From a virus: DNA of 64,000 nt. The translations under genes were made by a program, and so were the position numbers. The notes under the pieces were generated by a model, which had not been told where the DNA came from, made no database searches, and saw only the letters and a program-made list of their open reading frames with translations. Shown piece by piece: positions 1 to 64,000 of the stretch. Within the stretch, counting starts at the first letter, position 1; each line of letters opens with the position of its first letter. The DNA lies in the IMG/VR virus record IMGVR_UViG_3300017971_007887, positions 7,523 to 71,522 of that record. The stretch is one strand, 5' to 3'.

Positions 1-871
1 TGGCCCGGATAGCCCCCTTGAGCTTTTCCCCGTCCGCCGTGGCTATCACCCGGCGGTTGGTGTTGATCTTCATGCGCAGGTCCTGGATGTACTTCTGCTC
101 GTCCTCGGTGGGCAGGCGCATGCCTTTAGGGGGCGCCGGTCGCCGAAGCATCTCCACCAGACTCTGGTCCTTCTTCATGTCCAAGTCCCGCAGCTCCTGC
201 ACCTGCTGCTTGGACAGCTTGCCGGGCTGCACGATCAGGCTGCACTCGCAGTTGCTCAGACACCTGGTGGCACCCGCCCTGGGAGTGGTCGGCAGGTCGG
301 CCTTGGTATACGGGCTGTTGGAGGCCAGCACCAGGCAGTCAGGGCAGTGCTCCGCGTGGCCCAGCTTCCACACGAACTGGCTGTCCATCGGAGCCGCCTC
401 TACCCGAGCGTGGTCCCCTATCCCCTGCAGGGTCTGGGAATACATACCCACCCGCTGCTGCCTGGGCATCCGCAGGGTGTCGTTGTCGATATCGGTGCCG
501 AACGCCCGGGCGTACTTCATCTCCTCGGCGGTGGCCCTCTTCAGGTACTCCAGGTCTCCCTCGTCCAGAGGGCGGCCCAGGTTGGCCTTGTACACCTGGG
601 TGAAGTTGGTCTGGATGGCGTCCTGCATCCTGGTGTCGTAGGTGGCCAGGTTGATCTTGCCCGACTGCAGGTCCCCGGTGATCCCATCCAGCTGCTTGAA
701 GTACCTGCCCTGCAGAGCGCTGGTATCCGCGGCCTCCATCCGGTAGGCTCGAACACCGGCCTGGTCGTCCACCCGAGCAATGGCCCGATCCACGGAGGCC
801 AACAGTGCCGCCAGCTCCATGTCCGTCATAGCCTCCAGGGACTCCCTGGTTATATCTTGGGCTGCCCCCAT
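1..871 (-). CDS. MuF-like head morphogenesis protein (runs off window start)
   Basis: Missing from the ORF track; translated by hand from ATG 871 (preceded by GAGGAGAGG): MGAAQDITRESLEAMTDMELAA...WKLGHAEHCPDC...PRAGATRCLSNCECSL. Cys pattern is typical of MuF/gp7; lies just downstream of the portal. Confidence 0.7.
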   Translation of the reverse strand, partial: MGAAQDITRESLEAMTDMELAALLASVDRAIARVDDQAGVRAYRMEAADTSALQGRYFKQLDGITGDLQSGKINLATYDTRMQDAIQTNFTQVYKANLGRPLDEGDLEYLKRATAEEMKYARAFGTDIDNDTLRMPRQQRVGMYSQTLQGIGDHARVEAAPMDSQFVWKLGHAEHCPDCLVLASNSPYTKADLPTTPRAGATRCLSNCECSLIVQPGKLSKQQVQELRDLDMKKDQSLVEMLRRPAPPKGMRLPTEDEQKYIQDLRMKINTNRRVIATADGEKLKGAIRA

Positions 872-1125
872 CCTCTCCTCTTCCAGACCCGGACGAACTC
901 CACCCGGACCGCGCGCGCGTTGCCGCTATTGGCGTCTATCATCAGCACCGACGGGATCGCCATCAGGCAGGACCTGTCAGTCTCGTGCATCAGCCCGCAG
1001 GTGAACACCCCGTCCTCCTTGTCCCCTGCCACCACCGGGCTGGAACCCCGCCGCTCGCAGTGCAGGTCACACTCGCTGCACACCACCGGCGTGTGCTGGT
1101 TGTCGATCCTCTGTTCCTCACTCAT
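850..1125 (-). CDS. small Cys-rich hypothetical protein
   Basis: MSEEQRID start overlaps the upstream stop (ATGA); CxxCxxxC motif. Confidence 0.55.
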   Translation of the reverse strand: MSEEQRIDNQHTPVVCSECDLHCERRGSSPVVAGDKEDGVFTCGLMHETDRSCLMAIPSVLMIDANSGNARAVRVEFVRVWKRRGWGQPKI

Positions 1126-1733
1126 CGCTGCCTCCCGATTGTCTTCCCGCTGCCGTACCGCTTCAGCTTCAGGTCGGTGGACCAGTAGGCCCATCCAAGA
1201 CTGATCCTATCGTCCAGCACGTCCCTGACCACGTCCTCCAGGGTGTCGAACGGCCCAAACATGGCACCGTTCGCCCAGTTGCTCATGTGCATCCACCGGC
1301 TGCGGCTGCTGCCCTCCTGGAACACCCGGAGCACGCACACGTTGTGGCCCCCTATCCCGTCACGGCCAATCCACGGTACCGACAGCAGGCCCACCTCCAC
1401 CACGTCGTCAACCGCCCCGCTGTCACTCATGTTCTTTATGGCCTGGGCGGCCACCAGGCTGATATCATCGCAGTCGCCCGCCTTCCTACCGGCCTGGTGC
1501 CTGGTGTACGTGGCCACCGGATGGCTAATCGCATCCCACAACATCAGCCATGTGTCCCGACGCCAGCGCATGGCACCCACCATCTCCTTGACCTGGTCCA
1601 TGGAACTGAACGGGGGAAGGCGCTTGTCCAGGTGCCTGTGTTCCGCCAGGAACCGGTACACCCTGCTCCAGAAGGGGTACAGGCAGCCCCTCAGGGCCAG
1701 CCAGGTAAGCGCACGCATTACGGTCTTCTTCAC
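1122..1733 (-). CDS. transglutaminase-like / papain-fold cysteine enzyme
   Basis: GDCDD catalytic-Cys motif and downstream GGHNVC His motif. Confidence 0.6.
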   Translation of the reverse strand: MKKTVMRALTWLALRGCLYPFWSRVYRFLAEHRHLDKRLPPFSSMDQVKEMVGAMRWRRDTWLMLWDAISHPVATYTRHQAGRKAGDCDDISLVAAQAIKNMSDSGAVDDVVEVGLLSVPWIGRDGIGGHNVCVLRVFQEGSSRSRWMHMSNWANGAMFGPFDTLEDVVRDVLDDRISLGWAYWSTDLKLKRYGSGKTIGRQR

Positions 1734-1737
1734 CGGC

Positions 1738-3417
1738 TCACCCCGCGTCGCGGTACGGCTTGTTGAGCCGCTCGCTCTGAACCACCATGATCATGTCCCT
1801 GATGTTGCTCAGCTCGTTGGCCAGCTCCATGTCCCGAAGCGCGTGCTCCCTGGTGAACGGCTGACCCCCTGGTAGTTGAGGGGCAACCTGGGCAGGCTCG
1901 GGTTCGGCCCGGATAGCCACAAGGATCTCCTCGATCTCGTCCTCCGGGATCTTGATGATGTTCTGCAACAGCCACCTGGTGGGCATCCGCAGGGCCGTCT
2001 TGGCCTGCCCTGCGATCTGCCACTTCAAGGCCTCCACCGTCATCTTCATCTGCTCATCCACGAAGCTGATGGGCGGATAGATCACCTCGTACAGGCCCTT
2101 GACCGGGGGGATTGCCATCATGGTCAATTGGAAGTCGTACACGCTCCGCTGGAACGCGGCCATCTCCCGCTGGATCTTCCTGAGCATCCGGGCGAACTCG
2201 ATGTCCTGCCAGGACAAGGTGGCCTTGGCGTTCACGTCCCGTTCCACCCCCAAGTAGCTCTTGGGCACCCCGGTGGCCATGAAGATCTTGTTCTGGAAGT
2301 GCTCCACGTCCCGCAATTCCCCCAGGACCCCGGAGGCGGACAGGCGCTCCACCTTTGCCCCCTGCCCTTCAGGAGGCACGGTTATGTAGAAGTCGTTACC
2401 ATCGGGAAGAGGCCTGGACCGGCTGTCGATCTGTCCGGTGCTGCTGTCCATCACATTGCGGCGCTTCAGGTTCCTCTTGGCCTCCAGGATCAGGTTCTTG
2501 AGCTTGGCAGGAGAGGCGTTCCTGGGGGCCGGAATGCTGAACACCAGGTGGTCATCCGCCCGGTTGACTCGAGTCATCAGGACCCCGTCCTCCATAGTGC
2601 GCAGGTACCTCCACGGCTTCCTGGCGTTGAAGTAGAAGGACCGCCCATACTGGCACCCCCGTTTGTGGTTGTGCCGCAGGTGCCGCACCTGCCAGAACTT
2701 GAAGTGGATCTCCTGGTGGCTCCCTTCCCGCTTCATGGTGAACGCCTCTTCCGCCTTGAGCCGACCGAACTCGTCCTCGTTGCGGTACATGTGCTTTTGA
2801 TTGAGCCACTTGAGCCTGGTGATCAGGAACCGGTTGTCGACCACCACCTCCTCGAAGTCGTCCCCATAATGCAGCATGCCGTCGCAGATCCCGGGGATCT
2901 CGTTCTGCATGTTGGTCCGCTCGTCCACCCCTTCCAGAGCCGCCAGCACCCTGGGCACCTTACTGGCCAGCTTGTAGCTCTCCTCGTCTCCGTCCCGGCT
3001 GCTGAACACGTTGGACACCGTCACTTCCCGGGCCCTGGCCAGCTCCACACACTCGGCATCGATGTACTCGTAGTCCTGGTACCTGGCCATCCGGGTGTTG
3101 TCGATCTTCAGCTGGTCGTAGTACTCATCGCTGCGGATTCCGCCCTGGCTGCTGCCGGTGGCCCCGCCGACCTCCGAGGTACCCTCGTCGTCCGCCTGGT
3201 CGGTAACGTGTCTGCTCATCGGCCGGACGAAGGAGGCGATCCTCTGGATCAGGTTCTGCTTCCTGCGAATATCCCGGTCACTCAGCATCTCCCGCAGGTC
3301 CTCCATTCGGACCAGCGCCCGCTCCTCCTCGCTCCGGGTCTCGGGATTCACGTAGGTGTCCACCGGGTACTTCTGCCGGACTTCCCTCTCGGTAACAACG
3401 GGGCGCTTCTTGGCCAT
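1738..3417 (-). CDS. portal protein, T4 gp20-like
   Basis: 559 aa; DVEHFQNKIFMATGVPKSYLG and LSWQDIEFARMLRKIQ resemble the gp20-type C-terminal core; sits between TerL and MuF. Confidence 0.85.
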   Translation of the reverse strand: MAKKRPVVTEREVRQKYPVDTYVNPETRSEEERALVRMEDLREMLSDRDIRRKQNLIQRIASFVRPMSRHVTDQADDEGTSEVGGATGSSQGGIRSDEYYDQLKIDNTRMARYQDYEYIDAECVELARAREVTVSNVFSSRDGDEESYKLASKVPRVLAALEGVDERTNMQNEIPGICDGMLHYGDDFEEVVVDNRFLITRLKWLNQKHMYRNEDEFGRLKAEEAFTMKREGSHQEIHFKFWQVRHLRHNHKRGCQYGRSFYFNARKPWRYLRTMEDGVLMTRVNRADDHLVFSIPAPRNASPAKLKNLILEAKRNLKRRNVMDSSTGQIDSRSRPLPDGNDFYITVPPEGQGAKVERLSASGVLGELRDVEHFQNKIFMATGVPKSYLGVERDVNAKATLSWQDIEFARMLRKIQREMAAFQRSVYDFQLTMMAIPPVKGLYEVIYPPISFVDEQMKMTVEALKWQIAGQAKTALRMPTRWLLQNIIKIPEDEIEEILVAIRAEPEPAQVAPQLPGGQPFTREHALRDMELANELSNIRDMIMVVQSERLNKPYRDAG

Positions 3418-3432
3418 GTCGGTTCGCTCCTT

Positions 3433-4032
3433 TTATGGGCTGATTATGCTTCCGCCTGGCTGCCCTGGTGCGGCCGGCTGTCCTAATCCCGCTCCCTGGG
3501 GCCTGACGCTACTCATCACCATGTGCCGGGTGACCGCCAGGATGTTGGCAGTGATCACGTTGAGCCACGCGTTGTGGAAGATGTACTCCAGCTGAGTGCC
3601 CCCGGGTAGTTCCTTCTTTTCGTCCAGCATGCGGCTACTCATGGACCCGTCCGGGTACACCGACAGCACGATCTCATACTTGGGCACCTGCCGGGCAGCG
3701 ACCGCCTTCTTCTCCTTGGCGGCCAGCTTGCGGCGGTTCCTGTGGCTCCGCTCCAGCAGGTTCCACGACCCCTTGCAGCACTGGCCGAACTTGTTGCCGC
3801 TGCCGCACCCGCACTTGCTGTTGTTGGTAAGACCGCCATAGATCCGCCGGAAGTTCTTGTAGTCGTTCTCGTGGATCACCTCGGTGCTCAGGGTCTCCAG
3901 CAGCCTGCCCAGGCTGCCGTCCTGGGCCCCATGACAATTCACGATCTCGTGCCCGTGCAGCTTGTCTGTTAAACACTGTTTAACATCTCCCTCTTGGTTC
4001 TGGTCTGCCTGGACCGTCTCCTGTTCGTTCAT
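3433..4032 (-). CDS. SEC-C-like zinc-motif protein
   Basis: NSKCGCGSGNKFGQCC matches the SEC-C pattern CPCGSGKKYKxCC. Confidence 0.65.
   Translation of the reverse strand: MNEQETVQADQNQEGDVKQCLTDKLHGHEIVNCHGAQDGSLGRLLETLSTEVIHENDYKNFRRIYGGLTNNSKCGCGSGNKFGQCCKGSWNLLERSHRNRRKLAAKEKKAVAARQVPKYEIVLSVYPDGSMSSRMLDEKKELPGGTQLEYIFHNAWLNVITANILAVTRHMVMSSVRPQGAGLGQPAAPGQPGGSIISP
3969..3983. promoter_or_regulatory. palindrome TTAAAC-N3-GTTTAA, copy 1
   Basis: TTAAACACTGTTTAA, extending to 19 bp (3967-3985); inside a CDS. Confidence 0.75.
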
Positions 4033-4351
4033 CTCTGCTCCTCCGTCAATAAAGGGGGTTGGTCGGACCTGCAAGACTGCTCGTCCGATTTGCAGGATTG
4101 CCGCAGTAGCTTGGTGCACTTACGACCGTCCCAAAAAACACAAGGACCCGGGGCCTGGTCGGCGTCCGGGTATACCATTCCGTCCCTAGCCCACGACCGG
4201 GCCTCGGGACACCACCTTGCTCCATTGGGCCTGCTCATTCCGATTCCTCCGGTAAATTGCGAAGCCAGGAGCGGCTAGAGGGGTTGGACCGCTCCTGGCT
4301 GCGCGACAACAGGAGTCGGCATGGCCAGGCAGTAACCATGCGGCTCACTAG

Positions 4352-4379
4352 GTCTGCGCCACTCTCTACCCGATGTTCG
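4352..4379 (-). repeat. 28-nt imperfect direct repeat, copy B (downstream of MTase)
   Basis: Minus strand CGAACATCGGGTAGAGAGTGGCGCAGAC; 22/28 identical to 5000-5027. Confidence 0.7.
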
Positions 4380-4382
4380 ATG

Positions 4383-4964
4383 TCACTTCTTGCGCAGTAG
4401 GTGGGCCCGGTGTTTGAGCCCGTTGCACGTGAATTCCACCGTGTCAACTCGCTCCAGTAGGTCCCCCTCCAGGCGGCTTATCCACGGGTCGGTCACACAA
4501 CCCTCGCTCACGAACGAGGTGACCACCAGACCGCCCTTCTTTAGCAGCCGGTCCACCGTAACCATGAACTGGTCCCACCTGGAATCGAAGTAGGGAAGCA
4601 CCGCGGTCAAGACCAGGCAGTCGAACTTCCTGGTCCTCAACTGCAGGAAGTCCACTTGGCGGAACTCCAGCATCTCATCCAGGTCGCTGTAAGCCACCTT
4701 GGCCCGGGCAATGGCGGTCTGAGAAACGTCGATCCCCACAGTGTGCTCGGCAGCGTCGCTAAGCACGTGAGTCAGGTAGCCCTCACCACATCCCACGTCG
4801 AGCAGGCGCCTGGCCAGCCCGAACTTGGTATGGCGGGATACCAGAGCGGTGTACTGCTCTGCTCTGGCCACATGATCGTCCGTCTGGTACTTGAAGGGAT
4901 CGGGGCCGGACTGGAAGAACTCCTCCATGGCCTCCGGGGAATGGTTCTTTGGCAGGTTGCCCAT
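4383..4964 (-). CDS. class I SAM-dependent methyltransferase (NodS-like)
   Basis: LLDVGCGEG motif I, GIDVS motif II, LLKKGGLVV. Confidence 0.85.
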   Translation of the reverse strand: MGNLPKNHSPEAMEEFFQSGPDPFKYQTDDHVARAEQYTALVSRHTKFGLARRLLDVGCGEGYLTHVLSDAAEHTVGIDVSQTAIARAKVAYSDLDEMLEFRQVDFLQLRTRKFDCLVLTAVLPYFDSRWDQFMVTVDRLLKKGGLVVTSFVSEGCVTDPWISRLEGDLLERVDTVEFTCNGLKHRAHLLRKK

Positions 4965-4999
4965 CGAGCGCCTCCTTGCAGGTTCGTTTGTACCTGCAA

Positions 5000-5027
5000 G
5001 TCAGCGCCGTGCTCTACCTCATGTTCG
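5000..5027 (-). repeat. 28-nt imperfect direct repeat, copy A (upstream of MTase)
   Basis: Minus strand CGAACATGAGGTAGAGCACGGCGCTGAC, followed by hairpin TTGCAGGT-N8-ACCTGCAA and the SD. Confidence 0.7.
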
Positions 5028-5754
5028 TTATATACTCCGTCTTGTACGTGCCATTGGTTCTCCCTTTAGGCAGTCTTTTCACTAGGCCGGCCCTGAAGGT
5101 CATTATTAAGGAGGCGCGCGATCTGATATTCCCTACAGACACAAATTCCAGTGGGCTCTTCATACCACCACGCATTTTGCTTGGGCAGCCGGTGTGGCTT
5201 GGTTTTTAGGTGTTTATTAGCCATTACTTAGTCTCCTTTGGTCTTTCTCCTGAGTTTGCGCTTTCTGTATGGCAACTGGTCTTGCACCTCTCGCAAGACA
5301 GACATTGCGTCTTGCAGCTTTCTCTTGTCGGAGGGGTCAAGCCCCCAGTTTTCAGCCAATCGCCAAAGCGTTGTTCGGGCCTGTATCGCCTGAACCTGAG
5401 TGGGGGGCGTGTTGCTCATGTCTATTTCTCCTTCGGTGGGCATGGGCTCGCATTGTGTACAGAATTGGTTTCTTCCTGTGGGGGTTGGGGTTTGTCTGGC
5501 ACCATGCCGATCCCGTTTTTCCTCAATGGTCATCGCAGGAGCCCCGCAACTGCAACATGCATCTCCATCGTACCAACAGTCACAATGTCTTCCGTCTCTG
5601 CGCTCCTGGCATGCTTCGCCTGGAAGAACTTCGCAAACAGAATCTAATGCCTCTTTGATGTACTGCGGATTGAATCCTTCTGCGTTTATGACTACCCAGA
5701 GGCACTGTCTGGCCTTGTCTAGCGCTTTCCTCTGTTTCTCACAGTTTTCACAAC

Positions 5755-6819
5755 TCATTTGCTTTCTCCCTCTGGCTTCTGGCATTCGGGGCAATCAAAA
5801 TCCGCATCACTCAGGGGAACCTTGTGGTGACACCAATTGACCTTACCCGTACCCCCGCATGTCTTGCATGGGGGTTGGTCTTGGGGTTGGTCTTGGGGTT
5901 GGTCTTGGGGCTGGAGGGCTTGCTTGGCCTGGGGCAGCACCGTATCCACCAAGCTCCACCATTGCGCTTCAAGGTTGGCACCCCTCTTGATGTATTCCTC
6001 GCGCTTCATAATCTCAGCTATCAAACTAATCAATGCCTCCCGGGTCTTGCAGTTCATGACCCCTCCCCGTTTACCCTCAAGTTTTTCGCAACTGTGACAT
6101 GCCTCCAGCACCTTACGGTATCTGTCTAGTTGAAACTTCATTCTCCGTACATCGTCATAGCTCGCAGAGTACCCGTAGTCTCCCGGCTTGATTTCGTCTC
6201 CCGAATACCCCAGGGCCGCTACCCCACATCCCGCAAGCCTGACACGCTCTTGCTCTAGCTCTTTCTCAGTGGAGTGGAGTTTGGCTTCTGCTGTGTACTT
6301 TGCCGCGAGTGCGTTCAATCTCTGCTCGTTCGTTTCCTTCCATATTCTGGTGTCCATCACCTTGGCCTCACCAGCCATCACCCTGTTGAGCAAGGCCAAC
6401 TCTGCCAGGTCCTCTTTCGCCTGCGGTAAATGCTCGGCCAGCTTATCCAGGTTCGGTGTTTCCCTTGTGACCTCCAACTCCCCCTGTAGCCTTTCTACCT
6501 CTGCCTTGAGTCCCTCGATGGTTTCCTTGACAGGCCGCGCCCCATTCCAGTCGGCCTTCCCGGTGCCAGATGCCTGCAAGCACTCGTTGACAGTCGCTCG
6601 CTGCGACCGGGCTTCTGTGGCATGCGTTTGCGCCTCCAGCTTGAGTCGATCAACCAGCGCCCCTAGCCTTTCTACCTCTGCTAATAGGGCGGGGATGTCG
6701 GTGCGAGCGTGGGCTATGAATTCGGCATCCGCAATATCTGTCGCCTCTTCCCACCACCACGGTCCCGGCGTTGCCGCTTCCGCCCTTGCTCGGATCTCTT
6801 CTATTTCTTGGGGGGTCAT
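5755..6819 (-). CDS. Ead/Ea22-like mosaic coiled-coil protein
   Basis: RARAEAATPGPW...ADAEFIAHARTDIPALLAEVERL N-terminus; C-terminal CxxCxGxG. Confidence 0.6.
   Translation of the reverse strand: MTPQEIEEIRARAEAATPGPWWWEEATDIADAEFIAHARTDIPALLAEVERLGALVDRLKLEAQTHATEARSQRATVNECLQASGTGKADWNGARPVKETIEGLKAEVERLQGELEVTRETPNLDKLAEHLPQAKEDLAELALLNRVMAGEAKVMDTRIWKETNEQRLNALAAKYTAEAKLHSTEKELEQERVRLAGCGVAALGYSGDEIKPGDYGYSASYDDVRRMKFQLDRYRKVLEACHSCEKLEGKRGGVMNCKTREALISLIAEIMKREEYIKRGANLEAQWWSLVDTVLPQAKQALQPQDQPQDQPQDQPPCKTCGGTGKVNWCHHKVPLSDADFDCPECQKPEGESK
5871..5910. repeat. 12-bp tandem repeat (x3.3) encoding QPQD
   Basis: ggggttggtctt x3 plus gggg. Confidence 0.9.
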
Positions 6820-8337
6820 TTCAATATTCCCTTTTGGCAATTCTGGCGAATATGTGCCCATTTGCTGCCATCTCATCTTTGCAGTCATCACACCAGCACA
6901 AGGGGCAGTCGTCACACATCGGAACAAACTCCGCCATCAACGTATCGTTCCACCAGAAGCCGCAATCATGTTCTGTGCCTGCGTCTGTTTCTGTCACTTT
7001 TAGATGTCTGCAGGTCTGGGCCGGTTTGTCTCCACAACGGCCACACATTCGTACCGATTTTTTGGGGGTCATGATTCCTCCCTGGGTAGGGCTTGGGCTA
7101 GCTGGCAGTCAGGAGTGTGCTTCCCCCCTCGCTCAAGAAACCCGCACGCTGGGCATTTCCCATAATCACGTTCCACAGTAAGTGCTGTCATGTCTGTACC
7201 ACCCCAGCCACCAGCCCACTCCACCTCTTCCAACGCATCCCATGCAGACAAGAGGGCGTCGCAAATATCGGGAAAATTCGTTCTGTCGTGACCCCACCCC
7301 TTGAGATCTACCCTTGCGGGCTTTTACCTCTTTCCTTGTTAGCTTCATGATATCTTCTCTGGATGCAGGTAGGAATCTCGCTCAAACTCACTCACCACCC
7401 ATTCATATATTTTGACCGCCATGGCTTCGGCTCTTGCCAGTGTGGTCGAATCCGGCAGAATCGCCCAGAGCAGGTTATTGATCTGCTGCTTGGTGTCCTC
7501 CTGTATTTTGGTCTGCATGTCCTGCTCAAGAAATTCATCAAACGTCTGGTTACTGTCTGCCTTCATGATTCCTCCGGGTACTTCTTGCCGGTTCCTTGGC
7601 AGGTTGGGCATGGCCTGAAAATATATTCCGACTTCCCGCCCGAGCTACAGGTCGCCCAACCGTAGCCATCCTCTTTGTGCAAGCAATCCTTCTTGGCAAA
7701 GAGTTCACAGCGAGGCACCCCGGTTTGGGGATCCTCGTAGCATGGGTGTCGATGCTCAGATTTTATTCCATCGCCGCCCACACCACAGCATATGGAGCAG
7801 GGCACCTCCCCCTTGACCCTTGCGAGTTCTGATCGGAGCTTGTCTATTTCGTTGTTGCGAATCTCCAGTGCATCCCATAACTCCTTGACGGCAACCTCTT
7901 GTTGGCTTGCATATATTCCAGATGCAAATTTCTGATAATCCATTTCTCTATACGCATCCCTCAGTACCCGGAAGGCTCTGCGCTCTTTGCACTCCAGGCT
8001 AGATGCCGGTCTTGACTCAAACCAACGCGTTTTGCACCTGCGTTCACTCCGATCCCACCACGGGCAATCACCGCATGTCTTGGTTGCCATCTAGTCCTCG
8101 CTGTCTGCATTCTGTGATTCGTATTCATTACGAAGCACATCGTAGATTTCACACGCGATTCTTTCTGCCCGGCCAAGCGTAGTAGTGGCTGGTAGACACA
8201 CCCAAACAAGCTCGTTGATCTTCTCTTTGGTGTAGTCTGGCATGTTGTAATGACAGTCTGTGCTCTGTAGCATTTGAACATCTCTTGAATCTTTCATCCC
8301 TCAACCCTCCTGAAAAGAGATCACCCACACCCAGGGG

Positions 8338-10473
8338 CTACCCATTCCTTTCCTCCTCTTCCTTCTTCATGATCTCATACAGCCTCTCCAGATTGCCGGA
8401 CTTCAGCAACTCTCCCTTCCTGTACTCCCTCTCGCCTTTGCTCTCCTCGGGATCCCCGCGACCGGACGCGAACTGCCCGGTCTCCAGGGACTGCTGCGCG
8501 TAGGTCTCCGCCAAGAACACCGCCCGTGCGAGCGCGTCACTGGCGTCCTTCCCGTAGGGGCCCTTTATAATCTTCTCCACCGGCTGGCCGTTCCTGACCG
8601 TGCCGTCGTTGAACCTCTGCAGTCCGGCCAGCTGTTCCTCCATCGGGGGGTAAGGGTACGCACTGATCCTACGCTCGGTGTACGCCCTCTTGGTCCACTC
8701 GTACGGAACCACGCTGGTGTCCGTGCTCACGATCTCCCAGTCGAACCCCATCTTCTCCAAGGGCTGCGACAGGCTCACCCGCTCGAATGTGTCGAAGCCC
8801 ACACGGTCGACGGAGAACCCCATGTCCCGGAACACATTGACCAGATCCAACAGCGCGTCGTACGGGACCTCCCCTCCTGGGGGCGGACGGATCAGCAGGG
8901 CCAGGTCCACCCACAGCCTGGGCACCAACTCCCTGACAGCCTCCTTATTCTCATCCACCGCCGCTATCTTACCCATGCGCAACCGCTCCACGAACCCGTC
9001 CACCCCCACCACGCAGAACCCGGAGGCCGCCCCGCTGATGCTCGTGTCTATCCCGATGTACCTGGGCATATCCGGTTTGCGGATCGGCCTCCACTCTCCC
9101 TCCGGCTCCTTGGGATCCACCGGCCTGGCCAGCCTGTCCTTTATCAGGAACACACCGTCGTGGAAGTCGGTGGTCTCCTCGGTGTAAGGGTGCAGACAAA
9201 CCTCCCGCGGAACCATAGGCGGGTTCGCAGTGCGATGACAGTCCACTATCACCGACTTGTCGTCGAACAGCATGTTGGTCCCCTCGGTAGGCAGGCCGAT
9301 CACCTGCCGTATAAACATCAGGGTGTCCGCAGTCGCCTTGTCTACCCACATACCACCGGCCCGGGGACACTCCACCACCCGCTGAATCTCCTGTGGATCC
9401 GCCCCTGACGCCTCCATTAGGCGACCGTTCTTGGCGATCTCCTCGGCCACCTGCCGGTCCTCTATAACCTGGGCGGACTGAGTCCTGGTGGGAAGCACCA
9501 CCCAAAACACGTCGTCCATGTCGTACTCGTCCAGCTTAGTCTCCCACTCACTGTGCGCGTACACCTTGGCCCGACATCTGCCGGTATCCACGTCGGGGAT
9601 GGTGAGCCCCTTCTTCTCCACCTCCGTCGCCCGCTTCTCGGTGAAGCTATTGGGGACGGTCTCCCGACACAGCACCACCACCTTGCACGGGAGCGGCATT
9701 ATACCCCCTTCATCCTTGACCAGGTACCTGGTCATCATCCTGGTGGTCGCGCTGTCATACACAGTCTGCGCCTCGTCGTACCTCACCTGGCCCGGATCGG
9801 AGCGTTTGCTCTTGTCCACCACGTCGTACAGGTTGGCCTCGTCCAGAACCACAAAAATCAGGTTTTCGGACTCCGCCGCCGTCTTGCTGGCTCCCGCAAA
9901 CCTGACGAACACGTTCTTGGGCAGCCGTATCTCGTTGACCAGCCGAACAGGGTCCTCCATCGGGAAGTCCTGCTGGTTCATGAAGTACGGCGCAGACATC
10001 ATCATCTGCTTCAGCTCACGGAAGTACGCCGCCTTGGCCTTTTCCTTGGTTACATTCAAGGACATGTACAGAATCTGCGCGGTGGTGGCCATCTTGCGAA
10101 ACGCCTTCTGGGGAGTCCCGTAGCAGCCGATCAGGTGGATGCTGTACATCTCGACTGCGGCCGTAAGATACGTTTTTCCCCAACCAATGCTACCGCGCAG
10201 TATCAACTCGAATACCCGCTGCTCGTACACCTCGCAGAAGTGATCCTTTATCAGGTCGTATGCGTCATCGGCCAGGTGACCACAGAAGTACGGGTTGTCG
10301 ATCCACTCACGAGGAGACAGGGGCGTCCGGTCCTCCCTGGCGCGTTCCTCCGCCTCCCTCTGCTGCTGAACAGTGGCCAGCTTGACGGACCGATGCCGGT
10401 CCTCCCGAATCTTCAACAGGTTCAGGTGGTCGTCTTCACCAATCACCTTCCGGAACGCTTCCCAGTCAGCCAC
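8338..10473 (-). CDS. terL: terminase large subunit
   Basis: Walker A RGSIGWGKT, Walker B VVLDEA, nuclease YIGIDTS and KDASDALA; 711 aa. Confidence 0.9.
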   Translation of the reverse strand: MADWEAFRKVIGEDDHLNLLKIREDRHRSVKLATVQQQREAEERAREDRTPLSPREWIDNPYFCGHLADDAYDLIKDHFCEVYEQRVFELILRGSIGWGKTYLTAAVEMYSIHLIGCYGTPQKAFRKMATTAQILYMSLNVTKEKAKAAYFRELKQMMMSAPYFMNQQDFPMEDPVRLVNEIRLPKNVFVRFAGASKTAAESENLIFVVLDEANLYDVVDKSKRSDPGQVRYDEAQTVYDSATTRMMTRYLVKDEGGIMPLPCKVVVLCRETVPNSFTEKRATEVEKKGLTIPDVDTGRCRAKVYAHSEWETKLDEYDMDDVFWVVLPTRTQSAQVIEDRQVAEEIAKNGRLMEASGADPQEIQRVVECPRAGGMWVDKATADTLMFIRQVIGLPTEGTNMLFDDKSVIVDCHRTANPPMVPREVCLHPYTEETTDFHDGVFLIKDRLARPVDPKEPEGEWRPIRKPDMPRYIGIDTSISGAASGFCVVGVDGFVERLRMGKIAAVDENKEAVRELVPRLWVDLALLIRPPPGGEVPYDALLDLVNVFRDMGFSVDRVGFDTFERVSLSQPLEKMGFDWEIVSTDTSVVPYEWTKRAYTERRISAYPYPPMEEQLAGLQRFNDGTVRNGQPVEKIIKGPYGKDASDALARAVFLAETYAQQSLETGQFASGRGDPEESKGEREYRKGELLKSGNLERLYEIMKKEEEERNG

Positions 10474-13420
10474 TCGTTCTACCCCCGTGTTTTCCGAATG
10501 TCCATCCTATCACCCACCCAGTCGTCCCTCCCAATAACGGCCAAGTCCACGACGGTAAGCCCACATAGTATCCGAACACCACGATGCCAAAACCTGCCAA
10601 CAGTCCGACACCAACAGCCCATATAAAAAATCTGATCACTCGATCTCCTTCAGGTACTCGTAGGGATCGACCTTCCACTCCTCAATCGGCACCACTCACC
10701 ACAGCACTTGCACCGGACCCAGGCCGGCCGGTGAGACATGGTCACGTCCTTGCGCTCGTGTTTGCCAGGGGGTTTGTCGTTGCACAGATGACAGACCTTG
10801 TCGCCCTTGTTGCCTTGGAACGTCATCCGACAGTAGATGCAGTTGCATCGATACTTGCTGCTCATTCGATCTCCTTCAGGTACTTCTCGACCAGCGCCAA
10901 GATGTCCTCCATCATTTCGTGCTTCGACTCGGGCGGTGTGTAGAAATACCGCTCCAGGACACTCCGGACCCGCCGCAGCATCCTGACGTGCTCCATCGAC
11001 CTCGACACCTCGGCCTTGTGCATGACCTTCAGTGCGTCCCGCTCCTCAATACATTCGGGCATGACGCACTTGATCCCACTGTGCTTGACCGTCATCAGTT
11101 CACCAGCCATTGGATCAGGAAGCCCAGACCCGCGAACGCTGCGGCGATGCCGACGACGAGCCAGAAGGTCCTCCAGTTCTTGACGACGCTCATGGCTACC
11201 ACTCTTCCCCGAATATGGCCGACTCTACTATCCACATCGGTAACATTCCACCACCTCCCATCTGGTAAAACGCCACACAAATCGGCATCTGCTTTTCGCC
11301 ACTCATGTCTTCAGAACCAAGCCCATCTCGTTCTTGATGCCCCGGCCGTTGCAGGTCAGCTCGATGGCGACTATCCGCTGCGGCCTCTCGGTAAGGCTGG
11401 TCGTGATCACGTCGCCCACGATCAGGTGCGGGTTGCGGTCCCGGTCGGCCACGTACACATCACCCCTGCCACTGACCCTCACATGATATTTGCAGATGAC
11501 GTGATTCACTTCACCGGGCTCTCCAGCGCCCGCCTGGCCACCGCGCCCCGGTCCCTCTGTATCTTGCCGGTGACCAGCTCCTCCGTCAGCAGGTTGATCG
11601 TGATCTGGTAGTCTGCCGGGTCGGTGTAGAACGTCAACGCAGTCCTCAGACGGACCACCTCACACGTCCAACACAACCCATTCGGGATATTCCCTACACC
11701 GGGGATCACCGCCCGGTTGTGGTCGTTCAACTCGCAGCCGCACACTTCACATTCGGTTCCCATGAGAACATCCTCCCAACGTGGTACAGAACTGACAATC
11801 CTTGCAAGCCAACTTCAAGATTTCCTGCTTGCAGTCCAGCCCGTGATACTCCTTCAGGTCGGCAATCGCTTCATCGGTAGTCGTCGCGCACACCTTGCCA
11901 CCAGCACTGACCAATTCGTGCGTGTGACCCTTGCGCCTCCACTGCCTTTCCATCAATCCTCCTCAGCCAGCACAATCTTGATGCCTTCCCGGATTCCGTT
12001 GATGGTCTGTCGCCGGATACTCGGTTCTCTTACTGTGCACAAGTCACCCAGCTTCTCGTTCACCTTCTCCAGCACGCCCTCCAGCCGCTCGACCCTCGGG
12101 TGCTTCTCCTCCACGTCGGACACCTCGAACATGATGGTGCCTCCATGGCAACTTCACCGTGTACACGCGCTCGCAATACAACTCGACCGTCCGTAGGTCG
12201 TGCGTTATGGTTTGAACCCCATACCGGACGCCGAGGACCTTATAGTGACGCTGCTCGTTCCTCTTCATCAGCGTCACCACCTCGCCTATCCGTGGAACCA
12301 CGTCGGTCTCGAACCGCTCCACCTCCTCCGCCTCGCCCCACCGCCCGGACTCCTCGCTCTCCTCATAAATGGTCACGTTCACCATCAGTCCCTCCTGCTG
12401 GCCCGCTCGGCCAGCCCGAACACGATCACCACAGCGCCGCGCCTCCCAGGATGTTCAACAGCAGCTTCCACTCGTCGGCGGTCATCGTCTGAACCACCTG
12501 CGCCACCACGGCAGGCGTCTGAACCTCCACTCGGCCGGAATCACCTCGCAGAACAACCAACCGCCCAGCGACGACGGAGGCAACGGCCTCAACCCCAACC
12601 CGTCCAGCACGACGCCCTCAAGCTCTGCCGCGACGCTCACCGCCAGGAGCATCACCAGGTCCTCGCTGATCCAAGTCTCCAGCGATGCCTCCTCGACCGT
12701 CCACTTGGCGACGAGCCTGCGCCGGGTGGATGCTATCTGCCCGACCTTCACGTTCAGGGCGGTCATCGCCGCATCACCCGGTCAGTGCAGCCGTCCCGGC
12801 CGAACGGATTCTTAAAATTGTACCGACACCGACGACAGGCCTTCTTCTCGACGTGCTCCTTGGCCTGCTCCGCCACACCCTCGTACTTCCGCGAGTCCAT
12901 CACCGCCTCGTCCGCTACCCAAGCGCACACCCTTCCCACCCGACTGACCAGCTCCCACTGGTTCTTGTCGTCGTTGCGCTTCCACTTCTTCTCGAATTCG
13001 GCGGTCATCTCAGTCTCGTCACGGTTATCTGAATGAGCGGACACCACTCAGGGAACTCGTCGTCGGTCACGATGCTTCTCATGTCCAACCCAGGATAGCT
13101 GCACTCGTCATGATAGACCACATCGTCGTAATGCCTGAACGGGCAGTCCATGCACCGCTTGACAATAACCTGGGGTGTTGCTTCCTCGTTCATCTCTCCA
13201 TCCTGGCGATCAGGTCTTCCATCTTCACGATCAGCCGCATCTGGTCGGTGGACAGCACCCTGACCTCGGCGTCCACGTTCGTGAGGTCGGCGTTCTTCAG
13301 GTCCGCAGCCCTCAACGTTGGATTGCCGGTCTCGATGTAGCAGATCCGCATGTACAACCCCAACACCATCAACTCCACCTCACTCCTGGTGAACAGAAGC
13401 TCAACGGTCCGGTCAGTCAT
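10466..13420 (-). other. run of about 12 very small hypothetical ORFs
   Basis: Overlapping 55-115 aa ORFs with GTGA/ATGA junctions; some hydrophobic (10466, 11095) or Zn-finger-like (10650, 11506, 13005). Confidence 0.6.
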
Positions 13421-13422
13421 GG

Positions 13423-14985
13423 CTACCACTCCCAGTCGTCGCCGGGGATCTTCCGCACCACCTTGCCCAGCCGCCTGGGCTTGTTCGTGGCCCTCGGCAG
13501 GGACGTCCCGTCCTTGTAGCCGTGGTCGCCGGCCCTGTCTCCAGGCAGTAGTGGTGCCGTGTACTCGTAGTCTATCTTCTCGGCAGTGGGCGACACCACC
13601 TCCGTGTCCTCCAACGGCCAACGATCATGCTTGCCCGTCCGGACGCACACCTGGACCTCGTCGTCGTGGATGAACACCACCCGGCCCATCCTGCCGGTCC
13701 TCCGGTGCCTGACCCGGTCGGTGTCGTACTTCTGCATCAGGTGCGTCAACCGGTCGTGGTGGTTCTCCTGGTCTTCAATGTCGTCGGTCACCACGATCAG
13801 GTCCGTCAGCGCCGACGCGACAGGACGCCCGTCGCCCTCCCACACCACCTCAGCGCCACGGACCTCGGTCTCGTGCCGTTGCAAGCGCCTCAGCTTCTTG
13901 ATCACACCGACCCCAAACTCCGAGTACCTCTTGTGCCGCACCTTCGCACCCACCGGGTACAACAGGCCCTCCTTCTTCTGTTCGGCATGCCTCAGCCGCT
14001 TCAACGCAGACCATCCCTCAGACCCGTCCGGCCATCGCACCCTGGCGCTCGGCTTCTGCAGGTAGGTACCCAACTTGATCACCTTGCCCACTCCCAACTC
14101 TGCACCGCAGTGCACCACCTTGTCTCCTACTTCGATCTCAGGTTCCATGCCTACCTCCTGTTCCGGCAACGCTAGGTCGCCAATCATTTTCGGTTCGCCC
14201 ACCTCGGCCGTGTACTCGCCCACCACGTGCCTGCAATTGAAGCCTCCCGGTTTCTTTGGCGGCTCCGGGAACTTCGGAACGCGAGCGGCGACTATCGGCA
14301 ACGCCCACGTCTCGAAGAAGCTGGCCAGCGGCGATGGCCCGTAATCACCGTTCGTCTTGTTCACGTGCCGCTCCTTGAACTTCTCGAACTGCTCGACCTG
14401 CGCCTCGGTCGGGATCGTGTGCGGTGACGGCGACAACGGCAACTGCCATTTGCCCATACCTGACAGCGGCAGCGCCCACTTCTTGAAGTGCTCGATCAGC
14501 TGGTCGTCGTTGTCGATGATAGCTTTCTGGATCTCCTTCGCGATCGCGGCCGCCACCTTGTGCTCCTCCACAAGGGTCTTCACCGGCTCGATCTTGACCT
14601 CGCCGTCCTTGACCACCACTGCCTTCTCGTCCGGGCGCTCCGCCAGGTCCGCCTTGTTCATCCGCTCGATCTCGGCCATCGTCAGCGCGTTGGCCAGCAT
14701 GGTCTTCCCGTACCGGGAGCCTGCGGTCAACAGCGGGCGCAACTCCGCCAGCGGACTCACACCGTACACTTCCTCCGGCGTGAGCGGCACCTTGAACGGC
14801 TCGATCTGCGGCTCGATGCACGCCACGTCCTCCACCGACCACCGGTCGTGGTAGAACCGCCGCTCCCCGTCCTGCTCGATCACCCTGACCTTCAGCCAGT
14901 CGGCCTCGAACGACTGCACCAATGCCCGCCTGCTGTCCCAATGCACCACCGTCTTACCCACCATGTCCTTGCTCTTCATGATCAA
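13423..14985 (-). CDS. multi-SH3/KOW-like protein with a central stretch of virion/packaging-like motifs
   Basis: Repeats VGKTVVH, VGDKVVH..GVGKVI, VGAKVRH..FGVGVI, DRVRH..GRMGRVV; central YGVSPL, GSRYGKT, WALPIV, GGFNCRH. Confidence 0.6.
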   Translation of the reverse strand: MIMKSKDMVGKTVVHWDSRRALVQSFEADWLKVRVIEQDGERRFYHDRWSVEDVACIEPQIEPFKVPLTPEEVYGVSPLAELRPLLTAGSRYGKTMLANALTMAEIERMNKADLAERPDEKAVVVKDGEVKIEPVKTLVEEHKVAAAIAKEIQKAIIDNDDQLIEHFKKWALPLSGMGKWQLPLSPSPHTIPTEAQVEQFEKFKERHVNKTNGDYGPSPLASFFETWALPIVAARVPKFPEPPKKPGGFNCRHVVGEYTAEVGEPKMIGDLALPEQEVGMEPEIEVGDKVVHCGAELGVGKVIKLGTYLQKPSARVRWPDGSEGWSALKRLRHAEQKKEGLLYPVGAKVRHKRYSEFGVGVIKKLRRLQRHETEVRGAEVVWEGDGRPVASALTDLIVVTDDIEDQENHHDRLTHLMQKYDTDRVRHRRTGRMGRVVFIHDDEVQVCVRTGKHDRWPLEDTEVVSPTAEKIDYEYTAPLLPGDRAGDHGYKDGTSLPRATNKPRRLGKVVRKIPGDDWEW

Positions 14986-15234
14986 CCTCCAGGCTCAGTA
15001 TAGTGCAATCTTCTGGTTTATAAAACAGGTTTTTATAATGGACCGTCTATCGCCACGGACGGTCCGACGTGGGCGGCCGCCTGGACGGAGGTAGGTGCCC
15101 ATCGACCGCTGCGGGTGTTTTGGGAGAAGCGAAAGACGGGTCAGCGCCTCCCACCGAATGATCTCACCTGGTCCCAAGCCCAAGTACTCCCGCCAGGTCG
15201 CCACCGCCCGCTGGGCGAATCCTGGTCTTTCCAG

Positions 15235-15513
15235 TCAAGGTGCTCTGCGCAACTGGTCAGTCAACCACTCCTTGGTCATGCGTCGGCACCCATTGTCGTC
15301 ACAGTACCACGGCCCTGCCGTCGCGGGGCGTTCCCAAAAATGATCGTTGTTCAGGCGCTCCTTGAGCCACTTGATCCGCTCGTCTATCCGCAGGACGTGC
15401 TGCTCGATGCGGTCCAGTTGCTTCTCCTCCCTCGACTCAGTATCGAACACAAGACCCACCACGACGACAAGCGCAGCGATCACCGCAATGACGCCCGCGA
15501 AGTATTTGAACAT
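15235..15513 (-). CDS. small membrane-anchored coiled-coil protein
   Basis: N-terminal hydrophobic helix, then heptad-like segment. Confidence 0.55.
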   Translation of the reverse strand: MFKYFAGVIAVIAALVVVVGLVFDTESREEKQLDRIEQHVLRIDERIKWLKERLNNDHFWERPATAGPWYCDDNGCRRMTKEWLTDQLRRAP

Positions 15514-15578
15514 CCCAGTCCATCAACTCACTCCTTTATGGTTCTCCAGCGTCGTTTGTCCCCGGTTTTTGAAATTGT

Positions 15579-15767
15579 CTACTCTCCCTTCACCACGATG
15601 CTGCCGAACACCACCAGCATAAACACCGGGAATGCGACAGGCCACAGCAGAACCATGGCCGCCCCGATCCTATCTAGCGAAAGTATGTAGTGCCCAAGCA
15701 CCCAGCCAACAGCGGCGTACACATTCGCCGCACCGACGATCGACAGGACTGTCCAGTACCACTCCAT
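15579..15767 (-). CDS. small two-TM membrane protein
   Basis: Hydrophobic 62 aa; LLWPV motif. Confidence 0.55.
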   Translation of the reverse strand: MEWYWTVLSIVGAANVYAAVGWVLGHYILSLDRIGAAMVLLWPVAFPVFMLVVFGSIVVKGE

Positions 15768-15771
15768 ATCT

Positions 15772-15999
15772 CTATTCCTTCTTCAACGCAGCATCCAACT
15801 TCATATCCAGCAATAATTCCAAGTTGGCCAATCTATTCTCCAACGCACTTATCTTCTCAGCCATGTTCGCATTGACCGACTTCAAGGTATCAATAATACC
15901 ATCTACTTTATCCCAATACTCCCGCACCTGGACCGGTGCAGAATTATAACCTCATGTACACGGAGTATCCCAACATTTTACACAATCAGATAGTGCCAT
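15772..15999 (-). CDS. candidate selenoprotein (CxxC-x4-CxU knuckle + coiled coil), or nonsense pseudogene
   Basis: SD AGGAG, ATG 15999, MALSDCVKCWDTPCT[TGA 15954-15952]GYNSAPVQVREYW...LKKE TAG 15774-15772; the frame fills the gap between its neighbours. Confidence 0.55.
15916..15947 (-). promoter_or_regulatory. SECIS-like hairpin downstream of the in-frame UGA
   Basis: UUCUGCACC-GGUCCA-GGUGCGGGA, with further AUA/UAU pairing; the G-led loop starts at +18 after UGA. Confidence 0.5.
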
Positions 16000-16021
16000 A
16001 CCAGTCTCCTCTCATCAGGGA

Positions 16022-16663
16022 TTAATTCACCTCCAGGACCTCATCCACCTGAGCCTTGGCCTCGGCGTCTATCTGCGCCAGATCCTGCATGATGTTCTCG
16101 TAGACCTCCGCGGACTTTACCCACTTCTGAATCACCACCAGGACCCTCTGCGTGATCTCCCTGGTGTGCGTGGCCACCACGAACTTGTCCGCGATCCCCA
16201 GACCCTTCCTCTCCACATCCACACCCTTGGCCATCAACGGCACCAGCATTGCCATGACCCTCATGCCCTCCTTGACATCCATTTCCCCGCTGTCCATCTG
16301 CCTGACGATGTTGACCGCCTTCTCCATGGCCACGCCAGCCGCCCCCTGCATGGCCTGCCCGACCTTGATGTGCCTGTCGGTGGCCTCAGCTATCTGTCTC
16401 TCCCTGCGTTCGGCGGCATCGATCTCCTGTTTCTCGGCCACCCGCCGGTCCACCCGCTCCCAGTGCTCCTTACGATACCTCGACCAGTGCTCGGAAGTGC
16501 ACCGCCTCCTGATGTTGTAGACGGAGCAGCCAGCGTGCCCCTCGAATTCCTCCGCTACTTCCTGGGTTGTATAACCAGGCGGATCGGAGTAGATGAACAT
16601 CTCCCTGGGAGTCCGCCACTTGCTCCTCTTCCTTCTCTTCTTGGGTGCCCGCTTGCGTGCCAT
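16022..16663 (-). CDS. terminase small subunit (probable)
   Basis: N-terminal HTH (TTQEVAEEF..SVYNIRRR...W), helical middle, KGVDVERKGLG; starts MARKRAPKK. Confidence 0.6.
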   Translation of the reverse strand: MARKRAPKKRRKRSKWRTPREMFIYSDPPGYTTQEVAEEFEGHAGCSVYNIRRRCTSEHWSRYRKEHWERVDRRVAEKQEIDAAERRERQIAEATDRHIKVGQAMQGAAGVAMEKAVNIVRQMDSGEMDVKEGMRVMAMLVPLMAKGVDVERKGLGIADKFVVATHTREITQRVLVVIQKWVKSAEVYENIMQDLAQIDAEAKAQVDEVLEVN

Positions 16664-17083
16664 CAGTTCCCCATCTCCTCCAACTTCCGCATCTCCACGG
16701 TGCCCCTGCGGGTCACAAACCACAGTTTTCCGTCGCCATCAATCGACGGGATCCAGCCGGCCAGGCCCATTTTTCGCAGCCTCCCGAGAAAGCTTCCCGC
16801 AGGAGCAGTCCTGGCATGGCCCCACATCGCCTGGGAGAACTGCCGGGTCGTCATGTTCCCCTCCGGGCTGCACCACAGGACCCTCAACGCCTTCTGCTGC
16901 GCGACTGTCAGTATCATCTTCCACCTCCACCCGGACGGCAACCACCTTCCACAGGCGGCGCCTGTCCGGAACTATCATCTTCTCAAACATGTGGTCCGCC
17001 ACCCGCTCACTCTCGTACAGGACCAGGTTCGGGCCAAAGTAGTTCAACCTGCCGCTTCTGGACACTATCGCGTGGAAGATCAT
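16663..17083 (-). other. two small hypothetical ORFs (one winged-HTH-like)
   Basis: ORFs ending at 16739 and 16663; LTVAQQKALRVL..MTTRQFSQAMW..LGRLRKMGL. Confidence 0.45.
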
Positions 17084-17628
17084 CTCACCTCCTTGAAGCC
17101 GACGGACTCTAGCGCCGCCCGGAACATGATGTTGGCAATGTCAACCTTCTCATTATAAACTTCCAACTTCAACCTGACATCTTCATTCACTGTTGTCCCC
17201 ACCACAATATACGTATTAATGGCCTCACACCCTTCGGGTGTAATTTCCAGACAGCCAAAACTGCACATCATGACCTGCTCCACCTGACTGTCTCCAGCAC
17301 TAACCTTGCGGACCACCTTCCACTCCCTGGGCTCTGCGTTCCCGCACCCGGCGTTCCGATTAACGGTCTCCACGAAACTGCCGTCCTTCCGGCACTGCTC
17401 CTTCACCTTCTCAGCGCACTCCTCGTGGACAGATCCGCCACACAACTGGCTGTGCACCCGGACACCAGGTTTGTTGCACACCACACACACCGGCTGCCGG
17501 GTAGCCTGGCGCATGCGCTCAGGTGTGGACGGTATGGATGTCATGAAGTCCCCGGTCGACAGCTTCTCCGGAGGACTCGAGTCGAACATGTCCCTCTGCC
17601 CCTTCTTGGGCGCTCTCTTCCTGGCCAT
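17080..17628 (-). CDS. hypothetical Zn-finger protein with beta-clamp-like motif
   Basis: MARKRAPKKGQRDMFD; CVVC...CGGSVHEEC. Confidence 0.6.
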   Translation of the reverse strand: MARKRAPKKGQRDMFDSSPPEKLSTGDFMTSIPSTPERMRQATRQPVCVVCNKPGVRVHSQLCGGSVHEECAEKVKEQCRKDGSFVETVNRNAGCGNAEPREWKVVRKVSAGDSQVEQVMMCSFGCLEITPEGCEAINTYIVVGTTVNEDVRLKLEVYNEKVDIANIMFRAALESVGFKEVR

Positions 17629-17643
17629 GATTCCGCTCCTGAC

Positions 17644-18060
17644 CTAGATGGCGGGACACGTTCCGGCAGACCACAGGAACGGCATCCAGTCTACCGGCAG
17701 TTCGTCGCCCCAACCCTGGGGAATATCACAGTGCTGATTGGCCCTCTGCAACCAGTAACAGTCGGCCGCCTCGGCGCACTCGGCGTTCGTGTACCCTTGG
17801 AACCACTCGTAGTCCACGCAGTCACCTTGATCCAGCACAGGATGACCGCAGAACATAGCCCACTGTGCCGCCTCGTCGCAAAGCCTGACACACTCCGCGT
17901 AGTGGGTGTCGTAGAAGTCCTGTGGATCGCACTGACACGTCCCCTCTGGTCCCTGGGGACCCTCGATCCCGCAGCCCGCCAGCCAAAACACCAGCACTGC
18001 ACAACCGACCGCAAAGGACAGGAACAGCACTGCCTTCGTCACGAAATCGTTTCCTTTCAT
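17644..18060 (-). CDS. Cys-rich lipoprotein
   Basis: Hydrophobic leader ending in LAGC lipobox; short GPQGPEG collagen-like linker; many Cys. Confidence 0.65.
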   Translation of the reverse strand: MKGNDFVTKAVLFLSFAVGCAVLVFWLAGCGIEGPQGPEGTCQCDPQDFYDTHYAECVRLCDEAAQWAMFCGHPVLDQGDCVDYEWFQGYTNAECAEAADCYWLQRANQHCDIPQGWGDELPVDWMPFLWSAGTCPAI

Positions 18061-18063
18061 TCT

Positions 18064-18387
18064 TCACCTCCTCCTATAATACCCGTGCCATCGGTACGGG
18101 CAGGCCTTCCTGAACGACTCAGACCACATTTGATCGTGATGTTTCTTCCTATTTTCGTTGATCCTGGTGTTCATGAACTCGTCGCCATGACGCGCGTGAA
18201 GTTCGGCACATTCCGGACAATGCACCACGGTTCTGAATCCGATTATATCGTACACTTCAACCAACTTCCATCCTTCAGGCCGCGGTTGCTTCTCTATCGG
18301 CAATTTCTCCTGACCGGCATCGTGCGTCACCAACCCGCCCCTGTCGCATGCCCAGCAAAGCCAATGGGTGGTGAGCTGCTCGACCAA
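18064..18387 (-). CDS. hypothetical Zn-binding protein
   Basis: CWAC...PEGW...HCPEC. Confidence 0.5.
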   Translation of the reverse strand: MVEQLTTHWLCWACDRGGLVTHDAGQEKLPIEKQPRPEGWKLVEVYDIIGFRTVVHCPECAELHARHGDEFMNTRINENRKKHHDQMWSESFRKACPYRWHGYYRRR

Positions 18388-19017
18388 TTACTTCCTCCTG
18401 GCGACTTCCATCTGGGTCCCATGATGCGCACCGTGCATCCACACATGCCACGCGTACTCCCTAGAGTCCGTGCCGCCACCAACAAAAGACGGCCTGGGAG
18501 TTAGACCGATTACTGCGTCGGGCGGGTTCTCGTTGATCCATTGGCTCCTCTCCGGGTTGGTCCACGAGCCCCCTATCCACCAGTCCGCCCTGAGCAAAAA
18601 CGCCGCGGCAGACCCGGGCGCGTGCGAACCCTTGACAAAGCTGACCGCCCGCCACACAAACTCGTGAGATAAACTGAACGGCGGGTTACTGACGTACAGA
18701 ACCCGCTCGTCATCGTTAATCTGTTCGTGCGGCCCTCCCCGATCAAACCAAGGGGGAACGTCTTCCTCCAAATACGCTTCATTCGCTGGAGAAAACTTCG
18801 GATCCCTCTGCAGGTCCAAGAACAGGATGTGTGGTCGGCCCTTGTAAGCTCGTTGGACTCCCAAGCCAATCCTACCATCGCCAGCACCCAAGTCTACCAC
18901 CACACCAGGTCTCGGAAGCGATCTCTCCAGCCGCTTGGCCAAGATATCGATGCACCAGTGCGGGGTCGGGTAGTTGTCACTCGCCCTGCGTTTTTTAGGG
19001 GCTTTCTTGCGCGCCAT
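18388..19017 (-). CDS. DNA amino-methyltransferase (m6A-type)
   Basis: DNYPTP, VDLGAGDG SAM motif, SNPPFS catalytic motif, RPSF..GGTD..EYAW. Confidence 0.85.
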   Translation of the reverse strand: MARKKAPKKRRASDNYPTPHWCIDILAKRLERSLPRPGVVVDLGAGDGRIGLGVQRAYKGRPHILFLDLQRDPKFSPANEAYLEEDVPPWFDRGGPHEQINDDERVLYVSNPPFSLSHEFVWRAVSFVKGSHAPGSAAAFLLRADWWIGGSWTNPERSQWINENPPDAVIGLTPRPSFVGGGTDSREYAWHVWMHGAHHGTQMEVARRK

Positions 19018-19021
19018 ATCT

Positions 19022-20449
19022 CTACCTCACACTCCAATAGGGTGTACGCTCCGGGTTCTGCCGCTCCAAGCCAATATACCGGTAGACCAATTCGTTACCC
19101 ATCATCTCCGGCTTCAATGCACCCTGGAAGTAATGCAACGGACTGCGCTGCGCCGATGGATCATTCCAGATCTCCTCCAGCTTATCGGCCCAGGTGAAAT
19201 GCCGTTTCTTGTAAACATTCAGCGGGCCAGCTCCCATATTACACATAGTGCCCATCAGCGTACCATGTGCCCACTCTGGAACGATATCTTTCAAATGGAT
19301 AACACGATCCTTGTCCTTCTTCGCATCCCGGGCACGGATGAGTGCATTGGTTGCGTTCTCCCGCTCCCAGTTGCCGAACACCGGGTCATCTTCCGGAATA
19401 CCGCAGCAACATCCGTGTTGACTCAACTGCTTCCAGCACGGATCACTGACGCCCACCTGCAAGCCGTTCTCCCTGGCCCGGTCATGGATGGCATGCATGA
19501 TCTGCTCCACCCACAGGTAGCTCGGTCGAAGACAGACCTGTCCCTTGCTCATGGCCATGTACACGTCCTTGAGCGGGACTCCCAACTTCTGCTCCATACC
19601 CTCCCACTTCTTCTTCTGCGGCTTGGTAAACCGCATCGGTACAAACCCACACTCATAGCTGACTGCGTAGGCCCCGGACTCGGTGGCCCGGTCGATCAGC
19701 TCTCGCCATCCATTCGGGTGCCTCGGTGTTGCATCCGTAAGGCCTGGATACATCGGTCGGCAGCGCAGGCTGGTCTTGATGCCAAGCTCCTTCGACAGCA
19801 CCTCCATCGTCCGCAACCTGTCACTCGGTGCCGGTGCTGCTACATCCACCTTGGCCGCAAGCTCGTCGTCGATGGTGTTGATGCTAAAAGCAACCCAGAA
19901 CAAGTGCGGTGCCTTCGCCAACTCTCGCATGTAATCCGATTCCCGTAACAGCGTTCCCTTCGTGCTGATGCGCACCGGCTGGCCATACTGGGTGGCCAAG
20001 CGAATGAAATCCAGGAGCCAACCCTGCTGTCGCTCAATGTTATCACAAGGATCGTTGATACCTCCCAGCTGCACAGGGCACGGGTAACCAGCCTTGTTAC
20101 GTCGATCGTACTTGAGCGCCTTCCGGATGGACTTGCCGAACTTGCCACCTCCCTCACCGGAAAAGATAGCCTCTAACTGTCGCAAGCTCATCTGCCCGAT
20201 AGGCTTCTCCTTGGTCTTGATGTGACCAGCCAACTGCTCACTAAAGCAATAGGAACAGGCATAAGAACAGCAAGAATGCGAATCTATAGTCACCGGTAAT
20301 GCACAATCAAAACCATCCGATGTCAGCCGAATTCCACCATAAGAACGCAACTTGCCTCTCGCGTTGTTACACCTGTCACGTGTTTTGCCTTTGCAAAAAC
20401 CACACTCGTCACAGACAGCACTCCCCATCTGTTGGTAACGTGCACCCAT
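19022..20449 (-). CDS. radical SAM protein (spore-photoproduct-lyase-like)
   Basis: CSYACSYCF (CxxxCxxC), GGINDP, ISTKG, AFSINT.DD..A. Confidence 0.85.
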   Translation of the reverse strand: MGARYQQMGSAVCDECGFCKGKTRDRCNNARGKLRSYGGIRLTSDGFDCALPVTIDSHSCCSYACSYCFSEQLAGHIKTKEKPIGQMSLRQLEAIFSGEGGGKFGKSIRKALKYDRRNKAGYPCPVQLGGINDPCDNIERQQGWLLDFIRLATQYGQPVRISTKGTLLRESDYMRELAKAPHLFWVAFSINTIDDELAAKVDVAAPAPSDRLRTMEVLSKELGIKTSLRCRPMYPGLTDATPRHPNGWRELIDRATESGAYAVSYECGFVPMRFTKPQKKKWEGMEQKLGVPLKDVYMAMSKGQVCLRPSYLWVEQIMHAIHDRARENGLQVGVSDPCWKQLSQHGCCCGIPEDDPVFGNWERENATNALIRARDAKKDKDRVIHLKDIVPEWAHGTLMGTMCNMGAGPLNVYKKRHFTWADKLEEIWNDPSAQRSPLHYFQGALKPEMMGNELVYRYIGLERQNPERTPYWSVR

Positions 20450-20459
20450 CACACCACCC

Positions 20460-21107
20460 TCACTTCTTCCAACTGCGCAACATCTTGGCAAAGTCCTCTG
20501 CCTTGATTTCGTGTTCGGTGCGCATGCTACCAGCTAGTAACTCCTGCAACTCCGCGAACAGGTCATCCTTGCCGTAAAACTCCACGAAGAACCAGTTCCC
20601 ATCACCCTTCGCCGGGATAGCCGGTACATCGCTACCATCCAACTCGGGCTTCTTGAAATCGTTCAGCTTATCGAAATCCACCCGGTGCATAAGCGCATCC
20701 AAACGCACCTCGGAAAACAACTCGTTTTCCACCTTGATGGTCTTCAGTTCCTCCAACAACGACGGCAACCTCTCAGACCAACCGCCTTGGATCTCCGGGT
20801 TGTTTAGCGTGACGTTCAGCATCTTCTCATGATCCTCATCCAGATCCACCACCGACACGTCCACCTCATCAACACCCTGACGAGCCAGCACCTTCAACCG
20901 CTGATGGCCGGCCACCAGCCTACTGGTGCGTTTATTCCACACCATCGGCTCCACCAAACCAAACTCCTCCACGCTCCTGCTCAGCCCAGCCAATTCATCC
21001 TCGGTAATCGTACGCGGGTTATAATCGGCCGGTGTCAGGTCCTCCAGCTTCATGCGCTTGACCTTCAACGCGGCAACCTTCCTATCAGCTTTCTTCCTCG
21101 CCACCAT
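20460..21107 (-). CDS. ParB/Srx-like N-terminal domain protein
   Basis: PADYNPR, FGLVEPMVWN, LVAGHQRL. Confidence 0.85.
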   Translation of the reverse strand: MVARKKADRKVAALKVKRMKLEDLTPADYNPRTITEDELAGLSRSVEEFGLVEPMVWNKRTSRLVAGHQRLKVLARQGVDEVDVSVVDLDEDHEKMLNVTLNNPEIQGGWSERLPSLLEELKTIKVENELFSEVRLDALMHRVDFDKLNDFKKPELDGSDVPAIPAKGDGNWFFVEFYGKDDLFAELQELLAGSMRTEHEIKAEDFAKMLRSWKK

Positions 21108-21351
21108 TGTCTCCTTTCATTCCCAGGCACCTGCCCACGTACAACTTGGGCTCACCCTTGACCCAGATAACCTGGATCTCCCAGCCGCCCGCGTGCAGCT
21201 GCGTCATTGCAGCACCGGGTCCCCGGCTGTCCAGGGTCTGGCCCACCTGGGCCGCGAACCTCTCCGGTACCCGGTGGGCCACCAACAGGTCCCTGCATTG
21301 GTCTCCGTTGATCTTCCTGTACACCTTCACCCTTCCCATCACAACCTCCAC
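21085..21351 (-). CDS. hypothetical protein
   Basis: Compact ORF filling the operon gap. Confidence 0.45.
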   Translation of the reverse strand: MEVVMGRVKVYRKINGDQCRDLLVAHRVPERFAAQVGQTLDSRGPGAAMTQLHAGGWEIQVIWVKGEPKLYVGRCLGMKGDNGGEEES

Positions 21352-21434
21352 CCCTCTTCAAAAAATGCGGTCCCCGCATTCGACTCCACGGGGGGATTGG
21401 TATGAAATCTCACACGAGGACCGCTACCGATTTA

Positions 21435-21890
21435 CTACCTGTTCCTGACCGCCCAGTCGTACGGCAGGCTGTCCCACGGGCACCTCTCCTCATCGGGATC
21501 CGAATGATCATGAGGCACGTCCGGCATATTTAGAACCAGGGCCTCGCTGTCGCCCACGTTCTGGAACCCGTGCCACACTCCCGGGGGGAACATCACCGTG
21601 CACGGCGCCTCGTCACCGATGAAGAACTCCTTGGCACCCTCCTCCTCGGTGTACAACACCAGCTTGATCCTGCCACTGACACAGCAAATCCTGTCGGTCT
21701 GCTTCTGGTGGCGGTGCCACGCCTTGACCACACCGGGTCTTATCGTGGTGCAGTATAGCTGCCCGAACGGATGCTCGTCGTTGAAGAACTCCGGCTCGTC
21801 TCCGCGCAGGATCTCCATCAACCACCCTCGGTCGTCAAGATGCTTGGTCAGGTGCCGGACACCCACCACGTTCTTGGTTCTAGCCATCAC
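21435..21890 (-). CDS. rmlC: dTDP-4-dehydrorhamnose 3,5-epimerase-like cupin
   Basis: DDRGWLMEI, PGVVKAWHRH..Q, PPGVWHGF. Confidence 0.8.
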   Translation of the reverse strand: MMARTKNVVGVRHLTKHLDDRGWLMEILRGDEPEFFNDEHPFGQLYCTTIRPGVVKAWHRHQKQTDRICCVSGRIKLVLYTEEEGAKEFFIGDEAPCTVMFPPGVWHGFQNVGDSEALVLNMPDVPHDHSDPDEERCPWDSLPYDWAVRNR

Positions 21891-22393
21891 TGAATCAGAC
21901 CTCCGCCGGAGTTGGTGTCCTCGGTGCTACACGAGGACTTGTGGTACTTGGCCTGCAGGTCAGGGTCAGACAGCAACTCGTAATCCAACTCGACCTCGGA
22001 CTCGCAGGTCACACCCAGTACATCCTCCTCCTTGAGCCAGTAGAACGACGGCACCTTGTCGGTAAAATGAGGAGCCACCGGCTGTGGACTCTGATCCATG
22101 GTGGCGCCCTGTCTCCAGAACACATACTGCTTCTTGCCATCCTTCACAGGTTGGATCTCGCAGCCCTCACCGGACTTCAGAACCTGGGCACACAACGGTA
22201 GGTATTTGTACTTATACCCATCGGGAATCTTGATCAGGCCACGCTGCTCCATCTCCTGGGGAGCGCCAGGTCGCCAGATCAACAGCCAGCCCGGTCTGGG
22301 AACCAGCTTATCCACATCCAGCTCAGGATTGTGCCTGGCGTTGAACTGCTCGATGGCTTCGCCGCCCTGCTTCTTGTACGGTGCGTAGGTCAT
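21887..22393 (-). CDS. GroES/cpn10-like co-chaperonin
   Basis: LVPRPGWLLI...GLIKIP...AQVLKSGEG...YWLKEEDVLGV follows the cpn10 pattern. Confidence 0.65.
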   Translation of the reverse strand: MTYAPYKKQGGEAIEQFNARHNPELDVDKLVPRPGWLLIWRPGAPQEMEQRGLIKIPDGYKYKYLPLCAQVLKSGEGCEIQPVKDGKKQYVFWRQGATMDQSPQPVAPHFTDKVPSFYWLKEEDVLGVTCESEVELDYELLSDPDLQAKYHKSSCSTEDTNSGGGLIQ

Positions 22394-22794
22394 CTCTCCT
22401 CCCTCTCCTTCTCCAGGTTCGCCTGGATGTCGTTTGCCAGCTCGTCCAGTCCGTCGCGCCTGCACCAGCCAACCACCATCTCCTTCTCCTTATCGGTCAG
22501 CTCCACGTTGCGCCGGCTCCACATATGCGCGTCCTCCAGGCGCTCCAGCTCCAACTGCAGGATATCCTCCGGTGGGATCTCCCCGTCCTGGACACGCATG
22601 ACCTTCTTGGCCACCCCGGTCACGAAGTCCACAGTGCCGGGCGGCAGGTTGTTGGCCTCAATGGCGGCCTCCACACTCTTCTGGTCCAGCTCCGTCAGCA
22701 GGTACTGGCACCGCAGGAACCTCCGCTGCGGTGGCGTCAGGTCCTGGTGGGTGAGAACCTGCCCGTCACCCAGTTGCACTTTGGTTGTCGTCAT
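22390..22794 (-). CDS. hypothetical protein
   Basis: Strong SD (AGGAGAGGGAG) just after a palindrome copy. Confidence 0.6.
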   Translation of the reverse strand: MTTTKVQLGDGQVLTHQDLTPPQRRFLRCQYLLTELDQKSVEAAIEANNLPPGTVDFVTGVAKKVMRVQDGEIPPEDILQLELERLEDAHMWSRRNVELTDKEKEMVVGWCRRDGLDELANDIQANLEKEREER

Positions 22795-22806
22795 CTCCCT
22801 CTCCTG

Positions 22807-22821
22807 TTAAACAGTGTTTAA
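22807..22821. promoter_or_regulatory. palindrome copy 2
   Basis: TTAAACAGTGTTTAA; intergenic, abuts the SD. Confidence 0.8.
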
Positions 22822-22824
22822 TAA

Positions 22825-23868
22825 TCACTCCACCCTCCGGTACCCCAGAAAGTCCCTGCGGTACCGCGGGCTGGTCTTCACCCACAACCCGGCCCCCGCG
22901 AGCCGAGCCCAGTTCTCGTCCATCAGCCTGCGACCGCCGCACATCCCCGCCACGCAGTTCTCGTGGGACGTGAGAGTGCCGTCCGACCTGCCAACAACAA
23001 ACGGACCGAGGTAGAACATCACGTGCCTCACCTTTCGCCAGGTCTTGCCATAAAACACCAGGTCGCAGACCCTGGGGTTCCTGGCGTGCCGGAAATGCCT
23101 GGCCAGCTCCTGGGCCGTCATGTCCCCGAAGTTTCCGGGCAACACCTTGAACTTCTTGAGCACCTCCATGACCAGACCGCTGCAGTCCGCCCTGCCCTGG
23201 TCCACCTGCTGGCCCGCCCAGTGGTACCAGACCTGCCCGGTGTTCTCCAGAAGCCACTCCTTGGCGTCGCTCCTCCACTGGTCACCGCCTGCCATGATCC
23301 GCCTCCTCCTGATGCGCAGCCCCTTCCTGCTCAGCGCCTCGTCCAGCATGGCCACCACGTCCGGGTGACCTCCCCTCTCCAGCTTCCCTCTGGCTCCACC
23401 CAGCACCTGGGTCGTCCACGGCCTCCACCGGATCCCGAAATGCCTGCCGATGTCCCGCGATGTCTGCCTGTCCACCACGAACATCATCAGCACCAGGGTC
23501 TCCCGCCTTGTGAGCGGAAGCATTCCGGTGTACAGCTTGCGGACGGCCGCCAGGTGCCGAGCGAAAAAACGAGCCACCCCTATGGCCCGGTTCAACTCTT
23601 TCGTCGCATGCCACGGCCGGCCCTTGGGGCAGTTCAAACCCATAATCTCGGCCACGTCCGTGGGACCCTTCCCCTCCCGCACCAGCCAGAGCAACTGTCG
23701 CTCCTCCGGCCACATCATCATCATGACCTCGCGCAGGTCCTCCCATGTCAGTCTCCCGCCATCTGAATCCTCGACAGCCGGGAACTCGTCGATCTCCCAG
23801 CCGTATGCGATGGGGACCTTGCGCTCCCTGCCTGCGCCCTTCGTCCACGTGCGTCGCTCGTACCGCAT
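22825..23868 (-). CDS. tandem sigma-region-4-like HTH fused in frame to NlpC/P60 peptidase (internal start 23295)
   Basis: EERQLL..GKGPTDVAEIMG and LTRRETLVL..TSRDIGRHFG; then YHWAGQ..ADCSGLV..DLVFYG..HVMFY. Confidence 0.7.
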   Translation of the reverse strand: MRYERRTWTKGAGRERKVPIAYGWEIDEFPAVEDSDGGRLTWEDLREVMMMMWPEERQLLWLVREGKGPTDVAEIMGLNCPKGRPWHATKELNRAIGVARFFARHLAAVRKLYTGMLPLTRRETLVLMMFVVDRQTSRDIGRHFGIRWRPWTTQVLGGARGKLERGGHPDVVAMLDEALSRKGLRIRRRRIMAGGDQWRSDAKEWLLENTGQVWYHWAGQQVDQGRADCSGLVMEVLKKFKVLPGNFGDMTAQELARHFRHARNPRVCDLVFYGKTWRKVRHVMFYLGPFVVGRSDGTLTSHENCVAGMCGGRRLMDENWARLAGAGLWVKTSPRYRRDFLGYRRVE

Positions 23869-24377
23869 GGTCGCAGGTGATCATAGGGAACTACTTTTAC
23901 CTTCAGAACGTCCATCACCCAGATCGCCACCCTCGCGAAGTAGCCTTCGGCGAGGAGGTGGCCCATATACACAGCCTCCAACCCAGCGAACGGTGACCTG
24001 GCATCCGGACGAAACTCCACTCCCTGGCCCACCGACAGGCAGTGCTCGACGTGGTACCGCTCGAAGCGAACCTCGGCGTTGGTCCTTTCCACCTCCGCCT
24101 CCGTCAGTGGGCAGTAGCTCCTTCCCCTTCTCAGCACACGCGCACCCGTCGCGTCTTCGATCACAACAGGGCCGAACGGGCACTTGGCCAGCAGGTACCC
24201 CGGATACAACTCCTCCAGAACCTCCGCCCAGGCACCGTCCCTGAGTATCCTCACAACCCTTGCGGGTCTCCACAGATCCACCATCCTGCATTTGCCTCTC
24301 CTCTCCCACTGGTGCAACACAAGGTCTATGTCCTCCACCTCCAGGACATACCACCGCCTGTCAACTCTCCTGCGCAT
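23748..24377 (-). CDS. NusG/RfaH-family transcription elongation factor
   Basis: RWYVLEV, LYPGYLL (NGN domain), VGQGVEF..SPFAGLEA (KOW). Confidence 0.8.
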   Translation of the reverse strand: MRRRVDRRWYVLEVEDIDLVLHQWERRGKCRMVDLWRPARVVRILRDGAWAEVLEELYPGYLLAKCPFGPVVIEDATGARVLRRGRSYCPLTEAEVERTNAEVRFERYHVEHCLSVGQGVEFRPDARSPFAGLEAVYMGHLLAEGYFARVAIWVMDVLKVKVVPYDHLRPCGTSDARGRRAQAGSARSPSHTAGRSTSSRLSRIQMAGD

Positions 24378-24930
24378 TGGCCGCCCTGAGCCGGTCGATT
24401 ATCTGGCAACGCTCCTTGGTCTCCTTCCACTCCAAAAAAATGGTGTGCATCGCCATGCGAGCCAGCCCATACGAGTCCACTTGATTGTTGTCGACCAGCA
24501 CATCGTCGCCGACCCCCCACGACTTGTACGTGTGGTGCAGCATTACCTCTTTCTTTGCGTTACCCTTTCCGGTGACGTACTTCTTCAGTGTCTTTGGCGG
24601 CACCACCTGGAACAGGCACCTGTTCTCGCGCAGCAGCCTCCTCACCTGGCCGCCGATCTCGCCAAGCTGGTGTGCCTGGTGACCCTTGGCGAACGCGTAC
24701 CCCTCCAGAAACACCATGTCAGGATCCATCCGCTGGATCGACATCTCCACCTGAGTCGCCAGATAAATCAGCCGGTCCACCCGATCCCCCGTGTCCTGGT
24801 ACACAGGATTGAACTTGATGATGTTGCAGTTGGCGTCCATGTAACAAATCGAAAATCCCACAAGTGATGGATCAATACCAGCTGCCACAACGGTATCATC
24901 AAACTTCGGAGGTGCCTTCTTGCGCGCCAT
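24361..24930 (-). CDS. ruvC: RuvC-like Holliday junction resolvase
   Basis: GIDPS, FLEGY, LKKYVTGKGNAKKE, NNQVDSYGLA. Confidence 0.85.
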   Translation of the reverse strand: MARKKAPPKFDDTVVAAGIDPSLVGFSICYMDANCNIIKFNPVYQDTGDRVDRLIYLATQVEMSIQRMDPDMVFLEGYAFAKGHQAHQLGEIGGQVRRLLRENRCLFQVVPPKTLKKYVTGKGNAKKEVMLHHTYKSWGVGDDVLVDNNQVDSYGLARMAMHTIFLEWKETKERCQIIDRLRAANAQES

Positions 24931-24933
24931 TGG

Positions 24934-27294
24934 TCACTCCCACCCGACAGTCGAATGGGTGCCCCTGCGGGTTATAACAATATTGCGGTCCAAAGCCTCC
25001 GCGACCTCCTGCCTATGACTGACATCGAACACTTGACGGAAGCCAATGCTATTCAAACCGCGCAGCATTGTCAAGTACGTTCTCAGGTTTTCTTGGTCGA
25101 GCGACGCGCATGCCTCATCGATGGCCAACAGGGGCGCACCCAGCATCTTTGCGACGGCGATTCTCATGGCGATAGCCAGCAGTGCCTTGCCCCCGCCGCT
25201 GTCCTGATCGAACGATAGCTCCCTGGCCCCCTCCACCACACGGACGGTCATCTGGTTGGACTTCTTCCTCCCCCTCTTCTCCCCACATCCGCCGCAGTGC
25301 TTCTCGCCCTTGTCGAACGGTCGGCCGCAACCGTGGCACACGTCGGCCATCGTCCTCAGCTCGGTCTCGAAGCCGAACGACAACCGGTGGTCAGTGCCGA
25401 TCCGGGCCAGTATCGAGTTGGCCTGGGCCTCCAACTCCCGCACACCATTCTCGATCTGCATGTTGGGGATCCCTTGACGGCCTACCATCAGGCGCACGTA
25501 CCGCAGCAGAACCAGCTCCCGCTCCACCTTGCCTATCTCCTCCTCCACCCGCTCGACCGCGACCAGCGCCCTTCCCCGTATCTCCTCGCTGGCCTGCATG
25601 GACGCCAACTGACTGCGGAGGCCGCTCACCACTGCTCTGGTGACCGTGTTACCGCTCTCCAGAAGACGATTCCTGTGGGCCACCAGATCACCGACATCCT
25701 CCGGGTCGTGCTGATCCAAAAACTCCTGGGCCCTGGCCCTCTCCCGCTCCGCGTCCTCCAACACCTGCCACCTCTTGTCCACCTCGGCCTTCCTCGCGCT
25801 CAAATTCTGAAGCTGGGACTCCATATCAACCAGGGCCATCTGGTGCTTGTCGATTCTCTTCTGAATTCTGCCGGAGCTCTTGTTGATATCCTTGGTCCTG
25901 GGGCACTTGCCACTGTCCACCGGGCACACACCATCGAAGCTGCGCAGCTGTTCCCGGGCCTGCCGAATTGCACTGGTCTCAGCCCCAATCTTCATGTTGA
26001 CCTTGTCCATCTCTGCGGAAACCTCCGCTAGCTCGGTAGTGACCCTCTTCAGATCGCTGCCGACCGACTGACTCCCCTCCAATTCCACGCGCGCGGCAGC
26101 CACCCTCTTGGCCACCCCAATCCGCTCCTCGACACTGTGTAACTCCCGCTCCAGCTGAACCTGCCCGTCTATCGCCTCCTCGGCCTCTTGCAGTTCCTTG
26201 CGGGCCCTATCCATCTCCTCGGCATCCACCAGGTTGTCCTCGGCCTGCTGGCTGGACTGCTCAAGCTGAACCTGCAAGCGGTCCAGAAGCCTCTCGTGAT
26301 CCGCCTGCTCCGCTGAAACCTGCACCTCCACCTGGCCCCACACCTCCACGCCGAACCACCTGACCATGTCCTTCTGGATCTCCGCATTGGTCCGCCCCAA
26401 TAGCCCGTGCAGGTCGTCCTGCCTCACAAAGCAGGTGCGGACGAAGTCCTCCAGACCCAGACCAACCACTTTATCCTGAATGTGTCGGTCCGCCTCGCGC
26501 ACCCCGTACCTACGGCCGTTGATTATCACGGAGGACGAGTTGCCCTTCACCACCCGGTCTATCCTGACATTCTCCCCTCTATGGTCGACCAACTCGACGA
26601 AGACGCACAGGCTATCCTCACCCTGGTGAATGTACTGGTCCACCGACCTGACCTTCCTCGCAACACCGAACAGGGCGAACAGCAGCACCTCCAGGAACGC
26701 GCTCTTGCCCGCCCTGTTGGACCTGGTGATCTGCCCCTCGTACCTGCCATGCACTGCGAACACCCCCTCGTCGATCCCGTGCACCGCGAACTCGCCCTTG
26801 AACGGCTGGAAATTCTTGCCCCCAATCGCCTTGATCGTGAACGGCAAGAACTGCTCGGCTTGCCGGCCCTTTACATTGATCAGCAAACCGTCCAGTTTCC
26901 GTCGTACCTCATTCACATCGACACCGGCAGGAGCCCGCTCCTTGAGCCACATGTCGATTGCCTCCACCGGCTTGGTCCTTGCGGTCAGCTCCGGCATCCG
27001 CGCCTCGCTGGTCCCCACCACAACCATCTCGGGCCGGAACACGTGGTACGCACCGTTCTTCCTGCACCAGTCAGTCATGACATTCACCTGTGCATTGGCA
27101 ATCTCCTCATCCCCTCGATGGTGGCGCATCCTGATCTTAACCAGGGCGTCCTCAGGGGAATCCTGTAACTTCACATCCATGGAGTCTGGATCATCCGCCA
27201 TGTCCATGTCGATCTGAATCATGAGTCTTCGCGGTAGTTCCACGAACTTTCCCTTGAGGCCACTAAGCACATCCACCGCCCGCTTGCGTGCCAT
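24934..27294 (-). CDS. SbcC/Rad50-like ATPase with SbcD-like N-terminal extension
   Basis: SNRAGKS Walker A, FVRQ Q-loop, coiled coil with CPVD..CP, DSGGG signature, AIDE, SH. Confidence 0.85.
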   Translation of the reverse strand: MARKRAVDVLSGLKGKFVELPRRLMIQIDMDMADDPDSMDVKLQDSPEDALVKIRMRHHRGDEEIANAQVNVMTDWCRKNGAYHVFRPEMVVVGTSEARMPELTARTKPVEAIDMWLKERAPAGVDVNEVRRKLDGLLINVKGRQAEQFLPFTIKAIGGKNFQPFKGEFAVHGIDEGVFAVHGRYEGQITRSNRAGKSAFLEVLLFALFGVARKVRSVDQYIHQGEDSLCVFVELVDHRGENVRIDRVVKGNSSSVIINGRRYGVREADRHIQDKVVGLGLEDFVRTCFVRQDDLHGLLGRTNAEIQKDMVRWFGVEVWGQVEVQVSAEQADHERLLDRLQVQLEQSSQQAEDNLVDAEEMDRARKELQEAEEAIDGQVQLERELHSVEERIGVAKRVAAARVELEGSQSVGSDLKRVTTELAEVSAEMDKVNMKIGAETSAIRQAREQLRSFDGVCPVDSGKCPRTKDINKSSGRIQKRIDKHQMALVDMESQLQNLSARKAEVDKRWQVLEDAERERARAQEFLDQHDPEDVGDLVAHRNRLLESGNTVTRAVVSGLRSQLASMQASEEIRGRALVAVERVEEEIGKVERELVLLRYVRLMVGRQGIPNMQIENGVRELEAQANSILARIGTDHRLSFGFETELRTMADVCHGCGRPFDKGEKHCGGCGEKRGRKKSNQMTVRVVEGARELSFDQDSGGGKALLAIAMRIAVAKMLGAPLLAIDEACASLDQENLRTYLTMLRGLNSIGFRQVFDVSHRQEVAEALDRNIVITRRGTHSTVGWE

Positions 27295-27296
27295 CC

Positions 27297-28001
27297 TTAC
27301 ACCTCCATCACGTAGCAGTACCCGTGCAGCTGCTTCCGCTCACCAAAGTCCACCGCCACAGGGCTGCCGGGCATCACAATGTTCGGGTGCATCCGCTGCC
27401 GCTTGTGGATGTGCCCGTTGACCACGTCACACGGCAGCTTCCTGGCGACATCCAATGGCATCTGCAACCGGCCACCCCTGAGCATGAAGCCTTCATCGCC
27501 CACCTTGGCACCGTCCACATCCAGGTGACAGAACGCAGCCGTCACCCCCCTCTGCCTGGCCTGCTCGAACCCGGAATCGACAGCCTCCTGCGGATGCAAA
27601 GACTCATCCGGTGTCATACCAACCATCGGTAGCACCAAGTACGGGCAGAACAGCAGGGGGATCCCATCGAACGATTGAATCACCGGCGCCCTTATGATCT
27701 CCACCGGCGGGTCAAACCGCAGCTTGTCAAACGGCTGCAATGCGTCCCCCTTCATGCTCACCTCGTGGTTGCCGGTGATCCACGCGACCGGACAACCCAT
27801 CTCCTGGATGTGCTCAAACACAGTGGCGTACTCCCTAGGTCCAGGCCGCGGGGAATGGAACACGTCCCCTCCCAGTACCACCAGGTCCACGGTGCGACTC
27901 TTGTCCACCACCGTCTTGAACGCACGGACAATCTCATCGTGCCGGTCCAGGCCCTGGTGGACCAGGCCAAAATGGAAATCACTGGCGAACAAGATCTTCA
28001 C
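27297..28001 (-). CDS. SbcD/Mre11-like metallophosphoesterase
   Basis: SDFH, GGDVF, GNHE, GHIH, PGSP..DFGE. Confidence 0.9.
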   Translation of the reverse strand: MKILFASDFHFGLVHQGLDRHDEIVRAFKTVVDKSRTVDLVVLGGDVFHSPRPGPREYATVFEHIQEMGCPVAWITGNHEVSMKGDALQPFDKLRFDPPVEIIRAPVIQSFDGIPLLFCPYLVLPMVGMTPDESLHPQEAVDSGFEQARQRGVTAAFCHLDVDGAKVGDEGFMLRGGRLQMPLDVARKLPCDVVNGHIHKRQRMHPNIVMPGSPVAVDFGERKQLHGYCYVMEV

Positions 28002-29080
28002 CGCCGCACCTCCAGGTTCAGTCGTTCCACGATCTCGTCGAACAACACACTGTCCTTGACAAGGCGCAGGCGCAGGTCCTCCCAACCCCCCTTGACCTTG
28101 CGAATCATCGGATCGAACCCATCCAACCGGGGCATGGAGATCCTCACATAATCCCCGCTCTGGATAGTGTGTTTGCGTTGCCGCAGTTCAGCAATACACT
28201 CCCTCACCAGGTCCAGTCCCTTGGGCATGTCACCCTTGCCGTTGCTGGTGAAGAACGAACCCTCCTCGAACGTGGTGCCGTCGATCTTGTTATTCTCCAC
28301 CTTGTAGAAGGACTGGACCCCGACCACCTGCTTCTTCTGCTCGACCTTCTTGCAGTGGGTCACCCTGACACGCAGGCAGTTGTCGTACTTGAGCGACTGG
28401 CCACCGGGCAGCGACCACGTCTTACGACTGAACTGGTCCAGGTTCTTACGTTCCTGCAGGACCAGTACCAGGGTGCTCATGGACTCGTCTAGCTTGATTA
28501 CGATCTCCTTCATCCAGGTGCTGATCCACAGGGCCTGAATCGGGAACATCTTGTCGATGCCCTCCTTCTCGACCTTCTCCACGATGTTCTTGGGCATCAG
28601 CTTGGTGATGGTATCCACGATCTCGAAGCAGCCGGCCCTTTTCAAGATCTGCTCGTCCTTCTTGCGCGACTTCTTCTTGGACATCAGCTTGCCGATCCTG
28701 TCGTTGATGTTGTCACGCATCCCATCCAGGTTGACGGGGTAGTCCAGCTTGGCCTTGGGCACAATGGACGAGTACCATTCCTTCTCTGCCGCCCTCTCGG
28801 TGTCCTGAATGGCCACCGAGTGAAGGTTGCCGTAAGCCGACAAACCCAGGGCCATCGCGAACACCGACTTGCCGACCTGGTTTGGCCCGTGCACGATCAT
28901 GATCTTACCGCGGGCCAGGCCGCCGATTCCAGACGCCCGGTTGTACCCGGTGAGCACAGTGGGGAAGTACTCGACCTCCTCCATGTCCTCCACACGCCTG
29001 ACACTGTCGTCCGATATGGCGGCCAGTACATCCACCACCGGCCACTCTGCCTTCTTGCGAGCTGCCTTCTTGCGAGCCAT
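27998..29080 (-). CDS. RecA/UvsX-like recombinase
   Basis: GIGGLARGKI..HGPNQVGKS, IVDT, QER, PGGQSLKY; start MARKKAARKKA after AGGAG. Confidence 0.85.
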   Translation of the reverse strand: MARKKAARKKAEWPVVDVLAAISDDSVRRVEDMEEVEYFPTVLTGYNRASGIGGLARGKIMIVHGPNQVGKSVFAMALGLSAYGNLHSVAIQDTERAAEKEWYSSIVPKAKLDYPVNLDGMRDNINDRIGKLMSKKKSRKKDEQILKRAGCFEIVDTITKLMPKNIVEKVEKEGIDKMFPIQALWISTWMKEIVIKLDESMSTLVLVLQERKNLDQFSRKTWSLPGGQSLKYDNCLRVRVTHCKKVEQKKQVVGVQSFYKVENNKIDGTTFEEGSFFTSNGKGDMPKGLDLVRECIAELRQRKHTIQSGDYVRISMPRLDGFDPMIRKVKGGWEDLRLRLVKDSVLFDEIVERLNLEVRR

Positions 29081-29095
29081 TCCGATCTCCTGTCG

Positions 29096-29185
29096 AAAAA
29101 GGGGCGGAACGCGCGCGGGAGGTGGGGACATGGTCAAGCCCCATCGAACGGTGTGGTCCGCCGTCCGAAACGCGCGCGCCCGCCC
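29096..29185 (-). promoter_or_regulatory. three-way-junction RNA ending in a U-tract (attenuator/terminator-like)
   Basis: GGGCGGGCGCGCGCG pairs with CGCGCGCGUUCCGCCC, encloses two hairpins, then UUUUU. Confidence 0.55.
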
Positions 29186-29190
29186 GAGTC

Positions 29191-30291
29191 CTAGAACGGT
29201 GTGTCCAAGTTCCCGTGGTTGCAGTTGGGACAGTACCCGAACCTGCTGGGCACCACCATCTCCCCGCAGCCCGGGCACTTGATCTTCTGCTTGTTGCCGG
29301 CGGCAGGCGCAGCACTGGCAGGTGGTGGTGCACTTCCCGGCTGCGTGGCTCCGCACTCAGGGCAGAACTTGCTGCCCGCCTGGATAGGCTTCTTACACTC
29401 CACGCACACTGGATCGCCCGCTGCGTCGGACGGGGGAAGGTTGTCCGGCACCTTCGGTTCCCTGGCAGGTTCCCGACCAGCCTGCTCGGACAGGCCGGCG
29501 AAATCCAGAAACATCTCGTAGGTGATCTTGCGGCTGCACCAGGTGGACCTCAAGGCGGCCAGTACGTCGCCCTTATTGGCCGGCTTCACCATGTCGTCCA
29601 GGTTGACCCCCAGGGCCTCCTCGTCAGCCTGCATGATCTCCTGGATTTCCTTGACCAGGGGAGCCAGCCGTTGGTCCGCGTAGTATGCCTGGTACTTGTT
29701 GGCAGGCTTCTCCTTCTCGTCATACACCAATTCGAACCCGTACGGCGTCTGCATGGGGTCACCCTTGGTCTCGCCGAAGTTCTCCTGCTGTCTGGCAATG
29801 ACCCGCTTGATTGCGCCGCCCAGGCCCGCAGTGATGGTCATCACCTGCACAGGGTTCTCACCCATGTGCTCCTCCGGGTTGGAGCTGATGAACCCGACCA
29901 CGTACTCCTGCCTGGCCTTCAGGTCAGTCTTCCAGCTACCCCTACCCGCGATCTCCCCCAAGGTGTAGCTCTGCGCCTCCCTGCCACCGTCCAGGATCGT
30001 CTCGTCGGGGTCGGCCCCATCCTGCAGGGCCTTGTCGGCGAAATCCATCAACAGGCAGATCGGGCACCCCCGGCCCACACAGTTGAACATACGGTTGCGA
30101 ATCTCGACCTTCCCGGCGTCATCACCACGGGCCTCCCATTCACCGGGAATCGCCCCGTGTCGCTGGCGCTGACGGAACCCCATCTTGGGGTGCAGAAAGC
30201 CTGTCAGGCGACCCGCCTTCTTCAGGTTTGCGTACTTGCCACGCTTGAAGCCTACATTGGACATGAACTCCCTTGTGTTGTGAACGCTCAT
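29191..30291 (-). CDS. single-stranded DNA-binding protein (gp32-like) with zinc-ribbon tail
   Basis: CVGRGCPIC, GDPM..PYGFELVYD, double zinc ribbons, ends LDTPF; adjacent to RecA. Confidence 0.6.
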   Translation of the reverse strand: MSVHNTREFMSNVGFKRGKYANLKKAGRLTGFLHPKMGFRQRQRHGAIPGEWEARGDDAGKVEIRNRMFNCVGRGCPICLLMDFADKALQDGADPDETILDGGREAQSYTLGEIAGRGSWKTDLKARQEYVVGFISSNPEEHMGENPVQVMTITAGLGGAIKRVIARQQENFGETKGDPMQTPYGFELVYDEKEKPANKYQAYYADQRLAPLVKEIQEIMQADEEALGVNLDDMVKPANKGDVLAALRSTWCSRKITYEMFLDFAGLSEQAGREPAREPKVPDNLPPSDAAGDPVCVECKKPIQAGSKFCPECGATQPGSAPPPASAAPAAGNKQKIKCPGCGEMVVPSRFGYCPNCNHGNLDTPF

Positions 30292-30488
30292 CTTCTACCT
30301 CCTCCTCTGCGAATGATTTGTTCTTCCTCTAACAACTTATTATCGACCCAGTCCTTGGCCCGGTCGTACGCATCGTCATAGGATTCGCCCTGCTTGACTA
30401 CCACCTCCAGCTCCAGATCGAGCCGCACCGACTCGTAGTTGCCGATGTTGATGGTCACACCCTTTCCGAATCTCACCTTGTTTGCCAT
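30288..30488 (-). CDS. small conserved phage protein
   Basis: TINIGNYESVRLD motif. Confidence 0.65.
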   Translation of the reverse strand: MANKVRFGKGVTINIGNYESVRLDLELEVVVKQGESYDDAYDRAKDWVDNKLLEEEQIIRRGGGRR

Positions 30489-30502
30489 GTTCACTCCTCC
30501 TG

Positions 30503-30517
30503 TTAAACACCGTTTAA
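30503..30517. promoter_or_regulatory. palindrome copy 3
   Basis: TTAAACACCGTTTAA; overlaps a stop codon and abuts the SD. Confidence 0.8.
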
Positions 30518-30750
30518 GATTTCCTGGACTCCTCGTATTCGTCCAGCTTCCTCTCCAGCTCGTACACCGCGCCCACCGCCCCCTCCACCGAGTCACCCAC
30601 ATGATCACCGTACGCCTTCACCTCCCACGACAGAACGCCCTTCGCGTCCCGCTTCACCGTTACAGATGACTGCGACCGGTGCTGCACAATCTCCAGGTCT
30701 CCGTTTTTGGACATATTCCCCTCCTCTTTATCAGCCTTCTTCCTCATCAC
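30514..30750 (-). CDS. small hypothetical protein
   Basis: SSVTVKRDAKG..SWEVKAY; start is either MRKKAD or MSKNG. Confidence 0.55.
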   Translation of the reverse strand: MMRKKADKEEGNMSKNGDLEIVQHRSQSSVTVKRDAKGVLSWEVKAYGDHVGDSVEGAVGAVYELERKLDEYEESRKS

Positions 30751-31400
30751 GAACCTCCGCCCAGCACCACCTCGCGCTGGGATGTAAGCAGACGCGCCTG
30801 CGTCTGTAGCGTTCCCTTTCGGTTGCTCCACTCCTCCGCCAGCACCTTCAGGTTGCCGACAATCTCCCGGTACCGCTCCTGCTCCTCCACCAGGGCAGTC
30901 AGCTCCTTGCGCATAGAGTCGTTGGAGGCAATCTCCTCCTCCACCATGTCCTTGGTAATCTGCTTCTTCTTGACGTTGTGAGCCTCCATCCACCACTCAA
31001 TCTGCTGGGTCGCCCGCTTGGTCAGGTCGCGTTTGCGCCGGTTGAACTCTATGCGGAACAGCTCACGTTCCTTCCTGGCCTTCAGGTATATACGGGTGGC
31101 CAGCACACTACACTCGGACGCCTCGTTGATTGCCTCACTCAGCAGCATCCGGTCCCGTAGGTCCTTCTTGTCCAGCTTACCCACGGTCTTCAACCGGTCG
31201 TAGGTCGCCTGGATATCGATATTGAACTCGCGCCGGAAGAACTGCATCGAATTCATGAACGACTTGGTATCAGCTCGCGCCCTCACGGCTTCATCCCCAG
31301 TTTTTTCATCGCCCGTCGCATCTTGCGAAGCATGGGCTTGGGGGTCTTTGTCGGCGCACATCGTCGCATACGGATTCGGTGAGAACACTCTTTTTTCCAA
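30747..31400 (-). CDS. UvsY-like helical recombination mediator (tentative)
   Basis: All-helical, KQITKDMVEEEI; lies between the polymerase and SSB/RecA. Confidence 0.45.
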   Translation of the reverse strand: MEKRVFSPNPYATMCADKDPQAHASQDATGDEKTGDEAVRARADTKSFMNSMQFFRREFNIDIQATYDRLKTVGKLDKKDLRDRMLLSEAINEASECSVLATRIYLKARKERELFRIEFNRRKRDLTKRATQQIEWWMEAHNVKKKQITKDMVEEEIASNDSMRKELTALVEEQERYREIVGNLKVLAEEWSNRKGTLQTQARLLTSQREVVLGGGS

Positions 31401-31403
31401 GAT

Positions 31404-34016
31404 TCAACGCTCATCGTCCCACTCCTCTTTACCATAGTAGCACCTGTGTCCGACAGTCTGTTCCACCGCCTTCACCATGGCCGGCGTCAGCGCCACCTTC
31501 ATACCGGTGATGACAGACGTGGTCTCCTCCAGCTCGTTCATGTGAGGTACCTTGGGCTCAATCACAATGTCTAGCACCAGCGGGTGCTCACCGAGATGAC
31601 CGGCCAGTGCCTTCTTGATGTCAGCCAACTTGCCCTGGTCCTCCCTCTGCAGGGTCAGGGTCACCTTGTCGGCTCGCTTGGCGGCGAACAGCCCCTCCTG
31701 CTTGGAATTTCCCGCCTGGTACTTCAGCATGGCCTTCCAGGGTACCTGGGGAAACGCCGCGTCCAGCACCAACTGAGACGCTGGGAACACCGGTCCGGTC
31801 CAGTACAGTTCCGCGTCGTAGTTACCGTCGAAATCGTCGGCGTGAATGGCCACCTGGTGGCTACTCTTGGCGGTCTTCTCCGTGCCAATCAGAACGTACG
31901 GCACCTTCATACCGACATAAAACTCTTTCCCGTCCTTTATCATCTGCTCGGCCACCCTCACCTGGGGCTGTTTGGTCTCGTACAGATCCGGGCGCTTGTT
32001 CACCGCCTTGGTGATTGTCAGATCCGCAGGATCCGCATGTCCGCCGAACAGCAAGTCGCGCCACCTGACCACTATCTCCCGAGCCCCCTCCACGGTCGGG
32101 TCGGCGTCCTCCATCAGGTAGTCGATGATCTCCTTCTGCATCTTCTGCCGTATCGGACAGCCGTCGGTACGGATATACGCCAACCCCTTCACGTCTAGCT
32201 TTCCGGTGACCTTCATCCCGGCGTAATTCTTCTTGGACACGAACACAATCCGGGTATACTCCGCGTCCAACTCCAACCGGATGAACCCGGGCTCGCCGCC
32301 CCTCTCCGACACCCAGGCGTCTATCACGGCCGCCATCTCCTCCGCGAACGCCAGGGCGGTGTCCCGGTCGCACAACACATACACCGAGTCGGTATCCCCG
32401 TACAGAACCTTGATGCCCCGCTTCTCGGCCTCGGCGATCACAAGCTGGATGATCTGCTTGGACGTGACCGTCACCGCCTCGCCGCACTCCCGGCTGTAGT
32501 ACCGGTGGTCCGGCGAGGACAGGATGCCGAACCCGCTGTTGCCGATCACTTTGTTTGCGTCCGACCTCTGTTTGGCCCGTCGGTACTCCGCGGTCCCCTC
32601 TTTGGACTGCTCCTCAAGCTCGATGGCCCGCTGTTTGAACCGGCGCCGGTTATACATCGAGTCGGACACCATCGACGGGAACACCCCCTCCTCGTCCAAC
32701 CTAAACACCGCCCCGTTCCCGGCAACACACGTCGGAATAGCAGAGGGCTTCTCCGCTCCCAACCCCACGTACGTCTCCGGGCTGATGTTGAACGACCGGA
32801 TTACGTTCGGATACAGCGACGCGAAGTCCAGGCAGCAGACGCCCTTGTGCAGTCCGGTCACTGGCTCCTTCACGTACGCCCCCTCGATCTTCCCGTCATC
32901 AACGAACGGGTTCTCTTTGCCGTAGAAATGGAACTTGGTAGGGAACCGTTTTCCGGTTGTCGCGCCCTTACGCAGGATGTACGCATCGTTCAGGTACCCG
33001 GTGCGCAGGCTGAAGTCCGACAGGAACCGGTTGCACAGGTGGCTCAAGGTCTTCAGTCCGTCCACGTACCCGAACTTCTGCTCCAGCCTGACCATGATCT
33101 GCACGTCCCGGCTGTTGTACTGCTTGAGTAACACCTGATCCTTCTGCCACGCCTGGTACACCGCCTGGGCGGGATGGCTTCCCACCATCCCATGTCGCTT
33201 CTGCATCTCCTTGACCAGGTCCAGCTTGGGCATATCCACCAGGGCCGAACCAACCACGTCCAAGGCAAACGTGAGCTTCACCCCGGTGGCCTCCGTGTCC
33301 CTGCCATACCCGAAGTAGGGATGCCGGAACAGCTCCAACATATCCAGGAAGTTGACCATCTGCCAGCGCGGCCAGATCCTGTTGTGTTTGAACCTGGCCT
33401 TGAGCACCGGCTCGTCGTACTCGCTCCCATTCCACGCCACCAACACGTCGTGATTGGCCACCACCTCCCCGAACCGATGCAGCAACTCCTGCTCCCCGGC
33501 GTCGTCGTCGCTCCTGGCCACGATAGTATCCCCAGGATGGCAATCCTGCGACCAGTAGCTGACCGACAGGATCCTGTGCTCCTCGGAGTGACTCCAGCCC
33601 AACCGGGCATCGGTCTCCAGATCGAAGAACAGCACCTTCGGGTCCTCGCTGAACTTCACCGGTCGGTCGGTCAGGAACCTGGAGATGGGCGGCAGGTCGG
33701 CCTCCAGGGGCTCCACCCCCTTGTTGCGCATCCAGTCCACCAGGCTCCTCAGGTCGTTGCGACTGCCCACCGGATACAGCCTGACGTACCCATCACTCGA
33801 CTTCACGTCCAAAAGCTGCGAGTCCAGTTCCCGGCAACGGATCTGCCTGTACTCGTCATCGGTGAGGTAGAAATAGTTCCGGAACGGGTGTTGCTCGATC
33901 AGCTTGCGCTCGCCCTCCCAATAGGACAGGCATATGTTGCCCTGCTTGTAGTCGAACCACCCGGCGGTGTAGCCGTCCGCCCGGGTGGCCTTCTTAGGCG
34001 CACGCTTCCTGGCCAT
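31404..34016 (-). CDS. family B DNA polymerase with 3'-5' exonuclease
   Basis: FDLET, WNGSEYD, YNSRDV; DFASLYP, KVIGNSGFG, YGDTDS, KKNY; C-terminal QEGLF. Confidence 0.95.
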   Translation of the reverse strand: MARKRAPKKATRADGYTAGWFDYKQGNICLSYWEGERKLIEQHPFRNYFYLTDDEYRQIRCRELDSQLLDVKSSDGYVRLYPVGSRNDLRSLVDWMRNKGVEPLEADLPPISRFLTDRPVKFSEDPKVLFFDLETDARLGWSHSEEHRILSVSYWSQDCHPGDTIVARSDDDAGEQELLHRFGEVVANHDVLVAWNGSEYDEPVLKARFKHNRIWPRWQMVNFLDMLELFRHPYFGYGRDTEATGVKLTFALDVVGSALVDMPKLDLVKEMQKRHGMVGSHPAQAVYQAWQKDQVLLKQYNSRDVQIMVRLEQKFGYVDGLKTLSHLCNRFLSDFSLRTGYLNDAYILRKGATTGKRFPTKFHFYGKENPFVDDGKIEGAYVKEPVTGLHKGVCCLDFASLYPNVIRSFNISPETYVGLGAEKPSAIPTCVAGNGAVFRLDEEGVFPSMVSDSMYNRRRFKQRAIELEEQSKEGTAEYRRAKQRSDANKVIGNSGFGILSSPDHRYYSRECGEAVTVTSKQIIQLVIAEAEKRGIKVLYGDTDSVYVLCDRDTALAFAEEMAAVIDAWVSERGGEPGFIRLELDAEYTRIVFVSKKNYAGMKVTGKLDVKGLAYIRTDGCPIRQKMQKEIIDYLMEDADPTVEGAREIVVRWRDLLFGGHADPADLTITKAVNKRPDLYETKQPQVRVAEQMIKDGKEFYVGMKVPYVLIGTEKTAKSSHQVAIHADDFDGNYDAELYWTGPVFPASQLVLDAAFPQVPWKAMLKYQAGNSKQEGLFAAKRADKVTLTLQREDQGKLADIKKALAGHLGEHPLVLDIVIEPKVPHMNELEETTSVITGMKVALTPAMVKAVEQTVGHRCYYGKEEWDDER

Positions 34017-34047
34017 GTTTCACTCCGGAATGAGAACGAGGGATTTC

Positions 34048-34102
34048 AGGGGGACAGGCTCCCTCGGGCCTGCCTCTACGTGACACCATTGCCACACCCC
34101 CT
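34048..34102 (-). promoter_or_regulatory. three-way-junction leader upstream of the polymerase
   Basis: AGGGG/CCCCU encloses GUGGCA-AUGG-UGUCAC and GGCAGGC-N8-GCCUGUC. Confidence 0.45.
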
Positions 34103-34109
34103 ACTCAAC

Positions 34110-35144
34110 TCACTCACTGGCGAACTGGCAAAACTCCAGGGTGGCCTTGTCGCCACTGATCTCGATCTCGACCCATACGCGGTTCTCCTTGGGAACCTCC
34201 TTGTCATCCAGGCACACGTAGTACTGGGCACCCTCCTTCTTGCCACTCTTCTTCTTGTGTACCATGAATGACAGCTTGGACTTGCGGGGACGGCCCCGGC
34301 CATCTCCGTTGTCATCCTCACCGGCCACCTTCTCCCGGGCATCGTTCAACACCTTGGTCAGAGCGTCCCGGTCCAGGCCCTTGCCACCCTCGCTCTTGGG
34401 CAGCGCGGCCTTGAGCAGCTTGGGGCGCTCCTTGTCGGGCACCTTGACGATGGTCCGGCCGAGCAGGTCCAGCTTGAACACCGATAGTTTGGCGGCCTCC
34501 TCCTCGTCGAACCGCTCGGCGATCCGCACGTACATGTACGCAGTGGGACGCTTCATGGAAAGCTCCTTGTCCAGGAACGCATCCATGTCCTTGTACTTCA
34601 TCTCACGCCACTGCTCGGTCTCGCTGATCTCCACCAGATGTTGACCGATCCTCCACGCCGCCGCTCCCGTGCTGGCATCCAGACGGCGGATCTCCTCCAC
34701 CCTGTCCGTCAACGGTACCGCCGACTTTTCCGGCTCAGGCTCCTTCTTGGCAACCGCCGTTGTCTTGGTGGTGTTGGTCTTCTTGCCGGGCTTGCCAGGT
34801 TTGTCCTTGCCCTTCTTTTTGTCGGCGGTCTTGCTCTCGCCGGTGCGGTCGATGGTGTTCACCTTCTTCTTGTCACTACCACCGAACAATTTGTCGTACC
34901 CGCCGTCGCTGTTCTCGGAGCAGTCCCAGCCGCAGCGCCAGCAGTACTTGTCATCATCGCCAACGTACGTCGGCTCAGTGGGGAACTTGCAACCTCCCTC
35001 CTCCGGGTCGCACACATACTCCTGCTCCCCGACCTCTCCCCGGATGATCCGCTCCAGCGCCTTGTCGGTGACGCCCTCCGGTACTTCGATCCCCTTGTCC
35101 GCCGCGTACTGCAGCGCTACTTCCCGTCTGAATTTACCTGCCAT
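34110..35144 (-). CDS. DUF3102-like helical DNA-binding protein
   Basis: AWRIGQHLVEI...W...Y..MDAFL...TAYMYVRIA; Lys-rich linker. Confidence 0.5.
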   Translation of the reverse strand: MAGKFRREVALQYAADKGIEVPEGVTDKALERIIRGEVGEQEYVCDPEEGGCKFPTEPTYVGDDDKYCWRCGWDCSENSDGGYDKLFGGSDKKKVNTIDRTGESKTADKKKGKDKPGKPGKKTNTTKTTAVAKKEPEPEKSAVPLTDRVEEIRRLDASTGAAAWRIGQHLVEISETEQWREMKYKDMDAFLDKELSMKRPTAYMYVRIAERFDEEEAAKLSVFKLDLLGRTIVKVPDKERPKLLKAALPKSEGGKGLDRDALTKVLNDAREKVAGEDDNGDGRGRPRKSKLSFMVHKKKSGKKEGAQYYVCLDDKEVPKENRVWVEIEISGDKATLEFCQFASE

Positions 35145-36079
35145 GATCCGCCTCCTGTCTGAAAAAGTGTAACCAATTCGGCCGGCCGGAATTCGGCCGG
35201 GTCCATGCCCTTCGGCAACCTCACGATCTCAACTCTCTTTCCAGTGAACCACGCCCTGGCCTCCGTGGCCATGACGCTCCCCGCGACATCCCCCTCCCGC
35301 CAAACAAAGATGGTATCCGCCCACGACAGCTCGGACACCTGCTGCTCCGTGATCTTGCTTCCTCTGATCGCCACCGGATTGGGCAGGCCAGTCTGCCACA
35401 CCCGCAAGGCGTCCGCCCAGCCCTCCACCAAGTTGACAACCCGCTTTGACCGGTCTGCCTGATCCAACCCGAACAAGCCCCACTCCGAACCCGCGGTGTT
35501 CCCCTTGGGCGTGAGCACCTTCGGGTCGCTGTCCGAATACGACCTGGCATCCCACGCGATAAGCAACCCCTGTCGCCTGACCGGCACCCACAACCTTCCC
35601 CTCCACACCCAGTCCATCAGGCCGAACGTCCTGATCTCCTCGGCCCCGAAGCCACGGTCTGACATGTACCTCACGCACGGTGAACCTGCCTGTATGGGCT
35701 GCAATCCAATCGGTTCTCGAATTCCTGGTGGTTCGTACTGCCTGAACGTCATGTTGTATACAACATCCTCATCCTCGATGTAAACACTTTTTTTTGAGGA
35801 CCCCTTCACGAACTCCAGGGCCTCCTGGAACTCACATCCGCGGACTGTCATCACCAGATCGTACACACTGCCGCCCCAGTGACAAGAGAAGCAGTAGAAC
35901 AACCCGCTCCTATCACCGTCGTCGGCGCGAATGCCCCACGACGGATTGCTGTCGGCATGCCTGCCCGACATGCACCTGGCCACTAGTTCACCACCCCTGC
36001 GCTTGAACTGGATCTCCAGCCTGGTCAGCAGGTGCTCAACATCGACAGCTCGGCGTATCTGGTTCAGGGTTGTTGTCAC
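35117..36079 (-). CDS. DNA primase (zinc finger + TOPRIM)
   Basis: CMSGRHAD.NPS..FYCFSC, LVEGWADAL, EGDVAG, LPKGMDP. Confidence 0.9.
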   Translation of the reverse strand: MTTTLNQIRRAVDVEHLLTRLEIQFKRRGGELVARCMSGRHADSNPSWGIRADDGDRSGLFYCFSCHWGGSVYDLVMTVRGCEFQEALEFVKGSSKKSVYIEDEDVVYNMTFRQYEPPGIREPIGLQPIQAGSPCVRYMSDRGFGAEEIRTFGLMDWVWRGRLWVPVRRQGLLIAWDARSYSDSDPKVLTPKGNTAGSEWGLFGLDQADRSKRVVNLVEGWADALRVWQTGLPNPVAIRGSKITEQQVSELSWADTIFVWREGDVAGSVMATEARAWFTGKRVEIVRLPKGMDPAEFRPAELVTLFQTGGGSWQVNSDGK

Positions 36080-36705
36080 GGAAGTATCTTCACGTACTTT
36101 GCCCAGGCCACGAACAGGTTGAACCTTTCCTGACAACGTTTGTCCCCGGCTACCATCTCCCGCTCGTGGTACTCCAGATTATCGGAGCAGACCGAGATTC
36201 TCCTGTTAGCAAACTCCTCTGGTGACGTATCAGGAGCCGGGTACACCGGCGGTGTCGGCAGTACGAACTCGTTTTCGACCATCTCCAACTGCTCGACTGC
36301 GAACTTCAAAAAATTACGGAACTCCTCATCACGGGTCTTCTTGCGCCACTCCCGTAGAGTCTCCAGTGACTGTTGATATGCATCTATCTTGGGAACAAGC
36401 TCCGCCTTCCGCCGATCATATTCATCCCGGTTGGCACTACACTCGTTTTGGATCTCCTGGATCCACTGTTCCTCCGTCCTGCTCTTGAGTTCTTCCAACT
36501 CGGCGCGGTACTCATCGACGCGTTCCCGGTGGTAACTGTCTTTCTGCTCCTTCACCAACAGCTCGCGGATCTGGTCCTCTGTGAGATCCCACGGCTCCTC
36601 CCGCAGCATCACGAGCATTCCAAAATTACGCGACAGACACTCAACCAGCCACCTCTTCAGATCCCAATTCATCTCCTCCAGCTTTGCTGTATACCCAGTC
36701 GGCAT
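36076..36705 (-). CDS. conserved phage hypothetical protein
   Basis: MPTGYTA start; helical; lower GC. Confidence 0.65.
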   Translation of the reverse strand: MPTGYTAKLEEMNWDLKRWLVECLSRNFGMLVMLREEPWDLTEDQIRELLVKEQKDSYHRERVDEYRAELEELKSRTEEQWIQEIQNECSANRDEYDRRKAELVPKIDAYQQSLETLREWRKKTRDEEFRNFLKFAVEQLEMVENEFVLPTPPVYPAPDTSPEEFANRRISVCSDNLEYHEREMVAGDKRCQERFNLFVAWAKYVKILP

Positions 36706-36720
36706 TTTTCCACCTCCAGT

Positions 36721-38085
36721 TTAGAATGGTCTATCGTCAGGGGGAACAAACGAAGCTGCCTGCTCCACGTCCCCTATCTTGTCCCGGACCAGTCGGAACA
36801 CCCACGGCTCAAAGTCGGCCATCATGGTGATCCCGGCCTCCCCCACTCGCTGCTTCTCCATGCCCACTTCCACCACGTCGTCCCGCAGGTGCTTGGTGTA
36901 CATCCGCTCCCGGTGCATCAGCCAGATCACGTCGGCCACCTCCTCGTACATACCCGCGTCCTTCAGATCCCCCAGCACCGGCCGGCGGGTCCTGTCCTTG
37001 CTGCGGTCCTCCGCCTTGCGGCTCAATTGGGACAGCAGGATCCCGTGTACTTCGTACCGCTTCAGTATCGACTGTACACGCATCAACGCCCCGTTGATCC
37101 TTTGGGCCGACCAGTCCACCAGCATCCGCTGGAACAGATCCATCGCCAGGATGTCGTAGCCCCCGTCCGCCAGAATCTCCTCCAGGCGTTCCAGGGCGCT
37201 GTCGTTGGTCCACTTGCCGCCCAGGTCCACAAACGGGTTGTCCATGACCTCCAACCGATCATCCGTCCCGGCAATCTTCTTGGCCACCTTCTGGATCCTC
37301 TCCCTCTCCTCCAGGGACAGCTTATCGGGTGTCTTGATGATCCTGCTAGACTCAATCCCGGTGGAACACGACACCAGCATGTCCAGGAATCGCACCCTGC
37401 CGGACTCGAGAGGCAGCACCAGAATCCGGGGCTTCTTCCTGCGCTCCAGCTGCCGGCGCACCAGGTCCACCAGCAGGGTGGACTTGCCAGCCCCCGGTCT
37501 GCCAGCGATCACGGTTATCCTACGAGGCGCCAGTCCCTCCACCAGGTGGCGGTCGATGGACGCGAACCCAGTAGGGACGAACGGCACGTCCCCATCACAC
37601 CTGGCCTGGAACTCCTGGAGCCACTGATCAGCGGTGCCGTGGATCCCAGACCTGGCGGACACATTGCGAAGCTCCTTCAGCAGGGTGCTGGCCGCGTCTA
37701 TGCACTCGACGTGAGGCCTACCCCTGTCCTCCAGGCACTCCTGCACCTCCGGCAGCAGCTTCACCGCCCTGCGGCGGGAGGACTCCCGCTTCAGGCGCTC
37801 CAGGTATTTCTCGAACCCGTCCGCTATGCCCATGGACAGTAGCTTGTCCACGTAGTCCAGGCCGCCGAACTCCTCCTCCTCGCAGTGCACCGCGATGTTT
37901 GCCTTGTCGGGCTTGACCCCGTTCAGCTCGCACGCGCACACCGACTCGAACAGGATCCTGTGTTTGGACCCCTGGAAGTCCTCCTTGTGTAGAGAGCCGA
38001 TGGCGCGCCGTCTGCACTTGGGGCAGTTGATCATGCTGGACAGGACAACCTGCTCGTTGACAACGTCGAAAGGCGCTCTAGGCAT
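36721..38085 (-). CDS. dnaB: DnaB-like replicative helicase
   Basis: PTGFASID, IAGRPGAGKS, LSQLSR, RPVLGDLKDAG..EEVAD, KQRVG. Confidence 0.92.
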   Translation of the reverse strand: MPRAPFDVVNEQVVLSSMINCPKCRRRAIGSLHKEDFQGSKHRILFESVCACELNGVKPDKANIAVHCEEEEFGGLDYVDKLLSMGIADGFEKYLERLKRESSRRRAVKLLPEVQECLEDRGRPHVECIDAASTLLKELRNVSARSGIHGTADQWLQEFQARCDGDVPFVPTGFASIDRHLVEGLAPRRITVIAGRPGAGKSTLLVDLVRRQLERRKKPRILVLPLESGRVRFLDMLVSCSTGIESSRIIKTPDKLSLEERERIQKVAKKIAGTDDRLEVMDNPFVDLGGKWTNDSALERLEEILADGGYDILAMDLFQRMLVDWSAQRINGALMRVQSILKRYEVHGILLSQLSRKAEDRSKDRTRRPVLGDLKDAGMYEEVADVIWLMHRERMYTKHLRDDVVEVGMEKQRVGEAGITMMADFEPWVFRLVRDKIGDVEQAASFVPPDDRPF

Positions 38086-38902
38086 CACTCCCCTCCCTGG
38101 GACTCGTGACATCGATGTAGTTCTTCTCAGATTCCATGATCTGTTTAGCCAGTGCCGCCTCCTGCATGAAGCTCCTGTTGTAGTGCCACGCGCACCGGTC
38201 AGGCTGCTGCCCGGCATTCTTCTTGAACACCACGAACGCATCAATCAAACAATATTGGTTGGGCAGCTCGCCGTCCATCCCCCAGTTGACCATCTCTACC
38301 AGCAGGGGCTCGAACTGGGTGTAGTGCCTGAGCCTCTCCACCAACCACGTAGCCGACATACCCGGGTCGCGCAGGTGGGGGGTTCCCCTCCTAACATGCT
38401 CATCGCACCAGCCCAGGTTGCTCACGTGTAGGAACGCGTACCCGCCCTCCACCATCACCCGCTGCAGGTCATTGAGGTAGTAAGTGAGGCACGTCCGGTC
38501 GCAGTGCACCAGGCTGTCCCAACTGAACACGAACGACACACTGTCGTCCTTGATCTTGACCAAGTCCAGACCACCCGTATGGTAAAACCTTGCATGGGGA
38601 TCATTACAGAAACGTTCACGACAATATTCCACGCATCCCGGAATTAGATCAACTCCAATCACATCACCGTAATCAAGACTGATAGCTTGGAGATCTAACA
38701 AACAATTAGTCATTCGTCCATGACCACATCCGATCTCCAACCAATGACCTGGAGGAGGTGCCAACAATGCCAACGGTTGAATGCGCGGCTCCACCGTCAC
38801 CTGCCATAACTTGGCAGTACATCCCCATGCCTGGGACCACTCCTCCCCGTGCTCCTTCCACGGGCACTCGCTCCACATCTTCAGGTTGCCTTGGACGTTC
38901 AT
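38078..38902 (-). CDS. class I SAM-dependent methyltransferase
   Basis: LEIGCGHGR, GVDL, DSVSFVFSWDSLVH. Confidence 0.85.
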   Translation of the reverse strand: MNVQGNLKMWSECPWKEHGEEWSQAWGCTAKLWQVTVEPRIQPLALLAPPPGHWLEIGCGHGRMTNCLLDLQAISLDYGDVIGVDLIPGCVEYCRERFCNDPHARFYHTGGLDLVKIKDDSVSFVFSWDSLVHCDRTCLTYYLNDLQRVMVEGGYAFLHVSNLGWCDEHVRRGTPHLRDPGMSATWLVERLRHYTQFEPLLVEMVNWGMDGELPNQYCLIDAFVVFKKNAGQQPDRCAWHYNRSFMQEAALAKQIMESEKNYIDVTSPREGSDA

Positions 38903-38905
38903 GTT

Positions 38906-39157
38906 TCAACTCTTCAACAGATGGATCATCATACCGATCCGCCGGTACAGTATTTCCAGCGACTCCTGCAGCACATGCTCCACCATCTCATCTGGGTTAT
39001 CGTCAGTGCTATACAGGACCTCAGCGCCCATCACCAGCTGAAGTATGTTGTGGTTACCCTCCACCCGCACACCAGAGAACTCCGTGTTGTTGGTACGCTC
39101 CTCGATGTCAGCGTCCAGCAGCTGCACCAGATCCGCCAGCGAATCGAATGAAACCAT
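38906..39157 (-). CDS. hypothetical protein
   Basis: SD AGGAGGAG just after a palindrome copy. Confidence 0.55.
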   Translation of the reverse strand: MVSFDSLADLVQLLDADIEERTNNTEFSGVRVEGNHNILQLVMGAEVLYSTDDNPDEMVEHVLQESLEILYRRIGMMIHLLKS

Positions 39158-39174
39158 GCTCTCCTCCTTGCCTA

Positions 39175-39189
39175 TTAAACAGTGTTTAA
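39175..39189. promoter_or_regulatory. palindrome copy 4
   Basis: TTAAACAGTGTTTAA; intergenic. Confidence 0.8.
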
Positions 39190-39191
39190 GT

Positions 39192-39588
39192 TTAGTCATG
39201 CCCCCTGTCTCCAGGTTCTGTAATGGTCAACCCAAAACCACCATAATATCCGTTATGCTCATTGTGATTGACCAAGACAACAGTGCACTTGTCAGTGACG
39301 ATCTCAACAAAACAACATTCGTGCATCCCATACTCCTTCTCCAGATCGGGCACCTCTTTGACATCGATCTTGACGAACGTCCCACCCTCCAGTTCTCCTG
39401 GCTTGTCGTCCGTCATCATGTATCTCTCCTCGCAGCATGACTGCCCGTCGTCCCAGATTGCAATCTCCTTCCCGTCAGTAAACTTTATCCTGAATTTGTT
39501 TGCCTCTGCCAACATATTCATTCCATCCATGAGCAGTACCACCAGACAAATAATGGATCATCACCCCAAACCCCATTTGATCTGACAT
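39192..39588 (-). pseudogene. frameshifted conserved phage gene (DDGQSCCEERY family)
   Basis: SD GGAGG + ATG 39588 (MSDQMGFGVMIHYLSGG) is out of frame with the WDDGQSCCEERYM...HNGYYGGF part. Confidence 0.5.
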
Positions 39589-39616
39589 TTGTACACCTCC
39601 AGTTATAAAACTCGTT

Positions 39617-40315
39617 TTACAACCTCCGGTCCGGCCCGTCTACCGGAACACACTCACACATCTGCATCAGCCGGCTGTACAGCTTGTCCCCGTGACCACC
39701 GCCTGTGCCGTACCGCCGGATGTTGTCCGGTCGCAGGTTGGTGGTCACGATGGTGGGCGCCCCTGCCCACAGCCTGCCGTCCACGATGGTGTACAGGCAC
39801 TCCAACAACCGCTCGGTGGCCTTCTCTGCCCCCAGGTCATCCAGGATCAACACAGGTGTCGCCGATGGATCCGCCAGGTTCAAGATCGCCTCCTGGTCGT
39901 TGCGCGGAATCCTGACCGTGGGCAGGAACACCGTCAGCAGACCTGCCCCGATGAACCAGTTTGCAATGGCACACGCCAGGTGAGTCTTTCCACACCCAGT
40001 CTTGGGCCCGTACAGCATGATGCCCCTCTTGCCGTTCCACACAAGCTCGACCTGGGACACCCTGTCCTCGCCTACCAGTCCCATCTGACCGCCGAGCAAC
40101 CACTGGCTGTATGATAGGGCAGCAACGTACCCGGAGTGGTTGGCCTGCCGTCTATTGGTGTCAAACCTGGAGAACGTCATCCCCCTTCCCACAGGACCAA
40201 GATTGCTGGCCCGGTACAGTTCACCCTCCCTTGCCTTGCTTATAGGCCTCAATGTCCTTCTTGATCCAGTCGGTTCTTTCCTCCGGGTACTCCTGTCTGC
40301 CTTCTTTCTTACCAT
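39617..40315 (-). CDS. DnaC/IstB-like helicase-loader ATPase
   Basis: LYGPKTGCGKTHLA, LILDDLGAE, PTIVTTN, YSRL. Confidence 0.88.
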   Translation of the reverse strand: MVRKKADRSTRRKEPTGSRRTLRPISKAREGELYRASNLGPVGRGMTFSRFDTNRRQANHSGYVAALSYSQWLLGGQMGLVGEDRVSQVELVWNGKRGIMLYGPKTGCGKTHLACAIANWFIGAGLLTVFLPTVRIPRNDQEAILNLADPSATPVLILDDLGAEKATERLLECLYTIVDGRLWAGAPTIVTTNLRPDNIRRYGTGGGHGDKLYSRLMQMCECVPVDGPDRRL

Positions 40316-40583
40316 GTCTGCCTCCGTATTGATCGATGCCCGACACGAACACGTTCCACGGATGGTGCCTTTCCACCAGCCACCTGGAGCGGTCATCGAA
40401 GTACCTTCCGATCCGCCGCCTGATCTCGGACAGGCCGAATATCTGCAGCAGCTCCTTCAACCGGGTTCTCTGCCGGCCGGACAACCGGAGTGCCGACTGC
40501 TCTCCGTGGGTCGACAAGTACTTCGATCTATACACCCGTTCCACGATTCCGATCAACACCTTTGTCGGTGCCCTCTTTTTCAT
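40221..40583 (-). CDS. small protein resembling a replication-initiator C-terminal domain
   Basis: RLKELL..G..EI.RRI.RYF; directly upstream of the DnaC-like gene. Confidence 0.45.
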   Translation of the reverse strand: MKKRAPTKVLIGIVERVYRSKYLSTHGEQSALRLSGRQRTRLKELLQIFGLSEIRRRIGRYFDDRSRWLVERHHPWNVFVSGIDQYGGRHGKKEGRQEYPEERTDWIKKDIEAYKQGKGG

Positions 40584-40902
40584 TTCTCCCCTCTCCGTTT
40601 TTTTTTTCTTTTCCAATCTCCCGTCAGGTTTCCTTTTCCGCCAACGGGAAACTCCAATTATTTTTTTCCGGTCCCCTCCCTTACGTAGTAAGGAAAGTAA
40701 TAGGGGGTTAAGTTAATATATATAGATCTTTTAAAAAGAGGGAGACGGGAAAATAAAAATAAATTTCCTAGAATCCCTCAAACCCTACCCTCCGGTCGTG
40801 AATTCTGGCACCTGTCCTCGAAAAACCGGTTCTGGAATTATTTTTCGGTGCCTATTTTATTTTCCACCGAAAAAGATCCGGCTGCCTGTTTTTAAACACT
40901 GT
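40584..40902. other. AT-rich non-coding region, candidate replication origin
   Basis: ttaagttaatatatatagatcttttaaaa core, flanking inverted repeats, CCTTAC-GTA-GTAAGG, next to initiator/loader genes. Confidence 0.55.
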
Positions 40903-40906
40903 TTAA
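40892..40906. promoter_or_regulatory. palindrome copy 5
   Basis: TTAAACACTGTTTAA at the helicase stop / edge of the ori-like region. Confidence 0.8.
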
Positions 40907-42369
40907 CAGTCGTCCACCGACAGTACATCACAGATCGAACGCAGCTTGTTCAGGAACTCGCGCTCCCTGCGAACCCTGACCTCGTGGGTGTCGGTGTCCC
41001 TCTCCCTCGGCCACATCCTACGATCCCAGAAGTAAACCGCGGTCCCGAACTCCTTGTCGCCGTGAGGCCGGGCCGCCCTTCCAAACTGCTGAACCATCCT
41101 CCTGGGGTGCCCGTGCACAGGGCACGTAAGCAGCACGTGGGTCAAAGGGGGAATGTCCAGACCCTCGTCCGCCACGGTAGTGCCAACCCCTACCCTGCAC
41201 CTGCCGGTGCGGAGCCCGTCTATCGTATCCGCCTGCTGGTCCTTGTAGTCGTTGCCGCCGACCAGCAATCCACTGGTGTATCCGGCCCTGTCGAACCTGG
41301 CCACCCACGACCTGCAGGCCTCCACCCGGTCGTTGAGCATCAGGATCCGGGCGGACTGGTCCCGCAGGATCTGCTGTGCCCTCTTCCAGATGATCTCGTT
41401 CCTATCCTCGTCGCCGTTCAGGTTGGCCAGCATGGCGTTCCAGTCGGGAGTCACCTGGGCATCGATTGCGTCCTGATAATCCTCATCCCAGAAGTCAGTG
41501 GGCACCACCTCGATCCGTGTCGGCAGGAGGCGCCCCGCCTCCATCACCTCCTGGCGCTTGATCTCGGTGGCCAGAGGACCGAACGACTCGTAGATCATGT
41601 ACTCCAGGCCGTCCTTCCGGGTCTCGTCTGCGCTGCACCCGATCCGCCACCTGGCCGAACAGTGGTGCGTGGTGGCCTGGAACGTGTTGGCCGCCCAGTG
41701 GTGGATCTCGTCGCCAGCCAGGCACCCGAAGTCCTTCCACCAGGGGGCATCCGGCCTACGCCAGATGGTCTGTTGAACCCCGACCGTCAGGCTGCGAATC
41801 ACCGTCTGTCTGCCACCCCCTATGGTACCAGGAACCACTCCCAGGAACCTGGACGCAGCCGCTATCCACTGTTGCATGAGCGGCTTGCTGTGCACCACCA
41901 CCAGGGTCGGCTGACCTATCTCAGCTATGGCTCCCAGCAGACACACCGTCTTCCCGCTACCACACGGGCCCTTGAGCACGCCTCCACCCGCCTTCACCAG
42001 CTCCATGGCGGCCCGCTTCTGGTACGGCCTGAGCGGCTCCCTCATTCTGAACCTGACAGGGTCATGGAGCACCGTGTGGTCGTGGGGCTTGTCAATCCAT
42101 GCGCCCTCGGCCGCTAATAGATCCCTGACGGTTCCAAGGGAACCGCGCGGCAAAAGTATCCAGGGCTCCCTGACCTCGTACGACCGCAGATACCTCTCGA
42201 TCCCCTGCGGGTTCTGCTTGGTGGGCCCAGTGTAGAATCCCCGACGCTTGGCGTTCTTCCACTTGGGGTTCTCGCGCGTGAACCGCTCACGCAGCATGTT
42301 GACCAGCACAGGTCCAAGGTCGTCGATCTGCAGTGCCAGGTGCGTGTCGATTGCCGATCTGATATTCAT
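40903..42369 (-). CDS. superfamily 2 (DExH) helicase
   Basis: LRPYQ, GPCGSGKT, GDEIHH, DEGLDIP, QQFGRAAR. Confidence 0.92.
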   Translation of the reverse strand: MNIRSAIDTHLALQIDDLGPVLVNMLRERFTRENPKWKNAKRRGFYTGPTKQNPQGIERYLRSYEVREPWILLPRGSLGTVRDLLAAEGAWIDKPHDHTVLHDPVRFRMREPLRPYQKRAAMELVKAGGGVLKGPCGSGKTVCLLGAIAEIGQPTLVVVHSKPLMQQWIAAASRFLGVVPGTIGGGRQTVIRSLTVGVQQTIWRRPDAPWWKDFGCLAGDEIHHWAANTFQATTHHCSARWRIGCSADETRKDGLEYMIYESFGPLATEIKRQEVMEAGRLLPTRIEVVPTDFWDEDYQDAIDAQVTPDWNAMLANLNGDEDRNEIIWKRAQQILRDQSARILMLNDRVEACRSWVARFDRAGYTSGLLVGGNDYKDQQADTIDGLRTGRCRVGVGTTVADEGLDIPPLTHVLLTCPVHGHPRRMVQQFGRAARPHGDKEFGTAVYFWDRRMWPRERDTDTHEVRVRREREFLNKLRSICDVLSVDDC

Positions 42370-42388
42370 CCAAGTCACCTCAGGAACA

Positions 42389-42419
42389 ATTATAACCCAT
42401 ACTGGTGATACAGAGTAAA
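42389..42419 (-). promoter_or_regulatory. possible sigma70-type promoter for the replication operon
   Basis: TTTACT...TATAAT with a long 19-nt spacer, just after the terminator. Confidence 0.4.
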
Positions 42420-42421
42420 CC

Positions 42422-42462
42422 AAAAAAAAAATCCCCCAGGGGCGCGTTGCCCTGGGGGATTT
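42422..42462 (-). terminator. intrinsic terminator closing the early region
   Basis: AAAUCCCCCAGGG-loop-CCCUGGGGGAUUU followed by a long U run. Confidence 0.85.
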
Positions 42463-42465
42463 TCC

Positions 42466-42942
42466 CTACTTCATCGAACGCGTGCCGCGGCATCCTGGAT
42501 ACTTGGCGCAGCCGTAAAAACTCGGCTTCTTCTGGCCCTTCTTGGCCCGGGCCACCATCCGACCCTTGCAGACGGGGCACTCTGGAAGTGTGCTGGCCGC
42601 CTTCCAGGCCTCCCTGCACCGCTTCCGCATGTTGTCCAGGAAGCTCTTGGTGCGGTAACACCTGGACGACTTCCAAACGCCCTTCCCGGTCTCCCGGTCG
42701 ACTAAGATCACCCGGCCGGCGTCCGCGCCGCATTCCCGAGTGCCGTTCCTGGCCACCGACGTGTACGCCCGGATGACGAGACCGGTATCGGCATGCTGCC
42801 TGTTGGGATCTGATTCGACTTGGATCACCCCGCGCTCGAACACCATCTCGTTGCAGCCCGGCAGATCTACCTCCTTGAATCCCATCTCGTGGAACAGCCC
42901 TTCGACTTCCTCTCTGGTTCTTTCAACGTATCTAGTTCCCAT
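42466..42942 (-). CDS. protein with topoisomerase-type C4 zinc finger
   Basis: CPVCKGRMV...FYGCAKYPGCRGT. Confidence 0.75.
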   Translation of the reverse strand: MGTRYVERTREEVEGLFHEMGFKEVDLPGCNEMVFERGVIQVESDPNRQHADTGLVIRAYTSVARNGTRECGADAGRVILVDRETGKGVWKSSRCYRTKSFLDNMRKRCREAWKAASTLPECPVCKGRMVARAKKGQKKPSFYGCAKYPGCRGTRSMK

Positions 42943-43820
42943 TTTTTGCCTCCTTCGATGGCCAGATGTCTGACGAGCGTGTATAGAAATACCGCTTGTT
43001 CAAACACCGGAGCACCATCTCTTTCTTTCCGTGGTCGACCAGTTCCAGCTTTCGGACATGCGGTTCAGGAAATCCGTGGTCGCCATCGACCTTCCTTCTC
43101 CTGATCTCTTCCTTGCAGGTTTTGATCGCGTTCTTCTTGGAAGAAAAATACTGGCTGTGGCCGATGCCCTCTGGACAACCGTCGTCGCAATCCTTGACCC
43201 AGCACGCCTCGTAAACAATCATGGTGCACCAGATTCGTGCAAACGGCGCAGCAGTACCGCCCAGATATAACCCGGACACCTGGCCACCACGAACATGCAC
43301 AAGTCCTTCAGGTCGGTATGATCCAGGCGACACTCCATGCCCTTCTCGTACCAGTCCATCAGGAACTCCAGCGCACCGGGTACCGTTTCCGTATATGACT
43401 TGTTGAAGTTGCCAGATATGTGGCCCTGAATATGCATAACTGTGGCTTGCAGAGCATAACAGAAATCTTGCTCATCGACTGCGCCCTTGGCTTTTGCCAT
43501 GAACAATTTGTAAGCTTCGTGTTCTAACATCACGGCACCTTCTTTCCGACTTGGTATCCCCGCATTTCCAAGAACGCCGTCGCTGCGATTTCCGCGCAGT
43601 CCGGTTGGAACCTTTCCAACAAATCGAACAGCGCTTGCGGAACGCCGACTGTCCATAACTCGTTCGGCATGGCATTCATGATCTTCATCCACCAACGTGC
43701 ACAAGTGGTGATGTATGCGTCTGCCATCTCCTCGTTCTTGTACAGTCGTTTGGACTCTTTGCTAAAGTTCCTGTCGATTCTTACCATTACTGGCCTTTCC
43801 ACTTTCTTTTTCTCGGTCAT
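42932..43820 (-). other. three small early ORFs (42932-43222, 43219-43533, 43530-43820)
   Basis: Overlapping start/stop junctions; the first follows leader repeat copy 1. Confidence 0.6.
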
Positions 43821-43823
43821 TTT

Positions 43824-43890
43824 CTACCTCCCTGTTTTGCACGGGTCCATTCCCGCGATAAGACCCTGCAGGTTTTTACACCTGCAGGGC
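43824..43890 (-). repeat. two-hairpin/extended-SD leader, copy 1
   Basis: CCCUGCAGGU-GUAAAA-ACCUGCAGGG..UAU-CGCGGG-AAUGGA-CCCGUG-CAAAACAGGGAGGUAG. Confidence 0.9.
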
Positions 43891-43896
43891 AATCGT

Positions 43897-46614
43897 TTAT
43901 AACAAACCACCTTCCTGCAAAAATCTGCTCGGTGACAGCGGCCTGACCTTGCCGCCCATCAACGCGCCCCTCGGACTGGTAATCATCAGATGGTCCCGCG
44001 CCCTGGTAACGCCCACATAAAACAATCGGCGTTCCTCAGCCGGCCCGACACCATCACCCTCAAATCCATCGGCCCTGGCATGGGGAAGCACCATCTCGCA
44101 GGCACCCGCCAAGAATACCACCGGCCACTCCAGACCCTTGGCCTTGTGCAAGGTGCTGATCCACACCGCGTCCGGCTGCTCGTCGTCCTCCTTGGCCTTC
44201 CTCTTGGTGTCCAGGATGTTGTCCACGTACTCCAGCATCTCCTTGGCCGTCTTGAACCTGCCGGCCGTTCGGCACAGTTCCCGAAGGTTGCTCAGCTTGC
44301 TGTTCTCCGCGGTGTCGGTGCCCTCGTCCTTGATGATCCACTCTTCGTATCCGCTCACCTCGATCAGCTTGGCCAGCGCCTGCGGAAGCACGCTCTGCTC
44401 GGCGTCGTTCGGCTCGATGTCGTCTCGCAGATTCTGTACCAGGCTGACGAACTCCTCGACCGCTCTTTCCTGCTTGCTCCAGATGCCCAGATCGTACATC
44501 CGAACATCGGAAGCTACCTGCATGAAGTTACCCGCCGACTCCATCTTGTCGATGGTCTTCTTGCCGATGAACCGCCACGGTCGGTTGATGGCCCGTTTGG
44601 CGCTCTCCACGTCGTTCTCGTCCACGGCCACCCGCAGGTACGCCAGGATGTCGGCCACTTCTTTGCGCTTGTAAAACTCGGTGCCGCCGACTACCACGTG
44701 CGGGATTTTCTCCCGGATGCAGACTTCCTCGAACGCCCTGCTCTGCGCGTTGGTGCGATACAAGATCGCCATGTCCTTCCAATCGACTCCGTCCTCGTGA
44801 TAGGCCCGGATGCGCTCGACCACCGTCTCCGCCTCCGCGTCCATGCTTTCGCAGGACACGTACTCGACCGGATTGTTGTCCGGCCTGGTGGCCACGTTGG
44901 TCTTGGTGATCCGGTCCGGCTCGTTGCCGGTGATCACTTGGTTGGCGATCTCCAAGATCTGCGGAGTGCACCGGTAGTTGTGCTCCATGCGGAACACCCG
45001 CGCGTTGAACCGCTCCTCGAACGTCAAGGTGTACTCCGGCACGCTCCCGCGCCATTCATATATGCAGTTGTCCACCACGATGCCGTCCGCCACGTAGTTG
45101 TGATGCTCAGCCACCTCTAGGGATACGACTTCACCACTGTACTCCTCACAAAACTTCTTATGCACCGTTGTCCAACCATTGCCCGAAAGATGAACCTGCA
45201 TCATGCCAGGAATGATGTTCGCCGCGTATGCTCTAAATGTTTTGCTGCCATGTCTTCCACCCGCGCGTCCCCATTTCGATTCCTTGCTTTTGCTAGATGG
45301 TGGAAACGGCCACAATGGACAGTGCTCCTGTAATTCGAAATCATCGAACAGAACATCGACAGTGCTGATTTTTCTAACATACCTGAACAAATCAGCCAGC
45401 CGTACTTGACCCAAAACATGCTTGGTCTGCGACTTAAAGCAAGCAGTTGGGATGCGATATTGTAAAGATATTTTTTGTTCCTGCAATGCCGCATCTCCCT
45501 TATTGTCGTAAACCGAAAGTATCCAAGCAGCGTCCGCTTCTTCCAGTCGTGCACGTTGTCCCAGGTGAAATGCACCGTCCATGTTGAACATCTGGCACCA
45601 GCCCACCCTGTAGTCGTCGCCCTTTTTCATCAGGTAGCACGCCCATCGTTCGGTTTTCTTGTCCGCCCATCTGACTGGAATCTTGTGATCTGATGTCGCC
45701 CTGGTTGAACAGTGACCTGCAAGAATCGTGTACAGGTCGCCATAGTACGAACGCCGTTTGGTGCGAACAACTCTCCTGTGCCCACCCACCTTACCATTGT
45801 GAGACTGGAACACCCGAACCATGTCACCGACTTCTAAGGAACCAAGTTCGACTATTCCGTCTGCAGTTTCTACTTCGGTGTCCGGTGGCTGGCACTGGTC
45901 GTCGTCACCGACCACCAGCAAGACCTTGGCCTTCTCTGCCAAGATCTTCATCAACTCGTACTGAGCCGCGTTGCTGTCCTGGAACTCGTCCACGATCACG
46001 TGATCGAACATGCCCTGCCACTTGCCGCGGGCATGCGGGTCTTCCTGCAGATACCAAACCGCCCCGGACATCATGTCGTCGAACGTCAGCAGTCCCAGCA
46101 AGTGCCGGCACCGCTCGTACTTGCGATAGACCTCGACGTACCGATGGTCCGGGTGACTGGCGTCCTCCGGCTTGACCAGGGAGCCCTTGCAGTTGCTGAT
46201 GTACTGCTCCAGGTCGGTGATGTCGGCGTCTTCCCACTCCATGCCGAACACCCCGCTGTTCTCGACGGCTTCCTTTTTGCACCAGCCCAAGATGTCCTTG
46301 AGCACATAGTGCATCTTGTTGCCGTCCACCTTGTACTCGGCTTCGGGGCTGCCGTCGCGAACGATCTTGTATCCCAAGCTGTGCAAAGTGCGCACGTCCA
46401 CTTGGGGTATGCCGATCCGCTCCTGCATCTCCAACGCCGCGTTCTTGGTGAACGTGGTGCACAAAATCCGCTTGGCCGAGCAGCCCTCGTCCACTCGCTT
46501 CCTGACCCAGCACTCGACGGTGTGTGTCTTTCCCGAGCCCGCGACCGCGCAAACGATTGCGTTGCCCTCGGTGTGGTTCACCACTTCTTGCTGTGTCTCG
46601 TTCAGCTTTTTCAT
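43897..46614 (-). CDS. uvrD: UvrD/PcrA (SF1) helicase containing an intein
   Basis: AVAGSGKT, VDEFQD, VGDDDQ|CIYEWRG, NYRC, TLHKAKGLEW, EERRLFYVGVTRAR. Confidence 0.93.
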   Translation of the reverse strand: MKKLNETQQEVVNHTEGNAIVCAVAGSGKTHTVECWVRKRVDEGCSAKRILCTTFTKNAALEMQERIGIPQVDVRTLHSLGYKIVRDGSPEAEYKVDGNKMHYVLKDILGWCKKEAVENSGVFGMEWEDADITDLEQYISNCKGSLVKPEDASHPDHRYVEVYRKYERCRHLLGLLTFDDMMSGAVWYLQEDPHARGKWQGMFDHVIVDEFQDSNAAQYELMKILAEKAKVLLVVGDDDQCQPPDTEVETADGIVELGSLEVGDMVRVFQSHNGKVGGHRRVVRTKRRSYYGDLYTILAGHCSTRATSDHKIPVRWADKKTERWACYLMKKGDDYRVGWCQMFNMDGAFHLGQRARLEEADAAWILSVYDNKGDAALQEQKISLQYRIPTACFKSQTKHVLGQVRLADLFRYVRKISTVDVLFDDFELQEHCPLWPFPPSSKSKESKWGRAGGRHGSKTFRAYAANIIPGMMQVHLSGNGWTTVHKKFCEEYSGEVVSLEVAEHHNYVADGIVVDNCIYEWRGSVPEYTLTFEERFNARVFRMEHNYRCTPQILEIANQVITGNEPDRITKTNVATRPDNNPVEYVSCESMDAEAETVVERIRAYHEDGVDWKDMAILYRTNAQSRAFEEVCIREKIPHVVVGGTEFYKRKEVADILAYLRVAVDENDVESAKRAINRPWRFIGKKTIDKMESAGNFMQVASDVRMYDLGIWSKQERAVEEFVSLVQNLRDDIEPNDAEQSVLPQALAKLIEVSGYEEWIIKDEGTDTAENSKLSNLRELCRTAGRFKTAKEMLEYVDNILDTKRKAKEDDEQPDAVWISTLHKAKGLEWPVVFLAGACEMVLPHARADGFEGDGVGPAEERRLFYVGVTRARDHLMITSPRGALMGGKVRPLSPSRFLQEGGLL
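45067..45894 (-). mobile_element. intein (276 aa) in helicase motif III
   Basis: Starts CQPPDTEV, block B TSDH, ends HNYVADGIVVDN with +1 Cys; AT-richer than its flanks. Confidence 0.9.
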
Positions 46615-46617
46615 TTC

Positions 46618-46683
46618 CTACCTCCCTGTTTTGCCCAGGTTCATTCCTGGGATATAAACGGTCACGCCTTTTACACGTGACCG
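46618..46683 (-). repeat. leader repeat copy 2 (before UvrD)
   Basis: CGGUCACG..CGUGACCG; UAU-CCCAGG-AAUGAA-CCUGGG-CAAAACAGGGAGGUAG. Confidence 0.9.
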
Positions 46684-46689
46684 CCTTGT

Positions 46690-46965
46690 CTACGTTGCTG
46701 GATGTAACGAGCAATCGTCGCGGTGTCCCGCGCCTTCCCAGCAAAAGCACTGATCTGACAACCCGAAATCCCATGCCTCCAATGCACACACGACCGAGCT
46801 GCCGTCGTCAAACCGGAATTTGACGGGATCGTCCGTGTGATCGCCCGAGCGAATTTCTTCCGCCACGATTGCCAGCGCTTCGCACCAGTCGCGGTCTCCA
46901 ACAGACCAGCACTGGCCATCCAAGTCCTCGAAAAACTGCTTCGCAAATTTTCTTGCTTGGCTCAT
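46690..46965 (-). CDS. acidic hypothetical early protein
   Basis: ATG follows the repeat SD; FRFDDGS. Confidence 0.65.
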   Translation of the reverse strand: MSQARKFAKQFFEDLDGQCWSVGDRDWCEALAIVAEEIRSGDHTDDPVKFRFDDGSSVVCALEAWDFGLSDQCFCWEGAGHRDDCSLHPAT

Positions 46966-46967
46966 AA

Positions 46968-47095
46968 CTACCTCCCTGTTTTGGCCCTCCCCTTTTTGAA
47001 AACGACCGGGCAAGGAAGGGAGGAACCCTGCCCGGTCTTGCCCCGCCGCAACAGTGCGGCAGACTCCGGTGGCCGATGTTATCCGGCCACTCGGG
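46968..47095 (-). repeat. leader repeat copy 3 (variant with an anti-SD hairpin)
   Basis: CAAAACAGGGAGGUAG preceded by GACCGGGCAGGG-UUCCUCCCUU-CCUUGCCCGGUC. Confidence 0.75.
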
Positions 47096-47103
47096 GCTAT
47101 ACC

Positions 47104-47442
47104 TCAGTCCATGATGTAAATGACACGCGCGTTCCAGTCTTTCAACACGTTCCTGGCGGCGACGGTTGCCGATGCCCGCTTGTTCGCCTGGCCATGCGTG
47201 TAGCTAAGCCCATAACCGCGACCGTACCACCGACCACTATATCGATACCCACCAAACTGCTTGAACAAGGCATCCAGCTTCTTGCTCAGTCTAGAGCCGA
47301 GCGGACAATTCTTGCCGACCGGGATCAACACAAAATCCATGTTGCAGGTCCCACCGTCGTCAGTTTGACTGGCCGCAAAACTCGCCGCCCTGTTCGCGTT
47401 CCTGAGATCTTGGACTAACTTTTCTTCTTGTTTTTTGTCCAT
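47104..47442 (-). CDS. hypothetical early protein
   Basis: DDGGTCNMD...GQANKR motif. Confidence 0.7.
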   Translation of the reverse strand: MDKKQEEKLVQDLRNANRAASFAASQTDDGGTCNMDFVLIPVGKNCPLGSRLSKKLDALFKQFGGYRYSGRWYGRGYGLSYTHGQANKRASATVAARNVLKDWNARVIYIMD

Positions 47443-47444
47443 CA

Positions 47445-47508
47445 CTACCTCCCTGTTTTGCGCCGCTCAATTGCGGCGATATAGTCTCCCGGGATTTTAC
47501 TCCCGGAA
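47445..47508 (-). repeat. leader repeat copy 4
   Basis: CCGGGA-GUAAAA-UCCCGG; UAU-CGCCGC-AAUUGA-GCGGCG-CAAAACAGGGAGGUAG. Confidence 0.9.
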
Positions 47509-47515
47509 AACTGTC

Positions 47516-47923
47516 TTACTCCTCTTCCGGCCACTTCTCCTTGATGGCCACTGCGATGTACCTCACCGACCGGAACGGCCGCGGTTCGATCCGATCCAAC
47601 ACTTTGAATTTCAGCACCCTGGACACCGACCACTTCTTCGGTCGCCCTCCTAACGCGCGCTCCCATTCTTCCCTGGCCCGGTCGATAGCGGTCTGCGGTT
47701 TTCGATGTCGTCCCCACGCGCCCTGCCCGTATTCGTTGACTAGATGCACCTCGTATTGGATCGAGCAGTTGTTCAACATGTTGCGAACAAACCGCCGTCC
47801 ATTTTCAAATTCCAAATACTTCTCCAGGCGCCGTTCCACTGTCCAACAATTGACGCAGCGTTTCGTGCCAGTGTAGTCGGTCGGTTCTCCGCACGTCTTG
47901 CAAGGCACCTTGACCGTCATCAC
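47516..47923 (-). CDS. hypothetical Zn-finger early protein
   Basis: CKTCGEPT...TKRCVNCW. Confidence 0.6.
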   Translation of the reverse strand: MMTVKVPCKTCGEPTDYTGTKRCVNCWTVERRLEKYLEFENGRRFVRNMLNNCSIQYEVHLVNEYGQGAWGRHRKPQTAIDRAREEWERALGGRPKKWSVSRVLKFKVLDRIEPRPFRSVRYIAVAIKEKWPEEE

Positions 47924-48774
47924 ATCACCTCGTACTTCAGAATCTTCTTCTTGGGGTTGTACAACACCTTCACGTCCGGGCCGTCCTCGCCCAGTTGGGT
48001 CCGGGCGCTCAGGGTGTACCCGGCCTTCTTGTTCCTCTTGCCGGTCTCCTCTCCAAGCTGCACCAAGCCGGTCTCCCCGGCCTTCACACCCACCTGCTCG
48101 CGCTTGCGGGCCCTGGCGCTGGCCTTGACTTCCTTGGCCGGCTTGCTGACCTTCTCCACGCCGTTGACACCGGATACCTGGGCCGCCCGTTCCACCTTCT
48201 TGGGCCGTCCGGGCGACCGGGACTCGATGCCCCGTTCCGCACGCTGCTTTTTGGCCACCTGCTTCAACTCCGCGGCTGTCGCGCCGTCGGCAGCCATGCG
48301 GGTCAACTCCTTGCGGGCGTCCTCGTCGCTCGCCCGGGCGATCACGTAACTGATGCTCGGGCCGAACCTAGCGGCCATGTTGCGGTCCATCGCCCTGGCG
48401 ACCGCCATCATGTTGTACGCCGTTTGCGGCGTTCGGATCTCCTTGATGGACGCCAGGTACTTGCTGAACGACTCATGTCCGCCGTACTTCCAAAGCATCT
48501 TGTCCTGCACCTGCAGGAGCGCCTGACCGACTTCGAAAAACCGCAGCCCGATCTCCCGGGTTCCGGCCTTTACCTGCTCGGTCAGGTCTTCCAGCTCTTT
48601 CTGATTCCTGGTGTGATTTTCAGAGCCCGGGGTGTTGTCGATCACCGTGATGCGCCGTCCGGTGTCCGTCACCTCGCCGGTCTTTCCGTTGACGACTTTC
48701 AATGTGTCCTGCTCGGTGGCCGGCTTCGTTTTCATGCCCGGCTTCGATCCGTACTTCCGTTTCGCCTGTGCCAT
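47920..48774 (-). CDS. basic DUF3102-like protein
   Basis: FFEVGQALLQV..LWK..GHESFSKYL..TAYNMMAVA; similar to 34110-35144. Confidence 0.6.
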   Translation of the reverse strand: MAQAKRKYGSKPGMKTKPATEQDTLKVVNGKTGEVTDTGRRITVIDNTPGSENHTRNQKELEDLTEQVKAGTREIGLRFFEVGQALLQVQDKMLWKYGGHESFSKYLASIKEIRTPQTAYNMMAVARAMDRNMAARFGPSISYVIARASDEDARKELTRMAADGATAAELKQVAKKQRAERGIESRSPGRPKKVERAAQVSGVNGVEKVSKPAKEVKASARARKREQVGVKAGETGLVQLGEETGKRNKKAGYTLSARTQLGEDGPDVKVLYNPKKKILKYEVM

Positions 48775-48778
48775 GTTC

Positions 48779-48843
48779 CTACCTCCCTCGTTTGCCCGCT
48801 CCATTGCGGGATAACAGTTCGCAGAAGTATTCCCTCTGCGAAC
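48779..48843 (-). repeat. leader repeat copy 5
   Basis: GUUCGCAGA..UCUGCGAAC; UAU-CCCGC-AAUGGA-GCGGG-CAAACGAGGGAGGUAG. Confidence 0.9.
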
Positions 48844-48848
48844 CTGCG

Positions 48849-49401
48849 CTATTTCCTCGGAGGGGCCGGCCACACGTCGAGCAGCCCTTCCCGAATCTGC
48901 GCGCCCTCCAGGACCCAACAACCAGCGCCTACGTACACCCACGATTTACCGTCCATGATTTTCTTCTCACCAATCTTCATTTCGTCACCCTCCTGACCAC
49001 TTCTGTAGCAACCGCCTTGGACTCCTTTTCGTCCAAACCGAATTCAAAATTGATGATTCTTCCCAGGTAAAGCACCGCCCATTTTGGCGGGTCGTTGGGA
49101 TACTGTGCGATCCTGATCTTCGCCAAGGTACCCAAGAACACCGACCGTCGGGCGAAGTCTTTGACCAGCTCTGGATCCACCTGGCACCGCTTGCAGTAAC
49201 TCTCGCTCTGGTTTTTCTTTCGTCCGCAGGTGCATTTGCTTGAATTGACTGTCATGATAGTTCCTTTCGAACGGTTGATATCACGTGCCATTTAATGGCG
49301 CCAATTTTCTTCATGGTCACATCCTCATGACCGATTATTGTTTTTACGATAAAAAATTCACCAGTCTTCAACGTATAAACAATCTTTCGAAAATCGACCA
49401 T
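48849..49401 (-). other. three small early ORFs (49252-49401, 48977-49255, 48849-48980)
   Basis: Hand translation: MVDFRKIV.. (49 aa), MTVNSSKC.., MKIGEKKI.. (43 aa); ATGA overlaps. Confidence 0.55.
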
Positions 49402-49403
49402 AA

Positions 49404-49470
49404 CTACCTCCCTGTTTTGCCCGGGTTCATTCCCGGGATAGAACGGGGCCGGAATTCTATCCCGACCCCG
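49404..49470 (-). repeat. leader repeat copy 6
   Basis: CGGGGUCGGGA-UAGAA-UUCCGGCCCCG; UAU-CCCGGG-AAUGAA-CCCGGG-CAAAACAGGGAGGUAG. Confidence 0.9.
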
Positions 49471-49475
49471 CCAAC

Positions 49476-50423
49476 TCAGTCGCTTCCGTTGGTGGGCTCT
49501 TGTTCGTCGAACTTCCGATCCAAGATGTAGTCGACCGCCTTCTGGGCCCGTTGCGCCGCGCTGACGATCAGTTTAGGATCGTCCTTCAGCCGCTTGGCCC
49601 AGCTTTTGATGTATGCCGCGCTGTTGCGGTCCACCTTCGGACGGCGCAGTCCGAACTGCGCGTCCAACATGGCGGCCCCGATTTCCGCGACCAACTCTTC
49701 CTTGCTGTAATCCTCGCTGCCGAACGGGTTGATCCTGGCGTCGTAGTCGAACCGCGCACAACGTCCCGGGGTGCCGGTGCTGTGAACAGTCTCGTGCGAC
49801 CGGGTGCGGACATACTCCACGCTGCTCTTGTACTGGCTTTCGGACGGGATGGTGATCGAATCGTCGGCCGGCCGATAAAACGCCCGGTCCGAGCCTTCCT
49901 TGACCTCGATGCCCTCGCGCTTGATGTAGTCGACAAACGCCATGGTCGATTCCTTCACCGACTTGGCCAACGCCTTGCCGTTTTTCTTGGGCTTGTTTTT
50001 GGCCCGAGCCTCTTTGAGCCACTTGGGGTACTTGCTCTTGGGAACGGTCGTTTGCTCCAACGACCAGACCCGGTAGTAGAACATGGTGAAGCTCTTGCGA
50101 ACCTCGTCCGTCTCGGCGCCCTTCTCGTCCTTGACCTTGTACCCGCTGATTTTCCAAAACACCACCGGAATGGACTTCTCGCCCTTCTTGATCCGGCCGC
50201 CCGCTGCGTTGATCATCTTCCTGGTGAGCCAGGGTCCTTCCCGGCCGGTGCTCAGGGTCATCAGCCAATTGAGACCCCGGTACTCCTTGCCGTTCCACCG
50301 ATGGGTGGAAGTGCCGTTGGAAATCCACGGCTTCTCCCATGGGGGAATGTCGTCGTCTTGCATGGCCTGCACGAAAAAATCGGTCACCTTCTGATACGGA
50401 TAAGACACTTTGCCATTCTTCAT
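49476..50423 (-). CDS. ardC: ArdC-like antirestriction protein (ssDNA-binding + zincin-like)
   Basis: PPWEKPW, YRGLN, GGRIKKGEKS..VVFW, AFYRPADDSI.IP, HETVHSTG, YSKEELVAEIGAA. Confidence 0.9.
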   Translation of the reverse strand: MKNGKVSYPYQKVTDFFVQAMQDDDIPPWEKPWISNGTSTHRWNGKEYRGLNWLMTLSTGREGPWLTRKMINAAGGRIKKGEKSIPVVFWKISGYKVKDEKGAETDEVRKSFTMFYYRVWSLEQTTVPKSKYPKWLKEARAKNKPKKNGKALAKSVKESTMAFVDYIKREGIEVKEGSDRAFYRPADDSITIPSESQYKSSVEYVRTRSHETVHSTGTPGRCARFDYDARINPFGSEDYSKEELVAEIGAAMLDAQFGLRRPKVDRNSAAYIKSWAKRLKDDPKLIVSAAQRAQKAVDYILDRKFDEQEPTNGSD

Positions 50424-50425
50424 AA

Positions 50426-50490
50426 CTACCTCCCTGTTTTGCCCGCATCATTGCGGGATAGAGGCGCGACCCGGGAATTACCCGGGCCGC
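50426..50490 (-). repeat. leader repeat copy 7 (before ArdC)
   Basis: GCGGCCCGGG-UAAUU-CCCGGGUCGC; UAU-CCCGCA-AUGA-UGCGGG-CAAAACAGGGAGGUAG. Confidence 0.9.
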
Positions 50491-50499
50491 CCTGCCGGT

Positions 50500-50823
50500 C
50501 TAGTCGGGAATGGATGCCCACTTGCTGACCGAGCGCCGATAGAAGGCGCCGTTCTTTACCATCCAGTCGGCTTCCTTGCGGGCCTTGTCCATGATCTTCC
50601 GGCGCGCCACCCTCTCGTCGCCGTCGTCGCCACAGAAATGACCGATCATCAGGTTGATCAGTTCCTGCCTGATGTGCTGCAGGCTGCCGACGCAGTTCCA
50701 GTCGCCGTCGCGGCCCAGCTCCTCGGACACCTCAGCGACGACCTTCAGCAGTCCGCTGATCTCCTTGGTCGCCTCGGACACCAGGTTGATCCTCCGCTTC
50801 TCGTCCTTGTTCAGCTTCGCCAT
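50500..50823 (-). CDS. hypothetical protein, first early ORF
   Basis: DWNCVGSLQHIRQEL helical motif. Confidence 0.7.
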   Translation of the reverse strand: MAKLNKDEKRRINLVSEATKEISGLLKVVAEVSEELGRDGDWNCVGSLQHIRQELINLMIGHFCGDDGDERVARRKIMDKARKEADWMVKNGAFYRRSVSKWASIPD

Positions 50824-50827
50824 CTCG

Positions 50828-50958
50828 TACCTCCCTGTTTTGCCCTGACGTGATTGCCAGGGATAGGACCCGGTGACCCGTTACGGTCACCGAGCCAGAC
50901 ACCTACTCGTTCTGTTTTGCCCGGCGTCGCCGGGATGGTTGTAAAACTCGTTTTACAA
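50828..50958 (-). repeat. leader repeat copy 8 plus SD-less copy 9
   Basis: UAU-CCCUGGC-AAUCAC-GUCAGGG-CAAAACAGGGAGGUAC; upstream CAU-CCCGGC-GAC-GCCGGG-CAAAACAG. Confidence 0.85.
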
Positions 50959-50959
50959 T

Positions 50960-51577
50960 TTGCCCCGTCCGGGAATCGAACCCGAACAAACCCTCCAGGG
51001 GGACACAAGCCCGGACGAACCGGGCTGTTCCAACACACGTCGATAGACGTGCACGCACCATGTGACTCGACCACGTTTTTGCCCGGAGTGTGCCAGGCCG
51101 ATTCGCGTCAAGTCGATGCGATTTAAAACTAGGGAGGAGGTAGATTTCTAAATCGCCGGCTGCAACCTAAAACCGTCGGTCGGTTCGCCTCTTCGATTTC
51201 GTTCTCCAGGAATTCCCCGGCTCCCTCCTTCAAGGGTTCACCGCGCTCTTTCGAGCGGCGGTCCTGTCTAGACCGCCTCGCTTCATTCCTGGTTCCTGGT
51301 TCCCCGTGGGGTCCTGCCAGCGCCGTTCTTGCTGCCCGCTGGCACCCGGCTAGTTCGCCGGTTGGGCTGTTCGGGTCGCCCCTGCGCTCACCCTTCGATT
51401 GTCAGCCGCACCTAAAAACGCCGGTCGCGATTGCACGCAGGGCTAAGCCGCTCGTCCGGTTCGTGATGTCGGATGCTTCCGGAGTCGCCGCTGTTGGCGC
51501 TCGACGGACGGTGGGGACCGTGCCCATGACCGCTGCCGCCTTGCTTGCCCTGCCGCTCTGTGAGGTGCTTGCTCATA
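50960..51577 (-). ncRNA. candidate ~600-nt structured non-coding RNA or long leader
   Basis: No credible ORF; many hairpins; anti-SD loop hairpin at 51118-51156; internal repeat 51155-51182/51401-51427; T-loop hairpin at the 3' end; promoter upstream. Confidence 0.6.
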
Positions 51578-51582
51578 TGACC

Positions 51583-51612
51583 ATTCTACCAGGTTTACAT
51601 TGTAAACCAAGG
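51583..51612 (-). promoter_or_regulatory. extended -10 promoter with overlapping palindrome
   Basis: TTGGTT-N16-TAGAAT with TGn extension; perfect GGTTTACA-N-TGTAAACC at 51592-51608; upstream T-tract. Confidence 0.6.
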
Positions 51613-51798
51613 AAAATTCCGACAAAAAAACTAAGTAATTGCGGTCAGTTGTATGAATATTTTGGACGAGGGGTTGTTCCGTCTGTGGGACGCCTGCGAC
51701 GACTGTGGTCACCCTGGCTGCCAGGGACGATTGTGGTCTGCCTGTGGTCCTCCTAGCATCCGTTGTGTGGTGCGCCACAGCTCGCTGGCAACCCAGGC

Positions 51799-52038
51799 CT
51801 ACCGGCCTGGCCGGCCAAAAAATCCTACAACCTGGTTGAGCCGCCGTAGGTTTTCTGTGGATGGAGCGGTGCTGCCGCGCAACCACTTGCCGACTGCCAC
51901 CCGACTGGTATGGACAGCCCGAGCGACGCCGGCCAAGCTACCGAGCAGATGCACCGCGCAGCGCACCAGCATTTCCACCTGACCGACCGGCATGCGCTTC
52001 TGCTGGCCATCATCGTCTTCATAGATCACTGCAGCCAT
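51799..52038 (-). CDS. Cro/XRE-type HTH regulator
   Basis: SLAGVARAVHTSRVAVGKWLRGSTAPS.ENLRRL. Confidence 0.75.
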   Translation of the reverse strand: MAAVIYEDDDGQQKRMPVGQVEMLVRCAVHLLGSLAGVARAVHTSRVAVGKWLRGSTAPSTENLRRLNQVVGFFGRPGR

Positions 52039-52098
52039 CTCTGCCTCCCTTCCCCACCGGAGGCCAGGATGCCACAGTCAGGTTACAAATGTAAAGAG

Positions 52099-52464
52099 CT
52101 ACTTCTTGGTCAGCAGAACGACACCACCACCCACGAGTACGCCTGCAACCAGAGCGGTCGCGGCGATCAGAATCACAGTACCGGTGGACCAGGTCTCAGA
52201 GTTGACCTGGTGCTTGCCCCTGCACAGGTCCAGATCCTTTCGGCACCGGGCCTCGCTGCGGCCCGCCTCGAGAACCCGCTCCATCTGCTCCCGAGTGAAG
52301 CAGCCCTTCTCACCAGGCTCACACCACTTCTTGCGGACTAACGAAGGCGGCCCCGGCGTGGTGCCTTCACCACCGTGCTCCTCTACCGGGGCCGGTTTCC
52401 TTTCCTGTCCGCTAGCCGGTGCCACCATCAGCACGGTAGCGATCAAGCATGTCAAGAATCTCAT
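52099..52464 (-). CDS. exported protein with C-terminal TM (spanin-like position)
   Basis: Signal peptide, Cys-containing middle, C-terminal hydrophobic helix; overlaps the 3' end of the upstream gene. Confidence 0.5.
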   Translation of the reverse strand: MRFLTCLIATVLMVAPASGQERKPAPVEEHGGEGTTPGPPSLVRKKWCEPGEKGCFTREQMERVLEAGRSEARCRKDLDLCRGKHQVNSETWSTGTVILIAATALVAGVLVGGGVVLLTKK

Positions 52465-52660
52465 CGTGCAGCTCCTCATCGCTCAGGGCGCGGATCTCCT
52501 CCCGGTCGTTCAGCCTGGCGATTACGTCCAGGGCTGCGTCGCGCTCCGCCCTGAACCTGGCCTTGTCCCTGCGCTCCTTGACCACCCACAGGACCAGGAC
52601 GGTGCCGCCCACCAGGACGGCCCCCGCGATCACGACCACCAGCAGGTTCTGCCAGGCCAT
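52412..52660 (-). CDS. N-terminal TM + coiled coil (i-spanin-like)
   Basis: MAWQNLLVVVIAGAVLVGG..; RAERDAAL. Confidence 0.5.
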   Translation of the reverse strand: MAWQNLLVVVIAGAVLVGGTVLVLWVVKERRDKARFRAERDAALDVIARLNDREEIRALSDEELHDEILDMLDRYRADGGTG

Positions 52661-53112
52661 CACCCGCTCGCCTTGCGGATCTTCCTGGCCTCCACCTTGT
52701 CGGCGAACTTGGCCCGGCTCTCCTTGCTGAAGATCAGCTTGCCGAACGCGCTCCACATCAGGGTCGCCGGTCCAGAGGCAGTGAACGACTGGTAGATCGC
52801 AACACCCACGTCAACATCCGGCTTGGCCAACTCCACAGCGCAACTGCACAAGACTCCCACGACAGGCGCCAGGAATGCCAACCACAGCGGTTCCTTGACG
52901 ATGAACCTGGCGATGGCCCACACCGCAAGCATGATGGCGGTGGCCCCCACAACCCACCAGTCGCCCCCCTGGAACGCGCTGGCCAGGAACGCCAAAACAC
53001 CGCCAAGGTTCTCGTCGGGATCCAAGCTGGTCTCCTGCGCGATCACCGCCACCGAGTACATCAGCACCCACAACCCAGTCAGCATCAGCATCAGCCTCTT
53101 TATTTCCTTCAT
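52660..53112 (-). CDS. multi-TM holin-like protein
   Basis: Three to four hydrophobic segments, basic C-terminus; follows the tail genes. Confidence 0.55.
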   Translation of the reverse strand: MKEIKRLMLMLTGLWVLMYSVAVIAQETSLDPDENLGGVLAFLASAFQGGDWWVVGATAIMLAVWAIARFIVKEPLWLAFLAPVVGVLCSCAVELAKPDVDVGVAIYQSFTASGPATLMWSAFGKLIFSKESRAKFADKVEARKIRKASG

Positions 53113-53123
53113 CACTGCCTCCT

Positions 53124-55448
53124 TTATGGCCCGTTCAGGATCGGGCTGCTGTAAACATTCCACGTGTAGGGCGCGTTCGGCCCGCTGGCGATATCCGGCG
53201 TCAGAGTCGCCCCGACTGCGTCATTGAAGTCGATGTAGCACATCGGGTACGTGTCTGGATCGCAAATCTCGTAAGGTTTGATTGCGTTGTCCAGGATCTG
53301 CTGCAGCTGGCCACCGGTGTATCTATAACCCTTCACCCATAGCGCCCAGTATATGCGACCCTTGTAGAACTGCTGCGCGTAATCGGGTGCACTAGAATGC
53401 CCGTGGGCGGCAATCCTGACGCGGGACGAGCTGTCGTCTGTGACTGAGCCGAAGCAGAACGAGTAGGTGTTGATCGCCTGCGGGGTGTCGTCGTATATGC
53501 TACGGTACGACGAGTCTATGCTGTTCTTGAACCTGCCGGCGAGCACTGTGTCTATGAACGGGTGCGCCATGTCCCCGGTCTCTGCGTTCTGTAACCCGAA
53601 CGCTCCGCGCCAGACTCCGAACCCGACCGGCCTGCTGTTGCCCGCCGGGAACGTCCCGTGGTGCGTGGTGTACAGCTTCCAGGAGTTGTTCCCGCCCGGG
53701 TAGCCATCCTTGGTGTAGAGGCCATACGTACTGACAGCCGCGACTCCAGACGCTTCCTGCCTGACGCCGACTATCACCGAGCACTCACCCTCGTCGATCT
53801 CGAAGTCCTGGTTGCTCGCCAACCACAGGTGGTCGTCCACCCCGTCGAACCACCACCAGTCGGCCCATGGATCCTCTATGACCTCGGCCGAAAGGACCAC
53901 CGGGGCTATCGGCTTGTATACCTCACTGTAGTCGTCGATGCTCACCAGGTCCAGCACCATGTCGCTGCCTGTGCCGCGCCGGATACCGATCACCTTGAAC
54001 AGGGAGTCCCAGTTTTGGAACTCGTCCTCCACCCTCACGGTGGCCCACAGGGGAACGTTCACCGCACCCAGGTTGACCCGATAGCTGACGAACACACGCA
54101 TTCGGCTGTAAGTCTCGACGTACCAGTCCATCAACCAGGCAGCACCGTCATCGCTGTTCAGATCCCCCGCGTCCACGTCGCCCATAGCGCGCCGGCCGTA
54201 CCTTTCCTCCGACCTGCGGCAATCCTGGTTGTTGGAGGAGGTCTTCTCCAGGACGGATATCTTGCCGCCCCTGAGGCTGCTGCGGTTGTACCTGATCACG
54301 AACTCGTTGAACACGTCCGACCGCTTGGTTTCGGTCGGCCCGGATACGCACTCCTGGATACTACCGTCCGCGAACGACAGGTGGTGCATCACGTCCCGAT
54401 CCCACGTCAACGGCTTGAACTCGTACTTCCTGCCCCGCGGGATCATGCCGATGGGCAGCATTCGCAGGACACGGTCGATCAGGACTTTCAGTACCCCGCC
54501 CCTGGAAGACCTTGAGTTGAACACCATGCCCAGGTCTACTTTGGGCATGGCCAGCTTCACCTGCTTCAGCGACGACAGGTCGAACACATCGTCGTTGTTG
54601 GCGAAGAACGTGAGCAGGTACCGAATCACCGACTCGACATCGGTATTTGCGTGACCGGTCACGTCGGCGGTCACCTCCGCAGTGGCCGCGTTGTCGTTGG
54701 TGGTCACCCGGTGGTAGACGTTCCCCTCCGCGTCGGTCTGCCTGGTCTGCGCGGACACCGTCAACGCAGTGTCCTGATCGTACACCTCGGACACCTGGGC
54801 CCCTCCGGCGTACTCGTCCATAGGGTCGCCCATGGCCAGGAACACGTTACCCGCGATGGCACCGTCGATGTTGAGCACGGGCGACTTCTTGCAGCTTCCA
54901 ATCACAATGGGGTACGGCTTGCCAACATGGTCGTCGATCAGATTCGGTATCTTGGTCTGGTCGGCCACCACCGGGGGGAACCGCTGCTCGCCCTCCAGGC
55001 GGGTGTCCTCCACCCTGAAGTCGACGGTCTTCTCCTGTTCGTTATACGTGGGGTCCTGCAGCCGGCCGCGCAGAAGGTGGAACGCCTGGTCGAAGGTGAA
55101 ATCCCTGCCGATGATGTGCCAGTACACGTCCACCCTGATGTCCTGCAGTAGCAGCCCCGTTCTTCTCATCTCGGGGATTGGAAACCGCTCGGACATCACC
55201 GTGAACTTCATGTCCTGCACGCTCGGCTGTCGACCGAATACGTCCACCTTCTCCTTGTGCACCGGGTCGTTCATGATGGCCCCGTGGAACCTCATCCACG
55301 GGCCGTCGGCGGCGGACTGCACATCCACGTCGATGGTGCTGAAGCAGTACCGGTTGCCGCCGGCGTTGATGTCCACCAGGATGCACGCGCGCGCGTTGCG
55401 GTCGTCGGCCAGGCCCTGCCAGCCGTTCTTTTTTACATAGAAGCTCAA
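53124..55448 (-). CDS. tail tip / hub protein with C-terminal LamG-like domain
   Basis: GKPYPIVIG, NEFVIRY...SEERYG; WFDGVDD...FYKGRIY; position after the TMP. Confidence 0.65.
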   Translation of the reverse strand: MSFYVKKNGWQGLADDRNARACILVDINAGGNRYCFSTIDVDVQSAADGPWMRFHGAIMNDPVHKEKVDVFGRQPSVQDMKFTVMSERFPIPEMRRTGLLLQDIRVDVYWHIIGRDFTFDQAFHLLRGRLQDPTYNEQEKTVDFRVEDTRLEGEQRFPPVVADQTKIPNLIDDHVGKPYPIVIGSCKKSPVLNIDGAIAGNVFLAMGDPMDEYAGGAQVSEVYDQDTALTVSAQTRQTDAEGNVYHRVTTNDNAATAEVTADVTGHANTDVESVIRYLLTFFANNDDVFDLSSLKQVKLAMPKVDLGMVFNSRSSRGGVLKVLIDRVLRMLPIGMIPRGRKYEFKPLTWDRDVMHHLSFADGSIQECVSGPTETKRSDVFNEFVIRYNRSSLRGGKISVLEKTSSNNQDCRRSEERYGRRAMGDVDAGDLNSDDGAAWLMDWYVETYSRMRVFVSYRVNLGAVNVPLWATVRVEDEFQNWDSLFKVIGIRRGTGSDMVLDLVSIDDYSEVYKPIAPVVLSAEVIEDPWADWWWFDGVDDHLWLASNQDFEIDEGECSVIVGVRQEASGVAAVSTYGLYTKDGYPGGNNSWKLYTTHHGTFPAGNSRPVGFGVWRGAFGLQNAETGDMAHPFIDTVLAGRFKNSIDSSYRSIYDDTPQAINTYSFCFGSVTDDSSSRVRIAAHGHSSAPDYAQQFYKGRIYWALWVKGYRYTGGQLQQILDNAIKPYEICDPDTYPMCYIDFNDAVGATLTPDIASGPNAPYTWNVYSSPILNGP

Positions 55449-58400
55449 AGCACTTCCTCAAGCTTTATGGACTGCTCCCACATGGACCTGTGCCAATCCA
55501 CCGCGGTGGCGACCAGCACCTGGCTCTCAACCGAGTAGCAGAGTCGGCTCTGGTCCGCGCTACCCATGCGCCTGACAAGGATCGGCTCGTGAAACACATT
55601 GTCGCTGTCCTCCACCAGACCAGCGTCGTCGTCGATCCACACCATCGGGTGCACGCTCTGCCGCAGGAACCTCCACAGCTGGGACGGGTCGGTGATGCCC
55701 ATGCCCCTGTCGAAGTGACCAGTGTACTTGACGTTCACCACGCGCTTCTCCTGGCCCATCTCGTCCACTGACTGGACGCCCGAGCGGCCTGCCGTCACCT
55801 TGACGTTGGGGATGGTCGTGATGGTCGATTCCCACGCATCATCCTTGAGGTCGTAGGTGCGCCCGATCACCAGGCTGCCCAGTCGCAGCTGCGCCTCCGT
55901 GGGACTCGCGTACTGGGATGCGATAGTCAGGCGCAGGCGCTCGTACGACTGCATGGACGCGAACTCGAAGAAGAACCGGTCGGTGAAGATCACAAAGCTG
56001 TCGGTGGCGCCCGCGCCTGCGGTCTCCACGTCCTCCTCAAGGAACAGAGTATCCGTGTTGTTGCCCAGGATCCTGTACGTCCGGTTGGCCAGGGAGCCGG
56101 TGGTGAACCGGACGTAGTACTTCCGGTAATCATCCGACGCGAACTGCTCCGGGATCATGTCCTCGTAAGGGGACATGGTCATGGTAACTGCGTTCTGGTC
56201 GATACTGGTCACGCTGCGAAGGATCATGTAGGCCAGCTGGGTGCCACCATCGCTGTCGAACAGCGTAGACCAACCCCCGCCACCCGCATCCCCGCCCTCC
56301 AGCTTGCAGTGCAGCCAGTTCCTGCCGAACACCGCGAACGCGTTGAAGTTGTACTTCATGTCCGCACTGTTGATGTCCTCGCCCCGCTCCCACTCGAACA
56401 CCTGGGCGGAGCTAGGGGGGCTATCTTCAATCGGCTCCTGCCACCGGATGCTCGGGCTGTCCACGAACACATTATCCGCCTCGTAATGCGCGCCGGTGCG
56501 CAGGTCCCAGTCGTCGTTCAGCCTGGCGAATTCCCCCTCCCACTTGCACCCGAAGCCCTGCATGATGCCCACCGGATTGAAGTGGCACTTGCGCCCCCGC
56601 AGATCCTCGTCGAAGTCCCAGTCGATGTCTACACACCCCTCTCCGTAGGCAAACGACCTCCAGTCGCTGGCCGCCGCGCCGGCCGCAACGTACATTCCCC
56701 ACCTGACCTCGTCGTTGTCTGCCGCGTACGCGTCCTCCTGGAGCGCATCGTAGGTCAGCACCAACTCCATGTGGGCAATCTCCCGGTAGTCCCCGGACGG
56801 CGCGCGGTACACCCTGACCTGGTTCTCGAACGCCAGAACCACGTAGTAGTTCCAATCGGTGGTTGCCCAGTTGGTTGGTGTGAACGTGTCCACCGTGCTG
56901 GCCCCGTTGACATCGTACAACCCAAGGCCGGTGGTGCTGACGGTCACGTAGAACTCCACGTCCTTGTTGGACGGCCCAGAACACAGGATCACCTTGACCC
57001 GGCCGGCGTTGGAGGAGCTGGTGACCGCCTTCACTTCGAACGAACACATCATCCCCGTGTCGTACGAGTCGTTGGCCAGCGCCCGGTTGTAGTTCAGATT
57101 ATCGCCGACGCCGCCCGCGGTGATCGCCAGCTCTCCGAACTCGCCATCAAAGGCCAATGCAGCCGCGCCCGCGCCCGCCTGCACTCGAGTCCATATGTTC
57201 AGGTTAGGGTCAGGGTCGGTAGTGGACGGGTATGCATGTGCGGTCCAGATGCGCAGCCACAGGTCCAGAGTCGGGTACATCTGGATACCAGTCCACATGG
57301 ACGCCCGGTGGATCATGATTTTGTAATAGTCGCTGACCCCGTGGGTGTCATGGTACAGCACCGCCACGTCTATGAAGCAGCTGTCGTGGAACTCACGGGC
57401 GCATACACCAGAGCTGTCGCAGCCGTCCGAGTCAGCGCAGCCGAAGTTGAAATTGTTTTTGCCATCCCAGCCGCTCACCTTTGGGTTGTCCTCGGTCTCC
57501 TGGTAGACGTGGAACACCTCGAACGGCGACACCCCGGCGGCGTCCTCGATGCTGTACATGTGCCATGTACCGTCGTACTCTTGCATGATGGTGCAGTTGG
57601 CGTCGCACACCTGCCCGGTGTTCGTGCTGGTGGTCGCCCAGTTCCAGCCGTCCCGGCTCTCGTCCACGTACACCAGGGCATTGGTCCTGAACGCAATGTA
57701 CAGCATACCGTCCTGGCCCCTGCATAGGTCCATGTTCGGCTGGGTCGCGGGCGCCGCGCTGTAGATCGTGGAGCCGGAGGAAGACCACGTGTATCCCCCG
57801 TCGTCAGACACCCTGGAGAACACGTCAGTGGTCCCTCCACCCCCGTTACTGCGGCCGTAGCACACCACCAGGCGCGAGCCGATCCTGTCGATCGCACACG
57901 ACCACGTGTCCGATGACAGACCCGTTATGTTGGCGATGGCCGTCCAGTTGGAACCCTGATCGAACGACTTGAAGAAGTGCAGCTGGTCATCGTCGCTGAT
58001 CACCACCACGATGGACCCGTCGTCCAGTTCCACCGCATCCACACTAGGCACGTTGGTGGCGGTGATCGCAAGGTCGGACTGCAGGCTGTTGTCCCTCCAC
58101 TGGTAACACATATCCCCACTGCCCAGCTGGTCGTGATCCTGGTACACCCTCATCTCCCAGGTGTGCACCTGGACCGAGGTGCCGCTCTGCCTCACCGCAA
58201 ACAACATCCCCTCCACCCCGTAGTTGGTTCCCCTGTCCTGCCACTTCCGCAGCCTGATCATCTTGGGCGAGTAGTAAGGGGTGGTGTTGTCCACCGCCAG
58301 AAGGCTCTGGTTGTATACAGGAATGTTGGCCCACTCCGCGCCCATGCGGTTGTACTCGTCGCAGATCTCGTCGTCGTCCTCGTCCTCCAGGAACTCTAGT

Positions 58401-58633
58401 AGCAGGGAGAATCGGGCGCCCTCATCCGGGTACTGATTGCGGTAGTTGCCGGCCTCCTCCACCTCCGCGTTCATGGCCTGCCGGCTGCGCACCCGATCGC
58501 CCACCCCGTAGAACCCGGTGGGCCCGAAGTTACCGCTGTTCGGCTCCGCGATCTTCAGCACGTGTTGGTCTCCCACCGGCTGGATCTCCAGCTGGTCGGC
58601 CAGCACCACCCTGTCGGCCAGTATCCTTCTCAT
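55445..58633 (-). CDS. large tail protein with Asp-box (BNR) propeller
   Basis: KSFDQGSNW, VSDDGGYTW, ESRDGWNW; C-terminus LRLGSLVIGR...GRSG resembles distal-tail proteins. Confidence 0.65.
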   Translation of the reverse strand: MRRILADRVVLADQLEIQPVGDQHVLKIAEPNSGNFGPTGFYGVGDRVRSRQAMNAEVEEAGNYRNQYPDEGARFSLLLEFLEDEDDDEICDEYNRMGAEWANIPVYNQSLLAVDNTTPYYSPKMIRLRKWQDRGTNYGVEGMLFAVRQSGTSVQVHTWEMRVYQDHDQLGSGDMCYQWRDNSLQSDLAITATNVPSVDAVELDDGSIVVVISDDDQLHFFKSFDQGSNWTAIANITGLSSDTWSCAIDRIGSRLVVCYGRSNGGGGTTDVFSRVSDDGGYTWSSSGSTIYSAAPATQPNMDLCRGQDGMLYIAFRTNALVYVDESRDGWNWATTSTNTGQVCDANCTIMQEYDGTWHMYSIEDAAGVSPFEVFHVYQETEDNPKVSGWDGKNNFNFGCADSDGCDSSGVCAREFHDSCFIDVAVLYHDTHGVSDYYKIMIHRASMWTGIQMYPTLDLWLRIWTAHAYPSTTDPDPNLNIWTRVQAGAGAAALAFDGEFGELAITAGGVGDNLNYNRALANDSYDTGMMCSFEVKAVTSSSNAGRVKVILCSGPSNKDVEFYVTVSTTGLGLYDVNGASTVDTFTPTNWATTDWNYYVVLAFENQVRVYRAPSGDYREIAHMELVLTYDALQEDAYAADNDEVRWGMYVAAGAAASDWRSFAYGEGCVDIDWDFDEDLRGRKCHFNPVGIMQGFGCKWEGEFARLNDDWDLRTGAHYEADNVFVDSPSIRWQEPIEDSPPSSAQVFEWERGEDINSADMKYNFNAFAVFGRNWLHCKLEGGDAGGGGWSTLFDSDGGTQLAYMILRSVTSIDQNAVTMTMSPYEDMIPEQFASDDYRKYYVRFTTGSLANRTYRILGNNTDTLFLEEDVETAGAGATDSFVIFTDRFFFEFASMQSYERLRLTIASQYASPTEAQLRLGSLVIGRTYDLKDDAWESTITTIPNVKVTAGRSGVQSVDEMGQEKRVVNVKYTGHFDRGMGITDPSQLWRFLRQSVHPMVWIDDDAGLVEDSDNVFHEPILVRRMGSADQSRLCYSVESQVLVATAVDWHRSMWEQSIKLEEVL

Positions 58634-61380
58634 CTCGCGTACTCCAGCCCGGTGACATTGCCACCTTGGATAATCTGGTTCATGCGCCCGGTCCCCTTCC
58701 GGATGCTGTTGGACTGCATGCCGTCGACCACCTTCTCCGTGTCCTCCGACATCATGTGGTCGATGCGCAGGTTGTTGATTATCGTGTTGCCTCCGATTCC
58801 CTGACCACGATTAATCGCGTCGATCCCAGCCCTTCCACCTAGCGCCGACATGACCTCCTTGCGGATCACACCCTCCCCGGCCTCCAGTATGGTCGGCACC
58901 TCGTTGGCACCCAGACGTGGCTGCACGAACATGCCGGTGTGAGCCCTCAGGGCGTTACTGAAGTCAGCAAACCCCTTGGACATGCCACCCATCTGTTCCA
59001 CAAACCCACCACCGTGGAACAGGGAAGCAATGAAACCTCCCACTGCCCCGATGCCAGCGCCGAGTGCGGTTCCCACACCAGGAATCACAGATCCGATGGC
59101 AGCACCGAGCCCTGCACCCGTCAGGGTCCCACCGATCATTCCGCCGCCCGTGCCGCCAATCCCAAACGACAGTACCTCACTCAGGGCCTGGTACACCGAC
59201 TTGGCGATGGCATGCACGATCAGCGGGATGTTCTTGATGATGGCCGATATGATCTTGGGCAGGTTGGTGATGAACGAGTCTATGATCTTGGGGATGCCCT
59301 CCTCCGCCAGGTAGATCAGCGCGTCATCCAGGTTGTCCGCGAGACTCTCCCAGAACTCCACCGCCCCGTCCACCAGGCCCTGGACCGCCTCCTTGCCGTC
59401 CGCCAGGGCGGACACCAGGGTCCCAGCCCAGTTGAACAGCATGGCCCCGGCCTTCTCCATGAACCCGGTGGCCACCTTGGACAGGAAACCCTTGTCCTCC
59501 TCCCCGGGCTTCACCTCAAACTCCGCGTACCGTCTCTTCTCCTCTTCAGTCTCCAACTCGGCCCCGCCTACCTTGGCGCCCAGCGCCTTCAGCAGCGACG
59601 CAGTCCTGCCGGTGGTCTGGAACTTGAACATGTCGGGCATCTTCCGCTTTATGCTCTCGAACACCTCGTCCCACTTCTTCTCGAACTCGGTGAACCACTG
59701 GCTGATGCCGGACATCATGGAGACAGCGGACTCCTTGGCGACCTTGTCGGCCGCCTCGGCCTGGCGCTTGTAGAACTCGTCGACCGCACTGCCCATCATG
59801 TCCAGTGAGTCCATAAACAGCGCCTGGCGCTTGCGAAGCTCCCTTTCGTAGTCCTTGGTCCGCTTCGTGCCCGTCTTCGTGCCCGTCTTCGTGCCTGGCT
59901 TTCCCTTCTTGGCAGGCTCTCCCTCGACTGGTCCTGTCACCATAGCAAGACCAGTGCCGATCCCCTCGGCGGTGGACTCCGCCATGGCCTTCTTCCATGT
60001 CTGGAAGAACACGCCCGTCTTGGACTGCTTGTACGCCTCGCCTTCCATGGTGGTCACCACACGGGCAATCACCTCGCTCCCGAGGTGGGAGCTCTCCTTG
60101 GCCAGCTGGTACAGCTTACCGAAACCCTCCACCGCGAATGCAATGGCCTTTAGAACGAACCCGGCCGCCTTGGCGATGGCCATGAATCCGCCGACGATCT
60201 CCTTCTGGTTGTTCTTCACGTAATCGCCGAAGTCCTGTAGAGCGTCAAGCACGTGGGGCATCACCTGCTCGCCGATCTCAATCAACAGGACGTTCAGTTT
60301 GTTCCAGAACATCTTGGTCTGCTCGTCGAAAGTCGCGGCCATCTTCTGGTACGCAACCTCCGTCGCGCCAGTGGCCACCTGCATCTCCTCCAAAGAGGAG
60401 CGGAACTTGTCGATCCCGCTGCTAGCCAGAACGGACAGGCCGGTGATGGCTTCCTGCTCGATGCCCAACTTCTGCAGCGCGATGGTGTCCCCCTGGGTGA
60501 CCTCGTTCAGCTTCTCCAGAACCCCCACCAGACCGTCCCGCTTCAGGATGTCGCTGGCTGCTTCCCCGAACGCCGCATCCAACTCCTTGCTGCCCTTGGC
60601 CGCAACCCTCATGATCGCATTCAGGGACGTGAACGCCCGGGCTGATGGGACACCACCAGCGGTCATGGCGGCCATCGCAGCATTGACCTCTTGGAACGTC
60701 ACGCCGGCACCGGCGGCCGCGGAGGCCACTGTGCCCATACCCGCCGCCAGGTCGTTGAAGGTCAGCTTCCCGAGCTTGACAGACTTGAACAAGATGTCGC
60801 TGAAGTGAGTGGCCTGATCCGCCCCCTGTTGATAGGCGTTCAGGGAGGTGGTAAGCAGGTCCACCGCGCTGAACACGTCGCTCACGCCCGCCACACTGGC
60901 CTTCTGGGCGGCCTCCAGGAGCTTCATGGCACCGGCCGCGTCCTCGGTTCCCTTGGTACCGGCGGAGATGACCTGGTACAGGCCCTTGCTTAGCTCGTTG
61001 GCGGCCGAGCTGCTGCGGCTGGCCAGATCCTTGATGGCCTTGTCGAACTTCTTCATCTGGGCGGGCGCATCCTTGCCCAACAGGGTGCTCACCTCGGCCA
61101 TGCTCTTCTGGAACTCGTTGGCAGCCTTCACCCCCTTGTACATGACACCCACGAAGCCGGCGGTACCCATGAGGGCACCCCACTTCTTGGCAAATCCCAA
61201 GATGGCCTTGTCCGCGCGCTTGAACGCACCCCTGATCTTGGCGACCGTCTTGTTGCCAGCCTTCCCGGTCTCCTTGAGCTGATTCTCCGTGTCCTCCAAA
61301 TTCTTTATCAGGTCGCTGAACACCTTGTCGGTGTTCCCCTTCAGGGCCTTCATCTGGAGTATGAGATCAGCCTTGGCCAT
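58630..61380 (-). CDS. tape measure protein (TP901-type)
   Basis: FQKSMAEVSTL, GLYQVISAG, DILFKSVKLGKLTF.DLA; C-terminal FHGGG, HTG..EVPTILEAGEGV. Confidence 0.93.
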   Translation of the reverse strand: MAKADLILQMKALKGNTDKVFSDLIKNLEDTENQLKETGKAGNKTVAKIRGAFKRADKAILGFAKKWGALMGTAGFVGVMYKGVKAANEFQKSMAEVSTLLGKDAPAQMKKFDKAIKDLASRSSSAANELSKGLYQVISAGTKGTEDAAGAMKLLEAAQKASVAGVSDVFSAVDLLTTSLNAYQQGADQATHFSDILFKSVKLGKLTFNDLAAGMGTVASAAAGAGVTFQEVNAAMAAMTAGGVPSARAFTSLNAIMRVAAKGSKELDAAFGEAASDILKRDGLVGVLEKLNEVTQGDTIALQKLGIEQEAITGLSVLASSGIDKFRSSLEEMQVATGATEVAYQKMAATFDEQTKMFWNKLNVLLIEIGEQVMPHVLDALQDFGDYVKNNQKEIVGGFMAIAKAAGFVLKAIAFAVEGFGKLYQLAKESSHLGSEVIARVVTTMEGEAYKQSKTGVFFQTWKKAMAESTAEGIGTGLAMVTGPVEGEPAKKGKPGTKTGTKTGTKRTKDYERELRKRQALFMDSLDMMGSAVDEFYKRQAEAADKVAKESAVSMMSGISQWFTEFEKKWDEVFESIKRKMPDMFKFQTTGRTASLLKALGAKVGGAELETEEEKRRYAEFEVKPGEEDKGFLSKVATGFMEKAGAMLFNWAGTLVSALADGKEAVQGLVDGAVEFWESLADNLDDALIYLAEEGIPKIIDSFITNLPKIISAIIKNIPLIVHAIAKSVYQALSEVLSFGIGGTGGGMIGGTLTGAGLGAAIGSVIPGVGTALGAGIGAVGGFIASLFHGGGFVEQMGGMSKGFADFSNALRAHTGMFVQPRLGANEVPTILEAGEGVIRKEVMSALGGRAGIDAINRGQGIGGNTIINNLRIDHMMSEDTEKVVDGMQSNSIRKGTGRMNQIIQGGNVTGLEYAR

Positions 61381-61386
61381 CCTGAA

Positions 61387-61815
61387 CTACCTCCCGGGAA
61401 ACCTTCCCATGGCGAACGCCGACATCACCTGGCCCATGGGGGCGTCCATGCTCACTACTCTGTAGCCGGGCTTCGGCCTGAACCACGACGGCAACCCGGA
61501 GGCACCAGGGGTCGACTTTTCATGGGCCCCCTCGGCCCTCTGACCGGCAACCTGCGGTCCTGCAGTCGCGGCAGCTGTACCGGCCTTGCCCCCTCCCAGC
61601 GACCTGGCCACCAGGTTGAGGATCAGCGTCTTGTCCTTCATATACACGGCCACCGCGTGCATCAGTTGCCTCACCGTCATGTCGTTGGCAACGTCTTCCT
61701 CCGCCATGCCCCTGGTGTTAGCCACCAGAGTGATGGCATCCATCAGGGTGTAGCCGTCGCCTCCGCCCCCGTCGCCGCCTGCTGCCCCTGCGACACGAGG
61801 GCCATGTATTTTTTT
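61387..61815 (-). CDS. tail assembly chaperone GT extension (-1 frame)
   Basis: Open -1 frame from the slippery site to just before the TMP; EDVANDMTVRQL. Confidence 0.75.
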   Translation of the reverse strand, partial: KKIHGPRVAGAAGGDGGGGDGYTLMDAITLVANTRGMAEEDVANDMTVRQLMHAVAVYMKDKTLILNLVARSLGGGKAGTAAATAGPQVAGQRAEGAHEKSTPGASGLPSWFRPKPGYRVVSMDAPMGQVMSAFAMGRFPGR

Positions 61816-62336
61816 GCCAGCTCGCCGAACTGGTTGACCTCCAGGAAGGCCTCCATCATCACCGCCTCCTGGTGGACCGACAGGTTGTCCTGTATCCACT
61901 CGAATAGCTCGGGGCTATGCTTGAAGTGGTGCGCCGGATGGGGCACCACCTTATCGTCCTTGCCGCGATTCTCCGGAACGTCCAGCACCACGCAGGCCAG
62001 CAGGGTCAAATCTCCCTGCAAGAGCGCCAGGATCTTGTCCTGCAGCCTGGTCAGGATCGTGAAAATGTTCACGTCCTCCCCCACCGCCTCCTCCAGGCGC
62101 TTCTCCAGATCCTCCCTGGCGATGTCCTTCCCTGCCAGCTCCTTGAGCACCTGACCCCGTCTCTGACCCGCATCCATCAGCGGTTGGAACAGCTGGGCCA
62201 GGTCCAGCCCGGCCCCCAGGATGCTGGCTACCGCGTCCCTCTTCGCGGCCGCCAGCTCCTTGACAACCATCTTCCTGTCGCCGACCTGAATCTCCACACG
62301 ATTCGGCGCCCATGCCTCGTACGTCTTGATCTCCAT
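61743..62336 (-). CDS. tail assembly chaperone G
   Basis: Between major tail and TMP; GCA AAA AAA TAC near its end. Confidence 0.8.
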   Translation of the reverse strand: MEIKTYEAWAPNRVEIQVGDRKMVVKELAAAKRDAVASILGAGLDLAQLFQPLMDAGQRRGQVLKELAGKDIAREDLEKRLEEAVGEDVNIFTILTRLQDKILALLQGDLTLLACVVLDVPENRGKDDKVVPHPAHHFKHSPELFEWIQDNLSVHQEAVMMEAFLEVNQFGELAKKYMALVSQGQQAATGAEATATP

Positions 62337-62355
62337 TTGCCTGGCCTCTCTCCTG

Positions 62356-62370
62356 TTAAACACTGTTTAA
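62356..62370. promoter_or_regulatory. palindrome copy 6
   Basis: TTAAACACTGTTTAA; upstream of the tail chaperone. Confidence 0.8.
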
Positions 62371-62406
62371 AAAGGGCGGCGGCCGGTTGCGAGCCAGGCC
62401 GCCGCG
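62367..62406 (-). terminator. terminator after the major tail gene
   Basis: GCGGCGGCC..GGCCGCCGC-CC-UUUUU. Confidence 0.6.
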
Positions 62407-62437
62407 GTTGCCCGGTGGCTCCTCCGGGATGTCGCTC

Positions 62438-62983
62438 TTATGCGGGTGCTGGCGACCAGATGTACCCCAGCGGGTTGGTGGCGTCGCCACCGTAGTCCCC
62501 GTCGGTGTCATCGATCCCGGTCGCCTCGAACGGGCTGCCCTGCGCCTCGGTACCTCCCCCCAACTGGAACAGCGACGTGGTCATGCACTTCCAGATGCAG
62601 AACTCGATCGCAACGTTGTCGGAGCAGCGATGTCTGCGGCCCCTCAAGGTGTAGAAGTAATTCGTGCCCATCGCTCCGATGTACACGTAGCTGTCCGTGT
62701 TGGCCAGGGTCTGCCCGACCAGAAGGCTGACGTTCCGGCGGTGGATTTCCTCCAACACACCGCTGAACTTCATACCTGTCCGGATCGGGCAGATGTGGTC
62801 GACCTTCTTGGGCAGACTGGTGTCCTCGTGCATGTAGTACTCGCGCGAGACCTCCAGCACGCCCTCGGGGCAGTTCCCAAGCTGGTAGTTCACACCGCCG
62901 GCGCGGGCGACAATCTCACTCCATTCGCCGACAAGGTACGAGCCCTCGTCGATCCCGCCCTGCTTGGTGAATCCATTCCACAT
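62438..62983 (-). CDS. major tail (tube) protein
   Basis: 181 aa, beta-rich (QLGNCPEGVLEV, MKFSGVLEEI..NVSL); upstream of the chaperones. Confidence 0.7.
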   Translation of the reverse strand: MWNGFTKQGGIDEGSYLVGEWSEIVARAGGVNYQLGNCPEGVLEVSREYYMHEDTSLPKKVDHICPIRTGMKFSGVLEEIHRRNVSLLVGQTLANTDSYVYIGAMGTNYFYTLRGRRHRCSDNVAIEFCIWKCMTTSLFQLGGGTEAQGSPFEATGIDDTDGDYGGDATNPLGYIWSPAPA

Positions 62984-63000
62984 GTTGGTGCCTCCTCCTC

Positions 63001-63510
63001 TTAGTCGTAGTAGGAGAACGCCCTGCTAGCGTCCTCCAGCATGCGGAGCCTGTAGACCAGGCTCCTCCTGGCGACGCCGTCCTCGATCCCCAGGAACTGA
63101 TCGCCCTCTGGTTCTCGGAACGTCCCGTCGCTATTCTGGACCATCAGCTTCGCTCCCGATATCACGGTTGGACTTGCCGGAGTGGAGAAATCGTAAACCT
63201 GGATGCAGTTGGTGTGCATGGCGGCTATCAGCTTCTGCACCGTGTCACGTAAGGTGCTTAGCAGCCTGTCGCCACTCGGTTGTTTCCCACGAACGCGCGA
63301 GTACACGTCCAACTGCAGCATAGTCTCCCCTTTTCGGCCCGCTCCATACGACAGAAAAGTGATGTCAACCCACAGGTTCAAAGCGGACACGTCGAAGGTC
63401 TGGTCCTGATAGTTCACGTCGATAGAATGGGGCGTGGCGAAGTTGTCCTTGATGTGCTTCTGGATGGACAACTCGTGGTTGTTCGCCTTCCTGCGCTCTG
63501 GAATCGCCAT
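63001..63510 (-). CDS. tail terminator / completion protein (probable)
   Basis: Synteny and size; LQLDVYS. Confidence 0.5.
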   Translation of the reverse strand: MAIPERRKANNHELSIQKHIKDNFATPHSIDVNYQDQTFDVSALNLWVDITFLSYGAGRKGETMLQLDVYSRVRGKQPSGDRLLSTLRDTVQKLIAAMHTNCIQVYDFSTPASPTVISGAKLMVQNSDGTFREPEGDQFLGIEDGVARRSLVYRLRMLEDASRAFSYYD

Positions 63511-63511
63511 T

Positions 63512-64000
63512 CTACCCGCTCCATTCCTTCTCGATCTTCCGCTTCCACTTCATGTTCATCGCGTCCATTATCCTGGGCAACCGAGCCTTGGTCAGTCGAA
63601 TCATCCCGTACGGCTTGGTGCCCGGGTGGTCCACCCTCTTGGTAAACACCGTCTCACCGGTGCTAGAGGTGAACACCAGCACGCTGGACCCGGTCTTCCT
63701 GCCAATCCTGGCACCAGATCTGCCCTGCTTGCGGCCGAACACAACTCGGCCCGGCGTGATCACGTGGGCCCGGCTGCCGTACTCCAAGATATCCAGAACG
63801 GTGTACGGCCCGCTGCCGCCCTCACCCACCACAGCCCTCTTCTTGCGGCGGCCGGCGGAGTCGGTGGCGAACTTGTTGTACACCACGGTGGTCACAGGCA
63901 CCCGGTCCTTCCCGGAGCGCCCGATGGTCCTGGTGGTCCAGCCGTCTGCCAGGTGCTGGCCGGACTCCTTCTTGCCCTTGGATCTGGGGGTCAGCAGGGA
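63512..64000 (-). CDS. HK97 gp10-like tail/neck protein (start outside window)
   Basis: TP..GQHLADGW, LEYGSRAH, VDHPGTKP. Confidence 0.75.
   Translation of the reverse strand, partial: SLLTPRSKGKKESGQHLADGWTTRTIGRSGKDRVPVTTVVYNKFATDSAGRRKKRAVVGEGGSGPYTVLDILEYGSRAHVITPGRVVFGRKQGRSGARIGRKTGSSVLVFTSSTGETVFTKRVDHPGTKPYGMIRLTKARLPRIMDAMNMKWKRKIEKEWSG

What the first reader, a model, noticed from the sequence alone, without database searches (positions are those of the whole stretch)
15772..15999. Candidate phage-encoded selenoprotein with SECIS-like hairpin
Seen: SD AGGAG-6nt-ATG opens MALSDCVKCWDTPCT-UGA-GYNSAP..., and the frame stays open for 59 more codons to a TAG 4 nt before the next gene, filling the gap after TerS. 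The UGA sits where the fourth Cys of a CxxC-x4-CxC knuckle would be. It is followed by a hairpin (+5 to +36) whose core UGCACC-GGUCCA-GGUGCG begins after an 11-nt spacer and has a GG-led loop. Known: E. coli fdhF SECIS has an 11-nt spacer and a GGUC-containing loop, and a bacterial SECIS lies directly 3' of the UGA. UGA is a normal stop elsewhere in this genome, so this is not global recoding. Inference: Sec insertion using host SelB/tRNA-Sec, possibly making expression selenium-dependent. Alternatives: a nonsense mutation, or a promoter (TATAAT lies at +4 to +9).
Basis: partly seen in the sequence, partly recalled or inferred. Interest (0 to 1): 0.87.

Follow-up and report, generated by a model that had tools for sequence, protein, structure and literature searches.

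The report
Possible selenocysteine codon in phage gene
A small gene of an uncultured T4-like phage has a UGA stop exactly where every known relative has an invariant cysteine, followed by an RNA hairpin much like the bacterial selenocysteine signal, so it is either a rare phage selenoprotein or a freshly broken gene, and sequence data alone cannot yet tell which.

Summary
ATG 15999 opens MALSDCVKCWDTPCT, then TGA (15954-15952), then 59 open codons to TAG 15774-15772.

The gene belongs to an unnamed phage small-protein family with an N-terminal CxxC-x4-CxC motif. The TGA sits at its invariant fourth Cys.
- All 62 family proteins have Cys there.
- DNA pattern scans found 82 loci with TGY at that codon and none with TGA.

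A 9-bp hairpin with loop GGUCCA follows the TGA. Its GUC lies one base nearer the UGA than in E. coli fdhF, fdnG and fdoG. None of 70 Cys relatives has such a hairpin, and 0.02-0.9% of background positions do, depending on the criterion. TGA is otherwise this phage's commonest stop. Two separately assembled runs carry the TGA.

Against selenocysteine: the TGA is a singleton, the C-terminal part has no relatives, the host is unknown, and no sel gene or tRNA-Sec lies in the 71.5-kb fragment.

My odds: SelB/SECIS-type selenocysteine insertion about 0.45, recent nonsense allele about 0.40, other readings about 0.15.

The "TerS" label and the promoter alternative found no support. Earlier notes of this scan report phage selenocysteine candidates on other DNA. 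Three searches of the held library listed no paper on a bacteriophage selenoprotein.

The parts
16006..16010 (-). Shine-Dalgarno AGGAG, 6 nt before the ATG
   Evidence: read directly
15955..15999 (-). Codons 1-15, MALSDCVKCWDTPCT: first three Cys of the family's N-terminal CxxC-x4-CxC motif
   Evidence: Identical to the first 15 residues of P0003-P0007. Family HMM 39.6 bits with C at codon 16.
15952..15954 (-). In-frame TGA, codon 16, at the invariant fourth Cys of the family
   Evidence: Cys in 62 of 62 family proteins and an invariant column C16. TGY in 82 pattern hits and TGA in none. Present with no other letter in contigs of runs X1 and X2.
15944..15951 (-). Unpaired A/U-rich spacer between the UGA and the 9-bp stem. 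It contains most of TATAAT (15948-15943).
   Evidence: No sigma-70-like promoter was found in 15400-16400.
15920..15943 (-). SECIS-like hairpin: 5' arm UUCUGCACC, loop GGUCCA (15934-15929), 3' arm GGUGCGGGA. It has two G.U pairs, so the full stem forms only in the sense RNA. It encodes SAPVQVR.
   Evidence: The sequence is unique in the window.
15925..15927 (-). GTG from which gene callers start the 51-aa ORF (P0002). It lies inside the 3' arm of the hairpin and has no Shine-Dalgarno sequence upstream.
   Evidence: Read directly.
15775..15951 (-). Codons 17-75: GYN continues the family pattern, then a predicted coiled-coil C-terminal part with no relatives
   Evidence: Only the protein itself matches the C-terminal part among 1.84 billion representatives. 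Weak DivIVA and YwqH-like coiled-coil hits fall below cut-off.
15772..15774 (-). TAG stop, 4 nt before the ATG (15767) of the next gene (62-aa hydrophobic protein, 15579-15767)

Best explanation
The gene (minus strand, 15999-15772) encodes a 75-residue member of an unnamed phage small-protein family. The family has a short N-terminal four-cysteine motif (CxxC-x4-CxC, probably a metal knuckle) followed by a helical or coiled-coil tail.

In this phage the codon for the invariant fourth Cys is UGA. [quoted passage not shown] The signal would be the hairpin that starts 9-11 nt after the UGA and presents a GGUC-led loop about 18-20 nt downstream. Ribosomes that fail to insert Sec would release a 15-residue peptide, so the level of the full protein would depend on selenium and on the host's Sec system.

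Shown: the UGA, its position at the invariant Cys, the open frame, the hairpin and its rarity, and normal use of TGA as a stop elsewhere.
Inferred: that the host has a Sec system, that its SelB binds this hairpin, and that Sec is tolerated in the motif.
For: 1. The UGA aligns with an invariant Cys.
- 62 of 62 family proteins have Cys there: the hits, with two unrelated coiled-coil hits (P0021, P0042) dropped.
- C16 is an invariant column in the 62-sequence alignment.
- All 82 DNA pattern hits have TGY by construction of the pattern, and the same pattern ending in TGA found none.

2. The family pattern continues across the UGA. The 15 residues before it are identical to P0003-P0007. G17, Y18 and N19 after it fit the family's CG[WYH][DEN].

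3. The hairpin fits published descriptions of the bacterial SECIS.
- The published distance from the UGA to the apical loop is 16-37 nt (PMC10778597, passage read). Here it is 17 nt.
- The published form is a 6-8 bp stem with a conserved G in the loop about 20 nt downstream (PMC4605307, passage read). Here the stem is 9 bp and the loop G bases lie at +18 and +19.
- An invariant loop G is also described in PMC4607533 (passage read).

4. It resembles the E. coli K-12 elements that I fetched. Counting the U of UGA as 1:
- fdhF has loop GGUC at nt 22-25.
- fdnG and fdoG have GUC at nt 23-25.
- The window has GGUC at nt 21-24.
- The 48-nt fold energy is -14.9 kcal/mol for fdhF and -14.7 for the window.

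5. The hairpin is rare.
- General criterion (loop G at +17 to +23, contiguous stem). A stem of at least 9 bp occurs at 0.45% of all minus-strand positions of the record (320 positions) and at least 6 bp at 6.8%. Among 70 Cys homologues, none has at least 6 bp and 1 has at least 5 bp.
- E. coli-derived criterion (GUC in the loop, G at nt 21-25). At least 9 bp occurs at 15 of 71,442 positions (0.02%) and at least 6 bp at 0.30%. None of 70 homologues reaches 5 bp.
- Local shuffles give 0.6-0.9% for the general criterion and 0.012-0.024% for the E. coli-like one, both at 9 bp or more.
- The 45 nt after the codon fold more stably than in any of 71 homologues: -14.7 against a best of -13.8 and a mean of -6.1.

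6. There is no global recoding. TGA ends 22 of 44 long minus-strand ORFs.

7. The downstream 59 codons are intact and end 4 nt before the next gene. The only in-frame restart (GTG 15927) has no SD and lies inside the stem.

8. The TGA is not a read error. Contigs of two runs with different contig structure (7,737 nt against 4,703 plus 441 nt; depth about 8) carry it with no other letter. Both runs may come from the source sample or samples.
Against: 1. The TGA is a singleton. No other TGA turned up at this codon in IMG/VR, the JGI metagenome contigs or the GTDB genomes. There is therefore no conserved UGA and no covariation in the hairpin.
2. The C-terminal part has no relatives, so selection on the frame after the UGA cannot be measured.
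3. TGT or TGC to TGA is a single base change. Cys codons are among the few one-step routes to a stop in this short gene.
4. The host is unknown. The record is a 47%-complete T4-like phage fragment without host flank. It holds no tRNA (for the window), tRNA-Sec, selA, selB or selD.
5. The Cys looks like a ligand of a structural metal knuckle, which is not the usual redox site of Sec.
6. Relative to E. coli, the hairpin lacks the bulged U seen in the fdhF fold, and its loop lies 1 nt closer to the UGA.
7. By folding energy alone the hairpin is unremarkable for this 59% G+C genome. Of 3,000 random 45-nt stretches, 15.7% fold as well, and 1.9% of G+C-matched ones do.
8. My stricter criteria were set after I had seen the hairpin.
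9. The gene is 42.5% G+C in a 59% G+C genome, as for a recently acquired and possibly dispensable gene.
Confidence: 0.45

Rival explanations
1. Recent nonsense allele. A single TGT or TGC to TGA change killed an accessory gene of this phage lineage. Translation stops after 15 residues, the rest of the frame has not yet decayed, and the hairpin is a coincidence.
For: - The TGA is unique: 0 of 82 pattern hits, and 62 of 62 family proteins have Cys.
- It is one base change from the family codon.
- The gene has foreign composition, 42.5% against 59% G+C, and lies among small genes of unknown function.
- No Sec gene lies in the record, and the host is unknown.
- By energy alone 15.7% of random stretches of the genome fold as well, and 6.8% of positions meet the loosest SECIS criterion.
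Against: - The hairpin's size, spacing and GGUC loop occur at 0.02-0.9% of background positions and in none of 70 Cys homologues.
- There is no second lesion in 59 downstream codons.
- The allele is the only one visible in two runs, although contigs hide minor variants.
Confidence: 0.4
2. The UGA terminates or is read through without Sec. Either low-level near-cognate read-through occurs, or translation restarts at GTG 15927 and yields the 51-aa coiled-coil protein (P0002) without the Cys motif.
For: Gene callers already call the 51-aa ORF from GTG 15927. The frame is open, and UGA is generally the leakiest stop (established knowledge, recalled).
Against: - GTG 15927 has no Shine-Dalgarno sequence and lies in the 3' arm of a -14.7 kcal/mol stem.
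- All 62 relatives start with the Cys motif at residue 1 or close to it, so a tail-only product has no precedent.
- Read-through by tRNA-Trp would put Trp at an invariant Cys.
Confidence: 0.08
3. The TATAAT at +4 to +9 is a promoter for the downstream genes, and the stop merely marks the end of a short upstream ORF.
For: A perfect TATAAT hexamer lies at 15948-15943.
Against: - The consensus scan found no -35/-10 pair in 15400-16400 on either strand.
- The 15 residues before the stop and the 3 after it belong to one conserved family domain, so this is one gene, not two.
- TATAAT is expected now and then in a 40% G+C stretch.
Confidence: 0.03
4. Sequencing or assembly error at base 15952.
For: Only contigs, not raw reads, could be inspected.
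Against: Two runs from two studies, assembled separately into different contigs at depth about 8, agree over 15000-17000 with no other letter.
Confidence: 0.02

Closest known systems
E. coli formate dehydrogenase genes fdhF, fdnG and fdoG: UGA plus an in-ORF SECIS read by SelB
   Same: An in-frame UGA followed within the coding frame by a hairpin. The loop carries G-U-C at nearly the same distance: nt 22-25 (fdhF) or 23-25 (fdnG, fdoG) against 21-24 here. The fold energy is similar, -14.9 against -14.7 kcal/mol. Cys-containing homologues exist.
   Different: The carrier is a phage gene of unknown function. Sec would replace a ligand-like Cys of a four-Cys motif, not a catalytic residue of a molybdoenzyme. 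There is no bulged U, the loop has 6 nt, and the spacing is 1 nt shorter. The host and its SelB are unknown, and the UGA is not conserved in any relative.
Viral selenoproteins known so far: glutathione peroxidase genes of molluscum contagiosum virus and fowlpox virus (PMC8310308, passages read)
   Same: A virus gene whose UGA is read as Sec by the host machinery. In fowlpox the SECIS lies in the coding region.
   Different: Those are eukaryotic viruses with captured cellular GPx genes and a eukaryotic SECIS/SBP2 mechanism. Here a bacterial-type SECIS would lie directly after the UGA in a phage-specific family.
Ordinary nonsense alleles of phage accessory genes
   Same: A single-base route from Cys to stop, no relative shares the stop, and the gene is compositionally foreign.
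   Different: A rare SECIS-like hairpin sits exactly at the right distance, and there is no further decay of the frame.
Unnamed phage family M-[AS]-[LM]-S-D-C-x-K-C-W-D-T-P-C-x-C-G... (P0003-P0066, L001-L087)
   Same: The N-terminal 15 residues are identical to some members. G17, Y18 and N19 fit. The protein is small and has a helical tail.
   Different: The fourth Cys codon is TGA. Residues 20-26 (SAPVQVR, which encode the hairpin) depart from the common Y-[RK]-x-[WY]-S. The C-terminal part is unique.

Membership tests
Bacterial SelB/SECIS-dependent selenoprotein gene | In-frame UGA inside an otherwise open coding frame with its own start signals | tested here: met
   AGGAG, 6 nt, ATG; 15 codons, UGA, 59 codons, TAG
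Bacterial SelB/SECIS-dependent selenoprotein gene | UGA aligns with Cys in homologues, with conservation on both sides | tested here: met
   62 of 62 family proteins have Cys16 and the column is invariant. 15 of 15 residues before the UGA are identical to P0003-P0007. G-Y-N after it fits the family.
Bacterial SelB/SECIS-dependent selenoprotein gene | Hairpin directly 3' of the UGA: 16-37 nt to the apical loop, about 6-8 bp stem, conserved G in the loop about 20 nt downstream (PMC10778597, PMC4605307, PMC4607533; passages read) | tested here: met
   17 nt to the loop, 9-bp stem, loop GGUCCA with G at +18 and +19. Background at 9 bp or more is 0.45%.
Bacterial SelB/SECIS-dependent selenoprotein gene | UGA and hairpin kept in related sequences (Sec-form orthologues, covarying stem) | tested here: not met
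   No TGA at this codon in viral, metagenome or genome contigs. No relative of the C-terminal part exists.
Bacterial SelB/SECIS-dependent selenoprotein gene | The organism that translates it has selA, selB, selC (tRNA-Sec) and selD | not testable with these tools
   The host is unknown.
Bacterial SelB/SECIS-dependent selenoprotein gene | Selenium is incorporated (75Se label, mass spectrometry, selB-dependent read-through) | not testable with these tools
   Experimental test
E. coli-type minimal SECIS (fdhF) | Loop G-U at nt 23-24 from the U of UGA, and a bulged U in the 5' arm | tested here: inconclusive
   G-U lies at nt 22-23, one base closer, and there is no bulged U. That E. coli needs the bulge is recalled, not read: PMC147357 is not held.
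Unnamed phage N-terminal four-Cys family | N-terminal S-D-C-x-K-C-W-D-T-P-C-x-C-G with invariant D5 C6 C9 W10 T12 C14 C16 | tested here: inconclusive
   Every invariant position is present except C16, which is TGA. The family HMM gives 39.6 bits, E 1.9e-14, when codon 16 is read as C.
Nonsense pseudogene | Stop one base from the family's codon and not shared by relatives | tested here: met
   TGY in 82 pattern hits, TGA only here
Nonsense pseudogene | Further decay (stops or frameshifts) downstream, or an intact allele in the population | tested here: not met
   59 codons are open to a stop 4 nt before the next gene. No other letter appears in the contigs of X1 and X2, though contigs hide minor alleles.
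   No PHROG at E 0.01 or better and no Pfam at E 0.1 or better
Global TGA reassignment (code 4 or 25 type phage) | TGA rarely or never used as a stop, with in-frame TGA in many genes | tested here: not met
   TGA ends 22 of 44 long minus-strand ORFs

The most novel reading that the evidence does not exclude
This is a bacteriophage-encoded selenoprotein caught as a one-lineage Cys-to-Sec conversion. A T4-like phage of marine sediment reads UGA as selenocysteine at a ligand position of a four-Cys knuckle, using an fdhF-like in-ORF SECIS and the host's SelB. The amount of this small protein then depends on selenium and on the host's Sec system.
Probability: 0.45. Interest if true: 0.8.

Novelty: new variant of a known kind. 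Interest (0 to 1): 0.6.

Why it matters
Three searches of the held paper library listed no paper that describes a bacteriophage selenoprotein. I judged this from the listings. In the two listed papers I opened, the passages that mention selenocysteine or selenoproteins name only two poxvirus GPx genes as viral selenoproteins (PMC8310308) and, for phages, only predicted tRNA-Sec genes (PMC8879037).

If the UGA is read as Sec, this gene would show three things:
- Phages can tap the host's Sec machinery.
- A new Sec site can arise in one lineage of a Cys family.
- Gene callers cut such genes short: this one is on record only as a 51-aa ORF.

The case is cheap to test. The signal is a compact 35-codon cassette that looks close enough to the E. 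coli SECIS to try in E. coli.

If it is a nonsense allele, the value is smaller:
- It gives a measured false-positive example for "TGA at Cys plus hairpin" screens.
- It adds a description of a widespread, unnamed phage four-Cys family.

Tried and rejected
- Insertion idea. I thought NSAPVQVR (the hairpin) might be an 8-residue insertion into the family's GYEY[KR]DWS. MAFFT and a family HMM do not place a gap there, and the HMM alignment simply ends at residue 24. Not supported and not excluded.
- Close relatives of the phage. blastn of 14000-18000 against phage records found no match. The search for related loci with the 233-aa and 520-aa neighbours found none. The capsid protein is at most about 29% identical to the listed cultured-phage matches. 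No syntenic relative could be compared.
- Rfam over 15500-16300 gave only two chance-level hits.
- Hairpin as a repeat. The 20-nt core is unique in the window.
- Intrinsic terminator. No U-run follows the stem, and the scan lists none there.
- T4 gene-60-type bypass. Read directly, I see no in-frame codon matching the take-off ACA downstream, and the frame does not change, so no bypass is needed.
- Other Sec candidates in the record. A crude scan for split frames found none with a stem of 7 bp or more, but spurious plus-strand ORFs clouded it and it missed the finding itself, so it proves little.
- PolB and Rad50-like genes followed in frame by another ORF after TGA. These are ordinary gene junctions with their own start signals.
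- Runs. No RNA holder is listed. Run X3 holds the phage at low depth but has no cover over the TGA. Its 263-nt contig at 15945-15978 belongs to another family member.
- Structure. An AlphaFold2 model of family member P0035 gives a long helix (residues 20-55), with pLDDT about 60 over the Cys motif. I ran no fold search on it. The Atlas names the family only 'hypothetical protein'.
- Supplementary files of papers were not opened. The SECIS tables of PMC4607533 may hold useful comparisons.

Full report
WHAT IS THERE

The finding lies on the minus strand.
- AGGAG (16010-16006) is followed after 6 nt by ATG 15999.
- The frame reads MALSDCVKCWDTPCT, then TGA (15954-15952), then GYNSAPVQVREYWDKVDG... 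for 59 codons.
- It ends at TAG 15774-15772, 4 nt before the ATG of a 62-aa hydrophobic protein.
- Gene callers see only a 51-aa ORF from GTG 15927 (P0002).
- The window holds bases 7523-71522 of a 71,522-base IMG/VR record, estimated 47% complete.
- The record's recognisable genes are T4-like: Gp23 capsid protein, Gp20 portal, PolB, DnaB, primase, RecA-like, Rad50-like, RuvC-like and UvrD-like.
- It has no host flank and no close relative among cultured phages.

THE FAMILY

Reading the TGA as a residue revealed an unnamed family.
- A word-index protein search gave five proteins that begin MALSDCVKCWDTPCTCG.
- An exhaustive phmmer search of 1.84 billion representatives gave 60 hits at E 0.001 or better. 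One is the 51-aa ORF itself. Two are unrelated coiled-coil proteins, which I dropped. The other 57 are family members.
- All 62 family proteims in hand have Cys at position 16.
- In their alignment D5, C6, C9, W10, T12, C14 and C16 are invariant.
- The motif sits at or within a few residues of the N-terminus. The C-terminal parts fall into several unrelated kinds.
- The family has no Pfam or PHROG model, and the ESM Atlas calls it 'hypothetical protein', mostly viral.
- An AlphaFold2 model of member P0035 shows one long helix (residues 20-55) after a poorly defined Cys segment. That fits a small metal knuckle plus a coiled coil, which is my inference.
- In other phages the neighbouring genes include a DNA methyltransferase, a primase and a metallophosphoesterase.
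- The window's C-terminal part matches nothing but itself.

IS THE TGA SHARED?

No. I scanned with degenerate DNA patterns for the motif.

| Collection | Pattern ending TGY | Pattern ending TGA |
|---|---|---|
| IMG/VR | 4 | 0 |
| Metagenome contigs | 76 | 0 |
| GTDB genomes | 2 | 0 |

- The window's own record may be left out of these scans.
- Some of the 82 TGY loci are the same contig in two collections. About 70 are distinct.
- The patterns demand the other three Cys and K-C-W-D-T-P, so diverged members are not counted.

IS THE TGA REAL, AND IS TGA A STOP HERE?

- Logan contigs of two runs from two studies cover 15000-17000 with no other letter, at depth about 8.
- Their contig structures differ (7,737 nt against 4,703 plus 441 nt), so the read sets differ. 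Both may still come from the source sample or samples.
- Contigs cannot show minor alleles.
- TGA ends 22 of 44 long minus-strand ORFs, so the phage does not reassign TGA.

THE HAIRPIN

- The fold is a 9-bp stem (UUCUGCACC and GGUGCGGGA) with loop GGUCCA. The energy is -14.7 kcal/mol over 48 nt, z -2.23.
- Two G.U pairs make the full stem specific to the sense RNA.
- It lies 17 nt from the UGA to the loop, with loop G bases at +18 and +19.
- Published descriptions give 16-37 nt to the apical loop (PMC10778597). They also give a 6-8 bp stem with a conserved G about 20 nt downstream (PMC4605307) and an invariant loop G (PMC4607533). I read passages of each.
- I fetched the three E. coli K-12 selenoprotein genes. 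Counted from the U of UGA, fdhF has GGUC at nt 22-25, fdnG and fdoG have GUC at nt 23-25, and the window has GGUC at nt 21-24. fdhF folds at -14.9 kcal/mol.
- The window lacks the bulged U of fdhF.

How rare is such a hairpin?

| Measure | Background | Cys homologues |
|---|---|---|
| Fold energy of 45 nt at least as stable | 15.7% of 3,000 random stretches; 1.9% of 567 G+C-matched ones | 0 of 71 (best -13.8, mean -6.1) |
| General literature criterion, stem at least 6 bp | 6.8% of record positions | 0 of 70 (1 of 70 at 5 bp or more) |
| General literature criterion, stem at least 9 bp | 0.45% of record positions | 0 of 70 |
| E. coli-derived criterion, stem at least 6 bp | 0.30% of record positions | 0 of 70 (none at 5 bp or more) |
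| E. coli-derived criterion, stem at least 9 bp | 0.02% of record positions | 0 of 70 |

- Shuffles of the gene's own letters give 0.6-0.9% for the general criterion and 0.012-0.024% for the E. coli-like one, both at 9 bp or more.
- I set these criteria after seeing the hairpin, so the smaller figures flatter it.

ALTERNATIVES

- Promoter. TATAAT has no -35 partner in the scan, and the family domain spans the stop.
- Restart at GTG 15927. There is no SD, and the codon is buried in the stem.
- Bypass or frameshift. Neither is needed, because the frame is unchanged.
- Read error. Unlikely.

WEIGHING

Two readings remain.

For a nonsense allele:
- The TGA is a singleton.
- It is a one-base route from Cys.
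- The gene has foreign composition, 42.5% against 59% G+C.
- The host is unknown.
- No sel gene or tRNA-Sec lies in the half-genome in hand.
- The site looks structural rather than redox-active.

For Sec:
- The UGA sits exactly at an invariant Cys.
- A hairpin of the right size, distance and loop follows it, and no Cys relative has one.
- The rest of the gene is undamaged and tightly packed against the next gene.

How I set the odds:
- Only the hairpin and the Cys position separate the two readings.
- I put their joint weight at roughly a hundred- to a thousand-fold for Sec, cut about two-fold by the lack of any other TGA member.
- The outcome then depends on how common phage selenoproteins are, which is not known from the literature.
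- Earlier notes of this scan report such candidates on other DNA, several with conserved UGA. They are AI notes that I did not check. They made me less ready to set that prior near zero, but they are not evidence here.
- I settle at about 0.45 for Sec, 0.40 for a nonsense allele and 0.15 for the rest.

COMPARISON AND NOVELTY

- If the UGA is read as Sec, the gene works like E. coli fdhF-type recoding, but in a phage-specific family and at a knuckle Cys.
- It fails one membership feature (conservation of the UGA and hairpin), and two could not be tested (host machinery and selenium incorporation).
- Three paper searches listed no paper on a bacteriophage selenoprotein. In the two listed papers I opened, the selenocysteine passages name only poxvirus GPx genes (PMC8310308) and predicted phage tRNA-Sec genes (PMC8879037).
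- It is therefore a candidate new variant of a known mechanism. It is unresolved, and a short reporter experiment could settle it.

Noticed in passing
window 16663, 17628, 19017, 24930 and 34016 (minus-strand starts): Five proteins begin with the same basic tag MA[RK]K[RK]AP. They are the 213-aa protein upstream of the finding, a 182-aa protein, a DNA methyltransferase-like protein, a RuvC-like protein and PolB. This may be a shared N-terminal targeting or binding tag. A first-reader note (e1-6210970) also mentions it.
   Followed up: partly
L001-L087; proteins P0003-P0066: A widespread unnamed phage small-protein family has the N-terminal motif S-D-C-x-K-C-W-D-T-P-C-x-C-G and at least three unrelated kinds of C-terminal part: coiled coil, 'RIxLAAxVLGV..HP' and 'NPxAKFS..ETEDD'. 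It has no Pfam or PHROG model.
   Followed up: partly
window 58194-58150 (minus) and 54513-54557 (plus): Two other TGA triplets are followed by GGUC-loop hairpins. The one at 58194 (TGAGG...CACCTC-GGTCCA-GGTGC, 6 bp) resembles the finding's hairpin, but its TGA is out of frame in the 1062-aa gene. The one at 54513 (10 bp) is on the non-coding strand.
   Followed up: no
whole record G000:C1 (71,522 bases): IMG/VR classes the record as 'provirus'. All recognisable genes are T4-like phage genes and there is no host flank. The capsid protein is at most about 29% identical to the listed cultured-phage matches.
   Followed up: partly
window 15000-17000 in runs X1 and X3: Short contigs of other members of the same four-Cys family occur in the same samples. 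One example is an L075-like member in X3 over 15945-15978. Several phages of the community therefore carry the Cys form.
   Followed up: no
window 15772-15999: The gene is 42.5% G+C in a 59% G+C genome. By my direct count, the 24-nt hairpin is 16 of 24 G+C.
   Followed up: partly

What the first reader, a model, noticed from the sequence alone, without database searches (positions are those of the whole stretch)
16637..40583. Shared N-terminal MARK(K/R)A(PKK) tag on unrelated DNA-acting proteins
Seen: MARKRAPKK starts TerS (16663), the 17628 ORF and the polymerase (34016). Also MARKKAPKK (DNA MTase 19017), MARKKAPPK (RuvC 24930), MARKRAV (SbcC 27294), MARKKAARKKA (RecA 29080) and MVARKKADRK (ParB 21107). 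Weaker: MVRKKADR (DnaC-like), MKKRAPTK (40583), MAKKRP (portal), MARTK (RmlC). Codons vary (Ala GCA/GCC/GCG/GCT; Arg CGC/AGG/AGA/CGT), so conservation is at the peptide level, not a DNA repeat. Tail and lysis proteins lack it. It resembles a basic NLS or histone H3 tail motifs (ARTK, ARKSAP). Inference: an address tag for a replication compartment, a common docking partner, capsid loading (cf. the T4 capsid-targeting sequence), a degron, or a Lys/Arg methylation site. Caveat: MAKK-type starts are common in bacteria, but three identical 9-mers are not.
Basis: partly seen in the sequence, partly recalled or inferred. Interest (0 to 1): 0.86.

Follow-up and report, generated by a model that had tools for sequence, protein, structure and literature searches.

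The report
Shared basic N-terminal arm on phage DNA enzymes
An uncultured tailed phage starts at least eight unrelated DNA-handling proteins with almost the same lysine/arginine-rich peptide, probably a portable DNA-binding arm, though its function is untested.

Summary
The window is most of a 71.5-kb tailed-virus genome with all genes on the minus strand. Seven proteins start with MARK(K/R)A: PolB, RecA-like, SbcC, RuvC, a DNA methyltransferase, a TerS-like protein and an unknown ORF. A ParB-like and a DnaC-like protein carry near-variants.

Each start has a Shine-Dalgarno site and several are translationally coupled. Codon choice inside the tags is what independent draws from genome usage would give, so conservation is at the peptide level. 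It is not an mRNA effect.

Related viruses keep a basic N-terminal leader on the same protein families in their own spelling. This holds for 36 of 46 RecA relatives and 15 of 44 PolB relatives. The same nonamer also heads an endonuclease, a late sigma factor and a TerS in unrelated viral contigs. An AlphaFold2 model places the RecA tag in a low-confidence N-terminal coil ahead of the fold.

Best reading (about 0.5): a portable, disordered basic arm that tethers DNA enzymes to DNA. The near-identity of the peptide within this genome keeps a shared-partner "address label" alive (about 0.2). NLS, histone-tail, degron and capsid-loading readings are untested or unsupported.

This scan has noted similar shared basic terminal tags on other, unrelated phage genomes. 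The host is unknown, so the host-proteome check was not possible.

The parts
16637..16663 (-). Tag MARKRAPKK, followed by RRKRSKW, at the start of a 213-aa TerS-like protein (gene 16022-16663).
   Evidence: The ATG overlaps the stop of the upstream ORF (TGATG). The TerS label is only a lead.
17602..17628 (-). Tag MARKRAPKK at the start of a 182-aa protein of unknown function (gene 17080-17628). The tag is followed by GQRDMF.
   Evidence: No family found.
18991..19017 (-). Tag MARKKAPKK at the start of a 209-aa DNA methyltransferase (gene 18388-19017).
   Evidence: phrog_799, E = 1.2e-22. The ATG lies 4 nt after the stop of the upstream gene.
21078..21107 (-). Variant tag MVARKKADRK at the start of a 215-aa ParB-like protein (gene 20460-21107).
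   Evidence: ParB_N domain from residue 15. The G2 orthologue starts MGKKRRSK.
24904..24930 (-). Tag MARKKAPPK at the start of a 189-aa RuvC-like resolvase (gene 24361-24930).
   Evidence: RuvC domain from residue 18. The ATG lies 3 nt after the SbcC stop.
27277..27294 (-). Tag MARKRA at the start of a 786-aa SbcC-like ATPase (gene 24934-27294).
   Evidence: The ATG lies 2 nt after the SbcD stop. Orthologues start MGKVRRPKK (G1) and MAKKRRKRRP (G2).
29048..29080 (-). Tag MARKKAARKKA at the start of a 360-aa RecA/UvsX-like recombinase (gene 27998-29080).
   Evidence: 36 of 46 relatives have a basic leader. In the AlphaFold2 model, residues 1-10 have mean pLDDT 50 and residues 1-17 are coil.
33990..34016 (-). 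Tag MARKRAPKK at the start of an 870-aa family B DNA polymerase (gene 31404-34016).
   Evidence: This is the only start upstream of the conserved GYTAGW block.
40292..40315 (-). Weaker variant MVRKKADR at the start of a 232-aa DnaC-like helicase loader (gene 39617-40315).
40560..40583 (-). Weaker variant MKKRAPTK at the start of a 120-aa protein of unknown function (gene 40221-40583).
   Evidence: No family found.
3400..3417 (-). Weak variant MAKKRP at the start of the 559-aa portal protein (gene 1738-3417).
   Evidence: phrog_213. The G3 portal starts MVRKSKRQRKRA, but the G2 portal has no basic leader.

Best explanation
The tag is a short, disordered, lysine/arginine-rich N-terminal arm with a proline after the first basic cluster. 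It has been attached to many otherwise unrelated DNA enzymes of this phage lineage. It most likely binds DNA non-specifically, through the phosphate backbone or the minor groove. That would hold the polymerase, recombinase, nuclease, resolvase, methyltransferase, ParB-like protein, helicase loader and small terminase on phage DNA or the nucleoid, raising their local concentration or residence time.

Shown: the tags exist. They sit on true starts. They are conserved as peptides. They lie outside the folded cores. They mark DNA-acting proteins only. Relatives keep them as a property.

Inferred: that the target is DNA.
For: 1. All 8 tagged proteins that have a family assignment or lead act on DNA: PolB, RecA, SbcC, RuvC, ParB-like, methyltransferase, DnaC-like and TerS-like. 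None of the ORFs called in the tail/lysis stretch carries the tag, and the capsid protein does not either.

2. The pattern is one tag per complex. SbcC has it and SbcD does not. The DnaC-like loader has it and DnaB does not. The TerS-like protein has it and the TerL-like protein does not.

3. Across relatives the position and the basic composition are kept while the spelling varies. 36 of 46 RecA relatives and 15 of 44 PolB relatives have at least 3 K/R in the first 10 residues of a leader that precedes the conserved core. G1, G2, G3 and L082 put MGK(V/A/Q)R.., M.KRR.., MGRKK.. on RecA, SbcC, RuvC, ParB-like, methyltransferase and TerS orthologues. That pattern is expected for an electrostatic nucleic-acid arm.

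4. The same nonamer, MARK(K/R/Q)APKK, heads an endonuclease (phrog_945), a late sigma factor (phrog_234) and a TerS (phrog_309) in unrelated IMG/VR contigs. A composition-matched scrambled order gave 1 contig against 7.

5. In the RecA AlphaFold2 model (mean pLDDT 91.3) residues 1-10 have mean pLDDT 50 and residues 1-17 are coil. Pfam and PHROG domains start after the tags.

6. There are precedents. The disordered R/K-rich N-terminal arm of SimR binds the minor groove, and such arms are common in TetR regulators (PMC3241653, abstract and passages read). The basic N-terminal domain of the phi29 terminal protein gives non-specific DNA binding and nucleoid localisation (PMC4974454, passages read).
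Against: Within this genome the spelling is far more uniform than a purely electrostatic role needs. Three 9-mers are identical and R3-K4 is invariant in 9 proteins. The identical 9-mers differ by 6, 6 and 3 nucleotides, all synonymous. That argues for sequence-specific recognition.

The closest PolB relative has a less basic leader, MVRELAPKK. 29 of 44 PolB relatives lack a basic leader, so the arm is dispensable for that enzyme.

Several DNA enzymes here lack it: two helicases, DnaB, primase and SbcD.

No DNA-binding assay or model was possible with these tools.
Confidence: 0.5

Rival explanations
1. Address or docking label. The tag is read by one shared protein partner, phage- or host-encoded, or it drives entry into a replication or packaging factory such as a condensate. 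This would gather the DNA enzymes in one place.
For: Exact peptide identity is maintained within the genome while synonymous sites look randomised. 60 of 124 same-residue codon pairs are identical against 62.7 expected. Without Lys it is 25 of 79 against 25.0 +/- 5.3. G1 shows a different house style, MGK(V/A/Q)R on 6 proteins, and L082 has MGRKK on 2 of its 11 called ORFs. The N-terminal KRKST of T4 gp32 is a basic pentapeptide used for a protein-protein contact (PMC12424627, passages read).
Against: No candidate receptor was found. The conserved untagged neighbours have no informative family. G2 and G3 mix several spellings in one genome. RecA and PolB leaders that I paired by equal longest-contig length often differ. 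The same nonamer occurs on DNA-binding proteins of unrelated phages with 39-54% GC, which fits a universal target such as DNA better than a lineage-specific receptor. No chimallin-size early protein was noticed.
Confidence: 0.2
2. Expression device. The first codons are selected for efficient translation initiation or early elongation, not for a function of the mature peptide.
For: M-A/G-K/R-K starts are common in bacteria (my own knowledge). All tags follow good Shine-Dalgarno sites.
Against: Synonymous positions in the tags show no A/T preference. Lys is AAG as in the genome and Arg is mostly CGC or CGG. Codons 2-10 of tagged genes are less AT-rich than those of untagged genes, 0.41 against 0.48. 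Folding energy over -25 to +36 is the same, -11.5 against -12.6 kcal/mol (Mann-Whitney p = 0.61). The capsid and tail genes lack the tag. The tags persist in a relative with 45% GC. The motif order is conserved beyond composition.
Confidence: 0.1
3. Regulatory handle. The tag is a shared degron, a processing site, or a Lys/Arg modification site that lets one enzyme control the lifetime or activity of all tagged proteins together.
For: There is sequence-specific conservation within the genome. A small residue follows Met in every tag (A, G or V), so the Met is probably removed, leaving a uniform free end (inference from established Met-aminopeptidase rules).
Against: No protease, kinase or protein methyltransferase was identified near the tagged genes. 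The tags do not match the N-terminal ClpX or ClpS rules as I recall them. Spelling varies freely between relatives.
Confidence: 0.08
4. Capsid-loading signal. The tag loads proteins into the head beside the DNA, like a capsid targeting sequence or an encapsulin cargo peptide.
For: Packaging-side proteins also carry it: the TerS-like protein, weakly the portal here and strongly the portal in G3. So does a protein encoded just after the capsid gene in G2 and G3, and a 1101-aa methyltransferase-domain protein among G1's virion genes.
Against: Packaging a polymerase, RecA, SbcC, RuvC and a helicase loader is implausible. No (L/I)xE-type cleavage site follows the tags (read by eye). No virion proteomics exists.
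Confidence: 0.05
5. Artefact. The starts are mis-called or the similarity is a DNA repeat.
For: For RuvC a GTG 14 codons downstream would give a typical RuvC start.
Against: That GTG has no Shine-Dalgarno site, while the ATG has one and lies 3 nt after the upstream stop. The PolB ATG is the only start upstream of the conserved block. Independent database gene calls for 46 RecA relatives begin with the leader. There is no excess codon identity and no upstream similarity, 0.33 against 0.29.
Confidence: 0.02

Closest known systems
Flexible R/K-rich N-terminal arms of DNA-binding proteins: the SimR/TetR-family 'TFR arm', the lambda repressor arm and homeodomain arms.
   Same: A short, disordered, basic extension lies directly N-terminal to the folded domain and adds DNA affinity through groove or backbone contacts. 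Such arms are widespread but variable in spelling (PMC3241653, abstract and passages read). Here the leaders are basic, precede the cores and are low-confidence coil.
   Different: Those arms belong to one protein family each and assist a sequence-specific domain. Here one near-identical peptide sits on at least 8 unrelated enzymes of one genome.
phi29-type terminal protein N-terminal domain (nucleoid targeting; NLS-like signals in phage terminal proteins).
   Same: A basic N-terminal part of a phage replication protein gives non-specific DNA binding, places the replication machinery on the nucleoid and resembles a eukaryotic NLS (PMC4974454, passages read).
   Different: That is a helical domain of about 70 residues on a single protein, which then recruits the polymerase. 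Here a 6-11-residue peptide sits on each enzyme separately. No terminal protein was identified.
AT-hook and SPKK-type minor-groove peptides (definitions recalled, not from a call).
   Same: These are portable short basic motifs containing proline, found on many unrelated DNA-associated proteins. APKK and RRPKK resemble S/T-P-K-K.
   Different: The tags have no G-R-P core and no Ser/Thr before the Pro. Those motifs are mostly internal or repeated, whereas this one is strictly N-terminal: 9 of the 10 motif matches among the called proteins are at residue 2-3, counting RecA's first copy.
T4 gp32 N-terminal LAST motif (KRKST).
   Same: A basic pentapeptide at the extreme N-terminus of a phage DNA-metabolism protein, resembling DNA-contacting residues (PMC12424627, passages read).
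   Different: It mediates gp32-gp32 cooperativity on one protein and contains Ser-Thr. It is not shared across enzymes.
T4 capsid targeting sequence, encapsulin cargo-loading peptides and microcompartment encapsulation peptides (recalled).
   Same: These are true shared terminal address peptides on unrelated proteins.
   Different: They are not basic arms. They address a protein shell. The T4 sequence is cleaved at (L/I)xE, which is absent here.
Selective protein import into the chimallivirus phage nucleus (PMC11087766, search listing and abstract start only).
   Same: It concentrates phage DNA enzymes around phage DNA.
   Different: It belongs to jumbo phages with a shell protein. No simple linear N-terminal tag is known for it, as far as I recall. 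This genome is 71.5 kb as held, and no shell-size early protein was noticed.

Membership tests
Disordered basic N-terminal DNA-binding arm (TFR-arm type) | An extension N-terminal to the conserved core that is enriched in Arg and Lys. | tested here: met
   The tags precede the Pfam/PHROG domain starts (ParB_N from residue 15, RuvC from residue 18). They also precede the conserved blocks of RecA and PolB. There are 5-8 K/R in the first 12 residues for 6 of the 8 strong tags, 4 for RuvC and 3 for SbcC.
Disordered basic N-terminal DNA-binding arm (TFR-arm type) | [quoted passage not shown] | tested here: met
   In the AlphaFold2 model of the RecA-like protein built from 46 sequences, residues 1-10 have mean pLDDT 50 and residues 1-17 have no secondary structure. 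This was tested on one of the tagged proteins only.
Disordered basic N-terminal DNA-binding arm (TFR-arm type) | The arm contributes to DNA binding. | not testable with these tools
   This needs EMSA or anisotropy measurements with and without the tag.
AT-hook | An R-G-R-P (G-R-P) core flanked by basic residues (recalled definition). | tested here: not met
   No GRP occurs in any of the 12 N-termini.
SPKK motif | Ser/Thr-Pro-Lys/Arg-Lys/Arg (recalled definition). | tested here: not met
   Four tags have A-P-K-K and one has P-P-K. None has Ser or Thr before the Pro.
Classical nuclear localisation signal | A K-(K/R)-x-(K/R) cluster that is read by importin in a eukaryotic host. | tested here: inconclusive
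   The pattern is present, for example PKKRRKR in the TerS-like protein. However, the virus has Shine-Dalgarno sites and DnaB, DnaC-like, RuvC and RecA families. A eukaryotic host is therefore very unlikely. Import cannot be tested here.
T4 capsid targeting sequence | An N-terminal leader removed by the prohead protease at (L/I)-x-E, and delivery into the head (recalled). | tested here: not met
   No L/I-x-E follows the tags (read by eye). Head delivery is not testable.
T4 gp32 LAST motif | (Lys/Arg)3(Ser/Thr)2 (PMC12424627). | tested here: not met
   No Ser/Thr pair follows the basic residues in any MARK tag.
Beta-clamp or sliding-clamp binding peptide | Hydrophobic anchor residues, as in Q-x-x-(L/M)-x-F or similar (recalled). 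| tested here: not met
   The tags have no hydrophobic residue other than Ala. Only the 17628 ORF has QRDMF, and that lies after the tag.

The most novel reading that the evidence does not exclude
The tag is a genome-standardised address label. One still unidentified reader, a phage or host protein or the phage's own DNA-protein condensate, recognises (M)ARK(K/R)APKK. It thereby assembles replication, recombination, DNA-modification and packaging-initiation enzymes into a single factory. This would be a bacterial-virus counterpart of an NLS. Each lineage would evolve its own spelling together with its reader: MARK.. here, MGK.R.. in G1, MGRKK.. in L082 and G3.
Probability: 0.2. Interest if true: 0.85.

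Novelty: new variant of a known kind. Interest (0 to 1): 0.6.

Why it matters
If the arm tethers enzymes to DNA, this phage lineage has done naturally what engineers do when they fuse non-specific DNA-binding modules to polymerases. It used a 9-residue peptide and applied it across a whole replication, recombination and packaging toolkit. That would give a minimal, transferable tag to test on enzymes.

If the arm is instead read by a partner, it would be a simple linear sorting signal for viral DNA factories in bacteria, which to my knowledge is not described.

This scan has noted comparable shared basic terminal tags in several unrelated uncultured phages and giant viruses. The phenomenon may therefore be general and under-reported. 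My four targeted literature searches found no paper describing it.

Tried and rejected
DNA repeat or recent copying was rejected. Codon identity inside the tags equals the expectation from genome codon usage. Upstream regions are no more alike than for other gene pairs.

An mRNA-structure or AT-richness explanation was rejected.

Close relatives were sought in several ways. Megablast of 20 kb against the phage collection found no match. Single-protein scans of viral contigs with PolB and RecA gave nothing useful. Alignment-based scans gave G1, G2, L082, L083, G3 and G4. L175 proved 99.99% identical to G1 and G4 about 99.9% identical to G3, so they added nothing.

Host identification failed. 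Two genome-contig scans, with the RecA alignment and the capsid alignment, found no relative. Cluster look-up of 10 PolB relatives gave no organism names. No tRNA genes were found. I used 2356 ORFs from 113 other PolB-bearing loci as a stand-in.

A hub or receptor was looked for among conserved untagged neighbours. Pfam and PHROGs gave only zinc ribbons or nothing. The second structure job, fold search and the search of protein representatives were not used.

My first scrambled-order control carried one Lys codon too many. It is not composition-matched, so its zero is not used. The corrected control is. The numbers are small: 7 contigs against 1, and of the 7, two are identical and two are near-identical.

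Within-genome concordance of spelling across many relatives could not be tested properly. That needs the contigs behind the PolB and RecA database hits.

Supplementary files of papers were not consulted.

Full report
**What the window is.** The window is bases 7523-71522 of a single 71,522-bp virus record. GC is about 59%. Essentially all genes are on the minus strand: 92 ORFs by a GC3- and Shine-Dalgarno-guided caller. Family searches identify a replication, recombination and modification block:
- a UvrD-like helicase and an SF2 helicase
- a DnaC-like loader, DnaB and a primase
- a family B polymerase
- a RecA/UvsX-like recombinase
- SbcD, SbcC and RuvC
- a ParB-like protein, a radical-SAM-like protein and a DNA methyltransferase

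A weak TerL and a portal follow. Megablast of 20 kb against the phage collection found no match. No host could be named.

**The observation.**
- MARKRAPKK at 16663, 17628 and 34016
- MARKKAPKK at 19017
- MARKKAPPK at 24930
- MARKRAV at 27294
- MARKKAARKKA at 29080
- MVARKKADRK at 21107
- MVRKKADR at 40315
- MKKRAPTK at 40583
- MAKKRP at 3417
- MARTK at 21887

Using one simple caller on everything, 7 of 88 ORFs of at least 80 aa in this genome start MARK. Eight of 88 have at least 4 K/R and no D/E in the first ten residues. In 113 other PolB-bearing viral or metagenomic loci the figures are 3 and 42 of 2356 ORFs. Fisher p is 6.8e-9 and 3.2e-4 respectively. In none of those 113 loci did any residue 2-4 triplet occur on more than two ORFs, but each locus holds only about 21 ORFs on average. 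Among the called proteins the motif is strictly N-terminal. Nine of ten regex matches, counting RecA's first copy, are at residue 2 or 3. The tenth is an unrelated internal PAPPK.

**The starts are real.** Each tagged ATG has a GGAG/GAGG-type site a few bases upstream. Several are coupled to the upstream gene:
- the TerS-like ATG overlaps the preceding stop (TGATG)
- the SbcC ATG lies 2 nt after the SbcD stop
- the RuvC ATG lies 3 nt after the SbcC stop
- the methyltransferase ATG lies 4 nt after the stop of the upstream gene

For PolB the ATG is the only start upstream of the conserved GYTAGW block. Database proteins called by other pipelines begin with equivalent leaders. Only for RuvC does a downstream GTG give a plausible alternative, and it has no Shine-Dalgarno site.

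**Peptide-level conservation, not DNA-level.** The three identical 9-mers differ from one another by 6, 6 and 3 nucleotides, all synonymous (counted by eye). By my own count about 19 of the 81 possible single-base changes in such a tag are synonymous. Six synonymous-only differences would then have a probability of roughly 1.5e-4 without selection. Over the seven MARK tags, 60 of 124 same-residue codon pairs use the same codon, against 62.7 expected from genome codon usage. Leaving out Lys, it is 25 of 79 against a simulated 25.0 +/- 5.3 (P = 0.51). The 25 bases upstream are no more alike among tagged genes (0.33) than among 57 other genes (0.29).

**Not an mRNA effect.** Synonymous positions show no A/T preference. 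Codons 2-10 of ten tagged genes are less AT-rich than those of 71 untagged genes, 0.41 against 0.48. Predicted folding of -25 to +36 is the same, -11.5 against -12.6 kcal/mol (Mann-Whitney p = 0.61). The capsid and tail genes do not carry the tag. A relative with 45% GC keeps such leaders.

**Who carries it.** Of 14 proteins with a DNA-related family assignment or lead, 8 carry a strong tag: the DnaC-like loader, PolB, RecA, SbcC, RuvC, the ParB-like protein, the methyltransferase and the TerS-like protein. Six do not: two helicases, DnaB, primase, SbcD and the TerL-like protein. Where two proteins are known from their families to work as a pair, one is tagged: SbcC not SbcD, the loader not DnaB, TerS not TerL. 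That the pairs form here is my inference from those families. Two tagged proteins, at 17628 and 40583, have no family.

**Relatives.** Four related viral contigs were assembled from loci:
- G1, 94.9 kb, shares the replication block.
- G2, 61.8 kb, shares the recombination and structural blocks (capsid 64% identical).
- G3, 55.8 kb and 45% GC, shares the structural block.
- L082, 10.3 kb.

 Basic N-termini make up 9 of 103 ORFs in G1 and 7 of 77 in G2, about five times the background. Orthologues keep a leader in a different spelling:
- RecA: MGKARKNKPKP (G1), MKKKKAAKKKRRR (G2), MGRKKEQES (L082)
- SbcC: MGKVRRPKK (G1), MAKKRRKRRP (G2), MGKVKARK (L083)
- RuvC: MMKRRKKS (G2)
- ParB-like: MGKKRRSK (G2)
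- methyltransferases: MSRRKMM (G2), MTRKLAKKK (G3)
- TerS-like: MGRKKSKKK (G3)
- portal: MVRKSKRQRKRA (G3), but no leader in G2

 SbcD orthologues are untagged in Q, G2 and L082; the G1 start is uncertain, since my call adds 30 non-basic residues ahead of the aligned block. G1 has its own house style, MGK(V/A/Q)(R/N)., on six proteins. In the protein database, 36 of 46 RecA relatives have at least 3 K/R in the first ten residues of a leader that precedes the conserved helix, and 33 of 46 start M-(A/G)-(R/K). For PolB the figures are 15 of 44 and 10 of 44. The closest PolB (69% identical) reads MVRELAPKK. The leader is therefore an old, labile appendage of this virus group. It is always at the extreme N-terminus and always basic, and it is unusually standardised in this genome.

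**The same nonamer elsewhere.** A degenerate DNA pattern for M-A-R-K-x-A-P-K-K found 7 of the 2.9 million IMG/VR contigs, one copy each. Three hits are 13-codon frames. Four are the starts of real ORFs: an endonuclease (phrog_945), a late sigma factor (phrog_234; two near-identical contigs, one searched) and a small terminase (phrog_309). A composition-matched scrambled order found 1 contig. An earlier control was mis-specified. The numbers are small, but all the real ORFs encode DNA-binding proteins of unrelated phages. No other contig carries the tag more than once. The window's own record or very close kin may be hidden from these scans.

**Structure.** An AlphaFold2 model of the RecA-like protein built from 46 sequences has mean pLDDT 91.3. 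Residues 1-10 average 50 and residues 1-17 are coil. Domain matches of the ParB-like, RuvC and methyltransferase proteins begin after the tags.

**Reading.** The simplest account of all this is a portable, disordered basic arm that adds non-specific DNA affinity or nucleoid association to whichever enzyme or complex carries it (confidence about 0.5). Two kinds of precedent exist. One is the R/K-rich N-terminal arm of SimR, which is disordered until it binds the minor groove, and similar arms in most TetR regulators (PMC3241653). The other is the basic N-terminal domain of the phi29 terminal protein, which binds DNA non-specifically, places the replication machinery on the nucleoid and doubles as an NLS in eukaryotic cells (PMC4974454). 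The within-genome identity of spelling does not fit as comfortably. R3-K4 is invariant in nine proteins despite randomised synonymous sites. That points to sequence-specific recognition: a defined groove-binding conformation, as with AT-hooks, or one shared reader (about 0.2). T4 gp32's N-terminal KRKST shows that such a peptide can serve a protein-protein contact (PMC12424627). Expression, degron or modification, capsid-loading and artefact readings are weaker, for the reasons given under the rivals.

**Novelty and limits.** Basic N-terminal arms are known for single proteins and families. One near-identical nonamer on at least eight unrelated DNA enzymes of a phage, with lineage-specific spellings in relatives, is to my knowledge not described. 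Four literature searches found nothing on it. Two further searches supplied the comparators. Earlier notes of this scan report comparable shared basic terminal tags in other uncultured viruses. These are unchecked AI notes and not independent evidence. They do suggest the pattern is recurrent.

The following were not done:
- any binding test
- host identification
- the host-proteome comparison

Noticed in passing
window 17080-17628 (-): Right after its tag, the unknown 182-aa protein reads GQRDMF. No family was found, and the Atlas model is poor (pLDDT 0.45).
   Followed up: partly
window 24934-27294 (-): The SbcC-like protein has about 150 residues ahead of the first SMC_N/AAA_23 match (from residue 155). 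It therefore carries an extra N-terminal region between the tag and the ATPase head.
   Followed up: no
window 27998-29080 (-), protein P0131: The database holds this exact RecA-like protein on 2 contigs, the longer of 91,869 bp. The 71.5-kb record may be incomplete, or a near-identical larger relative exists.
   Followed up: no
G1 91876-92019 (L168 11876-12019, +); G3 1536-1709 (L188, +): Tiny hyper-basic ORFs sit next to DNA-modification genes in relatives. One has 47 aa (MGRRDKRRRKKKKAKKRK..) and the other 57 aa (MEKRREKRKRRRKKAERG..). They look protamine-like and are unexplained.
   Followed up: no
G1 17709-21014 (L164 17709 onward, +): A 1101-aa protein among G1's virion genes starts MGKQRRQ and contains a DNA methyltransferase domain (phrog_56, phrog_13242). 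It is reminiscent of head-packaged anti-restriction methyltransferases.
   Followed up: partly
G2 38613-39251 (L170 18613-19251, +); G3 24746-25357 (L189 4746-5357, +): The gene just downstream of the major capsid gene encodes a protein of about 205 aa with a basic leader (MAKRRKLVVKK, MGKKLAKKK) and no family. In this genome the equivalent ORF may run off the contig end near 63512-64000.
   Followed up: partly
proteins P0023, P0024, P0049 (PolB relatives): Some PolB relatives have 1217-1416 aa. One of them, P0023, carries a precomputed PF14528 (LAGLIDADG-type) hit, which suggests an intein-interrupted polymerase in this virus group.
   Followed up: no
G2 24283-25518 (L170 4283-5518, +): The G2 orthologue of the ParB-like protein is fused to a PAPS-reductase-like domain (phrog_424).
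   Followed up: no

Follow-up and report, generated by a model that had tools for sequence, protein, structure and literature searches.

What is the role of a structured leader that recurs between the gene blocks of a single phage cluster, with stems that vary from copy to copy and yet continue to pair? The window analysed here, a stretch of 64,000 nucleotides from a metagenomic phage genome of ~71.5 kb, carries a set of two-hairpin modules on its minus (coding) strand between 43821 and 50965, comprising seven canonical copies, a variant at 46968, and a copy at 50912 that has no ribosome site. We propose, judging from the sequence and giving the idea an even chance of being right, that the modules act as RNA punctuation: stabiliser and translation cassettes that are probably cut in the linker between their two hairpins.

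The repeat set and its genes

Each module runs from a stop codon through a strong, variable hairpin 1, a linker of ~4 nt ending in YUAU, and hairpin 2 (a 5-7 bp stem with an AAU-initial loop) to CAAAACAGGGAGGUAG and the ATG of the next gene. A strong stem-loop lies 3' of every stop codon, with hairpin 1 beginning 3-9 nt beyond it, the distance from hairpin 2 to the SD is fixed, and every copy is placed exactly with respect to its stop and start codons. The conserved string is CAAAACAGGGAGGTAG. Few bases are conserved, the ribosome site accounting for most of them; those that are unpaired are UAU, AAU, and CAAAACAG, the last being retained even in the SD-less copy, and AAU opens the hairpin 2 loop in 7/7 canonical copies despite their differing stems.

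A search with a 16-mer returned eight matches with at most 2 mismatches between 43824 and 50842, while a ninth match at 10479, with 3 mismatches (0.6 expected from shuffles, and nine reached in 0/100 shuffles), is probably due to chance. We searched the whole genome (71,700 bases, both strands, no filters) with a covariance model trained on 6 copies. The nine modules came out on the minus strand, the seven canonical copies at 35-65 bits (E <= 2e-8), with the variant at 20.6 bits (E 9e-4) and the copy lacking an SD at 15.1 bits (E 0.047). The remaining six matches have E values of 0.49-8.5, one of them being hairpin 1 of the module at 50426 read on the plus strand, and the model found no module on either strand of the phage genome outside 43821-50965. 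Together with the predicted folds (see below), these searches bear out the original prediction of a repeated two-hairpin and SD leader at these positions. That prediction also placed a degenerate, hairpin-2-like copy at 62408-62431 on the minus strand (AUC, CCCGG, an 8-nt loop, CCGGG, and CAA), 3' of a tail gene and followed by a canonical terminator and a 15-bp palindrome. This is the sole extra site among the 9 matches, all on the minus strand, to a loose descriptor (ATC, stem, loop, CAA) for which chance gives ~1 and at most 5; it is absent from the matches of the covariance model at E <= 10 and so inseparable from chance.

Read in the direction of transcription, all on the minus strand, the series opens with the SD-less head unit (50905-50965), which precedes no gene. 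Its AU-rich palindromic hairpin, TTGTAAAACGAGTTTTACAA (50939-50958), is joined by a 4-nt linker to a hairpin-2-like stem with the 3-nt loop GAC (50912-50934); the unit also has CAAAACAG and folds into two hairpins separated by that linker (z -1.7); its type of palindrome occurs five times in the relative L061. Module 1 (50824-50904; 35.4 bits, z -3.2), with a 7-bp hairpin 2 and the loop AAUCAC, precedes a 107-aa gene (50500-50823) that has a homologue in the relative L002. Module 2 (50424-50499; 59 bits, z -4.2), where the minimum-energy fold allows the SD to pair with a CCUCU upstream of it, precedes an ArdC-like anti-restriction gene (49476-50423) with ArdcN and MPTase-PolyVal domains and a match to a PHROG annotated as anti-restriction protein. 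Three small ORFs (49252-49401, 48977-49291, and 48849-48980) follow module 3 (49402-49475; 64.5 bits, z -3.4), and module 4 (48775-48848; 49.6 bits, z -5.3), with the tail CAAACGAGGGAGG, precedes a 284-aa gene (47920-48774) and a gene coupled to it (47516-47923). A two-hairpin leader also precedes the L061 orthologue of the gene after module 4.

Module 5 (47443-47515; 62.4 bits, z -5.4) is followed by a 112-aa gene (47104-47442) and then by the variant module (46966-47103; 20.6 bits, z -2.6), in which two extra hairpins, a terminator-like hairpin (CCUCCC loop, GUUUUC tail), and GGGGAGGG come before CAAAACAGGGAGGUAG and a 91-aa gene (46690-46965). The variant aligns with the L002 leader immediately 5' of UvrD, and L061 has a similar terminator with a CCUCC loop. 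Module 6 (46615-46689; 64.9 bits, z -5.1) precedes a UvrD-type helicase gene (43897-46614), and module 7 (43821-43896; 63.2 bits, z -3.6), with one G-U pair in hairpin 2, precedes an ORF at 43530-43820 and two more small ORFs. We infer from gene order that these genes are early. Their description as anti-defence genes holds for ArdC only: UvrD is a helicase of the ordinary kind, and of the 11 ORFs scanned in the cluster, 8 have no Pfam family at E <= 0.001, two of these having weak matches (E 0.02-0.13) and one a PHROG of unknown function.

Fold, strand, and transcript boundaries

Hairpin 2 is under compensatory change. In an alignment that is fitted to the model and whose copies are paralogues, 40 of 41 cells are paired and both sides change in four of six pairs; the covariation score is reached by 0/500 shuffles, and slid controls are 17-54% paired. 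When the eight intergenic regions are folded by minimum energy, two hairpins and a free SD result, with z-scores of -2.6 to -5.4. The SD is unpaired in 5/7 canonical copies, and exactly 4 unpaired nt separate the hairpins in four of them. In 8/8 regions the sense RNA is more stable than the antisense RNA (in total, -299 vs -255 kcal/mol), with 27 G-U pairs in sense against 9 in antisense. The claim of stems that vary yet pair, with G-U pairs on the coding strand, stands. A match to a described Rfam family, which the original prediction had set as a check on itself, was not found at any gathering score. The compensatory changes, the sense-strand G-U pairs, and the fixed SD distance, along with this lack of an Rfam match, support the module being a coding-strand structure, most simply an RNA.

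Do such RNAs mark the ends or the beginnings of transcripts? We rejected the modules as intrinsic terminators: hairpin 1 has no directly following U run, its tail being paired or YUAU and without U-tracts (a short U run occurs only in the 46968 variant), and none of the seven canonical hairpin 1 stems was reported by a terminator scan. Canonical U-tract terminators are present elsewhere in the phage, at the cluster end (42421-42463, minus strand) and after the tail gene (near 62375-62405), and thus the missing U-tracts after hairpin 1 look deliberate. The terminator at the cluster end, as read from the sequence, has a long GC-rich stem including AAAAU/AUUUU pairs and then a T run, and it lies directly 3' of a zinc-ribbon gene (42466-42942). 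It is likely the end of the early operon, and a cluster closed in this way looks like a single operon with internal punctuation.

No sigma-70-like site scoring at least 9/12 was found on the minus strand of 43400-51600, where the host consensus may differ, and a whole-genome scan gave nine weak minus-strand promoter-like sites, none of them inside the cluster. The leader at 50824-51442 has no promoter-like site, and our search upstream of the cluster yielded no early promoter; neither a sigma factor nor an RNA polymerase was found in the ~95 ORFs scanned. No promoter of the sigma-70 type fits the modules, nor does a classic terminator, a phage RNA polymerase, or any Rfam family. The original prediction had offered an ssDNA hairpin promoter as an alternative. 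A promoter of this kind, known from phage N4, needs a virion RNA polymerase, a giant protein of ~3,500 aa, and it is not supported here: the largest ORF has 1062 aa, and the scanned ORFs show no RNA polymerase domain.

We regard as unlikely that the module is a PeSL-type cassette, in which an attenuating stem-loop would be joined to a promoter of a type unrecognised here (through an unusual host consensus or a phage factor) and each block would be its own transcription unit. PeSLs have their parts arranged in this way, from the stop codon through stem-loop, promoter, and SD to the start (PMC2839356), and -10-like hexamers occur in hairpin 1 loops 13-15 nt before UAUC (TAAAAT at 47445 and TAGAAT at 49404), but these have no -35 element or TG extension before them, and a sigma-70-like site of at least 9/12 is found in 0/8 copies. 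In L002, TTGACT-N18-TATACT lies directly 5' of the hairpin-2 homologue, with TTGACT in the loop of the first hairpin, TATACT in the linker, and an 18-nt spacer between them; this match would start transcription inside the hairpin-2 homologue, and hence a promoter cassette fits better there. In the window, however, a start 7 nt past a linker -10 would fall inside hairpin 2, which covaries with sense G-U pairs, and the scanned ORFs supply neither a sigma factor nor a polymerase to recognise it.

Related loci and the proposed role

The covariance model finds one weak match among the relatives, in L002, and none in the others. Two gene-content differences from these relatives, which are few and distant, start at a module. 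The block behind module 7, after UvrD, is missing in four of them (L060, L002/L054, L061, and L058), the closest relative, L060 (71% helicase identity), having no module after UvrD; and, compared with L002, the window has an extra ORF and module between the variant leader and UvrD. The cassette shuffling first suggested for this cluster is thus hinted at, from few and distant genomes. A tblastn search of the 11 cluster ORFs against 24 related loci left 8 without a match, with many of these loci stopping short of the far-upstream region.

Could the modules then be repeats with no regulatory role, spread along with gene cassettes either as an intergenic repeat that is selfish or prone to recombination, or as mere duplicates of a strong ribosome site with hairpins nearby? 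The homogenised SD tail is particular to each phage (CAAAACAGGGAGGUAG here and GCUAAAAGGAGGAAGUCAUG in L061), and both the differences starting at modules and the 8/11 ORFs without a match would fit. However, missing genes are weak evidence when many of the 24 loci end too early, no copy deviates in its placement against stop and start codons, and stems that have diverged with pairing kept and G-U pairs on one strand only point to selection on the fold. We give this explanation hardly any weight.

Two of the related loci also contain ribozymes. Type II hammerheads, defined by three stems around a CUGANGA/GAAA core and a score at or above the Rfam gathering score, are present in between-gene gaps of L061 (3261-3329; 58.2 bits against a gathering score of 37) and L003 (1861-1929; 48.5 bits), in the region matching the module cluster. 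These are two of the 31 related loci scanned with Rfam, many of which are short. The conserved SD tail of L061, GCUAAAAGGAGGAAGUCAUG, occurs there in four copies, three after two-hairpin leaders and the fourth just after the ribozyme, and a hammerhead cut after GUC would put a hairpin on each new end. As for the modules, we rejected them as hammerheads (Rfam clan CL00010): the window has no match at gathering score, and 43400-51500 has none at E <= 5.

We consider it very improbable that the two-hairpin unit cleaves itself, as a small RNA of a class not yet described, in place of the hammerheads of the relatives. New ribozyme classes have been discovered through searches near known ones, and the unit occupies the same kind of place as the hammerheads in two relatives, has a hairpin-short linker-hairpin order equivalent to stem III, cleavage site, and stem I of a type II hammerhead, and keeps UAU, AAU, and CAAAACAG conserved and unpaired. 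Against this, the CUGANGA/GAAA core is absent, no ribozyme family is matched even at E <= 5, the few conserved bases are mostly due to the ribosome site, no pseudoknot or conserved junction is apparent by eye, and the L061 linkers are not conserved.

Most likely, then, one long early message is divided and protected by the module signal. This transcript would extend from ~51000 to the terminator at 42421-42463, with the modules as punctuation marks within it. Hairpin 1 would cap the 3' side of the preceding cistron, whereas hairpin 2 would cap the 5' side of the next and hold the A-rich spacer and strong SD unpaired, a free standard SD giving every gene block the same efficient, context-independent start. 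An endonucleolytic cut in the ~4-nt YUAU linker is likely, probably by a host RNase; the piece upstream of the cut would then end in a hairpin, and the mRNA downstream of it would start with one. Such hairpin-capped pieces would be poor substrates for exonucleases and for 5'-end-dependent decay. The processing and stabilising role put forward in the original prediction has support of an indirect kind, from the hammerheads of L061 and L003, the closing terminator, and the hairpins without U-tracts.

Conservation of AAU at the start of loop 2 suggests a reader of this loop; a cap with a purely structural function would not need it, which counts against a cap-only reading. Hairpin 2 with its AAU loop may be an operator for a trans-acting protein or small RNA that switches translation or stability of the early genes jointly, like T4 RegA or RegB. 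The AAU-initial loop in 7/7 canonical copies with differing stems, the fixed distance to the SD, the GC hairpins with AAU-initial 6-nt loops that come before the SD in leaders of L061 and of the phage L154, and the CCUCC-bearing loops of the variant module and the leader, able to pair with the shared SD, are all consistent with this. On the other side, the phage ORFs include no recognisable RNA-binding protein or RNase, the loop of the SD-less copy reads GAC, and it is ambiguous whether the L061 hairpin is homologous to hairpin 2 (the alignment matches its 5' arm with the 3' arm of the window). We give an operator, which would be compatible with punctuation, a small chance.

A wider, as yet undescribed family of leader hairpins, GGGC-AAUCAA-GCCC-GA, is found in many viral contigs, with 20 of 34 matches lying 11-31 nt before an ORF. 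Kinship with this family is part of a further, unlikely possibility, namely that the two-hairpin unit is a new and dedicated kind of RNA cleavage signal, either a tiny self-cleaving motif or the target of a so far unrecognised endoribonuclease, from phage or host, that reads the AAU loop, and the counterpart of the type II hammerheads of the relatives.

In light of our preferred reading of the modules as punctuation, what would they offer the phage? Phages need their first genes, often anti-defence genes, fast and even from one entering transcript. If the module cuts and caps, it would be a compact, protein-free route from an operon to separately stable, equally translated messages, in parallel with the apparent role of hammerheads in related phages and with the insulators that synthetic biology builds from ribozymes or Csy4. 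The eight variants, with their compensating stems, amount to a natural set of mutants, and the modules are a lead towards new RNA processing signals near known ribozymes.

Comparison with known systems

An integron attC array, defined by an integron integrase and by folded sites that each end in conserved R''/R' core sites, was rejected: no integrase or recombinase domain was found in the phage ORFs scanned, and no GTTRRRY-type core is seen by eye at the module ends. In the early polycistronic transcript of T7, RNase III cuts between genes, and the hairpin left at the 3' ends stabilises the message. The modules are similarly structured signals between the genes of one proposed early transcript. 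However, T7 RNase III sites are single irregular hairpins of ~two helical turns, with a duplex of ~20 bp or more, and the modules were rejected as sites of this type, being separate hairpins whose stems (10-14 bp and 5-7 bp in the predicted folds) are too short for a typical site.

Termite-leu (Rfam RF01730) is described as known only from termite gut metagenomes and of unknown role (Weinberg et al. 2010, PMC2864571). It shares with the modules two hairpins, a UAAA-type first loop, a UUAUA-like linker, and an A-rich tail, and one module, module 6, aligns over the whole model. This is a sub-threshold match of 25.4 bits, with 19.0 for the second best, against a gathering score of 51, and only 2/9 copies match at E <= 5; we therefore rejected this family too.

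The SAS elements of Cluster K mycobacteriophages are reported as asymmetric SD-containing sequences a few bases before the ATG of a subset of non-structural genes, in one orientation and often with an inverted repeat upstream (2011, PMC3203893). The modules resemble them in having an SD-bearing conserved sequence before the ATG, one orientation, and an inverted repeat upstream. The SAS is GGGATAGGAGCCC, a 13-bp consensus lying 3-8 bp before the start, and the ESAS are 17-bp inverted repeats conserved in sequence, whose departures, by that account, do not support RNA pairing, its authors favouring DNA-binding proteins (PMC3203893); their function is still given as unknown in print (PMC12699233). 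We rejected the modules as SAS/ESAS because their conserved string is CAAAACAGGGAGGTAG and not GGGATAGGAGCCC, and because their stems vary and compensate, the opposite of what is described for ESAS (PMC3203893).

By definition, a PeSL of T4-type phages combines a strong sigma-70-like promoter with a stem-loop that terminates transcription (Arbiol et al. 2010, PMC2839356). Like PeSLs, the modules are stop-to-start repeat units with a stem-loop and SD among small, non-conserved early genes; a further likeness, gene content that differs between relatives at the repeats, is hinted at by the two differences that start at a module. Unlike PeSLs, they have no U-tracts and no promoter boxes, -35 and -10 boxes within the repeat being found only in the L002 homologue, and they have two hairpins, of which the second covaries as RNA.

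Finally, clustered hammerheads are described in polycistronic RNAs of prophages and phages. In prophages they lie on either side of single genes or of short blocks, the anti-restriction gene ardA among them, and in vitro they cut polycistronic RNA (Perreault et al. 2011, PMC3088659). The modules have no hammerhead core and no match to any ribozyme model. Self-cleavage is not expected from their sequence, with a cut by a host RNase and no cut being equally likely. What they share with these prophage ribozymes is a structured RNA in the gaps of a same-strand operon and a flanked anti-restriction gene (ardA there and ArdC here) (PMC3088659). Thus, the modules resemble known kinds of element: PeSLs, SAS/ESAS, and the ribozyme-punctuated operons of phages.

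A putative early gene cluster with a repeated leader between its genes

We find that eight genes of the putative early cluster (minus strand, 43821-50965) are each preceded by a leader of two hairpins and a Shine-Dalgarno (SD) sequence, with one copy to an intergenic gap and the ATG following next. The genes so preceded, all on the minus strand, encode a 107-aa protein (50500-50823), an ArdC-like protein (49476-50423), the product of 49252-49401, a 284-aa protein (47920-48774), the product of 47104-47442, a 91-aa protein (46690-46965, with a variant leader), a UvrD-type helicase (43897-46614), and the product of 43530-43820. The remaining cluster ORFs lack the module and either overlap the preceding stop codon or follow a short gap (34 or 57 nt). 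The repetition put forward in the original prediction is upheld by a motif count and by a genome scan. The motif CAAAACAGGGAGGTAG occurs 8 times on the minus strand within 43824-50842, with ~0.6 expected by chance, and a covariance model made from six copies, run over the whole genome without filters, recovers the seven canonical leaders, scoring 35-65 bits, as well as the 46968 variant (leader 46966-47103; 20.6 bits) and a copy lacking the SD at 50912, at the cluster head (15.1 bits). All of these matches are on the minus strand, and the best remaining match in the genome has an E-value of 0.49.

Hairpin 1 (10-14 bp) starts 3-9 nt past the stop codon and is unrelated in sequence among copies, with an A-rich loop that reads GUAAAA in three of them. 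A short linker with YUAU at its 3' end leads to hairpin 2, a stem of 5-7 bp closed by a 6-nt loop that starts with AAU in all seven canonical copies; it is followed by CAAAACAG, the SD core GGAGG (within GGGAGG), 5-7 nt and the ATG. In minimum-energy folds, exactly four unpaired nucleotides separate the hairpins in four of the seven canonical copies and in the SD-less unit. The eight gaps have fold z-scores of -2.6 to -5.4 against dinucleotide shuffles. Alone among the leaders, that of the ArdC-like gene (50424-50499, minus strand) has an upstream GCCUCU which, in its minimum-energy fold, is paired to the SD and encloses hairpin 2; this may partly mask the gene from translation.

The differing stems still pair, as had been proposed: in an alignment fitted to the covariance model, of copies that are paralogues within one genome, hairpin 2 has standard pairs in 40 of 41 cells and both-sided change in 4 of its 6 pairs. 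Its covariation score was reached by none of 500 shuffles, and sliding the partner lowers pairing to 17-54%. Given this compensation, it is in our view highly improbable that the module is a repeat without a role of its own. The noted bias of G-U pairs to the coding strand was likewise found (27 in the sense and 9 in the antisense RNA across the eight gaps), and the sense RNA is the more stable in all eight (totals of -299 vs -255 kcal/mol). The structure, strand and placement of the module are established. The strand bias is consistent with RNA or with the non-template strand of the DNA, and speaks against both a cruciform and a double-stranded protein-binding site. We hold an operator bound by a trans-acting factor to be unlikely; the early proteins have no RNA-binding, nuclease or regulator assignment in Pfam, PHROGs or the protein atlas. 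The conserved AAU of the loop exceeds what a structural role alone would call for and may have a reader, whether regulator or nuclease.

Transcription signals and genome context

The source record is a single contig of 71,522 bases, of which the window covers bases 7523-71522; GC skew is negative throughout, and the minus strand carries nearly all long ORFs. Judged by its Pfam and PHROGs matches, the genome is that of a tailed phage, with a T4-type portal, large terminase and tape measure protein, replication genes (family B polymerase, DnaB, primase, RecA-like, SbcC-like and RuvC-like resolvase), methyltransferases and a ParB-like protein. No integrase, repressor, sigma factor, RNA polymerase or ribonuclease domain was recognised in the ~95 ORFs scanned, and the sole lead for the 284-aa early protein is a DUF3102/ParB-HTH-like assignment. 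The UvrD-type helicase has 905 aa (669-695 aa in relatives), with Pfam domains at residues 4-241 and 542-880 and tblastn matches split in two pieces; it therefore holds an insert of ~200-300 aa. Between the downstream helicase gene and a DnaC-like loader gene lies an AT-rich gap of 506 nt (40397-40902) with short direct and inverted repeats, a candidate replication origin. The window stretch is contained in four metagenomic DNA runs, of sediment and of seawater, none of the listed runs that contain it is of RNA type, and the contigs from the four runs represent the same phage only, with no variant inside any module.

The modules lack transcription signals. A search of 43400-51600 gave no sigma-70-type site on the minus strand, and none of the nine weak promoter-like sites found on that strand genome-wide is in the cluster. 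The 620-nt leader upstream of the cluster has no promoter-like site, and a promoter search of 50800-51900 gave a single weak extended -10 candidate, located in the upstream gene. No hairpin 1 qualifies in a terminator scan. Textbook terminators are used elsewhere in the phage, one at 42421-42463, directly behind the last gene of the cluster, and another behind a tail gene, and the internal hairpins therefore look built not to terminate. Thus, the early cluster looks like one operon of ~8.5 kb. Readings of the module as a sigma-54, IHF, RNase P or attC site were rejected by eye on spacing or core bases.

Three further elements are found near the cluster head. The palindrome TTGTAAAACGAGTTTTACAA (50939-50958, minus strand) has a single copy in the window, and three of the hairpin 1 loops repeat its half-site TGTAAAA; L061, a relative introduced below, carries five near-identical palindromes of this type (732, 2613, 5324, 6724, 9332), each with an SD right after it. 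At 50961-50990 (minus strand) is GGGTTCGATTCCCGGACGGGGCA, resembling a tRNA T-arm and 3' acceptor with the rest of the tRNA absent, possibly the remnant of an attachment site, or else a tRNA-like leader tag; its exact 27-mer has no match, its exact 21-mer has three in prokaryote genomes, none within an ARAGORN-called tRNA gene, and no tRNA is called by ARAGORN anywhere in the window, which also lacks an integrase. The leader contains a CU-rich, anti-SD-like string, CUACCUCCUCCCUAG (51129-51143, minus strand), and a terminator-like hairpin with CCUCC(C) in its loop occurs upstream of UvrD in the window (46990-47040, minus strand) and in two relatives (L002:6255-6320; L061, ~7230-7290). Both are potential pairing partners of the GGGAGG that the ribosome sites share.

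What might the module do? We give roughly even credence to its being the punctuation of one long early transcript, with a role in both protection and translation start. Hairpin 1 would shield the upstream message at its 3' side, and hairpin 2 the next message at its 5' side, leaving the A-rich spacer and SD unpaired, and we infer that a cut in the short linker would give both new ends at most a few unpaired bases. Ends with few unpaired bases beside hairpins withstand 3' exonucleases and 5'-end-dependent RNases.

Related leaders and hammerhead ribozymes

Relatives were gathered through the downstream helicase (40903-42423), which belongs to a metagenomic family with 40-48% identity, yielding 51 viral and 79 metagenome loci. 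A blastn search of phage records with 43500-51200 gave no match, an exact 17-mer of the window had one match in IMG/VR, in an unrelated giant virus, and single-protein searches (ArdC, 284-aa protein, helicase) gave no usable loci, the 284-aa alignment search returning the contig of one relative, L002, again and nothing further. Over 46 viral and 70 metagenome loci, the covariance model found nothing convincing except a weak match in L002 (duplicated as L055) at 3984-4031. Here, a TTGACT-N18-TATACT match directly precedes a CCCGC/GCGGG hairpin and CAAAUAGCAGGGAGGUAG, the strongest argument for the module being a promoter cassette; with no promoter boxes in the window's own copies, we think this rather unlikely.

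In L060, the closest relative (71%), the gap from UvrD to the next gene is only 26 nt, with a 13-bp palindrome. L060 carries the palindrome TTAAACAGTGTTTAA between these genes, and the window has six sites (0.4 expected) at 3970-3982, 22808-22820, 30504-30516, 39176-39188, 40893-40905 and 62357-62369, at four of which, outside the early cluster, an SD (CAGGAG or another) and a start codon follow immediately. From sequence, TTAAACAGTGTTTAA is likely a phage regulator's binding site or an AU-rich leader hairpin.

The covariance model is blind to the leaders of L061 (46%), three of which run from a variable hairpin through CGGGC-AAUCAA-GCCCG to a conserved tail, GCUAAAAGGAGGAAGUCAUG; one such two-hairpin leader stands before the orthologue of the 284-aa gene. 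We dropped the idea that the L061 hairpin is a hairpin 2 orthologue with flipped pairs. The alignment matches GCGGGCAA to the 3' arm and tail of the window, and we therefore speak of a shared design rather than base-by-base homology and make no claim of cross-phage covariation. IMG/VR has 34 loci (L137-L170, e.g. L157:2930-3050) with the 16-mer GGGCAATCAAGCCCGA of this hairpin (GGGC/GCCC stem, AAUCAA loop), in 20 of which an ORF of at least 40 aa begins 11-31 nt downstream, the proteins being mostly unrelated. The element has no Rfam match, and its 14-mer appeared in no paper in a literature string search. In six related loci and L061, the flanks CUGAUU...CCCGC around the variable hairpin can pair with GCGGGCAAUCA as an alternative, longer helix (the CUGAUU...GGGCAAUCAAGCCCGA element); in one group the layout is CUGAUUCCCCGYG, GNRA-loop hairpin, GCGGGCAAUCA. 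An unrelated IMG/VR phage (L154; 470-1540, 3000-3035) has four leaders with a short GC hairpin and a 6-nt loop beginning AAU (AAUAAC, AAUAGU twice, AAUCAA), 14-17 nt before starts of the GAGGATAT-ATG type.

Two of the 31 related loci scanned with Rfam, many of them short, carry a type II hammerhead (RF02276; gathering score 37) in a between-gene gap upstream of the helicase, followed by an A-rich leader, SD and start codon. The one in L061 (3261-3329, plus strand; 58.2 bits) has an intact core and directly precedes the fourth of the SD tails in this relative; a cut after its GUC is predicted to leave a hairpin-ended upstream piece and a downstream mRNA with a hairpin one base from its 5' end. 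That in L003 (42%; 1861-1929, plus strand; 48.5 bits) lies between a stop-proximal hairpin and the A-rich leader with its SD. According to Perreault et al. (PMC3088659), clustered hammerheads in prophages flank single genes or short blocks, including ardA, and prophage polycistronic RNAs with hammerheads were cleaved in vitro. By analogy, between-gene RNA cutting would thus occur in this phage group, in gaps like those of the module. The module might itself be a new self-cleaving motif, but it has no hammerhead core and we hold this to be very unlikely.

Cassette behaviour and comparison with known systems

By tblastn against 24 related loci, many of which end short of the upstream region, 8 of 11 cluster ORFs have no match. 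In L060, L002/L054, L061 and L058, UvrD and a zinc-ribbon gene are neighbours with 17-130 nt between them; the window has the module at 43821-43896 and three ORFs in this place, and L003 and L068 likewise have inserts there. In addition, the variant leader aligns with the L002 leader directly before UvrD, while the window has the 91-aa ORF and the module at 46615-46689 in between. These differences fit shuffling like that of PeSL cassettes (PMC2839356). The suggested cassette shuffling is hinted at by these two cases only.

The window holds no match at the gathering score of any Rfam family, so that the described family which would have spoken against the original prediction did not appear. 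The best match in E-value mode, Termite-leu (25.4 bits, with 51 required), is alike in layout only. Among known systems, the module would act like ribozyme-punctuated phage operons, but without a hammerhead core, and like the early RNase III sites of T7, but without a duplex of two helical turns. It resembles PeSL cassettes, from which it differs in having no promoter boxes, and SAS/ESAS cassettes, whose SAS consensus it lacks; ESAS repeats are not compensatory (PMC3203893), whereas the module stems compensate. What is new is the two-hairpin, promoter-less, covarying form, beside relatives that use hammerheads.
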